From the NCBI GenBank assembly GCA_028023455.1, contig JAQFVV010000010.1:10416001-10480000 (forward strand): a stretch of DNA of 64,000 nt. Direction: 5' to 3'. Below, one piece after another: positions 1 to 64,000 of the stretch. The stretch is from Epiperipatus broadwayi. Its lineage: Eukaryota; Animalia; Onychophora. The notes under the pieces are model-generated. The model was not told where the DNA came from, made no database searches, and worked only from the letters and a program-made list of their open reading frames with translations. Positions within the stretch are counted from its first letter, which is position 1, and every line of letters starts with the position of its first letter. A program made the position numbers and the translations under genes.

Positions 1-516
1 TTGTTATAATATATGTCAACTGTTTTACAATCAGTTTTTGTTATTATCATGTGCAATAATCTATTATAGATTTTAATATATAAAATTTAACTTTGTAAAT
101 CGTGTGATCAGATGAAAGTTTCATGAAAATAAAATGAATGCTGTTTAATAAGTCATAGGTAATGAAGTAAAAACCATACATCATGACGTGATCCCTAGTT
201 ATTCTATCTTGTGTTTGAGAAGAAAAACTTAATAAACTGATCCTTAAACTATCTCATAACTATCTTGAATCTTTGTTTCAAAATTTACACTAAATATTTT
301 TAAATAATTATTTTCTGTTTCAGCTCCACTAATAAATATAGAGAAACGATTTTTGATTATATACTCATGGCAATTGGCTACTGGCTATATGTGGATCAAA
401 TATTTCCAGCAGGGATAAAAACTACATCATATTACAATAGTATATACATAATATAAATAAAATGTCCGTTAATTAAAACAAAATTGTAATCATAATAAAA
501 ATAATAAATTTAATCG

Positions 517-1240
517 TGGAATAGTTACTAATCACTAATAAAATCACTAATTAAATGTGTGTAACTAAACGACCGGCTAAAAATAATTTAAGTACAAAAA
601 TAATTACCAAATTAGTAAAGAAATAAAACTAAATAAAATCTGTACACAGGAATTCGATTTCCCATAATTAATCTGATTGTCAATAATTAATCAATCAACA
701 ATCTAATTCCAAAAAGACATAATTAAATAAAATGCAAGAGATAAGATCAAGAAAACATACCCACTGGGGATAGAAAATAAATAAGAAATTACTTCAGAAA
801 ACGAAAAAAAAGCTTCTTTTTTTTATCTAGGGGGTTTGGTACTTTTTTGTTGTCTCGCATAGAAAATCAGTCATACTGCAAGTAGCAGGGGAAGAGGGAG
901 TTTCTTATTTTTGCAGACCCAGGATCTTAAAAATAATTTTTGTACACCAAGGCGAGAAGACTGCAGGAGTATTAGTCGGAGTGAGAAAATTAACTTTTGG
1001 AGATACTCATGAACATTGCGAGTAAGCAAGAGACTAACTGACTGTTATATATATATAAGCAAAGTATTAATAGTCTGTTTGCAGTTATATGTATATGTAT
1101 TGCCGGAATAATTGTTTATGTCCATTAAACTTCTTCGTAAATTGAAACCATTGGATTGTTATTGAAAATGAAGTAGAGTAAATTCTTGAGGAAATTGTCA
1201 TTCATATCTGTCGAGATAAAGCTAAAATCAAGACACAACA
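517..1240 (+). repeat. 5' LTR
   Basis: Starts TGGAATAGTTAC, ends AGACACAACA; co-linear with 6674-7445. Confidence 0.92.
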
Positions 1241-1243
1241 ACC

Positions 1244-1254
1244 TGGCGCAGTCG
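1244..1254 (+). promoter_or_regulatory. Primer-binding site, complementary to a tRNA-Ser-type 3' end
   Basis: TGGCGCAGTCG, 3 nt after the LTR, is the reverse complement of ...CGACTGCGCCA, an arthropod-type tRNA-Ser 3' end recalled from memory. Confidence 0.7.
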
Positions 1255-1315
1255 CACAACTGATCTGAACCTGACAAGGATCTTTTCAACAACTAAAAGT
1301 ATAGTAAAAGCGGAA

Positions 1316-1716
1316 ATGTCTTTTGGACAAACAGCCATAAGTCAATTTGGTATGGAGAATGCTGTAGAATGGCCACTATATATAGAACAGAAAACTTTTT
1401 TATCCTGAACGATATACAAGAAAACAAAAGGAAAGTGGCAGCACTCGTGTTTCTCAGGAAAAAAAGTTATAGAAACTGTCAACAAGCTTTTTGACTCCAC
1501 TGACAAAATAGAATACAAAGAGTTAGTCAAAAAACTGACAGAGAATTTTAGCTCCCGGCCATCCTGTCACATAGTCCGGTTAAAACTAAGGAATTGGAAA
1601 CAGTCTAAAGGGGAATCAATAAAAGACTATAATTTAGCCCTTAGAGAATTGGCTAGGGATTGCGGATATGGAGACTATATTGAAGAAATTCTCCTGGATT
1701 AATTACTATGGGGTAT
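1316..1716 (+). pseudogene. Gag N-terminal part (stops present)
   Basis: Translates to ...KQSKGESIKDYNLALRELARDCGYGDYIEEILLD*LLWG, the retrotransposon-gag motif. Confidence 0.85.
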
Positions 1717-4629
1717 TGTACCAGTTAAATATATTTTCCACCCAACATGACCTGAACCCACAAAACCGGACTTCAAACCCAGTCAAACCAAAGAATTATA
1801 TCAAAGATCAAACTGAATTCGAACCCAATTCATGAGCTCAGATCAAAATCTAATGGATAATACATATTGAAGGCACATGAGACTATGTGCCATGGAACTA
1901 GCTCAATGGATATGATTACTGAGACCCTTGTCTGACTCTAACTAACGTATGATAAAATGACTACAGATATTTCTGAATAAATTCATATATGTATATTTGG
2001 GTTGCCAATACAGACAGTGAGTATGAATATTTAAAACTAATTAATAAATAATAACCGATCAAATCAAGTATGTATATAAAATATTTAATAATAAGCAAAT
2101 ATTTGTTCAAATATTTATGATGAGTACTACAAATTATCTCTAGTTTTTGGAACGTGAAATTACAATGTACAATAAATAATGGCAGTTGTACTCATATGCC
2201 AATAATTAATATGTAAGTATTTAAGAAATATATATATATCTATGCCCCGACAAAGTAGATAAAGGTAAATAAAGGTATTTATGGCATTTGTGCCAAAAGA
2301 ATTACATACATTGTTCATTATCTGGTATTTTATTTGGAAAAGAAAATATAATTCTAATTTTACGTAAGAAAGATGTTATTCATTTCTCACACATCCGTAA
2401 ATCAATTCATGAAAAGCATGATAAATACGTAGGGTATAACTTCAATACTTACAAAGAAAATTATTTAAAATTATTGATAAATATAAACTTGTTTGATTTT
2501 AATGAAATCAATTCATTATAATTTATAAAGCAGAAGAGCGGGCCTTTATTTGAAATAAGAAGTAAAACAGTACTAATGCATTATGAGCAGCAAAACAAAT
2601 ATGAAATAAAATGTTTTGTCGGTGATTCAAGAAGTATAAAGGGCGGCTTGTATTAACAAGTCCTTTCTGCCCTATAAATGATCCATGGAACATGGGGAAA
2701 GCCAGGTCGGGACACAGCCACAAACCTTTGGTGTCCCAATACAGCGATGAGTGAGGGTGAAAGTGATTTATTCATATATATTTAAAATATCAATAATATC
2801 ACTGATATGACAAACTCAAGAAGCAAGAGGGTAGCTTGCATTAGCAACATTCAGAATGGTGATGATACAATGATCATTATATTTGATTAATAAAGCCCCT
2901 ATTATGTAATGGATGCCTAATGTAATGACCTGATCATATTGAATTAAAATCAAACTTGGAGCAAAAGTGCTTAAATGCAATTATATAATTATAATAGTAA
3001 TACCCCTTATATCATGCCCTCCCTGAATAATAATATAAAATACGAGATTTAAATTAGAATATATTTATTTTATTTTCCTTATTAATCTTTTGTAAAACAT
3101 TAATAAATGTGATCAATGTAAATAAATGTTTGTGAAACTTAAATAAATAGCTGGGAGCATAGGTTATAAAATGGGCTAATAATACTTATCAACCGTTGGT
3201 AAAAAAAAAAAAAAATCAAACATTAATAAATCCTTCAACTCAATAATTAATAGAAACGTATTAATTTAGTTCTAACGGGCAATAATTAAGCTATAAAATT
3301 TAATGCAATATGATTTTATTAGGGTGAGTTTACGAAAATATTATCAAGTTGAAAGTATTATTGGCATATTATCGCAAATAAATGATATTAATTCATTCAA
3401 ATAAATATAATTAAAATTAGTTAAAATGAACCACCATAGTAGTAGTAGGAAGAAAGTTAGCAAGATATTAATTTTAAGACTAAAGATAATAGAATGGAGA
3501 ATTACTATACAAAATTTAACACGTTATAAAATCAATAGAGAAATTTAGACAGTAGTTTACTTAAAATATGATTTGATAGAGTTCAAGAACAGACCAGAAA
3601 GTTGCAGTTTATAAAATAAAAGGGTTACCAGTCCTTCAATGGCTTGCTCATTAATTCATAGGACAGAGTCTGATTGGATTTAGGAGACAACGTAGGTGTG
3701 CACTTTATTAATGTAGAATTCATTTATAAATTAGTTTCCTTTTGGAGTTTAGGCAGCTTACGATCTGTATTTAAATTTTCTATCTTAGCAGCAACATTTT
3801 GAAGATTTGTTGGAGAACTCCGGGATCCAACAATCAGATTCTCAAAGTTATCCATGTATGATGCTGAAAATACTATTAAAAATTAAAAAGGACGTAGTTT
3901 CTGATGTCAACTTCTCTTAATTTAATAGTAATGGCTTCTTATGGAAACGTTTCCAGCTATTTTATACTTTTTCCTATGGTTTCCCACTCATTCTGATCTT
4001 GATAACTTAAGGCTAAAGCTTTTACATTATTACAAACCAAAATTTTCTCTAATTGATCTCCGATCCATTTCTCCGATAAGACTTTCAAATCCATTAACTT
4101 TGAATTCATTTTCTATTTAGAAAATGAATTTGTAAAATCTGAACAAATGATTTTAATTTAGAACCATCCTTAAAGTTTTAACTTATCATTTTAACTAATT
4201 AATAAATATTCCCTATTATCTTTGGGAAAGGACGATCTGAAAGCTTATTGAAAGAATGTAACTTTTAATCATATAAATTTGAACAAAATGGTAAAATATG
4301 AAATAAAACATTCCGATGTAATAAAACTTTATAACGAATATATATTTAACTATTTACAAATATATACATACAATCCATGTAATTAAAATAGATATTTTTC
4401 ATGAATATTTTATAATGAGGTAATTAATAACATTAACAAATTTAAACATAATATAATTAGCTTCAATAAATACTTAAATAATAACCTGTTTTAAATGAAA
4501 ATAATGTGTATTGCAGATAGTATAAAGTCTCATTACATTCGGAAATATTCACTGTTAGTGACAGGGTTTAAACTAGGTTAAAAGTGGGATTGCATGAAGC
4601 TCAGATCGAATTTAGATCCGACCGCTTCA
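1717..4629. mobile_element. Unclassified 2.9 kb insertion inside gag
   Basis: TG...CA termini flanked by GTAT (1713-1716 / 4630-4633). Removing it restores the gag frame (LLWGMYSDRLRELLTDTDL). Confidence 0.7.
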
Positions 4630-4633
4630 GTAT

Positions 4634-5117
4634 GTACAGTGACAGATTGAGAGAATTATTAACAGATACAGACTTAAAGTACCAGATGTGCAATCCAGAA
4701 AGGAATGGCTTATGAACTAATAAGTGAACAAGCTCAAGCTTTTAAAAATACAACTGAAAAGATAAATACTCAGATTTATAAAACTGACAGTTATCGGAAT
4801 AACCCACACAAACCAGATTTTGAAAAGAGGAAAAAAATGGCTTGTTATTGCTGCGGAAAAACTAACCACAGAACAAAAGAGTGCAGGTGGAGAGAAACAA
4901 AGTGTTTTAAATGTGGAAATAAGGGACACATTGCACATGTATGTAGAAAACCCGATACAGATGTAAATCAAGGTGAAGAGCAGAGTCAAAAGAATAGAGG
5001 AGGTAAACCAAAAAATAATTTTACTATTAGAAATACAAGCATGGAGGCACAAGAACAATTTATGATTGAATTGGAAATTTGCAGTGTTAAAATGAAAATG
5101 GAAATAGATAGTGGCTC
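4634..5117 (+). pseudogene. Gag C-terminus with two CCHC zinc knuckles, plus aspartic protease start
   Basis: CYCCGKTNHRTKEC and CFKCGNKGHIAHVC; protease motif MEIDSGS (ORF 4705-5151). Confidence 0.9.
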
Positions 5118-6230
5118 ATGGCAAATCCTTTCAAATCATAACAGATCATAAGCTGTTACTGTGTATACTAGCAAGTGATAAGCTAACTCCTGATCATTTG
5201 AACCTGAGAATGCTATGATGGAGGAATATACTAGCAGTATATGATTAACAACTGGTATACAAGAAGGGAAGAGAAATTCAGCATGCAGATGCATTGTCCA
5301 GAAACCCCGATAGACGGGAACCCCAAAATCATGAAATAGAGATCAAGTATATAGATTCTATGCAGTCTGAAATTTTCAACAATGAAACAGTGGGAAAATG
5401 GATGAGGGAAGATAAAGGATATGGGCTGCTAAAGAACTGAATTAGGAATGGCTGGCCAATAAAGAAACCACAAAACATGGTACCGCCTTTTTGGACCAAT
5501 AGAAATGATCCGTCTTTTAGTAAAGGTTGCATATTAATGGAAGACAGAGTAGTCATACCATTGGAAGAAAGTCCTAAACTTGCTACATGAGGGACACCCA
5601 GGAATAGTACGAGCAAAAGCTTTAGCTCACAACTATGTCTGGTGGCCAGGAATAACACTCGATATAGAAAATTATATTAAGAAATGCTCAGTGTGTCAAG
5701 CACACAGCAACATGAAACCAAAAGAATATATACCCTGGCCCAAGGCAGGGAAACCATGGCAGAGACTCCACATGGGCCATGCCAGCTCTATTAATGACCA
5801 GATATTGTTAGTGTTGGTTGATGCATATTCAAAATGGGCTGAATACTACATCATCAAAAATAAGAGTGCACAAGAAACAAAACTACTAAAAGTGATATTT
5901 TTATGTCATGGATTACCAGAAGTAATAGTCACTGACAATGCCATGGGATTTATAACACAAGAGATGGAGGAATACCTGAACAACAATGTAATTAGACACG
6001 TGCATGCCCATATCACCCAGAGTCAAACGGCGTCACAGAGAAGGTCATACAAACAATTAAAAAGGCAATTAAAAAATCTCCGAACTGCATTCAAAAAATA
6101 TTACATGAAGAAATGCTGTATCAACATGCAACACCATCTACAGCAACAAACAAATCGCCAGTGGAGTTGTTGATGTGCAGGAAACTGTGCATCAAATTAG
6201 ATATGTTATGACCAAAACATGAGCAACTCC
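5118..6230 (+). pseudogene. RNase H C-terminal tail and integrase, degenerate
   Basis: FQIITDHKLL...HADALSRNP; HHCC region LHEGHPGIVRAK...CSVCQ; core motifs VDAYSKW and VIVTDN (ORF 5580-6173). Confidence 0.9.
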
Positions 6231-6673
6231 ATCATATGAGTGAACAGAGAATATTTCAAATTGGTGAAAAAATATGGTTACACAACACATTGCAAAAGAA
6301 GTAGGTTGAAGGTACAATTACGGAAAAGAAATCCAGACAAATATTAACCATCGAAGATGGGAAGGGTAAACAATACAAAAGACTCATAAACCACATTCAT
6401 TGTCGAATAGTAGAAGAGATGCTATTCCAAACTACAATAATACGACCCATGGAAGAACTATAAAACCAAACCCATGGCAAAGAGAGTGAACAAATAGGTC
6501 CAGATGCTGAAAAACAGGAAAAAGTACAACAGCAAGATCATAGTGAAATGGAAACAAAAATAGAACAACCCAGGGAGGGGCAAAAATCGCCCAGACCCCA
6601 GCAGAGCAAAAGTGAACCAAACAGATTACAAGACTACATGTAAAACAAGTAATTTCTGAAGTAAGGGGAGGAT

Positions 6674-7445
6674 TGGAATAGTTACTAATCACTAATTAAA
6701 TATGTGTCTCTAAACGACCAGCTAAAAATAATTTAAGAACAAAAATAATTACTAAAACAGTAAAGGAATAAAACTAAAGAAAATCTGATTATGCAGGAAT
6801 TGGATTTCCCATAATTAATCTGATTGTCAATAATTAATCAACAATCAAATTCCAAAAAGAAATAATTAAATAAAATGCAAGAGATAAGATCAAGAAAACA
6901 TACCCAATGGGGCTAGAAAATAAATAAGAAATTACTCCAGAAAACAAAGGGGGAAAAAAGAACGCTTTTTTTTTATCTAGGGGGTTTGGCAGTTTTTTGT
7001 TGTCTCACATAGAAAATCAGTCATACTGCAAGTAGCAGAGAGAGAGGGAGTTTCTTATTTTTGCGGACCCAGGATCTTAAAAATAATTCTTGTATGCCAA
7101 GATGAGAAGACTGCAGGAGAATTAGCAGGAGCAAGAAAATTAACTTTTGGAGATACTCATGAACATCGCAAGTAAGCAAGAGACTGACTGACTGTTATAT
7201 ATATATAAGCAAAATATTAATAATCTGTTTGCAGTTGTATGTATATATATTATAGATAAGCAAAGTATTAATAGTCTATTTACAGTTATATGTATATGTA
7301 TTACCGGAATAATTGTTTATGTCCATTAAACTCCCTCATAAATTGAAACCATTGGATTATTATTATTAAAAATGAAGTAGAGTAAATTCTTGAGAAAATT
7401 CCCATTCATATCTTGTCAAGATAAAGCTAAAATCAAGACACAACA
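6674..7445 (+). repeat. 3' LTR (carries a short internal tandem duplication near 7190-7290)
   Basis: Same termini as the 5' LTR; preceded by the polypurine tract. Confidence 0.92.
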
Positions 7446-7451
7446 AATGGT

Positions 7452-7543
7452 AATAAACTATTACAAACAGTCTTTAAATCTGCAGAAATACTTTCTTACC
7501 AAAAGTACTTCTGCAGATTTAAAGATTGTTTATAATAGTTATT
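7452..7543. repeat. Imperfect inverted repeat (hairpin of about 40 bp per arm)
   Basis: AAACAGTCTTTAAATCTGCAGAAATACTT ... AAGTACTTCTGCAGATTTAAAGATTGTTT. Confidence 0.8.
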
Positions 7544-8080
7544 ACTGTTAAATTTATTATTTTTATTATGATTACAATAGTATATACATAATATTATAAT
7601 TCAATGTCTGTATTTCTTCAAAGCAATATAATAATTATATAATTGAATAATTATAAATACAGTAATCAGATATATTTTAAAAATTTTATCCAGTTAGGAG
7701 TGCTTTTGACTATCCAACTATCTTCCTAGGCTTTGTCAACTAACACTGTGAAAGGCTAACCTCCCCACAATTCTGTGATCTTAACATTTGCTGCCTCTCT
7801 GTTAATTAAGTCATGCTTGCATTTGTATATACATATATTTTACAGTTAGTGCATGGCATATCTGACAAATCCTATTAATTCAGAATCTTTATTATCTAGC
7901 TGTTTTATGTATCACTATTAAATAGCTAACTGGTTTAATCAAAGGCTAATTACATGGAAAACAATCCATGTTCACTTGTGATCTCAAAAATTTCAAATCT
8001 CTTCTGATCTGTAGTTTTTCTTGGGTCATGGCAGGAGAATGTGCTAAACTGTAATTCTCTTTTCATAGATTAGTCTACTT

Positions 8081-8532
8081 CAGGGGTCGACAAACTTTTT
8101 AATATAAAGAGCCATAGGAAAAAGGTGAAAAATAATTTCTGGGAAATACATATTTCTGAGTGGCTGTGGATATAAATGAACATTTATTTTAGTGATAGAA
8201 CATAATGGAATCTGTATACTTCCTGACGAAAATAAAAATTCTCTTAAGAATAAATAAATAAAAACAAAAAAATTACTTTGACAATCTGATTTATTCATAA
8301 ATTTCTAATATTTAAACATTCATCATATATAGTAATTACTATTATATAGTAAGGCTGAATTCAAGAAACAATGTTGTAAAATGCAATTTCCTCTCCTAGA
8401 GTTATTAAAATATTTATTTACAAATTACAAGAGGAAATAAAAATGTGTTTATACTTATCGTAACAAAAAGAGTCACATGATTGGGATCAAAGAGCTATAT
8501 TTGGCTCATGAGCTGTTGTTGCCTGATCCCTG
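8081..8532. mobile_element. hAT (Charlie/Buster-like) MITE
   Basis: TIRs CAGGGGTCGACAAAC / GTTGCCTGATCCCTG; degenerate nTCTAnnT 8-bp flanks GTCTACTT / ATCTAGAT. Confidence 0.65.
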
Positions 8533-8715
8533 ATCTAGATTAACTATTTTTTGGTTATACAGTTTATCTGTTTTAAACAGTGATAAGCAAGATATATTTA
8601 ATGATATTTCTATAGTGTAATTTTTACTATACCACTTTCACACAAAGTAGCGGTTTGTTTCTATCTGCTTTTAACACCATGTGGAGTGACGTAATCATAA
8701 ACATATGATGAAAGA

Positions 8716-8815
8716 CATGTGAAAAAGATCTATGATCCCCAAGATATACTTTCATGCTGAGCCATTGTCCCAGACCACAATCTCTTACATGTATCTTTGT
8801 CATTGTTCAGTATAT
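8716..8815 (-). repeat. Fragment of HHR repeat family B; CUGAUGA half deleted
   Basis: CATGTGAAAAAGATC...CCAAGATATACTTTCATGCTGAGCCA aligns to 40223-40272. Confidence 0.65.
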
Positions 8816-9959
8816 ATAGATAGACAATTACTATACTTTAATTGATAAGTGTCAAAATTCCTGCCCTCACAACTTTGACATAAACCACTTAATGAAAATA
8901 TGTTAATAATTTTTAACCCTTGGATTGATTGCTTCAAATAGATTCGTACACAGTTCTAACTTGCTCTAATTCCTGCAGTTTTTACGTTATTGTAGCATAT
9001 TTAGGCTTATTTTAAAGCTTAAAATGTACCGTAAGATGCTGCTCTCTCTTGAATTATTTTACAAGTAAAAAATCAATAATATAGGCATTCTAAGTTTGAA
9101 CAAAGAGAAGCCACATCTTTGTAAATTCTGATTGGCTGCTTTGATTTTTGCCAAACGAAACCGCCTGTCATCGCTCAAACTTCTGTTTGGCTTTGAAAAT
9201 GAAAATTAATGTCTTACAATGTTTTTTTTTATTATTTTTCTTACATATTATGAATTATTTTCATAAAATATACTGAAAATATAGTTATTTTAGAAAAATA
9301 GTATTCTAGTAAAAAATTGTATACATTTACACGAATGTCAATTGAAAAAGAAACCATTGCTAAGAACAATTTTCACACCTTTCAACAGTTTAAATTGCCC
9401 CAAGCTCTTTATTTGATTTTTAACCAAAATTAATAATTTAGAGTATTTTTTTGGCATTTATTTACATATTGTAATGTATTTTGATAAAATATGCTGAAAA
9501 TATAGTTATTTTAAAAAAATAGTAAGATTTTAACAAAAAATTCTTTACTATTTCACAATGTAAATTGAGAAAGAAAGTTGATGATGTATGCAACATTTTC
9601 TAATTGTTTACGAACATTGTTTTCCCCGCTATAAAATATTTTTATAAGAATAAATAGAAAATTATTTTTGAAAAAAACTTTTGTTCACTTTCATAATCTA
9701 ACAAATTATTAATATACTTTTTACAAACAAAAAAACTAAAATGAATATAATATTAAAAGATGAATATATTTTTATTGCTGATTCTGTAATTGATCAATCA
9801 AAAGTTTAGAATGCATTTATACATTTGGTGTGTGTGTATATATATATCAGTATTGCCAAGAATATAATTTCAACTGATAATTTTACACAAAATTGTTCAA
9901 TATATAATTAATAATATCTTAAAGATTATGTTGGTAGGTTTACCTTTAATATTGGCATG

Positions 9960-11390
9960 TGTGGTGATTTTTGTGGTCAGATTAATGTACCCTTACAGTA
10001 CATAACGTAATATCACCATACACTTTTATTGCTGACATAATGAGAGTTACCCACTCAGATGTCTGTATTCTTTCCATTACCTCTTTCTCTAATCTTTCTA
10101 AAATCATATACTATTAAGTATGAATGGAATCTGTCTAACTTTGTACATGATTAATTTGACATATCATTTATATGTAATTTTACTAGAGACCCTGCATACT
10201 TTTATAAACTTGGTTTAAAAACTTCTGGGTATTCCCTTCTATATATTTCAATGTCCTTATCATTATTTACAATTGTATTAGTATGTATTGTGGCACAATC
10301 TAAGGGTTCAAACCAACTTCTACCTAGAACATTTGTAATTACCATTAGTGGCAGCTGTGCTATATTTATTCCACCACTTCATATTAACTTTAGCTTGTTC
10401 TAGTACTTTTATTAATTTTCATTTTTCTTGTAATAAGAATTAGTATTCATTTTTTATTCTTTGTTATTTCTTTCCAATTATTATTCATTACTGTGGTTAC
10501 TGCTGATCCTGAATCTATTTCTAATTTAACTAGTATGCCATTTATTTTCATCCTATCTGCTGATATTATTTTCTTATTTCTTTAAAGTTTTTATTATGCA
10601 CTTTCTCTTTTTTTAGACTCTTTACTCTTTATTTCTTTTGATTTAAACCTAATATTTGATCAACCAGCTTATTTTTATCTGGGTCATGTGTAGTCTCTCT
10701 TGTGCTAACATGCTCTCTCAATAACCTGCATACTGGTTTAATGCTTTCACTGAATCTACCTTTTATAACTATAGTTACTGTTGCATTTAAAGCAGCTATT
10801 ATTCATGAAAATTTCATTCCTTGCTCCCCCCCCCCCATATTGGCTGATTCTGACTTGTGGATTTTACTTCCTGATTGCTACCAATGATAACTGCAGATTG
10901 TTTTGATGCTTGTTCACTTATCTAAAGCTACTTCTATCTCAAATATTGATGAATTATATATGAACAATTTTAGATGAAAGGTATGGTTTACCTTGTTAAA
11001 TTTGTCCGTTAATGGCTCATTTAAGAAAGTGCCAAAATCACATTTGTTTGCTTGACTTCTTAGTTTGGCCATGTACTCTACTACTGTTGTGCAATCCAAT
11101 TAGCTTGCAGTAATAAAACTTATAATCTTCCATAATCATAACTGGCCTTGGCACAAAATGCTCATTCAATATATCTATTATTTTTTCAAATATTAAATCA
11201 GATGGGCTGCCTGAGTTATTAATGTTCTATATGTGGCTGCTCCACATAAATTAATAAATGCTGAAATCTTAGGTCTGACATAATTTAGCTTGCAACAATT
11301 TAGAATTAAAAAATCTCTCTACATATTATCTTCATAACTCAGATTGACTAGTATCAAATTTCTCAAAACTATTTTTATTAGCCATTCCTA
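9960..11390 (-). mobile_element. Second Mag-like Gypsy remnant (gag, protease, start of RT)
   Basis: Gag motif VVEYMAKLRSQANKCDFGTFLNE (ORF 10914-11099); protease MKINGILVKLEIDSGSAVT; NVLGRSWF; RT entry SEWVTLIMSAIKVYGDI. Confidence 0.8.
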
Positions 11391-11520
11391 TTATTTACTC
11401 AGTAAAATAAATAAATAAATTTGTTACCATGAGTTCAACTTCCTCTCAACTTGTTCCTTTCGAGCCAGCCATTCCTTAATTAAGCTTCCTTCTGAGCTTT
11501 TTTTTGTTGTTGTTCTAGCG

Positions 11521-14227
11521 CAGTGGTGGTGAACCTTTTTATATGTGAGTGCCAAAAATTTCAAAAAATATTTATTGAATAATTGGTGTGCAATACAGTT
11601 ATTAAATCAAAATATAAATAACTTAATTATTGCAGTTTTTTTAAAAGTTTATAAAATAAAATAACAATAATAATTAAATAAAATTTCTAAATAAGCTATA
11701 TACAAGTGAACGATATTTATATAGAAGAGCACAAGTTGAATGAAATGTAATAGTAAAAAAATAATAGTAATTAAAACAAAATTTTGGAAATGAACATATA
11801 AAATCAAAATAAATCGATATTATTTAATGAAAATTTTGTTCTTGTACATTGGATGCCAAATGTTTTATATCTGGTTCATATTTTGTCATTTTTAATAATA
11901 TACATGCTAACTAGATTTATCTAATTCTATTTCTTGAACTGTCTTTAAGTAAATTGATAATACAGCGGTCATCAATTTTTTTAAACAATTAAATGTTTCA
12001 GGAATAGCATTTCAGGCAGTCACTAGTTCCTCTTTAGTATTCTTTTTACATATATCCAATAATCGATCATTTTCCATTGTTTCTAACTCATTCCTCAAAT
12101 CAACAAATTTCTGTTTCTATATAGAACTGGATTGAATATCAATTGATTGCATTTCCACATCTTCCAAATTAAGCCACTCAACATTTTCTAACTTGAGACT
12201 ATCCATTGATATTATGTCTGGGTATAAAATAAATTTTGATGTTTCTGAAAATTGTCTGATCTGTGTAAATCTTAAAGAAAATTCATCAATTATTGATTGA
12301 ATAATAGCACAAAAGTCTTGCATCAATATTACTTGATCTGGCTTTTCATGAGATTTTAAATCAGCCAAGAACTTTTTTAGATTTGAAAAATATTTGAAAG
12401 TGTAAAAAATAACATCATAGTTGAAAATTTGTAATTTAACTTCAAATGCTTTGATCAAATCAAACATGACAACAATTGTCTTATTACAACCTTGCAGTTT
12501 CACATAGATGTGAACACATATCAGTAAAAAATATTGATTTTGAAAACCATTCAACATCCATTAATTCATTATATTTTCCAATGACTTTCTCATTAAGTAA
12601 AAACAGCCTAATTTCACCTAAACACTCAAGTGAATCTTTGAAGAACTTTTCTTTGACTTAACCACATTGTTGTACATAAGAAAGGCATTGTATACTGAGT
12701 TTATCTCACTCAATATGTAGATATAAAATTGACTAACTTAGACACAATATTCATAACAATATCCAGTGCCTTAAATCTGACTTTTGTGCATAAAACCTGC
12801 TGATGTATAATGCAATGAAAACCCAAAATTGAATGTCCAATACATTTGGTAAATAAACTAAAAAAAAACATTTTCTTTTCCAGTCATAAACACTATCTGT
12901 AGTTACTGATACAATTTGGCAACATTTATTTATTTTTCATTGCAAATATCTATTCCTTTTGTTGTTGTTACTAATGATGTTAAACTGATTAATTCTTATT
13001 TGATATTATTCCCAATACTATAGTGAATAAAAATAGCCAAATGAGCTGATCCATTTATGTCTGTACTTTCATCAAGGCAGAGAGAAATTAAAGTAGATTT
13101 TATATCTCTTTTTGTTGATAAGTTATGATGTTAGCCATTTGCAGAATTCTTTCTTTAACTATTTCTAGCCAATGGTAAATATTTTATGCTCTGAATAATT
13201 TTTGCTTTGTTTTCAAAATATTCAAAAAGAACTGGTGCACATTTTATCCAAGCCTCTTTCATATATTCTCCATCATTAAAAAGTTTTTCGTACTTGGCAA
13301 TTACATTTGAAATATAAAAACTAGCAGCAGTTATATTTGAATGATTTTCAATAAATGTCATTATAGATGTTGATTGAATATTTATATTTTTAAATGCTTG
13401 GGCAATATATTCTTTTTGTTCATTTACTTTTTTCACAGAGTGATTTTTGATTGGTCTCATAATGCTATTTTACTGATGTTCTCAAAACAACTATTCCAGA
13501 ACATAAAATACATCCTGCCCTGATGCCTTTGTTAATCATTCTGTACACATCAGCTCACCAATTTTGAAATTCTCTACTGCTTGACAATTTTTTGTTTTTT
13601 ATTTTCACTTGTCATATTAATACAAATGTAACAAATTTATTTAAAATGAAATTTAAATGAGCTTTAATAATTTTATAAATCAAAAATTTATTGTATATTA
13701 AAATTTATTATTATCCTTATAGTTCACTTTTACAGCAAAACTTCAAGCTAAAAAAAAACATCATTTGATGGCATTGATTACGCATTTCTTTGCTTTGTTC
13801 GTGATATTGATTACATTAAAATAAATGAATGGTGTAGATGAAAAAAGATTAGGACAGAAAACCATTTGATTACTTTTACTTTAGATTTGAAAAAAATTTC
13901 TTCAAAGAATTATAAAATATTTTACTGAGTTTACTTTCTAGTTCATTGGAATCATTTGACTGGTTTATAAAATATGATACCACAGTATATCGGTACCACT
14001 TTATTTGATATCATAATTTATTGCTTCTAGTTAGAGTTCAATTGCAAATTGAATTCTAGTATAATATTTATTTATTTTACCTTTAGTTTACAGTAAATTT
14101 TTATTAATACAGATTTTAGCAACAAAAAAAATATTTAAGAAAATTATGATTTATAAATAGTTCGCATGCCAGTAAAAAATTCAAATGTACTATCTCTGGC
14201 ATGCATGCCATAGGTTCACCATCACTG
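11521..14227 (-). mobile_element. hAT transposon (Charlie/Buster/SPIN-like) with degenerate transposase
   Basis: 15-bp TIRs CAGTGGTGGTGAACC / GGTTCACCATCACTG; flanks TTCTAGCG / TTCTATGG. Transposase motifs SFYISNVIAK..LFNDGEYMKE, ISLCLDESTDI, HCIIHQQVLC. Confidence 0.88.
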
Positions 14228-17200
14228 TTCTATGGGATCCTGTCAACTGTGCCAAATCGTTGTGTTCTGACACTTTATGGAATCATGATTATCTATAAGT
14301 ACAAAAGCATAGATACATTTCATGATTTATTATTCATAAATAATTATATCAATAAATATAGTATAATAAATGCCATTCTGGGCTCGATTGTTTCTGTCTT
14401 CAGATTCCAGATTATATAACAGGATCCTACAGTTTGTACTACTATAGCTGTGTGAGCTTAGTCTTCAGCATGGATATGGGTTGCTTGATCTGCTTTAGTT
14501 TTCTGATGCTAATAGACTCCAATTGTTGCTCTGGTTGCATGATACTGTTGTCTACTCTTCGGTGTCTTTTCTCTGATCAGCTCTGACAATGTGCTAGATC
14601 ATTGTGGTAGACTTAAATCGCTACATGATATCAACATTATATGCTCATACAATATTATAGTAATATGTGGATTACTTTACTTCTGTTAAGCATATAGACC
14701 TGTATAGACAATTTCAGCATATTGCATGACGTTATTCATGCTGCTCTAGTGGAAGTGCATCCTCACTTCTATGCTGACCCTTTTGATATTTGCTCATGCT
14801 TTGGTTAGCACTTGTATACTTCTTTCTTTTGTTCCCGTTGTTCGTTGTTTGGCTCGGAAGGGGTTTGCTGAGTTCGAAACTTTGAGTTCACAAATTTTTT
14901 TTTTATGTTCATTTAAGTTTTGTTTTTTGCCGAATGGTGTTTAATATCACCTTAGTTTTTATAGTATCTACCCTTTAAACTTTTTTATTACGGGGGCAGT
15001 CGGGTGGTCTGGGCATTCTTTGTTAGTGGAAATAGTGTTTGATTGTGAAGGAATACTACAACTTACACGGAGCAGTCGCCCAAGTGGAGGAGGTTTTACC
15101 GCCCAGAAACGGGAGAATAGCCCTTAGAAAAAGGCCACGTCCGGGTAAATAATAGGTTGGGTGAAGGGTGGAAGCCTAAGTAGGGGAAAAGCATAGACAG
15201 AACCCAGGCGAAGAAATCAGACCAGGTGGGGTACAACAACCAAGGTTTAAAACAACGAGGGGGGTAAGTGAGGAGGAGGTAAAAGCCAAAGCAAGGTTCT
15301 TACTTTAGAATAAGATTGACACAACCTAAAGCCAAGCAAACCAACCACACAACCCCCAATTGCAAACACCAAAACCCAAGGCCAAGTGGGTTCGGCGGCC
15401 AAAAGCCCGTCAAAGTTACCCACTTTAGTTCGTTGCTAAATGAAGACCCCGGCAAAGGGGGCACGGGGTGAGCCATGAGCGGTGTTGCGGGAGTGAACAA
15501 AACTGGTTCATCGGGCCCCTGGCGGGTCCCGGGGAACTCCCAGCAGAGAGGGTTGTTCCTAGTATATGAACGTTGTTCGAGCTGTTATTTTGGCGGGAAA
15601 AAAAAGCAAAACAGCCACCGGCCAAACGGTGGGCGAAATTGGACAGGACACAAAAGCCTATATCGGTCATACGGAGCCTAAAGGGGCAGTAGCCCCGAAA
15701 TCTTCATTTGCCACAATTAGAAAATAAAACCACCGACAGCCAGATTTTTCCTATCCTTAATTTCCTTTTTTTTCCTCTTTATTTTTTTTTTAGTATATCT
15801 TTATATCTTTATTCGTCTAATTTTTATTTCTCACCCTTCCCTCTTTTTATTTTTTCTTCTTAGGTTCTTTTTTTTTTATATATTTTTGGTTTTTATGGGT
15901 TTTTTTTATTTTCCTATTGCGTGGTGTCAATATATATTATTTTATAGCGCCCTAAACTTTATTCTATCAACTTTATTTTACACGGTTTATTTTTTTTATT
16001 GGTATATATTTTATTCTCCCCTCTTTCTATTATATCAAGTGAAGGTATTCTATTCTTGTATGTTTGGAGGGGTCTTATTTGCTATATTTTTGTTATCTTT
16101 GTTTATTGTTGTCGTGGTGGTTTTTATTCGTTTCCTTTTGTGTTGGCTTGCCGGTCGGTATTTTGTTTTTTATTTTGGGGCCCCGCTTTTTTCTTTTTTA
16201 CCCGTGCTTTGGTGGTTATTACTCCTTTTCCATATTTTAAGCAAATGTTTGTTTCTGTGTTGGGTTCCTTTGTAATTGGTATATTTTCATTTTTTTTTTT
16301 TTTGGGGGGGGGAGACAGTTTCAATATGGATATGTTGGCTAACGCTTTTTTTTTATTTGTTAGATATTATCTTTTTAAAAATTTTTTATTTATTTTTGTT
16401 TTTCTTCTATTTTTTATGTTATTTGGGCTATGTTTATTTTTTGTTGTTTTTATGTTTATTCTTTGGGTGTCTCCCGTTTTTGTTTAGTTTTCTATCTGGT
16501 GTTGGTTGGGTTTGTTCTTTGGTTCGTGGTTTGGTCCGTGTTTGGGGGTTTTTGTGACATATCTATCAAATACCGATATATATATTGGCCCCTTTAGTGT
16601 GAAAATTAGAAATATATCAAGTAGTTTGATTTTTGAAATTTATATTTTTTTGTCTGTTTTAGTGGTGTTTTCCTCCCCCTATCTTAACAGGTGATAAACA
16701 TCAAAGCTATATTCCCAGGAATTATAGTTGGAAAAAATTGAGTGATATTAAGGAGAGAGGTGTGGTTAAAAAGATTATAGATATATATGAAATAGGTTAG
16801 TGGACTCATCCTCTTCAATTTTTGTCAGATTCAGTGGTGTGGGTATCGAAAATAGATGTTGTGTAGAGAGTGGAATGATCTGTGGGGGTTAGGGGTAATT
16901 ATGTAGGATGATGAATAAAAGGGATATTTTATATAAGAAATGAATATAATTGATTTGATTTGATATTTTGGGTTTTGTGATTTGTATTATAATTGAAAAG
17001 AGAGAGAGTTTATATTTTGATAATGAGGTATTAAATTGATTAATTTATTATTAATTTATATTGTTATATTATATTATTTAAATTTTGTTTATATATTGAT
17101 TATAAGGTGTGGTTTTAATTATTTTATTGTATTGAATATTATATAAAGCAACTTTACAGATTTTTACGGTATATATTGTAGCATACTTCTATATTCTCTC

Positions 17201-17489
17201 TTGATAACCTTGCTAACTTATAACTAGAATATTTACACTCTTCCTTTAGATTCAGGAGGTAAATAAACTATTATGAAAGCTGTCACTTACTTTGCTTTAC
17301 ATCAAAGATTATATTCTTCAAGCAATTAATGCTTTTGTCTCTGACTAAAAATGATTAACAACTTTTACTTTAAACATCACATGACCACCACTTCTTATGC
17401 TTGTGTATAACTTTAGCTTGCTGGGTGTGGCAATATATATATAGTGAGTTTTTGCCTGTTTTAACAACTTTTACATTACCTTATACTTA

Positions 17490-17609
17490 GCAAAACTCCT
17501 CCCACAAGCAACAACCTTGATAGAGTTTCTGCTTTGTAGGTTCCAAAGGCAAAACCCTTCCCACAAGCAATAATATTGATAGAGAATTTCTGCTTTGTAG
17601 GTTCCAAAG
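17490..17609 (+). repeat. Two-copy tandem duplication, about 60 bp unit
   Basis: AAAAC..CCCACAAGCAA....TTGATAGAG..TTTCTGCTTTGTAGGTTCCAAAGG occurs twice. Confidence 0.8.
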
Positions 17610-19094
17610 GAGAATTAGATAATAAATAAAAAAACTTGTATATCAATTCTGTTAACTTTCAGGTTTAATTGCAATAATTTATGTTAAAGTTATTCAATGT
17701 GTCATCAAATACAGAAATAACTTAAAAATTAATCTTATTTCTATACAACTGTATATGGCATATCCAAAATATTAGTTTTTGTATTTCTAAGCTAGAGTAA
17801 ACCCATGCTAGCTACCGCTGCATATGTGAAGCAATTCTTATATTATTAATTGTATTTCTAATTGTATCTAATTCCGTCATTAGACTAAAGTCTCATTTAA
17901 CTAACATCTTGTCTAACTCGTAATTTTTCATTAGATAATGATAAATAATTAATTGACGAAATACAATCTTGAAATTATGCACGTCATTACTGATAAATTC
18001 CTGGTGATGCTGTTATGCTCTGAACTTGAAAAGAACAATTGTCTTATTCTTAATAATTTCAAAAGACCAACTTAAGCTTGTGATTTCTAAGGTAGACATT
18101 GTTTACATAAAATTTGAATATCAATTATCATAAATTGTAATAATCACGAATCTTTTTCTTAATGCAAACATATTAAAAATCCTCAATAGAATAATTATAT
18201 CCAAAGTAATCTGAACGTCATGTTTCTGCTCAAGATAAAAGTAGATTTGTTATGTCGTATTGTTTTTAAGGATTTGATTGCAAATTCAGTTAATAGAAAT
18301 ATTTTGTCATTTAATTTTTCAGAAAATAGATAAAAATTGTTTTCAAAAAGTTTTTGGATTTTCTCTATTTTACAATGGATTGAGAAAAAGGTTGCATTTT
18401 TTCTGTTATTCTAGCTATATGGAAATAATTGGGTATATATTATCCGCTAGTAATTATTATTAACAACAAAAAAAAGCTTGCTTATAATGAGTTTTGTTAT
18501 GATGGCCTTGGAAAAAAATTAGTTTTCGCAGATATTAAGTGTTAATGATTAATGGGTTGCTTAGAGTATTGGTTGACTTAAATTAGACGTTGCTAAGAAC
18601 GTGATAAAAAAATTATTAATAAAATAAAAACACTGTACATTAGCTTTTGTCTTCAATAAACTTTAACAGTTACTCTATTCTTCGCGATAAATTTTAGCTC
18701 TAAGCAAAACTGCACTTCATTACTAAATTTTTATAATTAAATATCTAAACAAATTCTAGAAAATGTTAGTACAGTAATAGCCAAACATCATGAACGTTGG
18801 CATTAATTATCATGATAACAGATTTCGTCAGTCACATCAATTAATAATCTCAACTAATAGATATATTTATCATTCTAATTTAAAAATTAAATTATTACTG
18901 GTTGAGATAATATATAAAGGTTTAAAAACGTTTTGTTTCAAGACCCCAGTAATAATTTTAAATGTCAAATAAATTTTATCATTTAATACTTAAAATATTT
19001 TTCCCCACAATATAATTTTTTTAACTTTTACAAAAGCAGAAATAATATCAAGCGAATTATTTTAGTTTTGATAAATTTCTTCTGTATTAGCGTA

Positions 19095-19231
19095 ATGGCG
19101 CGCCAAAGTAAACAGAAATCTAGAAAAAAATTTAAAAGTAACAAAAAGCACACACAAAAGTACGTGCATGATACAAAATTTAAGAGTAAAAAGGCAAAAG
19201 TTTTCGAAAAATTTAATCATATAAATGTAAA
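19095..19231 (+). CDS. UTP25: UTP25 exon 1 (basic, Lys-rich N-terminus [14 protein letters not shown]...)
   Basis: ATG in a CpG-retaining region; open frame; GTAAGT donor; phase fits exon 2. Confidence 0.72.
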
Positions 19232-22200
19232 GTAAGTTTTCGTCATTTTTTTTTAATGAAATTTCTAACTGCACGTGGTCTATTTGCCTGTACTGTTTAA
19301 AAATAAATTAAAACTCGTTCATTCCCTACTGGCTTCTCCGAATAAATTTTAGTATATTATTAGGATTTATGCCTTTAGATAATAAAACATTTGTGTACTT
19401 TAACTAATCTCAAATGTCTTAATTAAATATACGCTTTATTATACGTTTATGTTATTTTAAGTATAAAAACAATTAAATTTGCCACATGTTGGAATAAAAA
19501 CTTTTCGTGATAACTAATATATTTATATTGAAAAATTTTCGGATTGAAATAAGTCCATAATAATTTAATACTGTACTGAATTATGTACCAAATCATCAAA
19601 CATATTTTACTTAAAAATAATCCAATTCCTGATATCTTTCAATACAGTTCCTGCATGGCCCAATTTTCGAAGCTATTTGTCAAGATTGTCCTGTTTAGTC
19701 TTACAACGTTTATACATTGAGCAGCATATTTCTAGATATTGTTACTTACCTGCAAATTTCATTAAAGCAATTCTTAGTTTAATTTGTTCTTGGTAAAGAG
19801 AGATTCTTTAAAGAAATTTTTGAAAGTGATTCCACGATTCACTTTTACATTGTTTTCTTCTCAGAATTGGGTCTTACATTTGGAAACTGTATTCAGTAGT
19901 TTAGTTTATTTTATACTATAAAAATTTCCATTTTTGTAAGTATTTGTGTTCAAAATAATTTTAAAGATTAAAATATAAAATAGCTATGTCAAGCGTTGTT
20001 GGCCAGTAGTTAGCATAGCTGCCTTCCAAGCAGCTAGCCTGGGTTCGCTTCCCAGCGCATTTGACGTATGAAAAAAATATATATAAAAAATTGCTATGAG
20101 TTCAACATTTATGAAAATATGATACTTCATCCATCACTAGTGAAGACTGCATCATGTAACATTTTTTTATTTTCACAGTTTGCACATCAACACTCAAATG
20201 ATCAAACCATTTTGTTCAGGTTACAAGCAGCCATAAGATTTTTCTTTCAGGTAGATTGCCAATAGACAACTCAGCTAGTCATTCAATAATTGTTAGTAAA
20301 TAAGTAATTACATCAAGTGATTTGCTGTCATATTAAACGTAAAAGTTTCCTCCACATTAAAATGTTTTGATATTGCTGTTGAAATTATACATTTTTATTA
20401 TTCAGTATTTTATTTATCAATACTTTTTTTTTTCCTAATTGAATAGTCTGATTATTTCACAGATCTTAATTTTTAACCCATTTTTTCTGTGTATGATTGG
20501 TATATTCAAACAATAATCACAGACTTTTCATCACCAAGTTATTGTTATCAATGAAAAAATCTTTTATTTTTGTAAATATGCTCTCATAATTGATGCAGCA
20601 AGACAGTAATATAATTCTATTGCATAACATTTTTTTTATTTGACAAATTGTCTTTTGTAACTTTTTATCTAAAATATGTTAAATTTGTAAACATCACTTT
20701 TATTGTAAATATGGAATATTAGAATAAATTTTGTTAATGGGATGGTTGATGGAGAACATGATACAAATATATATTGAAGAATTTGGTTTCAAATACATTA
20801 ATCCAATGTTTTTAAATATTTTAATATCTGAGTTTCATATAATAAGTTGTTTAAAGAACATTCAATCTTACATTTTATTATTTTCAGTGCATGTTTAATT
20901 GTTTGTTTCCAATATATTTTGATTGGCTAGCACTCTTCTTTATGGCTATAATGACAATATATTATATAATACTAAATCATCCATGCATTTTACTACTGTT
21001 ACATAATGCTTTATTTACCACCCTCGTTTACAGTTTCGATTACCCCAGCAATCTTCTTCAGAACTTTTATATCTCCGAACTTCAACTGCTAAATTCAAAT
21101 TTAAACAAATAAATAAGTGCATGGATGATTTAGTATTATATGATATACATTTGGCAATGTAATAAGAAATATTAGACAATATATTAATTTGTTATAAAAT
21201 ACAAGGTGTATTACAAAATTGCATTTCATAAAAAAAAAAGAAAGAAAATTAAAACAATGTATTAAATATAAATTTCAGCATCTGAATGATGGTATAAACA
21301 ATTTTATTCTGTTATTTGAATTGTTTGTTTTTTTCCACTTTATTTAGTTGACATTTTATTTAAGAACTTTTAACACTACTCTATAATTACACTTAATATC
21401 ATATGTATATATTAACAATGTGTTTATAAGTAAGATTGCTACCCATTCAAAATATTGGGGGGGGGGGGGGCATTAAAAAAGGCATTGAAAATAATATAAT
21501 GTGAGATTAAACTTTTTAAAAGAACATGATAGAAAATATAAAGAATGAAAGAAAATAAATGAAAATCAGTTGCAAGGAAATTGAACTTTATATACATATA
21601 TATTTTACTATTTTTTCCTTTATCCTGAAATATGATTTTGGTAAGTGTTTGAGAACTGCTTTTGGACAGAGAATATAGTCTTGATTATTTTTTCTCATGT
21701 TGTGGAATTGTTATTCTTATCCTATAAGTATACTTTTTAGATACTTAAATTGAAAAGCAGTATTATTTTGGGTTTCTAAAAAAGTTACTTATGACTGACA
21801 TATGCAGTAGTGACATTTTTCTTTACTTTGTATTCTATTCTAGGTGAATATTTTTATTTTTTTAAATAAGCCTTAAAAATTTATTCAATTTTAATATTAT
21901 TTTCATTTGATTAATAGTATGTTTTTATTACTAATAATTTACCTGCTTAACCCTCACCAACTGGTACTTCAGTAGAATAATGAGCAATGTATTTTCTACT
22001 ATTTCTTAACTTTTTTTTTTTTTAAGACTATTTCTTAACTTTTGTGGAGAAATATATATATTTTAAATATATTTTCATGGTCTTACCGATTTAACACGAT
22101 TTTTCCATGTACTTTCATAGATAATTTATATATATATATATAATGTAATGAAATAAAGTACCAGTTAAAAATAATCATTGCAAACTGAAATTATGAAATT

Positions 22201-25200
22201 TAATAAATAGTGTTTATCTAAACTATTTTAAATTTATTAATCTAGATTATATAAGGGTTTTAGTTCAGATATTAATACTCTATATATGTAAAAATTGAAA
22301 ATATTACAATTTTCCAAATATTTGAACAGTATAATAAGATTCTTTTGTAAAGAGCTATAGATTTTGAATATAATCTTGGATAATAAATTAAAATAAATTC
22401 GCTTTTAGTTTAAAATAGTTCAAACAAATATATTTCAAGATGATATAATTTCAGTTTACAGGATTTATTTTTGATATTTTGCTTCATTACATTATCGCTG
22501 AAAGTTATCTATAAAAATATAAAGAAAAATCCTCTTAAATATTACCATTTAAATCTATAAAACTAAAAATCTTTTATTTGAACTTTGTAGAAGAATCTTA
22601 TTTGATTGTGAAAATGTTTGGGAAATTACTATATTTCCAACTTTCTGTCACTCATGTAAATATTAATGTCCGAATTATAACTCTTATATAACTTTGAAAA
22701 ATAAGTTAAAAGTTGATTCATTTTTAATTTAAAATAGTTCAGTTAAATACTGCCTACTAGATGCATAATTTCATTTTACACTATTTTTTACTCTTACTTT
22801 AGTTCATTATAAAATTATTTATAAAAGTACATAAAAAAATCCTATTAAAAATATCATTTAAATCTTTAAGACCATGATAATCTTCTCTTTAAAATATATC
22901 TCTTATTGGGAAAAATGAAAAATATTTGAGAAAATTATTACACATAAAACATTAATTGTCTGAAGTGTAATCCTTGTGTACTATTGGGTTATAAGCTGAA
23001 AATTAATTTACTTTTAGTTTAAAGTAGTTTAAGCATGATGGCATCATTTCAGTTTTCAATGCTTATTTTTAATTGGTGTTTTACTTCATTACATCATAAT
23101 TGAAAATTATCGAAAAAAATTTGGAAAATGTGGAAGAAATAATAATCTTCAAATGTGCATACTATATTAAATAATTCTTTAAAATTCAATGTAATATATT
23201 AATCAAACAAAAAATGAATTATTATGGTATATGCATTTAAAGGTTAGTATTTCATAAGCATCACATATTCTCAGTATGATATATTTAATAGTTATTAAGC
23301 CACTAAACATCACACGATCATTATTTCCTATGCTTATGCAAGCTGTTAAAACAGTAGCAAAGTCTCCATACAGTAGTTCCATTCATTGTAAGCCATAATA
23401 ATCAATGGATGCTAAGTTTGTGCATAAAATCCCTTACTTCTATTCCCAGACTAGTTTCTAGCTTGTGGAGCTTTCATCAGTGAAGAAGAACACTGCACCT
23501 ACATCTTTAGATTTAATACAACCCTCTCTCAGCCACCTTTTACCTATTTAGATAAGCTAAGAGCCCAAAATGGAAAGCACAAATAATGTTTTCACTTCAA
23601 GCTAACTGGCTTGTATAATCATAAATATCAAGCCCCAATTCAGTATTTATACATTTTGTTTTTTTTTTTGTTCTTCCTGTGGGCAGGATTGGTATTAAAT
23701 CACTAAATATCAAATGATCACCATTTCCAAAGCTTACACAAGCTGTTAAAATAGTAGCAAACATTCCATACAATGGATGCTAGAAGGTTTGTGCATAAAA
23801 TTCCTACCTAATGCCTATTCATCCAATATCACAAAATGTATAGATATTTAACTGGGGTCAGATCTGTAAGACTACACAAACTAGTTAGCTTAGATTGAAA
23901 ACATTATTGTGTGTTTGTTTTGGGCTCCTGGCTTTATAATTAGGTAATATAGAAAAAAAAGGTGGCTGCCGGAGGATTGCATTAATCAAAGATCCTGTTA
24001 CAATGCTCTCAGATCCAGGACCTCTTACTGATCCAAAGCCACAAGCTAGAAATTAGTCTGGTGATATTGGGTGAATAGGTACCAGATAGAGATTTTATGC
24101 ACTGTGTGATATTACTATACTGAGAGTTTGCTACTGTTTTAATAGCTTGTGTAAGCATAGGAAATGGTGATCATGAGATATAATGCTTTAATACCAATCC
24201 TGCCCATAGGATGATGGTGATTATTATTATTAATAAATCAAAGACACTAAAATATATAGATACTGGACTGGATTCAGATCTGTATGACTATATAAACTCC
24301 TAGCTTTATAGTTAATTAAACAGATAAAAGGTGGCTGCTGGAGTGTTGCATTAGATCTGAAGATTTAGGTGAAGTGCTCTCAGATCCAAGGCTCCACTGA
24401 TGAAAGTCACAAGCTAGAAACTAGTCTGGAGATGTTGGATGAGTAGGCACCAGATGATTACTATGACTTGCATTGAATGGCTCTACTTTATGGAGAATTT
24501 ACTACAGTTTTAATATTTGATAGTTGTTGTTTATTTATATAATAACTACATTTAAATTTATAAGTATATGATTTGTTTCTATTTAGCTAATGATTAAGAT
24601 TTTATTAGATGATTTTGTAATTGCTAATTTTGGAAAAATAAGTAATGAAATTATGGGCCAAGGGTAAACATGTTTATGATATCTTTGATGTAAGATAATT
24701 AGCATTTGTCATCCCCAAATAGATTCTTCTGGTTTTGGAATTATGTGCAATGGCATCGAGGGATATGCCAGCTACTGATCAGGTTTTTTTGAAACTAAAG
24801 ATTTTGTCTTGGGCCTTTTTATTTCATTGTTAATTTTCAGGTATTTGCAATTATGGTAGCATTTAAAAGAATTTTAGTTTAATTTGCTAAATAGAAAATA
24901 TATTAATACTTTAATTAAGTAGTATATATATATATATAATAAGAGCAGTTCCTTGCTCTCTTCTCTACTACCATTTATTATAAAGTTGAGTAATCATTGA
25001 TTACTATATGATAGTGCAGTCTGGTGATGGGGATTAAATTGCATTGACATCTTGTAACCACTGATTACTCACACTTATAATAATTTATACTAAAGTAGAG
25101 AAAGAAAACTGCTGCTGTTTAAAAAATTACAATAAGCTGAAAGAATCAAATAATGTTGTGCGACAATCCATATGTTATATGTATACTTATTTATACACAG

Positions 25201-28200
25201 ATAAATATTTTTTGTTAGAAAAAAGAAAGAAGAACTTAGAAAAACAGAAACTATTGTTGAAAAAACTCCTAAAGTAAGTTCTCTAAAATGTATATATATT
25301 TTAAATATAATAATATCTTAAAGAATGTTTGAAATTGTATTTTAATAATATATTTCTACTTTTGGGTATTCTTCTGTGTATGTGTGTGTATAATAACACC
25401 TCACATTGAATGGTGCTTCCTTAGTGGCAATAGGCTATAGTGATACTTGGTAGTTTAGCTATAGTGATTTTTTTGTTGCAGATTGCTACTCTGTTACAGT
25501 ATTTAATATGTTTATCTGAGGATTTCCTAAATAAGGTCAATATATTGTACATTGTATTCTATATACTTAATATTTTTTTTATTAAGTAAACTATTAATAT
25601 TTCCATCTAGATTTTATGCTAAAAAGAAAATTATAAGCATCATACATGAATTTTTTTAAATTCAGTTACATTATTTTAATATACATATATTTTTAACTTA
25701 CAATATTTATATAAACTATATATATGGAAATTGCACAAAACATATAAACTAATTTTATTTCTTTGTTTATTGTTTAAGAAAAAAAAGAGGAGAGATAACC
25801 TTTTATTTATTTGCAGAAAAGAAAGGGGAATAATAATATAATTTAACAATATTGAAAAATGGTATGTTTCTCTACATCACAGCAATAAAGATTTACATTT
25901 TTTTTTTCATAAATCATGTTACTCTAAATTGTGGATTGCCTGTTATTATTTTCATTTTGTTATAAATGTTTAATCATTTTGTATTAATAAAATAATTAGT
26001 GAAATAAGAATAATTAATACTGTGTTAATAAAATGATAATAATACTTTTAAATAACTTTTGATTTCCATTATTTGTGGCAATAAACATTCATGAATGGAA
26101 AAAGGATCTTATTAACTTAACTATGAACTTAGTTAATTTCCAGGGTCTATCTCTTTTCTGTCTTATTATGATTTGATTGTATATGTCACACTGTGTTAAT
26201 AATTATATATATATATATATTCAATGTGATTTCCATGAATTTAGAAATTGTTTTTCTTATTCCTTATTTTTGCCTGAAATAATCATATCTATCTTCTTTT
26301 TAATTGTATAATTTTATTTTTGCGTTCAGTTTTTTTACCTGTATAATTCTCTTCAAAACATTTTTTTTTTGACTTCTGAGAAAAAGTATAATGTATTTTT
26401 TTAGTATTTTTTCTTTCATATTCTTCTTTATTTTGAATTTCTCCACTTATTTTTGCATCCCTTTTCATATCTACATTTGTTTTTTTTTTTAAATTTATAA
26501 CTCATTCAAAAGTAAATGTTTAATTTGTCTCATTCACACTTTAATTTTTTTAATCTCAAAATAAACTTATTACTTTATTCAAAGCATGTTTTGCTATTGC
26601 AATTCTTCATTTAGTTTTCATTTTGATCTATGAGTTTTGTATTATTTTATTTAAAGTACTTTTAATTAAATCTATATAATAAAGCATACAGGATACCAAA
26701 TGAACTACTATACTTTAGGGTTCTAGGATATCCCTGAATCATAAACTATAATTGGTAACAAAATGAAGATTTTATTCACATTAAGTGGCCACTTTTAACT
26801 TTTATGTAGTATCCAAGCTAAGAAATCTGATATTTAAAAAATTTTAAGGTTTTGAACACAGATTATACAGATAGTTATACGGGCTTCATATTTCACAAAC
26901 CATTATATCCCAATGATAATAAACAAAACTAAAGCATCTTATTTAACAATTGAAGTAACTCTGCTGGTATCTATATAGTAGCAGAAGGTAAATAATCTGA
27001 CAATTGTTGTGAAAACTTAAATGGTAATAAAATTGATATAAAAAACAATAAACCTATTAGACTTGGTGATGATTTTAAAAAGAAAGTAAGTCATTCACTA
27101 GTTAGTATTTTGGTGACTATTTTCAGTTATGCTGTGGCCAATATCAGATTTAATATGGAAAAACCGGACTTTCCATTTCATCATCATGCATAATTTCTGT
27201 TTGAAGTAGTAATTTGGAATGTTATAACATAATGATTGGAAAAGTAGAAAACTTCAAAAGAGAAATGGAGAAAAATATATAAATTCTGGGAATATTTGGG
27301 GAAAAAAATGAAACAGTGGAGATAATTTTCATAGTAGAAATATACTCAGCAGCCTAAAATAGACAAGGGAAATCAGACTGATGATAGATCTCATCCTATT
27401 GGAAGCACTTGGAACAAGCCGAATAGATTTGGACTCAATTTGAGAGACAGTCATAGTTAAACATGTTTGACTTTTATAGATAAGAAAGACTTGTTATAAC
27501 ATAAACCTAATTTGAAATTCTACCAAGGACCCTAATGTATACCTGTAATAACTGGTGACTTGAATAGAAGTCAAATTGAATTCATAATGATATGACAAAG
27601 GTACACTAAAATTACTGATCTTACATTGAATGTGGATTCAGACTTAATATGTTCAAGATAAATACAAGACTAAGACTTAAGAGAACAGCAAAGTAAATGA
27701 AATAAATAAAATTTAATCTAGAAAAGCTTAAATTACACATGTCTAACTAAATTTTAGAAATATAAAAAATATTCCATAGGATTAAATGAATCACTAAAAG
27801 ATATAATTTCAGAATATAAGACAACAAAGCGAATTGTTTTTAGTGCTTTACTTTAGGGGAGAAACAAGAAAACTTTGGATAGCATAAGTCATTCTGAGAA
27901 AAATAGATGAATAGTAATAATAAGAAGTGAAGAATTCTATTATTGAAGAAGGAAGAGTAAAATCCAAGCAACATCACAATGAATCTGATAATTGTAAATT
28001 GGCTGGAAAAAAATGTATAAGTGTTTAGACTTTTAAGTATTATTTTGAAATCTAGTTGAAATTATGATCGCTGTGTTTTAACTTTTTTTTCGGAAGCTTA
28101 TTTTATATTGAAATTAATTTTCCATTTTAGTTTTTTTTTTTTTTTGTAGTATTTTTTGATTATAATTTTAATTTATTTAATTGTAGTTAGAACCCTCAAG

Positions 28201-31200
28201 TTCTGAGGAGGAAGAACCTAGTTCATACAATCAGCTTTTGACTTTGTTGTCTCAAAAGAAAAAATCCAAAGGTTAGATAATAATGTTTATTATATTAGGT
28301 AAAAAGATGTTAGTTGCTTATATTATTTTACATGTATTCCTTATGAATAAAATGTACAATGAAAATTATTGAAAAACTTAAAATTTGCGATTTTTAACTT
28401 TTCCAATAAGTTTTTTAAATGGATAAAGTGATTAAGTATCTTCGTTATCTAATTAGATTATTTTTAACAAGAACTTTTTACTAACTAATATTTATCCAAC
28501 ACTAAGTTTGGAAAATTTGTGTAAGAAAATAAAAAAAGTTATGTCATTTATATTTTCAGGAAAGCATATATGATGGCTTCTATGTTATGAGACTGACAGT
28601 TTTATCAAGTGACTTGTTTTTTGTACATCTAAAACTGATCATTAAATGATTTTTAATACCACAGTATTCATGAGAATGAGTATATTATAAGAATGATAGT
28701 TATGAAAGTGTTATATTTAATGTTTTAACCAGATTTTTCTGATACTTATTCATCCTATTTTCTCCACAATAAGAAAAATGATCACATATAGCAAAAAAAG
28801 ATAGAAAAACTGTTATCTGTGGAATTATTACATTTATAACCATTAAAAATATTGTCACATATTCTTTCAGTAGGATAAAAAATATTTGCTATATTAATTA
28901 TTTTTCTCTTTTGTAATAGTGATCTATAAGAATTTGAGTTAGAATTTATTTAAAATGATTCTAAAGCACAAAGATAAGAGTAGTAATACTTTGTTTTAAG
29001 TTCCTACTAATATCTGAATCTATCCAACCATCTCTTATTTGCAATAAATCACTTAATAGATCTTTTCTTTAAATCTTCATGTAAACTTTCTGATCCAATA
29101 TGTTAGTGACTATTGAAACATTCTTTTTGTTCATGTCCTCTGGCAGTTTTCATTAAATGCTTACTATGTAATGGGGATTTAATTTTAGAAATCCTCAATA
29201 GCACAGAAAAATTTTCTTTTTAAATACAGACAGTTATTTCTGATCATTTTTTATTCAAAATTTATAGTATTTTATAACAATTTCGAGCAACTTATCACAT
29301 CAGATTCATCTAACCTGAAACCAATTCCTATTAGAATTGCTGAAAACATCGTTATACTTATCAAAATACTGAATACTTATTTTTTTCAAGACATTTATTT
29401 ATATTACTTTCTCAATTTTTTGCTGTTATCTAGATAATAGAAGAATGAAAATGAATAAATATTATTAACTTTATATTAATTACACACTAATTATGACTTT
29501 CATTTTCAATGTAAGCAATGAATAAAATCATTACAGACATTTAGTGGCCTTTCAGTGGTTCATATAATTGTTTTATGGCTAATTGAAATTTTTCTTAAGG
29601 AGTATACTAGATTTTCATTGACTCATCCTGCTATTCAAAATTAATAATTTGAAAATTGAAACTTTTTTTTTTTTAACATTTTGTAGTTGTATGTCTATGC
29701 CAGCTAGATTGTTTGGTTATTATACATTTGACCTTAAGCTGGTAACGAGGTATTTCTATAACCTCAATTAAAAGTTAACTCCACTCACCTTTGACCATTT
29801 GGCAAAAGAATGTTAAAAATAATAGGTATTACTGTCTTCCTTTTTAACTGTAATTATTTACAGTAGTCGCATCTTTTTTCTCATTCAAAACTAGTTAAGT
29901 TTTTGGAATTGGAAGAAAGATGATTTAGTATAATTTTTTTTAAATTTCAACTTATGAGTTTTGTTCGATATATTTTTTTAGTAGCAGCTCTTTTATTGAG
30001 TATTATTAAGGTAAATTATCTTTAACTTTTTTGATTTTTTTTTTTTTAAAATTGGGTAAATATCTTTTGTTGACTGAAATTGAAACTACTAATAGGATAT
30101 ACCTCTTTTTTCATGGAATAAGTATGGATGGATTTTGAAATGGCAACATAATCATTTCTTTTTAGGTAACTTCTTTCCAACATATTAACAGTATTTTTAA
30201 CTAAATTTTTGTACATTTCTTTAAATGCATTTTTTGAAAAGGTAAGTGTTTATATTAAGAGACACAATAGACAAATATAGAAAATTAAAGCTATTTGATC
30301 ATCCAAAATTTTATATATATGCTTAGTTTAAAATTGAATAGGTGCTTATGATTACATCATCTGTGTTCAGTTCCAATAAATAATTTATATTATGTCCTTT
30401 CAAGCATTTTTATTTTTTATGAAGTTTAAAACACTTAGACCATTTTTTCTCTGAAAATAACTCATCTTTTTTATCACCTGCTCTTATGAAAATATTATAA
30501 ATGAACATAACATTATTTCTTAGCTTATTGACAATTGGACAATTGGTGACTGAAAAATATTGCTATGTATGATTCTTTTATATATTAATTATAAAAAAAA
30601 TTTTTAAGATAGCTTGGAAGAAGAATTCTGTATACTATTGACAGCATCCAACTAATTCACATCATTGCATTTTAAAGCCACCATTTAAACAATTTTCATT
30701 TTATGTCTGATGATATTATAATATTGTATTTATCCATTATCTAATATAAAGTATTGAATGTCTTTAGAAAAATTTAACTTTATTTAAATTTTCAAATTAC
30801 ATTCAACTGTTAGTAATAGTACACAGGTTAGTATATGCACAATGTTTTGAGAAGTATTATTCTCCTCTCTTTTTCAGGTGTTGCTGGTTTGACCAGTGAC
30901 AGTACTAGCATGGGAGTCGAATATGGACCCTTAGATTTTTGAATATTGAATTTTAAGATAACGCTTTAACCGAATCATCCTGCCAAAGGTAACAATCATG
31001 CTTATCTATAAGGTTCCCTACTAATTTCTCCACTTTTTGCTAAGAACAAAGTTGATTAATAGTTTTTATACATTATGTATAGTCACATTAGGTTGACTTA
31101 TAGGATTGTTCATCATTGTCATGTGAACAACTTCTTTGAATTTTCTTCTTTGTGCCTTTTCCTCCCTATCACTTATTTTTGTATTTTCACAATTGAACAC

Positions 31201-34200
31201 ATGTTCATTGGTACATACATAGTCTGTTATCTTAGACACATCTGTTTTCTCTTTTATTATCGGTTTGTGCTCTTGCAATCGTTTTTCAATGGGGCAACTA
31301 ATCGCACCAATATACATTCTTCCACATTCACATGGTATTTCATAGAGTTTTTTGCTTTTAAGTATTTCAAGTTTAGGCTTTGTAGATGTTAGAATTCCTC
31401 GTAGTGGGTATGGATCTGGAAAGCTGTTCTGATGTTATACTGATTACAGATTTTTTTAAATTTGTCTGCTGTTTTGGTATGTATGGATACACTATCATAC
31501 CAATAATTATTTTTTATTGATGGTACTTTTTGTTGTCTATTTAAGGTTTTCTTACTAATAGCTGACGGATAACCATTTTTCATAAGATTTTGTTCTATAT
31601 AAATCTTTTCTTTCTTCAAATCACTGATTTCTGAATAAACTTCTTTTGCTCTGTTCCATAGTGATAGTATAACTCTATGTTTTATGTTTCTGATATGATT
31701 AGATCTATATGTTAAGTATTTTTCTGTATGTGTGGGTTAATTTTTCCATTAGGGAATTTTGTCACAAGAACATCTAAGAATGCCAATTTTTATTCTTGCT
31801 CTGATTCAGTTGTGAATTTAATTGAAGGGGATATATTGCTAATATATTTCCACAAAGTTTGTAGTAGTGCTGCACCACGTGGCCATACAACAAATATGTC
31901 ATCAACATAGCGAAACCAAACTTTAGATGGATATGGGGTAATCTTTATGGCTGTGGTTTTAAGTTCTTCCATGAAAATATTGCTAATCAGGAGTGACAAT
32001 GGTGAGCCCATAGCCATTCTTTGATTTTGTTGGAAGAATTCTGTTGTTATATTGAAAGTAGGCTGTTGTTATGCAGAATGTTAATAGTTCCATTATACTA
32101 TCAATAGGAAAAATTGTTCTGGTTTGTAAACTATTATCAACTTTTACTCTTTTTCTTGCAATAAACAAGACTTATTTATATGGTATATTTGTGAATAAAC
32201 TTTCCACATCGAAGCTTACTAATTCCTTCAGTTTTCATGTTCTTGATTAATTCTACAAAGTGTCCAGAATCCATGATAAAGAACTGGGTCTTATATGCCA
32301 AAAGACGAAGAACTTTGAGAAAAAATCCTGACAAATTTTGGCAAGGTGAATTTCTAGAATTAGCAATAGGTCTTAATGGAACATGATTTTTTAGATAGAC
32401 CATAAAGATGAGGAATTTTGCTGAATATGATGTTAGTGTACTTTTTTCTGAATCACTGAAATACCAATGATGCTTTCAGAGTAATATTTGTAACTTTGTT
32501 TCTGTACTTGGTATCCGATTTTTTGCCACTTTTCTGCATTGGCCTGCTGTGAGGAATTCTTGTATTTTGTCGTCATAATCAGTTGTATCCATTACAATTG
32601 TTGCATTGTCTTTGTCAGCAAGAAGACTGATTATAGATTTATTTACTTGGAGAGATTTAATTTCTTTCCCCTCATTATAGGATATGTATGACTTCAATTT
32701 TTGTTGCTTCTCAAGTGTTTCTTTTATTCTCCACAGTAACTCTGCTTCTTCTTCTAAAGAGATTTTTGAGTGATTTCCTCAGTAGCTGCCATTATATCTA
32801 ATATAATGATATTAGATGGTGTTATAGCAATGTTTAATCCTTTTTCAAGAACAGAAATTTCAGTATCTGTTAGATATTTAGAACTGAGATTTTTAACAGT
32901 TCAGTCCTTGATATAATATGACTTTTGATATGCCCATGTAGATGTGCAATTATTTTTTTTTAGCATTAATTATTTTTCCATATAATATAGAATATGATTT
33001 TCTTATTGCTTGAGAAACTCTTGCAAAATCTTCATCAGTAAGTTTATTTTTTAGAAAACGTTCTACATTATTAATGGAATGCAAGGTTTGATACTTGGAA
33101 AACCTTCAAGCATTTATTCTTTCAAAGTACATTCAACTGTTAGTAATAACACACAGGTTAGTATATGCGCAACATGTCGAGAGGTATTATTCCCTTTTCT
33201 TTTTCAGGTGTTGCTGGTCTGACCAGTGCGTGGAAATCGAACCTGGACCCTTAGATCCTTGGATATTGAAATTTTAATGTAACGCTTTAACCAACAGTCA
33301 TCCTGCCAAAGGCAACAGTCAGTAGAAATTTCGTATACTTATTTATGAGGTTCATCCTTATTTCTCCACTTTTTTCTAAGAGCAAAGTTGATTAGTGGTT
33401 TCCATACATTACGTATAGTCACACTAGGTTAATTTATGGAGTTATTCACCATTGTCATGTGTGTTACTTTAATATTTAATTCATTAATGGAGTCTTCTTT
33501 CTTGATTTTTTCTCTAGTTAAAAATAGCTAAATATCCATTTTATAGTGTATCATGGATAATAGTTGGATTGGCTATGGGTTATCTTCATGAAATAAAATT
33601 CTAAATCTCTTTAGAAACTGAAAAAATTACCATGTTTAGCGAATTCAGGTTTGAACTCCAAATCATTGTAGATTGGATGCACTAACATCTTAAACTATAT
33701 GATTCTTTTATTAATGCAATTTTATTTTAGATTGGAATTCTATGTTCCTGTGAAATGCAAATTTAGTTTTCATAGTAGAGTTATGATCTTTCTATCTGTT
33801 TATATCAAATAAATATACTCATTCCAGAGATCTGAATTTCTTCTTACTATAAGCAAGGATATCTTAAGAGGTAATTCTTAATTTTGCTTCTTTTTAATTT
33901 AATGAGGTAAATCTAAAACACATATGCAACCAGGTTTATGATAATGAAAAAGACAAAATAATTATCTGGTTTATGTCTGAAGTGATTAATTTTGCACAAT
34001 TATCTTTCAGAAATTTTTGGACTGATCCAACTGGATCAGAATTTTGAAAGTCATCTACCATTTTATTTATATAAATTAAAATACATAAACGTTTCCTGAA
34101 TTTAAAAAAATATTTTAGATGACATTAATTATAATTCTTTTAGATCATTAAGAAGATTAAAAAAATAATTTATATTTTTTTATAATATTTATTTTGGAGA

Positions 34201-37200
34201 GAAATTAATCTAATGATATAAAGCAGATTAAAAAATTATTATTATTATTATTTAATATCTTTATATAGGTGCTGTTAAAGCTGCTGGCTATAGCAAATAT
34301 TTCTTACAAACTCGATTTCTTGCACCATTCAATATCTTGTATATTTATAAATATTTCAGAAATATCAATGATTCAGAGAAGTGTAATCTATGGATAGAAA
34401 AGAAAATTTTAAGAAGTTAGTATTGTAGAACTCTGATTGGAAAAGAATGAGGGAAATAATGAAGTAATCTGTTTAATGTCTTAAAGATTTTAAACTCATC
34501 AGCTATTTGAAGAAGAAAAAAAGTATTTAAACAGTTCTGCAGATGAATATTAGATTAATTTTTAATTTAATGTATAAATCCTAGCTATAAATTGACTTTC
34601 TATTTATTTGTAGAATGGATTGGTTATCTCTTGAAAAAGAAAACATTTTTTATATCCATATATTTTCTCTTCGTTTAGAAAATGATCTATTATTAATTAT
34701 GTAATTTTAAGTCTCTAAACTATTTTTGTTTAATGTGCAATACTTTTAATCAAAATTTTTATGTTAATACTTGTTGTAAAGTAAAATTTTAAATATATAT
34801 ATAACTATTTTCAGATAAACCAGATTTATTATATGAAGATTCTTCAAGTGATGACACTGAAGATCATGAAGATGGTGATTCTCAGATCGAAATTGATAAT
34901 AGTGATGAAGATGATGATAATGAAGAGGATGATGAAGTTGAAATAGATGAAGATGATGATAATGAAGAGAATGATGAAGTTGAAATAGATGAAGAAAAAG
35001 ATGAGATTGATAATGACGATGAAATTAAAGAAAATGATGAGATTGAAGGTGAAGAAGATAATATATTGGAATATTTTGATGATGAGGCTGAAGAAGATGA
35101 TGAAGATAATGAAAGTGATGAAATAGATGAAAGTGATAGATCGGAAAATGATGATAGTAGTAAAGATAATACTGATAGTGAATTAGACAATGAAGTTGCT
35201 GAAAGTGAATTAGAAAATGAAGAAATTAAAAGTGAGTTGGGGAGTGAAGATAGTGAGGATGTTAATGAATCTGAAGATGGAGATGAATTAGAAGATGTTC
35301 AAGATGATTTTGAGACCGAAGAGAAAGATGATGGTAGTCAGAATGATAATAGTGAAACTAAAAGTGAAACTAAAAGTGAACTTGAAGATGATGAATCAGA
35401 AAATAGTCTGGAAAATGAAACTGATGCTTCTGATGTAATGGATGATGATCAGAATGATGATAGTGAAGCTGAAAATGAATTTGAAGATGATGAAGCAGAA
35501 AATAGTTTGGAAAATGAAACTGATGACTCTGAAGAGGCTATTTCAGATGATGAAACAAACATGCAACTGAAAGATAAGACAGTGGATAAAAAAAAGAAAA
35601 TAATAAATATTTTAAATATGGAAGAAGCTTCAGCTCCAGAAGAACTTCAGAAGCAAGGTATGTAAAAATGTATTTTGGTTGAATATACTGTTTCTTTAAT
35701 GATTATTAGCACATTGACTGCCAAGTAGTATTTTAGTAAACTCTCTGCATAGTATTCAGGAGTACAAATTATCCTAGTTGGTGATTTTTATATAAATTAG
35801 TTGTCATCAAAAATGATAATTCAGTATTTTTTTTTTTTTAAATGTAATATCGTTTTTGAAAAAAGTGATTTATATGTAGCAGTAAAATTTAAAACTTTAA
35901 AAAAAAAATTTTAAAAAATATTATATTGTAGTAAAGATTGTTTTTGAAATTGCCACACAAAGCAAATAGAAAATAATATCCATATGTGTTGAATTGTTTT
36001 TTTACAATTTAGATTCCTATATTATTATGTATTCAGAGTCATTAGAATTAGAATTATTGCACAAATGGGTGCTTAGAATTTTAGAATGTTAAGTACACAA
36101 GAAAAATTGGATAATCTGATATACAAATGAAATGGATAAGGTTGTAGAATTCTAAAACTAAATTGAATGGTATAAGAAAAGAATTTGAAATTTTTGTGTT
36201 AACAATAGACCTATTGTGATAGATGTTGTCTAGGATCAAAGCTAAAAAAAGTATTGATTCAAAATTTTTGATGACAATTAAATCAGACTGAATACTATTC
36301 TATAAGATATAAAAAAAATTGTATTGATTCAAAATTTTTGATGACAATTAACTCAGACTGAATACTATACTATAAGATATTGTAATTGTACTGTATATCA
36401 ATTAGCAGACATGATAATATTGATGAAATAGAGATCATATGATGAAATTGAAAAAGAAAAGGAAATATAATGATAAAGAGGATATAACTATGGTATCACA
36501 AGGAAAACAAAGCAAAGCATAGAGCATTATATGATAGATCTGAATACTATAGCAATAATGAATATGCTATTTAAAAATAATAAGAGAAATGGAAACTTAG
36601 AAAAGTTTCAGCATTTCACTTAAACTTTGTATTGATCCACAATTTAATAGTTGTAGAATTTAGATTAAACTTTAAAGAAAGTGAGATGAGAAAGAAAATA
36701 GATCAGTGATAAGTTGACAAAATTTTAAAGAGAAGTAATAAATCATAAAGATAGGTACTATAAAGTTGTAAATTTTAGAAAATGGTGAGAAATATTCATG
36801 GTAAATTTAAGGAAATGTAGTTTGTACTGATTATTCAAAAAGCATTTTATTCTATAAATATTTCCATAGAGTTTAAAACTTTAGATTACCATGATATAGA
36901 ATCATGATATTGTCCTATTCTGAAGTATATCATAATGCAATAGCGGAAATTATATATATAGTAACACTAAAAAGATTGATAATGATAGCGATGTAAAACA
37001 GGTTTATTTCATATTTCCAATTAAACAATAAATTGGAATGTAACTATAAAGTAAAACAAAATGAAAAGCCACAAATTCTCATCAGTCAGCATTTGACTAA
37101 CCTGGTGAGGATTGTTTTCTTCTTTGCTGTTTCTTGGAAGAAAATTGTTGGATAGACTTTTGTCTTGTAGTAGGCTATTTGAAACTACAATTAACATTTT

Positions 37201-40200
37201 ACGAACATTAAGTTATTAGCTGAAAAGAGATTAAGGAAAGCTGACAAATGGGAAACTGCATTGATCTCAATTTTCAATCCTAAATCATTGGTAGACAAAA
37301 ATCAGAAAATGATCTAGCGATGAGAATTAAATTGCACGACCATCTGATTACTGCTGATTTCTCAAACTTAAAATAGATTTGTTTATCATATGTTAAAAGA
37401 ATTGAGCAATATATCATTAATTAACATAATCAAATTAGCAAAGAAATGTGACAGTAAAGTTTATTTTAGGAAAATAAAAAGAGATCAAAGAACTGAAGCT
37501 AAAAACTGGAAATAAAAAAATTGAAATGTAAATATTAAAGTTACTAAAAGTATGTATAGAAAGCTTAATATTATTGCTTTAAGAAAAAGATTGCAAAAAA
37601 TAAATAAATGATATGGTTAAGATATGATTGGATAAAACAATTTATTTAGGAAAAACAAGTGGCACTATTATATGGAGAGTTTTGCCTGTTTTAATAACAG
37701 TTATGGTGATCATGTGATGTTTAGTGATTTAATACCAATCCTGCCTAATAGGATAGTGGTGACTATGGTTATTAAAGAACCAAAGATACCAAAATGTATG
37801 GGTACTGAACTGAGTTCAAATCTATATGACTACATAAACTAATGAGCTTGGATTGAAAATATTGTGTTTTCAATTTTAGACTCATAGTTTTGTAGTTAAG
37901 TTGAGATAAAAGATGGCTGATGGAGGGTTGCATTAGATCCTAAGATCTAAGTGCAGTGCTCTCAGATCCAAAGCTCCTCACTGCCGAAAGCCATAGGCTA
38001 GAAACTAGTCTGGGGATATTGGATGAGTAGGCACTAGATAGGGATTTTATGCACAAGCCTTTTGGCATCCATTGATTATTCTGGCTTGCACTGAGGGGCA
38101 CTACTATATGGAGAGTTTTGCCTGTTTTAATAACAATCTTATGAGCAAGCCATAAGAAATGGTGATCATGTGATGTTTAGTGATTTAACACCAATCCTGC
38201 CTAATAGGATAGTGGTGGCTGTGGTTATTAAAGAACCAAAGACACCAAAATGTATGGGTACTGAACTGAGTTCAGACCTATATGACTATATAAGCTAATG
38301 AGCTTGGATTGAAAATATTATTGTGTCTTTAAATTTTAGACTCATAGTTTTGTAGTTAAGTAAAGAGGTGGCTGTGGGAGGGTTGCATTAGGATATTGGA
38401 TGAGTAGGCACTAGATAGGGATTTTATGCACAAGCCTTTTGGCATCCATTGATTACTCTGGCTTGCACTGAGTGGCAGAGTTTTGCCTGTTTTAAAAACA
38501 AGTTATCAGGAATAAAACAAGCTAAGTCTGGGAAATTGTTTATTAAAAAAATATGTGTATCCAAACTATAGTATGTAATCTTGAATTCATTATATGATAT
38601 AGAAGAATTATAATTTTTTCCTCCATACACTTAGGTATAATTTTTTCCTCCTCATATAAGCAAAAAAAAAAAAATTAAGTTCACATAATGTTAACTCAAT
38701 ATAATTAAAGACCAAATAAAATTTGAATGATTACCAGAGACTCAAGAAGCACTATGGACATGGTTTTTGTTGCCGGGCAATTGCAAGGAAAGTATCGGGG
38801 AAAAAATATTTATATATTGCTTTTATTGATTTGATCAAAACATTTGTTAGTTGAACAGATTTAAGGTATTGATTGAAATTAATTGGTTGATCAAAATTTA
38901 TTTTTATTATAGAGTTTCTACATAATACAATAAGTCTGAGAAATTTGATTAACCAGGGATGTGTACTTATTCCAACATTGTTTTCAAATTTTATGGCAAT
39001 TATCTTTGGAACACTATACAGATGGCATAATAGAAACAGATCAAGATACCATACTGGTTTGATGATAGAATTTTTAATTTGGTTCAATTAAAAGAATAAA
39101 TCAGAACTTGTTGAATTCTGGATTTACAATATGTTGATGATTGTGCTATTTTTGCCTTTTCCAAAGACAATTTATAGAATATACTTAATATTTTGAATGC
39201 AACATTTAGGGACTTGTTTAATAATTAATGTTCAAAAAACTCAATTAATTTATTAACCATTGAGGAAGAAAACCCCTCAGTAACATTCAGCTCGGATTGT
39301 TATCAACTTAAGAATGTAAAACTGTTTAAATACCTTGGTAGTTTTTTAAGCAGAAAGGTGGAATTAGATATTGAAATATAATATAAACTTCAAAGTGCTG
39401 CCACTGCTTTTAACAAGTTAAAAGATAGAATATTTCATCACAGTGAAAATTCTACTGCAATATATTAGCTGTATATAGAATTATTATTTTATCTAATTTA
39501 TTGTATGGAAGTGAAATTTGAATACTATCAGTGCAATATAAGATTATTAGAAAAGTTTAATTTAAGGATGCTCTGTGAAATTTTAAAAATACAGTGGCAA
39601 GATTAATATGTTTTCAACTTGGTGGATGTCATGTTATAGAATCCACTATTGTAAAATAACATTTTCACTAGATAGAACATGTAAAACAAATGAACAATGC
39701 AAAACTTTCTAAAATGATGTTTTATGGTGAACTTGAACAAGGTTTTCAAAGAAGAGAATGAGCCTATCTACATTATAAGGATTATCTTATAACGATGTTA
39801 ATGAAGTGCAATGCCAGTTGTTTTCATTCTGGAAGATATGGCCGAAAATAGAATACATTGAAGAGGTATAATTAACCATATTATTGAAGTATTTTAGAAA
39901 GAAAAGCTTCCCACTGAAAAAATTTAAAAAACTGTACTGTAAAATATCAAGTAAACAGAAAAATGGATCAATATGTTCTATATGTAGATGTATCTTTGAT
40001 TCATAGATTAATTTGTATAATCATCACAAAACTCATTTCTAGATTAGTTCTTTTCTTTTTGATGTTAGACCGGCCATACTTATTTACGAGTGGCTGCTAT
40101 ATGTAATAAATAATATTTAAATACAAGTATATTGTCTATACTGAACTTAAATGTAATTAGAAGGGATTTGAACTCAGTTTTTCAAGCTCCCTACATCTAT

Positions 40201-43200
40201 CCATCTTACACATGACCACATACATGTGAAAAAGATAAATGCTCTCCAATATATGCATTTCATGCTGAACCAGCAGTCATCAGTTGATCCAGATCATTAT
40301 CTTTTTCACATTTATAATCAGTGATCAGTTTATAATAAGACAGCAAATCTTCAAACTTTAATGGATGGCTTCAATTTTCTCCACTCTCCATCTTGTTAGC
40401 CATCCATATCATTGAAAATCTGATAATGGAGTACTCAAAGCCCTTGCTGATGTCCATATTATTGTCATATCAATGTTGAATTTAAGTCATTCTGACCCTT
40501 CATGCATAGGACCTTAATATGTCCATTTAAATACACGGAAGAGGGATGGGTAGAATACAGGCTGAATATGTAATATTTAAATACAAGTATATTGTCTATA
40601 TTGAACTTAATGTAATTAGAAGGAATTTGAATTCAGTTTTTCAAGCTCCCTACATCTATCCACTCTATCTTCTACAAGCGATACACATGACCACATATCT
40701 AATTACTATAAGTTCAGTATAGACAAATATACTTGTATTTAAATATTACATGTTCAGCCTACATTCTGTTTGTATCTCTTCTGTGTATTTAAATGCACAT
40801 GTTAAGGCACTATACATGAGGGATCAGAATGACTTAAGATCAACTTGGGTATGACATAATAATCAGCACGAGTTTTGAGCAGTTTATCATGAGATTTTCA
40901 ATGCCATGGATGGCTGAAGAGTTGGAGGGTGGAGAAGATTGAAGCTTATCCATTAGGGTTTGAAGAATTACTATCTTAATATAAACTGAGCACTGATTAT
41001 ATATGTGTGTGGAAGTTAATGATCTGGATCAACTGATGAGTGCTGGTTCAGCATGAAATATATTGGAAATGATTAATCCTTTTCACATGTATGTGGTCAG
41101 GTGTATCGATTGTATAAAATGGAGTGGATAGATGTAAGGAACTTGAAAAACTGAGTTCAAATCCCTTCTAATTATGTTAAAGTCAATGTAAACAATATCC
41201 TTGTATTTAAATATTGCATATCAGCCTATATTCTTCCCATCCCTCTTCTGTTTATTTAAATGGACATATTACGGTCCTATACATGAGGGATCAGAATAAC
41301 TTAAAAGTCAACATGGGTATGATAGTAATATTGACATCAGCAAGGGCTTTGAGCATTCCATCATCAGATTTTTAATGATATGGGTGGCTGAAGAGTTGGA
41401 GGGAGGAGATGATTGAAGTCTATCCAAAAAGTTTGAAGATTAGCTATAATATAAACTGAACACTGATTATATATGTGTGTGTGAGATAATGATCTGGATC
41501 AATTGATGAGTGTTGGTTCAGCACGAAAAAAATTGGAGATCATTGATCTTTTTCACATGTATGTGGTCATGTGTATTGATTGTATAAGGAATGGATAGAT
41601 ATATGAAGCTTAAAAAATTGAGTTCAAATCCCTTCTAATTATATATATATATATATTGAAACAGATATGTTGTTTTATATATTCTGAAGTTTTCCTCCAT
41701 TTTACGAGTATATAATTGAAAATAAAGGCTGTCACAGTTAATGAGTGAAATTTAGAAAAATAGTGATTTAAAATCAGTTTTTCACTCATGTTATAAAAAC
41801 CAAATGTGTGAATTCAAATTCTCTAAGTAAAAAAAAAACGAAAATCAATATTTAAAATCTACAGTTAAAAATTAAATGACACATTTATTTAATGAATCTT
41901 TAACATTAAAAATTTGTGGTTTCCAATTAAAATGTTAACAATATAATGTATTGTTTTTGTTGGAGCTGTATGTTTTCCAATTTAAAGCACAGAAATGTTG
42001 TAATTAGTTCATCAAGAATGATAGCGACACTTTCTTGCCTTAGACAAAAGTAAGTTAACACTTTTTCATGTTGGTTAGCATGGGTGAGTTCAAAAAAAGG
42101 ATATTGAAATGCACCGTGGTAAGATAGAATAATATAAAAGAGGAATCGGACAATTTGGGGCAGTTGTTTGATTGTGGTAGTTACTTCACAGTAAATTGCA
42201 GTTTAGTTTTCAGTTATTCTACAAAGAAGAGTTTAGATAATCGGACCAACTAAGTTTGGAGCCGTCGTTGCCATAAATTAAATAAGTGCTGCAGTAAAGA
42301 GAAACCCGAAGTTACCATAAAACTGTGAAACAGTTTGTCAATATGGTAAATGCTAAAATGTCTGTCTAGTAAGGAATAGTTCACTCTCCTTCCCACACCA
42401 TGAAAGAAGTCATGAGATAGAAATATGCCTAAGTGGTCACAAAAAAAATATATAAACCATTCAGCTCTAAAATAAATCTCCATTTTAATGTGAAGATTTT
42501 ACCAGCGGTAAAACATCATACATAAAGACCATCATGGACATTTAAAAAGGTAATGAACTTCTAAATGGTTTATTGAAACCTGTTTCATTAAGATTTACAT
42601 AATTGTGTTGTGATGTAATGATGTAAATTATGTTAAGGAAGGAATAGAAAATATTAAGCATCTGTTACTTTAATGTAAATGCTTGAAAACAGAAAGGGCA
42701 CATATAATGAAGTTGTGGAAGAATAAATATAAACTAAGTGATTATACAGAAAGTCAGTTATTGGTTTTTATGTTGGGTTTAGGAAAAGATGAGGGGGATT
42801 TAGATATAAAGGCCATGGAGTTGACAAAGATTATATTGTGGAAATGGGATGGATCAGAATAGAGAAAGTAAGATGGCTAACAGGTTTCTCTTCACATAGT
42901 GGCTGAGAAATTCCTGACTCTGTATAAGGAGAAGTCACAGTGCATTGCATCACATATGATTTTGTAAAAAAAAAAACATTTTGATAAGGTTCCAATAAGG
43001 AATGAAAACCAGGTTGATGTATTAAATATTTATTTTATGTATAGAGAGTTGTCCATTTCAATTGTGTTTTAAACTGATTATTTTAAAATTTATTAATATA
43101 TATATATAATTAGCAAGAGCAGTAACACAGGCTGCTTTAAGATAATGATAATTTTCTGGGCTAGATTCATTTTAAACCAATATCATATTGTTTACTGAGA

Positions 43201-46200
43201 TTTTGGGGGTGTTTCATCTATTATCATTATATTTGATAAACGCTCAGTGAAAAATAAATATATAGATTTGAAATCTAAAAGAAGACATTGTAATTATTGT
43301 TACATTACTCATTTTACCTCACCTTTGAGTGGTAAGTTTTAAATTGCACTTTACGCAAAAAAGTGAAATTTAGTATTATTAGAAAAGAATTATACGGCTG
43401 AGCGCTTTCAGAGAACTTAAGTCTCCATATTCATAGCCTATTCTGGGGAGTGTCGGCTTACATTGAGGTTTTAAGCTGGGCTCGCATCCTTCCTGCACAG
43501 AAATCATAGACTATGTAAATTTGAAGCTGACTGCAAAAAGAACCTCACAAATTATATTAAAGAACTGGAAGATGTTGGATTTTCACACAACATTATTTAC
43601 AAAAAGATTAGGCAATTTCAAACTAAGCTACAAACTGACACGGAAACAATAAACCACAAATGCTGCTACTTTACATATCAATTGCTGGGAAATATTATAA
43701 AATATTTGCTGAGTCCTTTGAATTAGGATTCTACACCCCATCTTCAACAAACAGAATGATAAACAGTACCAAAGACAAAATACCTTCTGATCAAATAGTC
43801 CAAACAGTTTATAAAATTTCAGGCCCAACCAATGGATGTTATGGAAAGACCCGTGCCAACATTACAACCAGAACATCTCGACATCATTATTTATACCGGA
43901 GAGCTCAAAATAATACAGAAAACAAATCTATATTCTTTGAGCACCAAAAAACAATAGGCCATGTGTTCGAATCTACTATGGCAAGGGCACTGTGCACTGA
44001 ATGTAATGATATGAAATGAAAGATAAAGGAGGCATGCTTTATTGCAAATGACAACTATGCAATAAACCGAAAAGAATTGTGCTTTGCAATCCCCAGGAAA
44101 TGGTCTTTATAAAAGAAAACTTTGAATAAATTTTGCATAAATTACCGCTAAATTTCGTTTAAAACCTCAGTGTAAGCCGACACTCCCAGAATAGGCTATG
44201 AATATGGAGACTTAAGTTCTCTGAAAGCGCTTAGCCATATAATTCTTTTCTAATAATACTAGGCTTCACTTTTTTGCGTAAAGCAATTTAAAATTACTAA
44301 TTTTAGCACATTGGCATTCATTTAATCAATCCAGAATAGTTTTGACTTTAACTTTAGTCAGTAATATCTAAATACTCATTTTGTACTGAATATTTATTGA
44401 TTATCTGGGTTGACTATGGGCACATAATAATACGTATTAATGCAAAATAAAATTTAATAAATTGTTAGTTTTTGTATATGGAGTTAATATCCAAATTCTT
44501 TTTATTAATTAATAAAAATTAAAATTGACTCTGGTGATATCTGTCATAATCAATTAACCATCACAGTTTATCTATTTTATAGAATAGGATTTTAGAAAAC
44601 ACTTTTTTATTTTTAGTTTTTATACCCATGAAATACTTTATTATTCTCAAATTAAAATATACATTATAATAGACTTCATTTTTTTGCCATCTGTGCACAT
44701 TTCTTATTTAACCTATTGATCATTTTTTGACCATACCAATTATCTTATCTTATTCATAAAATTGCATATTGTTTTTACAAATTTGTTTCTTGGTTATATA
44801 CATGTGATATATTGAAAGGGATAAGCAGAAATTAGCATAAATGAGATATTGATTATATATTGGGTTATGGAACTTATATCTTTCATAAGTATAAAACTGA
44901 TTTTATATATTTTTTAAACTAGCAGTACATCTATAAAAAAAAATATTGTAAATAATAATAGTCATTTTATAAATGCAATTACTACTACCATCTTATGGCA
45001 AGATTCAATAACTTAAGCAGTCATTTTTTAAGCAGCATTAATTTTACATAATATTTTAATAATTGCTTTGATTTTTTAAAAGTTAATTTTTTTTTTTTTT
45101 TTGGTTTTATTTACATAAGCTGATCCTTTTCTTGCCCATTATGAGAGAATTATCTCCCAAGACTTGATTGATAAATTGAATCAGAATAGTTCATTGCAAA
45201 AGAGCTCATTGCAGGTAATATAAAATTTGTCTATTTATTATACATGTGTGTAAATATGTAGATAGATAAGATAATGAATCGTCTAATATGACCTCTATAT
45301 AACTATAATGGTCAAATATCCAATATAATTTTTTATTTGTCCATAATATTGCAAATAATATATAAGCTAAGTAATCAATCTAAATAAGATTGAAATAAAC
45401 AACTATTGATAATTATATTTTAATATTTATCGAACCGACTTTAAGGTCTCAATAGATGAAAGCTGGTTCGATAAATATTAAAATGTGATTGTCAATAGTT
45501 GTTTATTTCAATCTTATTTAGATTGATTATTTAGCTAATATGATTTGTTAGCAACAATTTCATATCACAAAAAAAAATATCTTTTATTGTAATTACCAGA
45601 TACTAGAATAAATTATATTTAAAAGGATAATAAGCAACAGCAAACTATTGCCAGCAATGATCAAGTATTCGTGCTTGGATAATTATAGTATTGCACTGTT
45701 TAGCATCATGCTTTAGGTTAGAGAAATTAAAATATGTATTATGTTTGCTAAGTTCTCTGCCCAAAGTCAGATAAAATAATTAATCAATGGAACATTGTTA
45801 TTGTCAATAGTCGTTTGCTATTGCTTATTACTCTCTTTATTCTAGCATCTTCATTTTAAAGCTATATTGTAAACATTATGAATCCGTATATTTTTTAAGA
45901 TGCATAATATAAATATGTGTATGTTATCTTTACATAGCATACAGTTCTTGAAATTATATAACTTTTTATTTCTTAAGATTTTTATGAATTAATATGTATA
46001 TATTATAAAAAAATAAAAATACCCATTAAATAATTTTATATAACTATATGTAATTATATTATTTAAATAATGATAAAATAATAATATTACGTAATGAGAA
46101 AGAGTGGTCTGATAGATGGTCGGAATAGGTTTGAACTAATATGAAAGATACATTGATAAAAACAGTAAACTTGAAAATATTACAGAAATACTTTCATTTA

Positions 46201-49200
46201 TGTTATTTGTAATCAGCTGTTTAAAAATAATGACAATAAAACAACTGAAAGTATTTCAATGCATTGAAAGTAATTTGGACTTGAAATGGTAAAACAGTTC
46301 TATTAAATCCATTAGTGACATTCTGTTATATAATTTCATATATTTTAAATATCGTTATATTTAAATCAGATGGAAGAAGTATTTTAATCAACTTGTGAAT
46401 AATAATACAAGAATTGAGTTGCCAACTTTTAATAATATATTGATTTTATTTAATCATTCCGATTTGGACAAAGATACTAGCACAATGAAGTCAAAATTTC
46501 TTCTTGTAATCTAAACAATGGAAAGATTCCAGGTCCTAAGTAAATATTTGGAGAAGTTTTAAAATTTGTGAGATGTGTTGGTTTCAAAAATATTGGAATT
46601 TTTTAGGAATATATGTATTCATGAAATTTGCTGCCTGAATTTAAGGATGCTTTTATTGTTCCAGTTTTTAAAAATAAAGATAGTAGACAAGATTGCATTA
46701 ATTATTATGGATTATCATTATTATCCACTATATATACTAAAATTAATTTCAAGGATTTTAATGAACAGGTTGCTTCCAGTCATAGATAAATAGTAGGTAG
46801 AAATTCAGTGGTTTTTAAAAAATCAAGAAACACTATGGAAATGGTTTTGTTGCCATGAAAATACAAAAAAAGTGTTGGGAACTAAAGAATAATTTATATA
46901 TTGTATTTATTGATTTGAGGAGGCATTTGACTCAGTTTAGTGAACAGATCTGCACAATTGTTTAAAATTAGTTGATTATCCACCAATGTTTATTCATATT
47001 ATACAGATTCTACATGATGGAAAGATATTATTAATAAAGGTGAAAAATCTGAAGCATTTGAAGAATTTGGATTCTGGATTTACAATAGACTGTTTTTTCC
47101 AATTCAAAAGAAGATATATGCACAATGTACTTAATGTTTTGAATTCAACATATGAAGACTTTGATTTAGTAATTAATCAAGTCTTTTATCAGCTGGTGAT
47201 TAAAGAAAATTTTTCAGTAATTTTTAGCTTAGATGGTTTTCAACTTGAGAATGTAAGCCAATTTAAATATCTTTATGTCTTTTTAAATAGAAAGGTGGAC
47301 CAAAATGTTGACATGCAGCACAGACTCCCATGTGCTGCTGCTGCTTTTGACAAGTTAAAAGATAAACTCATTTATCACAGTGAAATATCTATTGCACCTG
47401 AATTTACTTTATATAAAACTATTATTTTATCTAACTTATTATATAGAAGTGAAACTTGGATACCCTAAATATGTAACGTAAAGTCATGAGAAAAATTTCA
47501 TTTAAGGTTGCTTTGTAAAATTCTAAAAATCTACCCAAGTAAACAATATCTTAATTTTAATTTTCCATCATTATTCTGCTCATATATTTTTTGTTGCTAA
47601 AATTCTTTTGCTGAAAATACAAATAGGCTATCTTGACTAAAATATATCTATAATGAAAAATATCTTGATGACATGGGAAAGAGGAATAATAAAATGAAAA
47701 ATATTTACCTGAAAAAAAAATTTTTTTCTACATTCAAATGAGTACTGATGACATCAAAAGATACCTTTTAATTTCAACATTAAGATTTTTCTTTTCCATG
47801 GACAAAAAAACTTGATGTGCTTTTTTTCATAAATCTAAAAAACAAGTATTTTTAGATTATCAAACTGTCTGAATTCTAAAATATTAATGAGTTTGGAAAT
47901 ATATGATTTCAGAGCTATTAGAGAATTTGTTGAAATTCTGAAAAGACCTAAAATTTTAAATAAGTATGAAGAAACAAAGACTTTGAACAGGATTTTTTTT
48001 TCTGATCATATAAATTTCTTTATATAGAAAAGTTATACATAGTATTTGCCCAAAATTAATTTAATTTTATATTTTAATCATGAAAATCTGTTATAACATA
48101 TGTATACATAGCATTAATTAATTAATTAATTATCTAAGATTTTACAAAGACTATTTTTAATTGTTGTAGTAATAGTTGTTTAACTATGAATAAAGTACAT
48201 TTTGAAAATGAAATGATACCATATTATTACAATTGAAATTCACACATTCATTCTTGGTTATCAATTTTATCTGATAACAATATTTTCTACTTGATCATTC
48301 TTTCTGTGTTATTATTTGTCATATCAGATGAGTTCTCTATCAGAATGTACTTTTCTCTGATTGTTTTTTTTTTTTTCTATTGGAATATTACAAATGGTCT
48401 GAAGAAATTATCCAAAAATTTTTTTTCATTGCTTCTCCTATTAAAAATTTTTTTAACTCATGTTTGTGAACTGCTTTCTTTTTTTCAAACTTCAAAATTG
48501 CAAAAAAATTTTGGATTATTTTTAGGAATTTTTTTACATTTAACCCCTGATTACCTTAGTCAATAAAAATAACAAAGGATACTTTGGTATTAAACCTACA
48601 ACATAGGGAAGATAGGAGGCCTTTTCACACCCACAATAAATGTGTAATTTCATGATAACTTCAAATTGACAGGAATTAAACCCTGCAAGTATACATGTAT
48701 AAACATATTTTTCTTTATCAACGCGATCTTTTTTTTTTCATAATACTTTGACATTTTCAGTCTCATAATTAATATGTCTTTTTTTTTTTTTGTGGGTTTT
48801 GTTCACTTTTTTTTTTTTTTGATTTAATTTGTTTATAACAAAAAAATATGTTTATTAGTATTTCTCTTGAAAATCCCAGTCCATGTGGAAATGTTTTTTT
48901 CTTTATCAACGCGATCCGATTTTTTTGTAATACTTAGACATTTTCAGTCTCATAATTAATATATATATATCTGTGTGTTTTTCTTCCATTTTAATATGTA
49001 TTTTTTTTAAAGATTAAGAAAAAACAAACCAAAAACTAATGTATGTCATGTGCAGATACTATCCAATAATATATATAGGTTAAATATTATTTCAAGACTA
49101 TTAACTAAGCTTGGACCTTATGAATGGAGATAAATGTAAACATTTTTTTTTATCTGCAGATAAAACTTGTATAATACACACTATCATAATTCATTCTACC

Positions 49201-52200
49201 ATTGTCTATTAATTTTATATGTCAAAAACCTGAGTTTTTTTTTATTGTATATAGATAGATAAATCTAGTAAGACCTAATAATGGGAAAAGCTTCAAAAAA
49301 TGATGGAATTATTATTGATATTTTAATAAAATAAAAAAGTAGAAAAGTTATTGTTCACACTATATATCAAAGGACTTAATAATTAAGTCATATTATATTT
49401 GAATTGATAAAACATTGATCATAGTTCACCAATCCAAAAGTTTTGATGTGACTGCTTGAATTAAGAGAAAATAATGCTAACCAATGCTACATTATACAAG
49501 GTTAGATAGTGATACATAAAATAAATGTTTTTAATACATGGCCACTACAGGTGAGAATCAGCTCTTTACAATTGAGGTAGCTGTATGTAATTGGTAAAAT
49601 TATCTGTTAAGGGTATTAGATGACCCACCTTTCGATGTGCTTGATGGTGCATATACCAATTACACAATCGTGGGCTCGAGCTAAGCTAATAACTGTTTTA
49701 GCAGGTGCACAAATTTGAATAGTTTATCATAAAAAAATTGTATTTTATTTTAAAAGAGAGATGTAATGTCTGCAACAAGCACAAAAAAAAAAATGTACAA
49801 TTTTAATATAGAAAGAGAAGAACAATTTTTCATGCTGGTAAATGCAACATGTGTGTGCTATATATCTCATACAAAGATATCAATTCCAAAAAAAAAAGGA
49901 AATATGAAGACGTTTTAAAACTATGCAAGGAAGTTTTGGCAAAAAAAAATTTCCATTAAAAAGCAAATTACAGAAACAACTGTTAAAAGAATTAATTTAA
50001 GTCATAATTTACCAGCCAATAGTCTTATTTTTTTAAACCCATTATTCAATCTAAGGCTGCAACAGTTGCATCACTTCATGTGATTTACGTGTTGATAAAA
50101 TATAAGAAATCTTATGCAGATGGAAAAATGATAACAAGCATTTCTAGAAGCCAGTGATTCATTATTTGATTCATTTAAAACAAAAATGAAATTATTTTCT
50201 CAATTAAGGACATTCAACTTTCCTACAGAACTGTCATGCATGCCACAGAAATGATAAATTCTGATCTAGTAAAACAACTAACTGAAGATATAACTAATTG
50301 TATGTAATTTGTTTTTTTCTTACAGTTTGATGAATCTCCAACATATTTAATATTCTTTAGTTTTATATTTTATTAGAATGATTTTTAAAGATGTGAATGT
50401 AGAAGAAGAATTATTAACAATAATATCTTTAAAGAAGAAAACACAAAGTGAAGATGTTTATTGCATTTTCTAAAAATATGTAGAGAAGAAAAAAATTCCA
50501 CTTTATAGAGCTGTAACAATAGTAACTTGATAGTATGTTATCGATGACCAGAGTAATCAATGGATTTTTGGCTATGTGTACTAGAAACAATGATTCCCCA
50601 GATTTCCTTGCATTATTTCACAGCAGGCCTTCTGTTGTAAAATTCTAAATTTGTATTATATTATGGGTATCTGCATGAAAATTGTGAACCTATTTGAATT
50701 AAGTCTTCAGAGAAGAATATTTTAGGCTCAATTAAAAGAATCTGAATCTGATTATGTTGATGAAATGTTATATCATGTTGAAATTCATTGCTTAAGTCAA
50801 AAATTCAGGGATCTATTACGAGAATTAATGATTTTTTAAAGTTAATAAATAAAATGTACATTGAATTTAATGATCATGTTTGTTTGATGGATATAGTATT
50901 CATTATCAACATAACTATCCTTCTTAACAAATTTAATTTACAATTTTCAAGGAATTGGATGTGTTTTTATTTTTTTTAAAAAGTTAAAATTGTTGTCTGT
51001 TCAATTTATGAAGAATAAATTGAAATTTTTTTTAAATATTTCTGATGAATTGGCAAAAAATGGAAGTATGTTCGACAAAAATAAAAATTATAATAAGGAA
51101 ATAATTATTCATTATTCCAGAATTGAGATATGTTCCAAGAATTTACTAAACTAGAGCCAATAGTTATCTTTATGAGATCCATTTGGCAGTGTTGATGCGA
51201 AACTAATAACTGAAATGATAAATAATAGACTTTTTTTATCTATGTAGGAAAATGAAATTCTCCTGCTAATGACATTATTTTACAAGCACACACATTACAA
51301 TCTAATAATGGCTTTTAGAATCTAATGGATGAAGAAAAGTACTTAAAAAAGTTGCATTAAATGTAATATTTTTTGGTTCTATCCACCTAAGTGAGTACAT
51401 TTTCAACAATGAATATAATTAACAAAGGCAAAACTCCCCATACAGTAGTGCCACCCTGTGCTAGTATAGAGATGGTGATCATGTGATGCTTGAATATAAT
51501 TAAGTCAAAATCCTTTTCCCATCTCACAGAAGATTATTTAAAATTCTGTGCAAGAGTAATATTAATAATTATAAACTTAAATAGTTAAGATTGATGGACA
51601 GCATACAATGGAAATCTTTAACAATTTAATAAATTGTTATGCTTCTACTTGAAACTTATATTTTATATTATTTTTTTTTTGTTATACATTGAATTTTTTG
51701 ATAATAAATTAATATTATTTATAATAATTGATATTCGCTATACATCACATGATAACAATTCCCTGTGCTTACACATGCTGTTATAACAGAGGCAAAACTC
51801 TCCATACAGTAGTTCTATTCAGTGCAAGCCAAAGTAATCAATGATGCAGGAAAGTTTGTGCATAAAATTCCTATCTAGTACCTATTCATCCAAACTCCTC
51901 AGACTAGTTTCTAGCTTTCATCAGTGAGGAGCCTTGGATCTGGGAGCACTGTACCTAGATCTTACAATCTAATGCACTCCCCCAGAAACCACTTTTTACT
52001 GTTTTACTTAACTATAAAGCTATGAGTCCAAATTGAAAACATAACGTTTTTATCACTTCAGCAATCACCTTTTACCTTTTTAGTTAACTAAAAAGTCAAA
52101 AGGTGGGTTCTGGAGGGTTCCTCACTGATGAAAGCCACAAGCTAGAAACTAGTCTGGGGATATTGGATGAGCAGGCACTAGACAGAGATTTTATATACTA

Positions 52201-55200
52201 ACCTTCTTGCATCTTGATTACACTGTTTTGCCCTGGGTGGCACTACTGTATGAAAAGTTTTGCCCCTGATATAGTTGATAGTCCATAATACTTGGAGAAA
52301 ATTACAAGTAGCCCTTGCCCTGCAATAGTCTTCCTGTATTAAATGTGCAAAATAATGCAATAGTAATTAATATTGACATTTAATAAAAGTGAGAAAGAAG
52401 ATATTAGAAATTCAGATGTATCAATCTTTTATCAGTTTAATATAATATTTTTACTATGGTAATTATATTTTGTCTACAGTGAACTTTAGGCTCAAATTTA
52501 TTAAAAGTACAAACTGCATTTAAAAGTTGTTTTAGCACAGTGGATCGCATCTAAGTATTGAGAGAAATTATAGAAAGGATCGATGAATATGAGTTACCAT
52601 CATGCTTTGGATTTATAAATTATGAAAAGACATTCAATTTTAATAACATTTCCACAATGATTAAAGCTTTGGATGATCAACATATGGCCAATAACAGTGA
52701 TTAGATTTATATGATGACACTAAGATTATCATTGATTCAGGTAAATGACAGGATAACTCCATATCTCCAAAACTTTTTACAGTAGTTTTACTAAAATATT
52801 TTGTGAATTAAAATGGGAAGCTAAGGGAATAAAAATGTATGAATCTTATTATTTAGATTCTACAGATGTAGTTTTTTTTGCAAATAATACATAAGTATTT
52901 CAGGAAATATTGCAATAGTTAAAAGATGAAAGTAAGAAAATAGGTCTAAAGATAAATGCTAAAAAGACTAAAGTAATGTTTAATAGATTTTCGCAGAAGA
53001 AAATTAGAATGATAATAAGATTATTAGTACAGATTGTATCATAATGGATGAAATTAATTATCTGAGACTTGGACACATAATAAAAGATCAATACAGAGAT
53101 CATTCAATGAAGTATAGAGATATATATTGTAACGGTATAAAATATGTCGTTACATTAATTTAAGATTAAAATAAAAACTAAGTTCGTAAATAAAAACTAA
53201 AAGCTAAAAAATTAAAGAGTTGTTAAACGTGTATATGTATATATATTCGCACAGATGCAAAACTTTAAAAATTATTTTCTTTTTTAAAAAAAAAATATAT
53301 ATTTGAACGTACTTTTTTTTAAAAAAAGTACAAGATCTAAAGATAAAATATTTTTGTAAATGGAAATGATTGTTTTATAAATTAATTGAAAAGCAAACTA
53401 GCCCTTGGGGCTCTTATAGAAAAAAAGGTCAGTTGAAAGATATAGATAAGAGAATAAAAAATAAATCAGATGTCCAATATAGAAGCAGCAATGGAGGCCC
53501 GGACCATAATGGAAATTATTGCAACAAGAAACGATGTTCAGTGAATCCGGAGGAGTACTATAAAAGGAAAAATATTGAAATTAAGTGGAGTTCCAGCTTG
53601 ATTTTTGTGAGAAGAGCGATAAGACGCACTTGTTGCTCTCTCTCACTTATTTCAAATAAAATGACTGTAATACCAGGATTGAAACAGCTTAGGCCTCCTC
53701 CAGAACAACAGACCGGACTTCAAATAGAGACGTCGCGGGAATTGTCACCAGGAACCGTGATTCTCCTTCTGTAAGCCATGAACTATAAAATTTAAAAATA
53801 ATTAAAAACTTTCGTTCAAGTTTTTAATATTCAGAACCTAAAATGAACTCTTATCTGACTTTCAAATTGATAATTAATGTTTAGATTTTATACATTTAAG
53901 TTTAAAAAAAAAAAATCATTTCCATTTTTATTTTTTTTTATTTCTATTAATATTTATTTGTATAAATTATTTAAATGCATTAAATTTAAGTTGAGTATTG
54001 ACGCTTGCATAGATTCGTTCACGTTTAATTATGTTTTTGTTTTCATATTTGATTAAAATATATAGACATTCGGTAAATAATGATATCTTACGTTGAATAT
54101 CTAAAATGTATTTATTCGGATGTCTTTTTAGTTATTGGTGTCAATGCGGCATCTTATGAATGCCATTGGGTTTCTTGTGAATTCCCTCTGCAATTACATC
54201 AATGACTTTATATTTTGATCATTTATGTTTATTTTGAAATGTTATTGAGCGTGTAATCTATGTAGTCGATCTATGTTCAACATTAAAAAACAAACTTCTA
54301 TAAATCCATCTGTGCGAACTTAGATAAATGTTAAATTTAAGTCGGGCATGAATGGCTATATAGATTTGTAAAGTTATATTAATTAATTAGGGGAGGTTAA
54401 TCTTAGGTTATTTGTTTCTTAGTTAAATTAGGTCAATGGATTGGATATATTGGTGTAATTAGTAGATGTAGTATGAGGTTCGCTACGGGCAGGATCTCCA
54501 TTATACGCCGCACACCCCTTTTTGCCTATGGAAGGGTATAGTAAGACAGAAAACGCAGTCCCTTCATATGGAGATTTTTTTTTTTGTTCTTCTTGCCGAC
54601 AGATGTAGCATTCCTGTTTGGTTGAGAGTCAATGTCTTCTCTAACTAAGCTGTTCAGATGTACATTCCTGACAGTATGGTATTTTGTGCTGTTGTATTTT
54701 TATGCTACATTGAATACATCAATGTATCAGATGGATTGACGCTGGTTTGACTGCGAACTTTTGGCCTAAGGTTAAATAAGGGATAGAATATTTTCTTTTC
54801 AAATGCAAATCTATGTAGTTTATTCATACTCGACAATCTTAAAATAAATATAAAATTCATCTGTGTGGATGATTTAAAATCTTAAAATAATAATTTAAAT
54901 TAAAAGAATATTAAAATCTAAAATAATAAACGTTATTCCTCAAATTTTAAAATGATTATATATGTGCGTAAATAAATGTTGTTGTGTGTTAATTACTGGC
55001 AGTGGCTTTTATCTTTTTATATTTAAGATACAAATTAAACAAGTTATATATATTATCCCTGCGTCTCCACTGAGCTAATGACTTGGGCTAACGGTCTAAA
55101 TATAAAATAAAGTGGGATCTTAACAGCGCATATCTGCCTACTCTATAAATTTTCCAGGTTGAAATAACCTGGTGGCGCCTTGTAGTGCAGATTACGGTAA

Positions 55201-58200
55201 GACTGGGATTCCACTTCATTTCGGATCGTTATAATATATTGCGACTAATAAGAAAGGATCAAAAGTGAAATACTTGGATGAGAGAACAAACAGATATTAT
55301 TGACTTCATTGAAAGAATATATTAGAAGGTCTGATAACAAATGGACTGAAAGGATAAAATAATGAAGTTTCCTGATGTGATGTGGAGAAAGAAGGTTTAG
55401 TTGAAAATTTGTTGAATTCTGATAAATATCTTTTGATAATGCAATGATCTAATATGTATATATTTATTAAGGTGGTGTTGTTGTTTTTTTCAATATATAA
55501 ATTTAATTGCTAATGTAGGATTTTTTTTTTCTAGTGGAAATGTTTAGGAAGACTTATTTATCAAAGCTGTGAAAACTATTCCTTGTCCGTGGTTAAAGAT
55601 GAAAATTTCTATGTAAGAATTGTTTAAATCTTTATTTATTTTCCTCTTCGTTGCAAATTTATTTATGTTTTCAGTAATTGTTGTTAAAACAAGGTTACTT
55701 ACAATTTTATATATATATATATGTTTTATTTATATATTCAAGCAGAAATAGTTCATTACAAATAACTTTTTTTTTTTACTTTTTGATTTTTCTTTTATAT
55801 AAATGGGTGGAGGGAAGAGGGTATATTATAACTGTCTTCTGACTTTGCTTATGAACATACATTTATGTACCCATCATTTTATTAATGCTTGAGAATAAAA
55901 ATTTTGCATGATATATTTAAATTTTAAGGGAAAATGTTTTTTTTTTCCTGATTAATTTTTTTTTTAATTAAAATATTACAGTCAATCTTTAACTTTTTTA
56001 TTTTTTATTGTAGTTGAAAGAAACAATAATTTCAAATTTAAAACAAGCTAATAAAGTTTGCTTAAAAAAAGATGAAAATGATAGTAAGTAAAATGTTTTC
56101 TTACTAAAATATAAAATTATATTTTTTTATTATTATTATATATATGTAATAGTTTTAATGTTTTTGAATAATCCCATATTTTTGGTTTCTTCTTCTTTAA
56201 TTTCTTCTCACTTGGCTAGCTGTTGCTGTAATTACAATTTGACAATTTTAGTTTCGTATGTGATAGTCTGCAAAGAACTGTGTCCTATTTAAGAGCAAAA
56301 GTATTGGCTTACATAAACAATGAGGTTTGCCAATTTTTCAACAAGCTTTGTGATAAATGCTTAGCCAGAACCAGCACTTAAAATATCTCTGTCAGGAACC
56401 CTCCCAAACCCCTGACTATGGTTTCGTTCCTGACAGAGATATTTTAAGTGCTGGCTCTGGCTAAGCATTTATCACAACGCTTGTTGAGGAATTGGCAAAC
56501 CTCATTGTTTATAACTTACAAGCTTAAGAGATAGGGGTCATGTGATCTATGACTCTTAATTTGACTATTGGCTTACATATTTCTAAAAAGCATTGCATAT
56601 TACAGTCTCCATCTAAAAATGCCAATATGGTCACTAGGAATGAATTAGATAAAGATCGATGCGGTTATATGATGTAAAAAATAATAAGAATTATTAAAAA
56701 AAATTATAATTAAATATAAATGAAGATCTGTTCAGTCCTTTAAGTAGTGCATTTAAAAAAAAAAATTCTGTTGAGATTAATAAAAATATCAGTAAAAGAA
56801 TGTTTATATATAGAGAGAGAAAAATTAACACAATCTAATAATAATTTTTATTTAGAATTAAGAAAAAAAAAATTTCATTTTCAAAATAATTTTTAATAGA
56901 AATTACTTATTAATGTCAAACTAAGAATTAAACAAGCAAAATAAAAAATTGTCGAAGGAATTTTAAATATTTAAATTTGAAATAATTGTTTATATTGGTC
57001 AATTCTATTTTCATTCATTACTAAAATAAGTTTATTAGAACATGGGATTGCAATTGAAATTTCATCTTAAAATTTCAAATTACAATATTATATTAATTAA
57101 TCATAATTTAATTTAATTAACATGTTTTTTGTTATCTTCATATTTGATTGTCTATTTTCTGTATTTCATTTGATTGTTTTTTAATTTGCCAACTTTTAAA
57201 TTCTACCTAAAAATTACTTTATCAACAATATTATTAAAGAAAAAACTTTAGACTGAAAGATGATTAAAAGATGATTAAAATATATTGAGCATATGTATAT
57301 ATCTTTGTTTTTTAACAATATAATATATAAAAATCAAATATAAATAAATTTCTTTCATAGCTAGGAAAAAAATACTTTAATTATCAAAAAGCTTAACTAT
57401 CATTAAGGATTAATATTCTTTGATCTGTTTTATACCAATTATGTTATTATTGCAATTGTTTCTAAGATATGTTAGCTCACATATTAGACAATCTTTAATC
57501 TTTTGGGATTTTAGATGGTAAGCTAGTAATCACAACTTTATTCAAATCTATAATTCTACTTACTGTTAAAAATTTATGTAGATAATAAATGTTCTATTAA
57601 ATCTTAGTTAGCAGTAATTTGTCAATACATTAATAAAATAATAATAATTGAATGATTTTATTGCTTAGGAATTAGAAGAGACAGATTTGAATGCAATCCA
57701 TAAACTTTTAAGTTCCAGAATCTACCATTGGCAAACATTGTTTTTACCAAAAAAAATTAAATAAATTAAATTTTTTATTTAAATAATTTTTTTGTTAATT
57801 TTAAAAACATTTAAATAAATAAATAAAACAGATTTACACATTTCTTTTTTGGTATATCAATTCATACTAAAGGATTTATCATAAGTATATATGCATAGTC
57901 ATTAAAAAAAGCATTTACTTAACAAATCATTACAATATTCTATACTTAGCACCTACTATATGATTATTCTTATATTTTTTATAATGTATTTGCATATTAA
58001 AATTTCTTATATAAATGATATCATTATATTTTTTTTTTAAAAAAATTTAAGAAATATTGTGACTTTATTATAAATATTTTATTTTATTTGCATATACTAT
58101 AGAAAACTTATCAAGATTTCAAGTGGAACTTCTCTCAGTTATATATAATTATCATGTAAGTAATTAGTAAACTACAAACAAAGAATGAAAATGATTGTGT

Positions 58201-61200
58201 AAAATATTTGAAATGTGTTTGTTATTTTATTGTCACTTTTATTACCTTGTTCTGCATGTCATTTCTATAATATTGATATTACAAATGTTTTTATAAATTT
58301 TATTGTCTCAAAAAGATGTCTCTAAAATGTTTTGACTGAATTCTTATTTATATGGAATAGAAGAAATGAAAAGGAATTGAAGATTTCTGAGAAAAAAAGG
58401 AATTGATTTTGATATATTTTTAAAATAAAGAAATAACTCATTTATGTCTTCCATACTAATTAAAAAATTTATAAACTACTCAAATAGATCCAAATTAAAG
58501 TAATATATATATCTGTGTGTGTATGCATGTGCTAAAATTAAAGTTTTATATGAATTTAATAATTTAACAATAGTCTTAATTGTATGTACATGAATAAATA
58601 TTTTTTACATTGTAATTTTAAGTGAATTTAAAAATATTGTCTTATCATTGGAAAAATTATCAATTCCTAAGTTGTTTTACACATCTGTAGATTTGAATAG
58701 TTTGCTTATTTTTTATTAATATGGAATGGTTCAGCTCTAAGGATTTAGTTGTTATTATTTTAATTTTTTCATATCTGGTTTTAGCATTTTTTCTAAAATT
58801 TAATATTGCTTTGCACAGTGCCCTCCCATATTTGTGCATGTCCTTATCTGCAATTAATAAAAATATAGTAAATAAAAAATAAATATATAATAATTTTTTT
58901 TGTATTTTAATTTTTTGATCACAATTCATGTACAGCATATAGTCACATCTACATATGTGTGTGTTATTTATGTTTTCAACGTGTATATACCTATGTACAT
59001 ACAGCTACATGCATGTGTGCTAAAATCATAATATGGGTCACTATCCTTAGGATGAATATGTAATGGTGATTGTTACTTTAGTTAAAATTGAGATAGGAAA
59101 ATAGCTTCACTAATAAAAAGCAAAGAAATGAAGAACAGATGGAAAATAAAAAAAATTTAAGGGAAATTGACAGCAAGAAGATTTATTTTGTAAAAAATTA
59201 TGAAATGAAAATAAAGTAATAGTGATTTATTACTAGAGTATAGACACTTACCAAGGATATGAGTAAGAAATTTATGGGAAAATCCATATAAATTAAGTGG
59301 ATATAAACAAAATAGGTTTTTGGCTTTTATGATTATTGATTGAATAAAAGTATTGTTCATTTTAAAGTCAAAGTTATTGAATGGATGAAGTTAATTATAA
59401 ATAAGATAATCAAATTGTTTTATTGCTTAAGAGTTAATAAGAAGTTCAAACACTGGAATGCCGGAACTGGAATCTATTCTAGGACTTTGCACTCTAGAGT
59501 CTGATCCTCTACCACTGGACTTACTGATATAGGGCAAAATAATGATGTAGAAATAAGATAGAGTATAAATAGATTTGAAGCTTTAGAAGAATGGAGATTA
59601 GAAAATTATGAAGTGAGAATTATTCTCTTATTCTTCTCCTTCACTTTCTTTGCATATCTTCATATAATTATATATATTGATTATAACACTTTATTCATAT
59701 ACACGTTAATGCAACAAATTTTCTTAAAAACTTCTTTATTTTCTTATGGTTTTGACTGTCCAGCAGTCTTCATCAGAGGAATAATTACGTTGTTGGTCTG
59801 TTGTAATTATTCCTCTGATGAAGACTACTGGACAGTCGAAACCATAAGAAAATAAAGAAGTTTTTAAGGAAATTTGTTGCATTAATGTGTATATGAATAG
59901 AGTAGAATTATGATGGCTAACAAATTTATTTGGCTTTTTGGCTCAGTGCTTACAGACTTAAAAAAAAATCAATCATCAATTCATTTTTTAAAGAAGCATT
60001 AAAGGGAAAATATAATAATAATACTGTAATTTGTTTGATAATTATTTTTGTGCATTAACATGTTTCATGTATTGCAAAGCAAAAATAACATATTTTATTT
60101 TGTATAGAAAAATTCTGCTAGATATATTTTGATTAATTAATTCATGTATTTTATCTGCAGTTTTCATTCCATTTCTTCATTTGTTTTATCTTAATTGAAG
60201 TTTCTTATCAGAAAGATTATCATAAAACTCGTTATTGGTTCATTCTAATAGCAAAGATATGATTTTGATTTGTAAAAAGAAAGAAAAATTGATCTTAAAA
60301 GTTATGAAAATTTTAAGATTGCAGGAGATAGAAAAAAAATTAAAAGAAATGGTCTGTAATTAGGCTGATGAATTCAAATGATAATGCTGATATTTTTAGC
60401 AAATTTTGAATTAATTTTTTCTATTATGTGATTACTTTTTTCATTCTTATAATATTCATAATTAATCACTAATGATTCCACTTCCACAAATTTCATTTTT
60501 ATGTACATATAATTTATTGAAATTAAAATATATAGTCTACTTGTTTTGTTATATGTCGAGGGTGTGGCCAAACTTCATGTCTATAAGAGCCACATGTTAA
60601 AAGTGAGATATTATTTAAAAGCCACAATTAAATTTTTGAAGTATTCAACAGAAGCAAATATTGGACTTATAATTTTCTGATAAGTTCAAACAATGTATTA
60701 TATTTTTAGGAAACTAACGATAAAGGCATCGAAGGTGTTAATGTAACATTAAAAAATTGTCACTCCAAAAAAATAAAGCATGTATGGTTAATATAAGTAC
60801 ATCATGCTAATATAAATTATATCATGATTTTATTTCAGAAACTTTGTGATAGCCACGTGTGACTCACAAGCCACAGTTTAGCCATGGTGGTTGTCTAATA
60901 TTCAAAATAATTTATTTTATACCTTTCAGGGTGCTTGTATTATAGATAAAGATGCCGTTGGATGGCGCTGTTTTCATGCTAAAACTATAAAATATGAACA
61001 TTCACGGGCCGTTGATTTTAATAATTTTTCTGTTTGTAATGCGAAAATAAAAACAAAACAAAATCAACTTTTTTACATATTATTTTTTATTAACGTATAC
61101 AATAATAAATCGTCTTTTTTGAATATTATTTTTTATTAACGTATACAATAATAGTAAACAAATTACTATTTGATACATCTATTTATTAGAAAAATTAATT

Positions 61201-63920
61201 TTCTATCGTATATTTTTTTACTTGTGTTATGGCTTTTTTTTTTATCAATTTTCAATCAGATATTTTTTTATTTGTGTTACAGCTTTTTTTTTGTTGTTGT
61301 CGTTTAACAGATAAACATATATTACGGCTATTTTTTATTTCAAATAAAAAGTAACAGTTGTTAGTGTTAAGTTTAGGGTTAGTTTTAGGGTTAGTGTTCT
61401 GTTTTTTGTAATGCTAAAATAAAAAATATTAAAATCGTACTTTTTTTTTAGTAACATTTCTAAAATAAATGATAAAAATAAACGTTTACTATATTCAACA
61501 AAGTATAATAGTATTCTGAGAAAGTAAATAAAGTAAAACTTTTTTAAACAACAACAAAACATACATATATATATGAAAGTTAAAAAAAGAGTTTATAATT
61601 GTACTTTTCTTAAAGATGTTACATTTTATTATTGTTGTTTTGTGTTCCCCGCTTTTTTTTTTTTTTGATTTCAAAAATAATGATAACAAAGATTAAAACT
61701 TGTTACACTTTCTTTTTTAAACTATAAATAACAGTAAAATAATGAGTTTTTAATAACAAATTGATAACTTTTGAAGTTTTTATACAATAACAACTATAAA
61801 AATATAATCTCAACATATTTAAAAAGAAATAATAAATACAACAACAAAAATTTAATATTTTCTAAATACACACGTATATACCTCATTTTTTAATATAAAA
61901 ATTTAAAAACTTTAACATTTGTAAATAAAAAAAAATGAAAATAATAATAAACAACAACTCTTAAAAATATTTAAAGTAACTTATTGGGAGTGGTGGGTCA
62001 AAGACATCTCTGAAAGTATGGCCAAGTAAACATCTTCATTCTTGTGTAGACGTTGCCACATAAATTCTGAAAGGTAGTTGGACAGAACTTGCCGGTGAGT
62101 TCCACGTTTTTTTATTTTTCCATTTTAAAAGTCCCCAAAGTCGCTCGATAGTCTGAGTGTGAGCGCCTGTGGAAGGGTCCACAAAATTGTAGGTGTGATT
62201 AACTGTCATATGATGGAACCCTGACACCTCAAGATCTGCAGTCTTATAACCTTTCCAACAGTCTGAAAAGATAGTCGATCCGACCTTGATGTTGTCTTTC
62301 AGCGCTTGTAAAAGTGTTGCTGCAGATCGGCAAGGAATACATTTCAGAAAACATTCATGTATCTCGCGGTATACACCTCCCAAGATCCACTGTTGAGGTA
62401 GTATTCTTCCTTGATGATTTTTTTGTCCTACTAAACAGAGTTTCATCAACTTCAACTGTCAGACCGGGCCCGCCAATTTGACAGCAGGCTCGCGCTGACA
62501 GACTCTCAGCACACAGCTCTCGCAGGCCGTTTGTCCAATGTAAAATGGCACATCGTCCGATACTCAGTTCTGTCTGAACGGCTTGAATAGTCAGTTGTTC
62601 GCGGCTCCAGTAATATATAAGCCGTAAAGCTTGAACAAACGGAATTCTGGAGCCGTCGAACCAAGTATGCTTTCGAATGGAACACGTTCGTCTGCATGAA
62701 CACAACGGACAGCGAAATTGAGCCACTCCTTTATAAAAAAATATCTTCATGTCAAGCCCACAATTACATTTTTTCGAATGTGGAAGCACATTCATTGCTT
62801 GCAAATAGGATACAGCATTAGATTCTGTTGTTGGTAAATCAGCAAATCTAACAACATGTGTGATTTCCTGCGCCATATTGTTTATTTCTTGGAATGTTAC
62901 GAATAGTATGTTACTTTACGGGTTACCGAATTGCAACTCACTAAAAACATAGATCTTTAACATTTTCACAATTAAACTTAAATACAGTATGTTTTAGAAA
63001 TTCTTAGAATTATTACTTTACAAAATCTGAACATTTTAATTCTTTAAAATAAAAAAAAATTCAATGAAAACAACATTTCCATCAGATTCAAATACAAACT
63101 CTCTCATCAAGTCGTAACTGTTCTATAAATTGTGCGAATTCGCAAAATATATTTGCTTCCATGCAACATACATGCTGTACTGCGATGCGACATAGCGGCC
63201 TGCATCCTGTAGCACAACAAAAAAGTTGTACTATTGAAAACGCGGGTTCGAACGTGTCGGCCAGTGCCTTTAGCTATAAGATGAGTACCATATTTTTTTT
63301 AAACTAATTTAAGTGTTATATTATAGATATGTAATTTTATATGTTTTAGGTAATATATATAAAAAAGCTATAAAAATATTACAGGTTACATAAGAAGTAT
63401 TTGAAATAGCTCAATTTTAAAATTAAATACATTTAATGCTGAGTGTTTAAACACATGATATATAAATATACAATTAATATTTCAAAAAATCAGATTTGAA
63501 TTAATTTATTTAATTTTTTTTTTTGTTTTATAGTTTTTAATATGTTTAAATAATTTGTTTTGTATGTTTAAATTTTATTATGATATGGTTTTGATATATA
63601 TTGTATAATTTACGGTTGTGAAGAAAATTGCTGAATAATTGATACTATCATTTATTTTTGGAAGTTTGTAATAATAAAATATTGTATTTAAACAGGGTAA
63701 AGTATATAGAAAAGTGTGTTAATATTATTTGTTAAATTGCATGTCTATCTATTATGAGTATTTTTATTTTTGGACTAATATTTCTTTTTAATATAATTTC
63801 TTTTATTATCATTATTATTGCTGTTTTTATTAAGGATTTATACTATCCAGAAAGAACTTCTGAAAATGGTGAAGAAATTCGCCTTGCCTACTGCCTTCAT
63901 ATTTTGAACCATGTCCTGAA
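19095..63920 (+). CDS. UTP25: U3 snoRNA-associated protein 25 / DIEXF (DEF) homolog, 5' part. Exons 19095-19231, 25219-25273, 28187-28271, 34815-35657, 45120-45214, 55535-55612, 56014-56083, 58103-58155, 63835-63920; continues beyond the window
   Basis: All exons have AG/GT ends and continuous phases (2,0,1,1,0,0,1,0,2). Peptides [27 protein letters not shown] and [29 protein letters not shown] match the UTP25 sequence as I recall it ([56 protein letters not shown]). Confidence 0.88.
19993..20059 (+). pseudogene. tRNA-Gly(TCC)-derived pseudogene or SINE head in UTP25 intron 1
   Basis: GCGTTG..AGTAGTTAGCATAGCTGCCTTCCAAGCAG..GGGTTCGCTTCCC resembles tRNA-Gly-TCC; the 3' acceptor strand is partly deleted. 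Confidence 0.75.
23443..23487 (-). ncRNA. Type I minimal hammerhead ribozyme (family A), core intact
   Basis: CTTCA-CTGATGA-AAGCTCCACAAGCTA-GAAAC-TA-GTC-TGGGA; stem I is weak (G.U pairs). Confidence 0.75.
24392..24431 (+). ncRNA. Type I minimal hammerhead ribozyme (family A), core intact; predicted cut after C24426
   Basis: CTCCA-CTGATGA-AAGTCACAAGCTA-GAAAC-TA-GTC-TGGAG; perfect 5-bp stem I; palindromic stem III ACTAGT. Confidence 0.85.
25219..25273 (+). CDS. UTP25: UTP25 exon 2 ([18 protein letters not shown])
   Basis: TTTTGTTAG acceptor, GTAAGT donor, phase 2 to 0. Confidence 0.68.
27200..28030 (+). mobile_element. Degenerate RTE-like LINE, endonuclease region
   Basis: Traces of [18 protein letters not shown] and GDLN motifs; heavily frameshifted. 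Confidence 0.5.
28187..28271 (+). CDS. UTP25: UTP25 exon 3 ([28 protein letters not shown])
   Basis: TTGTAG acceptor, GT donor; Y-x-x-LL motif as in UTP25 GYHRLLATL. Confidence 0.8.
30790..33461 (-). mobile_element. Penelope-like element (RT plus GIY-YIG) with direct pseudo-LTRs 30790-31125 and 33120-33461; frameshifted
   Basis: [49 protein letters not shown], and [13 protein letters not shown]. The terminal repeat includes the ORF 3' end, as is typical of PLEs. Confidence 0.92.
34815..35657 (+). CDS. UTP25: UTP25 exon 4, 843 nt, extremely Asp/Glu-rich
   Basis: TTTTCAG acceptor, GTATGT donor, open throughout, in frame with ORF 35066-35665, phase 1-1. Confidence 0.85.
36251..36380 (+). repeat. 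Two-copy tandem duplication, 70 bp period
   Basis: GTATTGATTCAAAATTTTTGATGACAATTA... at 36251 and 36321. Confidence 0.9.
37661..38493 (+). mobile_element. HHR repeat family A, locus 2: about two tandem units, 436 bp period
   Basis: TATGGAGAGTTTTGCCTG at 37671 and 38107. HHR at 37976-38016 has a mutated core (CTGCCGA); the second unit has the HHR deleted. AAAAACAAGT flanks (37651-37660 / 38494-38503). Confidence 0.85.
38720..40070 (+). mobile_element. RTE-like LINE, reverse-transcriptase remnant
   Basis: [38 protein letters not shown]. Confidence 0.75.
40246..40287 (-). ncRNA. Type I minimal hammerhead ribozyme (family B)
   Basis: TCAA-CTGATGA-CTGCTG-GTT-CAGCAT-GAA-AT-GCAT-AT-A-TTGG; AUA cleavage triplet; palindromic ATGCAT. 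Confidence 0.75.
41029..41066 (+). ncRNA. Type I minimal hammerhead ribozyme (family B), loopless stem III
   Basis: TCAA-CTGATGA-GTGCTG-GTT-CAGCAT-GAA-ATAT-A-TTGG. Confidence 0.7.
43333..44297 (+). mobile_element. 5'-truncated Penelope-like element with inverted pseudo-LTR arms (43333-43473 / 44160-44297)
   Basis: About 140 bp inverted arms. Interior ORF 43660-44019 has the GIY-YIG-like [26 protein letters not shown]. There is an HHR in each arm. Confidence 0.82.
44194..44236 (+). ncRNA. Type I hammerhead variant with A3-U8 core (mirror copy at 43396-43438, minus strand)
   Basis: GGCT-ATGAATA-TGGAGAC-TTAA-GTTCTCT-GAA-AGCGCT-(T/C)-AGCC. Confidence 0.7.
45120..45214 (+). CDS. UTP25: UTP25 exon 5 ([32 protein letters not shown])
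   Basis: Poly-T tract plus AAG acceptor; GTAATA donor; DPF-x-x-H motif. Confidence 0.85.
45365..45537. repeat. Inverted repeat, about 70 bp arms, 28 nt spacer
   Basis: ...TAATATTTATCGAACC / GGTTCGATAAATATTA... Confidence 0.85.
46700..47520 (+). mobile_element. Second RTE-like LINE RT remnant, related to 38720-40070
   Basis: [12 protein letters not shown]; ORF 46986-47468 [10 protein letters not shown]...[12 protein letters not shown]...YRSETW. Confidence 0.7.
49760..51420 (+). mobile_element. Degenerate hAT Charlie/Buster-like transposase remnant
   Basis: N-terminal [10 protein letters not shown]...CVC..; LQFDES; YHVEIHCLS (similar to HTEVRWLS). TIRs not resolved. Confidence 0.65.
51895..51931 (-). 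ncRNA. Type I hammerhead (family A), ultra-short stem II
   Basis: CTCCTCA-CTGATGA-AAGCTA-GAAAC-TA-GTC-TGAGGAG; perfect 7-bp stem I. Confidence 0.75.
52119..52160 (+). ncRNA. Type I minimal hammerhead ribozyme (family A), core intact; predicted cut after C52154
   Basis: TCCTCA-CTGATGA-AAGCCACAAGCTA-GAAAC-TA-GTC-TGGGGA. Confidence 0.85.
55535..55612 (+). CDS. UTP25: UTP25 exon 6 ([26 protein letters not shown])
   Basis: T-tract CTAG acceptor, GTAAGA donor, W-x-x-LG motif. Confidence 0.82.
56014..56083 (+). CDS. UTP25: UTP25 exon 7 ([23 protein letters not shown])
   Basis: TTTTATTGTAG acceptor, GTAAGT donor, phase fits. Confidence 0.75.
56316..56565. mobile_element. Small insertion with 5' inversion, half-hammerhead and 14-bp TSD
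   Basis: Inverted arms 56313-56399 / 56426-56512; TATTGGCTTACATA at 56302-56315 and 56566-56579; GAAAC-CATA-GTC-AGGGG on the minus strand in the spacer. Confidence 0.75.
58103..58155 (+). CDS. UTP25: UTP25 exon 8 ([17 protein letters not shown])
   Basis: TATAG acceptor, GTAAGT donor, phase 1 to 0. Confidence 0.78.
59451..59521 (-). repeat. tRNA-derived SINE-like head, degenerate
   Basis: Minus strand AGTCCAGTGGTAGAGGATCAGACTCTAGAGTG...AGATTCCAG has A-box and anticodon-arm-like features. Confidence 0.45.
59692..59899. mobile_element. PLE-type inverted pseudo-LTR remnant with a hammerhead in each arm
   Basis: Near-perfect arms of about 97 bp, 14 nt loop. Plus arm: TTATTCCT-CTGATGA-A-GACT..AGTC-GAAAC-CATA-AGAAAATAA. 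Confidence 0.78.
60558..60889. mobile_element. Probable hAT MITE
   Basis: Degenerate TIRs GGGTGTGGCCAAAC / GTTTAGCCATGGTG; subterminal AGAGCCACA / AGCCAC motifs like those in 8081-8532. Confidence 0.45.
61981..62876 (-). mobile_element. Merlin (IS1016/ISXO2-like DDE) transposase, split by two 1-nt homopolymer insertions
   Basis: Zn-ribbon-like N-terminus (CNCG..CPLCSC); [42 protein letters not shown]. Confidence 0.9.
63835..63920 (+). CDS. UTP25: UTP25 exon 9 ([29 protein letters not shown])
   Basis: Strongest motif match to UTP25; TTAAG acceptor, GTAAGT donor. Confidence 0.93.
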
Positions 63921-64000
63921 GTAAGTTACATGCATGAATCATTGAACTATGTTCATTTAGAAGTATAATATTTTTATTTTAAAAAACATTTATCAAAGTT

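Follow-up and report, generated by a model that had tools for sequence, protein, structure and literature searches.

The 64-kb window analysed here, meaning the whole stretch of DNA under study (GC 27.7%), carries several copies of one repeat family, which we call Family A. A BLAST search of the window with a single unit (window positions 37658–38093) revealed matches at 23293–24455, 37658–38506 and 51778–52235 and fragments at 17427–17468 and 51418–51454, and no open reading frame longer than 68 amino acids overlaps any locus. These data uphold an initial annotation that had grouped three loci and their fragments into one ORF-free family, although the unit, given there as about 370–440 bp, measures 436–466 nt (GC 0.37–0.39). 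Each locus is one insertion inside a 10–17-bp target duplication. The 3′ termini of the family fall in two narrow zones, site A, ~119 nt past the GUC cut site of the hammerhead ribozyme (HHR), and site B, ~180 nt past it and thus ~60 nt beyond A. The features in the window are as follows:

17427–17468, plus strand: extremely 5′-truncated fragment, terminal region only
23295–24513, both strands: locus 1, a single head-to-head insertion of ~1.2 kb
23295–23830, minus strand: locus 1 minus arm, ~1.2 units, 3′ end (left) at site B
23437–23492, minus strand: locus 1 HHR copy, core intact, helix II AGCU/AGCU, helix I eroded
23832–24513, plus strand: locus 1 plus arm, ~1.6 units, 3′ end (right) at site A (...CTACAGTTTTAA)
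24012–24077, plus strand: dead HHR copy of locus 1, core CTGATCCA and GAAAT
24383–24445, plus strand: best-preserved HHR of the window, in locus 1, core intact
37660–38507, plus strand: locus 2, a one-orientation insertion of 1.9 tandem units
37965–38029, plus strand: dead HHR copy of locus 2, core CUGCCGA, A6 and N7 changed
38094–38470, plus strand: second unit of locus 2, HHR removed by an internal deletion (unit positions about 280–356)
51411–51490, both strands: tiny head-to-head insertion, 3′-terminal region only, minus arm ending at site A and plus arm at site B
51734–52270, both strands: locus 3, a single head-to-head insertion, target duplication ATAATTGATA / ATAGTTGATA
51885–51942, minus strand: locus 3 minus-arm HHR, core words intact, helix I a perfect 7 bp, helix II gone (7-nt deletion)
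52119–52172, plus strand: locus 3 plus-arm HHR at the 5′-truncated start of the arm; core, helices II and III and inner helix I intact

The target duplication of locus 1, read directly from the sequence, is ATTTAATAGTTA / ATTTGATAGTTG (10/12 identical), and that of locus 2 is AGGAAAAACAAG / AGGAATAAAACAAG. The loci had been described as dispersed tandem repeats; they are instead single Penelope-style insertions, with head-to-head 5′-truncated arms, a tail at one end and target duplications. A tandem layout holds for locus 2 and for stretches within arms, whereas loci 1 and 3 are inverted head-to-head.

The HHR motif occurs six times in the window against 0.24 expected, and CTGATGA..GAAAC with an NUH cut site is found at 23454–23480(-), 24397–24421(+), 51907–51924(-) and 52125–52149(+). 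All four had been reported as intact cores, which is true of the core words; helix II, however, is lost at 51907–51924, so that copy is presumed dead because of its 7-nt deletion, and helix I is eroded at 23443(-), where the outer part is deleted and the inner part is weak. Only 24392(+), with helix I CUCCA/UGGAG and AUCCAA/UUGGAU and helix II AGU/GCU, and 52119(+), which begins immediately 5′ of inner helix I and hence has no outer helix I, retain the core, helices II and III and inner helix I. The helix I pairings quoted earlier are correct, and the mutated copies noted near 24022 and 37976 are visible as degenerate motifs. Unit 1 of locus 2 (95% identity to the family majority) is the best full copy seen; the window copies as a whole are 71–95% identical to that majority and are therefore dead relics, not the cleavage-competent copies they had been taken for. 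All of them belong to the oldest lineage of the family (helix II pair A-U), and cleavage competence would lie with the younger lineages in other parts of the genome.

A genome search for CTGATGA, helix II and then GAAACTAGTC, as the pattern CTGATGAN{8,20}GAAACTAGTC, returned 71,223 matches in 5.6 Gb as compared to 3 for the reversed control, so that copies with an intact motif number in the tens of thousands. This bears out the earlier description of a high-copy non-coding family with a type-I hammerhead and a palindromic helix III (ACUAGU), and with >70,000 motif-intact copies Family A is a measurable part of the genome. In 36 of 38 sampled insertions the minus arm comes first and the plus arm second; the arms lie head-to-head, run inward from both target strands and are 5′-truncated at the centre, with variable inner ends. 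End pairing, scored in 33 insertions, was A/B in 30, A/A in 2 and B/B in 1. Target duplications are clear at L006, L013, L025, L063, L066 and all three window loci, and L001 also has one; a target-duplication score of at least 10 was reached by 6/38 insertions and by 2/200 mismatched-flank controls. Arms may be longer than one unit and can hold as many as five identical units in succession: tandems of 2–5 units occur at locus 2, L015, L076 (four 466-nt periods, 100% mutual identity) and L077, and single-orientation tandems at locus 2, L017 and L030, while most insertions have fewer than 2 units per arm. The inner ends of the arms are not concentrated at the HHR cut site, and processed linear monomers are therefore not the usual template.

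Head-to-head 5′-truncated arms, partial tandems, a one-end tail and a duplication around the whole compound insertion are all features of Penelope-like elements (PLEs), and the A/B end anatomy is their signature. PLE insertions comprise partial tandems, an inverted 5′-truncated copy and a tail at one end (PMC8557442), and PLE reverse transcription (RT) has two internal start sites, with both target strands cleaved and extended (PMC11167929). Autonomous PLEs are present in the same genome: we found 10,242 GIY-YIG candidate sites (150 of 150 scored passed the Pfam cut-off), open frames of up to 901 aa in whose translation the YVDD and GIY-YIG motifs can be read, and intact tandem PLE copies in L071. 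Together, these observations lead us to propose, with a probability of roughly 78%, that Family A is a non-coding, non-autonomous retroelement that carries a canonical metazoan type-I HHR and is copied in trans by a PLE reverse transcriptase/GIY-YIG endonuclease. On this reading it belongs with the animal 'non-LTR retrozymes', by descent from PLEs, and is a clear case of a known kind of element and not a new kind; the retrozyme system of the initial annotation thus stands in outline, but not its tandem-satellite form, its minimal HHR or its competent window copies. A link between animal retrozymes and PLEs has already been proposed (bioRxiv 10.64898/2026.07.22.740005), and the insertion anatomy alone (two start zones for RT, a single tail at each insertion, priming on both strands, and target duplications) is unusually clean in vivo evidence for retrozymes riding on PLEs.

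A plausible cycle would begin with multimeric transcripts that form double hammerheads through the palindromic ACUAGU of helix III and cleave after GUC. A host tRNA ligase would close the unit-length RNA into a circle with a high degree of self-pairing, and a PLE protein would bind between the ribozyme and sites A/B and nick both strands of an AT-rich target. Reverse transcription would begin internally at A or B, and by continuing around the circle, or by following a multimer, it could yield arms longer than one unit. From the near-obligate A/B pairing one might go further, though we consider it a long shot: both arms may come from one dimeric PLE ribonucleoprotein that holds a pair of template RNAs, or a pair of units within a single RNA, joined via the palindromic helix III, in which case the double hammerhead would be a template-dimerisation element for two-strand target-primed RT and not a cutter alone, and arms built of several identical units would be the trace of rolling-circle copying on a circle that the ribozyme had made.

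The Family A HHR has the three-helix order with an open helix I that defines type I. Helix I comprises 6+6 bp around a 3x2 internal loop, helix II has 3–4 bp, and helix III is 1 bp capped by a palindromic CUAG loop; the HHR had been called minimal, but helix I is extended with an internal loop, as in canonical metazoan HHRs. Every conserved core position is present in the family majority (CUGAUGA, GAAA, A15.1-U16.1, GUC), helix cells pair in 90.7% of cases as compared to 27–43% with partners slid, and the minimum-free-energy (MFE) fold reproduces the helices, while a two-copy cofold gives a predicted double hammerhead. The whole unit RNA is likewise predicted to be highly self-paired (MFE -167.5 kcal/mol vs -121 for shuffles, z = -7.2).

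Three lineages of the family differ by helix II changes that preserve or create pairs, and within the 63-nt HHR domain these are the only lineage-defining changes. Exact genome counts for pair 10.2-11.2 are 9,396 A-U, 25,960 G-C, 978 G.U and 1,238 A.C. In the third lineage (6,962 copies) the A.A mismatch at 10.1/11.1, which adjoins the core and is present in the two larger lineages, has become U-A. The age order is A-U, G-C, U-A (median identity to own majority 0.894, 0.939 and 0.973), and the lineages form a natural series in which the ribozyme's helix II grows stronger over time. Covariation that preserves helices is thus present, but, as the copies are related to one another, it stands for few independent changes.

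Could the motif nevertheless be an inherited, non-cleaving passenger, with the family spreading only through recognition of its 3′ region by the PLE protein? The A.A mismatch beside the core may weaken catalysis. Rfam hammerhead models, a check suggested by the initial annotation, gave zero matches, whether at the gathering threshold or with E relaxed to 10, even with 101–111-nt stretches of one A-U copy and one U-A/G-C copy. In copies chosen without regard to the motif, conservation of the core does not exceed that of its flanks, an outcome named beforehand as evidence against a retrozyme; we consider this comparison the wrong test, because copies decay neutrally after insertion. HHR cleavage is dispensable for insertion in the sole PLE tested in vitro, PAc, whose HHR mutants insert normally and for which RNA-seq ends at the cut site are absent (PMC11167929), and Naiad PLEs thrive without HHRs (PMC8557442). 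Against this stand the three successive, highly successful lineages, which retain every core base and alter the HHR domain only to keep or add helix II pairs, and the observation that variation among organisms falls on N7, the sole core position that is free. We regard a passenger hammerhead as unlikely, though as the most probable of the alternatives.

A tandem-satellite retrozyme of the classical kind, known first from coral, mussel and axolotl, would use circular RNA and an unrelated RT (LINE-type or unknown), with no role for Penelope; its unit size, low GC, type-I HHR, tandem copies and self-paired RNA fit Family A (PMC7229834). Most insertions, however, consist of a short head-to-head pair that bears a single tail and lies within a target duplication, and the arrays seen are short (at most 5 units). 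To our knowledge, non-LTR/LINE insertions do not produce a head-to-head one-tail pattern, and a poly(A) or microsatellite tail was not found at the insertions; this reading is improbable. Family A does fall among metazoan non-LTR retrozymes as short (150–450 bp) non-coding, low-GC tandem type-I-HHR repeats. The published examples (PMC7229834; bioRxiv 10.64898/2026.07.22.740005) are non-coding, low-GC repeats of 170–450 nt with a type-I HHR, tandem copies, highly self-paired unit RNA, co-occurring autonomous PLEs and a proposed PLE origin, as here; by contrast, Family A usually takes the form of a dispersed pair of truncated arms set head-to-head, tailed at one end and bounded by a target duplication, and not of a long tandem array, and has no link to a specific pseudo-LTR (pLTR) in the PLE loci inspected.

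Also improbable is that the copies are truncated pLTR ends of an autonomous PLE and not a separate family. PLEs are extremely abundant in this genome, their insertions are heavily 5′-truncated and the HHR lies in the pLTR (PMC4209133, PMC8557442); yet Family A arms pass from unit end to unit start without an ORF for up to five units, no ORF exceeds 68 aa, and the unit or its HHR type occurs in 0/35 PLE loci, intact tandem ones included. Sequence shared with the unit was likewise absent from these 35 loci (30 + 5), a tiny sample of the genome's PLEs, which carry their own hammerheads of a different, core-variant type; set against the minimal or core-variant HHRs of the autonomous PLEs, that of Family A is canonical, with a CUAG loop on helix III. 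Compared with hammerhead-bearing PLE pLTRs and with PAc studied in vitro (PMC4209133, PMC8557442, PMC11167929), the family shows the same partial tandems, inverted 5′-truncated copy, one-end tail and AT-rich targets; RT likewise starts in two internal zones that lie downstream of the HHR, and both strands of the target are extended. The family differs in having no RT-EN ORF and a tail of ~60 nt as compared to 30–40 bp. A foldback or MITE-like DNA transposon with a chance hammerhead-like word in its arms would explain inverted arms, target duplications and a miRNA-precursor hairpin match in locus 3, but is very improbable given unequal arms truncated at the centre and not at the ends, two different end sites, many single-orientation tandem copies (locus 2, L017, L030) and target duplications of varying length.

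A similar helix III is that of amphibian satellite-2 and axolotl HHR_Amex1, where it is also one A-U pair with a palindromic tetraloop in a family of very high copy number (PMC7229834). The Family A sequence is unrelated and its older lineages start helix II with an A.A mismatch; in both, a helix III of this build leads one to expect efficient cleavage from the dimer alone. The Schistosoma SM-alpha hammerhead, in the Martick and Scott 2006 construct, reportedly runs from the helix I 5′ strand through CUGAUGA, a helix II hairpin, GAAA, a short helix III and the UC cut to the helix I 3′ strand, with an internal loop in helix I, and the element is said to be SINE-like. Family A has this order and helix I internal loop, whereas helix II and the loop sequences differ and Family A has no match to Rfam Hammerhead_1.

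Family contigs were also recovered from four other organisms; the 14 runs hold contigs of uncertain RNA or DNA status, whose coverage concerns the repeat only and not the window locus. N7 reads U or C in these contigs and A6 is A in 97–98%, position 37984 being A in 97–98% of depth. Joints from unit end to unit start are present in all four runs, and tandem DNA yields identical joints.

For annotation, the loci are to be masked as a single retroelement family and not as genes or regulatory RNAs. The miRNA-precursor model MIR7533 matches a long hairpin at 51874–52182, and Family A is a likely source of many such false miRNA-like hairpin calls.

By its defining genomic features, family A, a dispersed non-coding repeat that carries a type-I hammerhead ribozyme (HHR), is an animal non-LTR retrozyme, and its sequence suggests that it works like one. 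A search of the window for CTGATGA-N(4-30)-GAAAC returned six matches as compared to 0.24 expected from shuffles, and four of the six are family A copies. Across the 5.6-Gb assembly, CTGATGAN{8,20}GAAACTAGTC matched 71,223 times as compared to three times for the reversed control; the motif observation is thus real and far beyond chance. Pattern search and sequence reading also found the motif where the initial annotation had placed it, in four family copies and two degenerate ones:

Family A HHR motifs in the window
23454-23480, minus strand: family A HHR motif, CTGATGA-N(4-30)-GAAAC pattern match
24397-24421, plus strand: family A HHR motif, CTGATGA-N(4-30)-GAAAC pattern match
51907-51924, minus strand: family A HHR motif, CTGATGA-N(4-30)-GAAAC pattern match
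52125-52149, plus strand: family A HHR motif, CTGATGA-N(4-30)-GAAAC pattern match
Near 24022 and near 37976: two degenerate family A HHR copies, from sequence reading

BLAST with the unit at window:37658-38093 as query recovered both fragments as well as the three loci. The family A loci in the window overlap no ORF of more than 68 aa, and ARAGORN, used to look for a tRNA or Pol III head, found no tRNA there. The window copies, which share 71-95% identity with the family majority, all belong to the oldest of three lineages (A-U, named by its helix II pair) and are thus relics.

To describe the insertions, we sampled loci genome-wide by the A-U (30 loci), G-C (10) and U-A (6) forms of the motif. 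In 36 of 38 insertions a minus arm is followed by a plus arm, with the 3' ends outward and the 5' ends central, where they join at variable unit positions; arms frequently extend from one unit into the one that follows. Window loci 1 and 3, previously described as tandem, instead consist of inverted arms. The outer ends of the sampled arms are bimodal: site A lies ~25-49 nt beyond unit position 436, ending ...GCCTGTTTTAA, and site B ~80-105 nt beyond it, ending ...GATGTTTAGTGGTTTAA. Both sites are downstream of the GUC cut site (unit position 353), site A by ~119 nt and site B by ~180 nt. Of the 33 head-to-head insertions that could be classified, 30 pair one end of each kind (A/B), two are A/A and one is B/B; the two A/B orientations are equally frequent (15 of 30 each). 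Inner arm ends showed no clustering at the cut site in the sampled insertions, a pattern compatible with templates that are circular or multimeric, or with RNA left unprocessed, as described for PAc. The arm ends of the window and of 30 sampled loci (L001-L030) also carry similar short end words (GTTTTAA at site A, GGTTTAA at site B), and a small GGCA...UGCC stem-loop precedes site A.

Target duplications of 10-17 bp surround the whole compound insertion in young copies (L006, L013, L025, L063, L066 and L001). Automatic scoring of these duplications was noisy, given AT-rich flanks and imprecise BLAST ends, and clear cases were read by eye; a score of at least 10 was obtained in 6 of 38 insertions as compared to 2 of 200 mismatched-flank controls. 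Direct reading identified duplications at all three window loci, listed here with two insertions that retain the terminal region only:

Target duplications and truncated insertions of family A in the window
23295-24513: locus 1, target duplication ATTTAATAGTTA / ATTTGATAGTTG, from sequence reading
37660-38507: locus 2, target duplication AGGAAAAACAAG / AGGAATAAAACAAG, from sequence reading
51734-52270: locus 3, target duplication ATAATTGATA / ATAGTTGATA, from sequence reading
51411-51490 and 17427-17468: extremely 5'-truncated insertions, terminal region only

Penelope-like elements (PLEs) are typically strongly truncated at the 5' end and partly tandem, with an inverted, likewise 5'-truncated copy alongside and a short tail confined to one end (Craig et al., 2021, PMC8557442). 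Because the insertion anatomy of family A reproduces these published hallmarks, it shows, as read from the copies themselves, probable mobilisation by PLE machinery, a route recently proposed for vertebrate retrozymes (bioRxiv 10.64898/2026.07.22.740005). In one PLE, the protein was shown to cut both target strands and to extend each of them, with reverse transcription initiating downstream of the hammerhead at two neighbouring internal sites; the stretch between these sites forms the genomic tail (Frangieh et al., 2024, PMC11167929). Family A has the same topology but differs in its tail, which is ~60 nt. The genome contains 10,242 GIY-YIG candidate sites with open frames of up to 901 aa, and all 150 that were scored pass the Pfam cut-off. 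One locus (L071, G000:C12394:20942000-20951900) holds intact tandem PLEs with a 3,135-bp period and two 901-aa ORFs, in whose translations YVDD and GIY-YIG motifs are legible; four others (L072-L075) hold further intact Penelope-like elements. Pfam hmmscan of three PLE ORFs (E up to 1e-3) returned no family, which is odd given the genome-search GIY-YIG scores over the cut-off. The spacer of the intact PLEs carries a core-variant hammerhead-like motif (TTGAAAA-A-GACTAT..ATAGTC-GAAAC-GTT) unlike the family A HHR, and a search for an autonomous partner in 30 GIY-YIG loci and five long intact PLEs found neither the unit nor its HHR type. The possibility that family A copies are stumps of PLE pseudo-LTRs was rejected: the unit lacks an ORF, and in tandems its end runs directly into its own start; family A is therefore a separate non-autonomous element.

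The family majority of the ribozyme reads AUCCAA-GGC-UCCUCA / CUGAUGA / A-[A or G]GC-CACAA-GC[U or C]-A / GAAA-CUAG-UC / UGGGGA-UA-UUGGAU and contains all conserved hammerhead core positions. Helix I comprises an inner and an outer stretch of 6 bp each, with a 3x2 internal loop between them; helix II has 3 bp and an A.A apposition beside the core; helix III consists of the A15.1-U16.1 pair, capped by a palindromic CUAG loop. The architecture is the canonical metazoan type-I form (Cervera and de la Pena, 2014, PMC4209133), and its helix III design is that of the axolotl HHR_Amex1 (PMC7229834). With its two-part helix I and internal loop, it is not the minimal HHR of PMC4209133 and PMC7229834 that the initial annotation had proposed. 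Helix cells are paired at 90.7% in 56 copies as compared to 27-43% with partners slid, and two copies are predicted to cofold into a double hammerhead through a 6-bp intermolecular ACUAGU helix. The Rfam hammerhead models gave no match at the gathering score, at E up to 10 (36 kb) or in two ~100-nt stretches, the only matches returned being spurious ones to hairpin or snoRNA families; by that curated definition, the motif falls outside the HHRs. Four window copies had been called intact: all have the core motif, but a 7-nt deletion has removed helix II from the one at 51907-51924, the minus-strand copy at 23443 lacks most of helix I, and the plus-strand copy at 52119 begins just 5' of inner helix I.

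The initial annotation had named a core no better conserved than its flanks as grounds for refutation; 41 copies not selected by motif indeed showed no excess conservation of the core. Since copies decay neutrally once inserted, this comparison says nothing about function; we discarded it and compared lineages instead. Exact genome matches of CTGATGAA[A/G]GCCACAAGC[T/C]AGAAAC gave the following counts for helix II:

Genome-wide counts by helix II pair 10.2-11.2
A-U: 9,396 copies
G-C: 25,960 copies
G.U: 978 copies
A.C: 1,238 copies

Both paired forms are abundant and the single changes few, the G.U and A.C counts being at the level expected from decay; two very successful lineages thus differ by a compensatory double change. 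In a third lineage (CTGATGATGGCC..., 6,962 copies), the A.A beside the core has become a U-A pair. Median identity to the lineage's own majority rises from 0.894 (A-U) through 0.939 (G-C) to 0.973 (U-A), so that helix II is stronger in the younger lineages, and these helix II changes are the only lineage-defining substitutions within the 63-nt ribozyme domain. In family contigs from four other organisms, position A6, which is mutated in the window, is read as A in 97-98% of depth, N7, the sole free core position, reads U or C, and the helix II pair occurs in both A-U and G-C forms. The helix II and core patterns represent few independent events, all in one direction. For the older lineages, the A.A next to the core is a real concern as regards the predicted catalysis. 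An old/young split of the A-U lineage is weak, with only eight fixed differences, which are confined to unit positions 89-235.

Retrozyme circles are highly self-paired (PMC7229834). The predicted self-pairing of the family A unit fits such circles: the cut-to-cut unit (L076:2423-2888, minus strand) has an MFE of -167.5 kcal/mol as compared to -121 +/- 6.5 for shuffles (z = -7.2). This unit comes from a G-C lineage locus (L076, G000:C1:25916500-25920500) with five units in tandem, among which the four 466-nt periods share 100% identity, suggesting a very recent array formed in a single event, or else assembly collapse or expansion. The family occurs in 14 sequencing runs from 10 organisms and five studies, as contig sets of uncertain RNA/DNA status. 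Each of four runs examined contains thousands of family contigs, none covering the unique flank of a window locus, and unit-end-to-unit-start joints occur in all four, for which tandem DNA accounts equally well. Runs from the ten organisms also contain 30-40% of the stretch's 31-mers without the unique flank; family A is therefore common to several related species in almost unaltered form. Some added value of family A as a retrozyme lies in the A/B rule (30 of 33), the helix II lineage series and the arrays of identical units.

Other elements were observed in the window. A second non-coding HHR family, unrelated to family A (40091-41650, unit ~470 nt), has minus arms followed by plus arms in a similar Penelope-style layout; its motif, CUGAUGA-GUGCUGGUUCAGCAU-GAAAU-A, lies at ~41033-41060 (plus strand) with a reverse-complement copy at ~40257-40290, and a near-identical motif occurs less than 1.5 kb from GIY-YIG matches in two loci (L037 and L043). 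At 59700-59900 lies a head-to-head mini-insertion of ~190 bp, and in each arm a min-HHR-type motif (CUGAUGA-A-GACUG..CAGUC-GAAAC) follows closely after the start; this motif has a longer helix II whose 5' end bears an unpaired A. The region 34900-35670 is coding-like and rich in GAT/GAA repeats (Asp/Glu-rich), with a 199-aa ORF and no Pfam match, and 5580-6173 holds an ORF fragment with integrase zinc-binding H2C2 and rve core domains, a remnant of an LTR-type retroelement. Finally, the arms of locus 3 (51874-52182) match the plant miRNA precursor MIR7533 (41.8 bits, E = 3.5e-05) because head-to-head arms form a long hairpin; family A will seed false miRNA calls.
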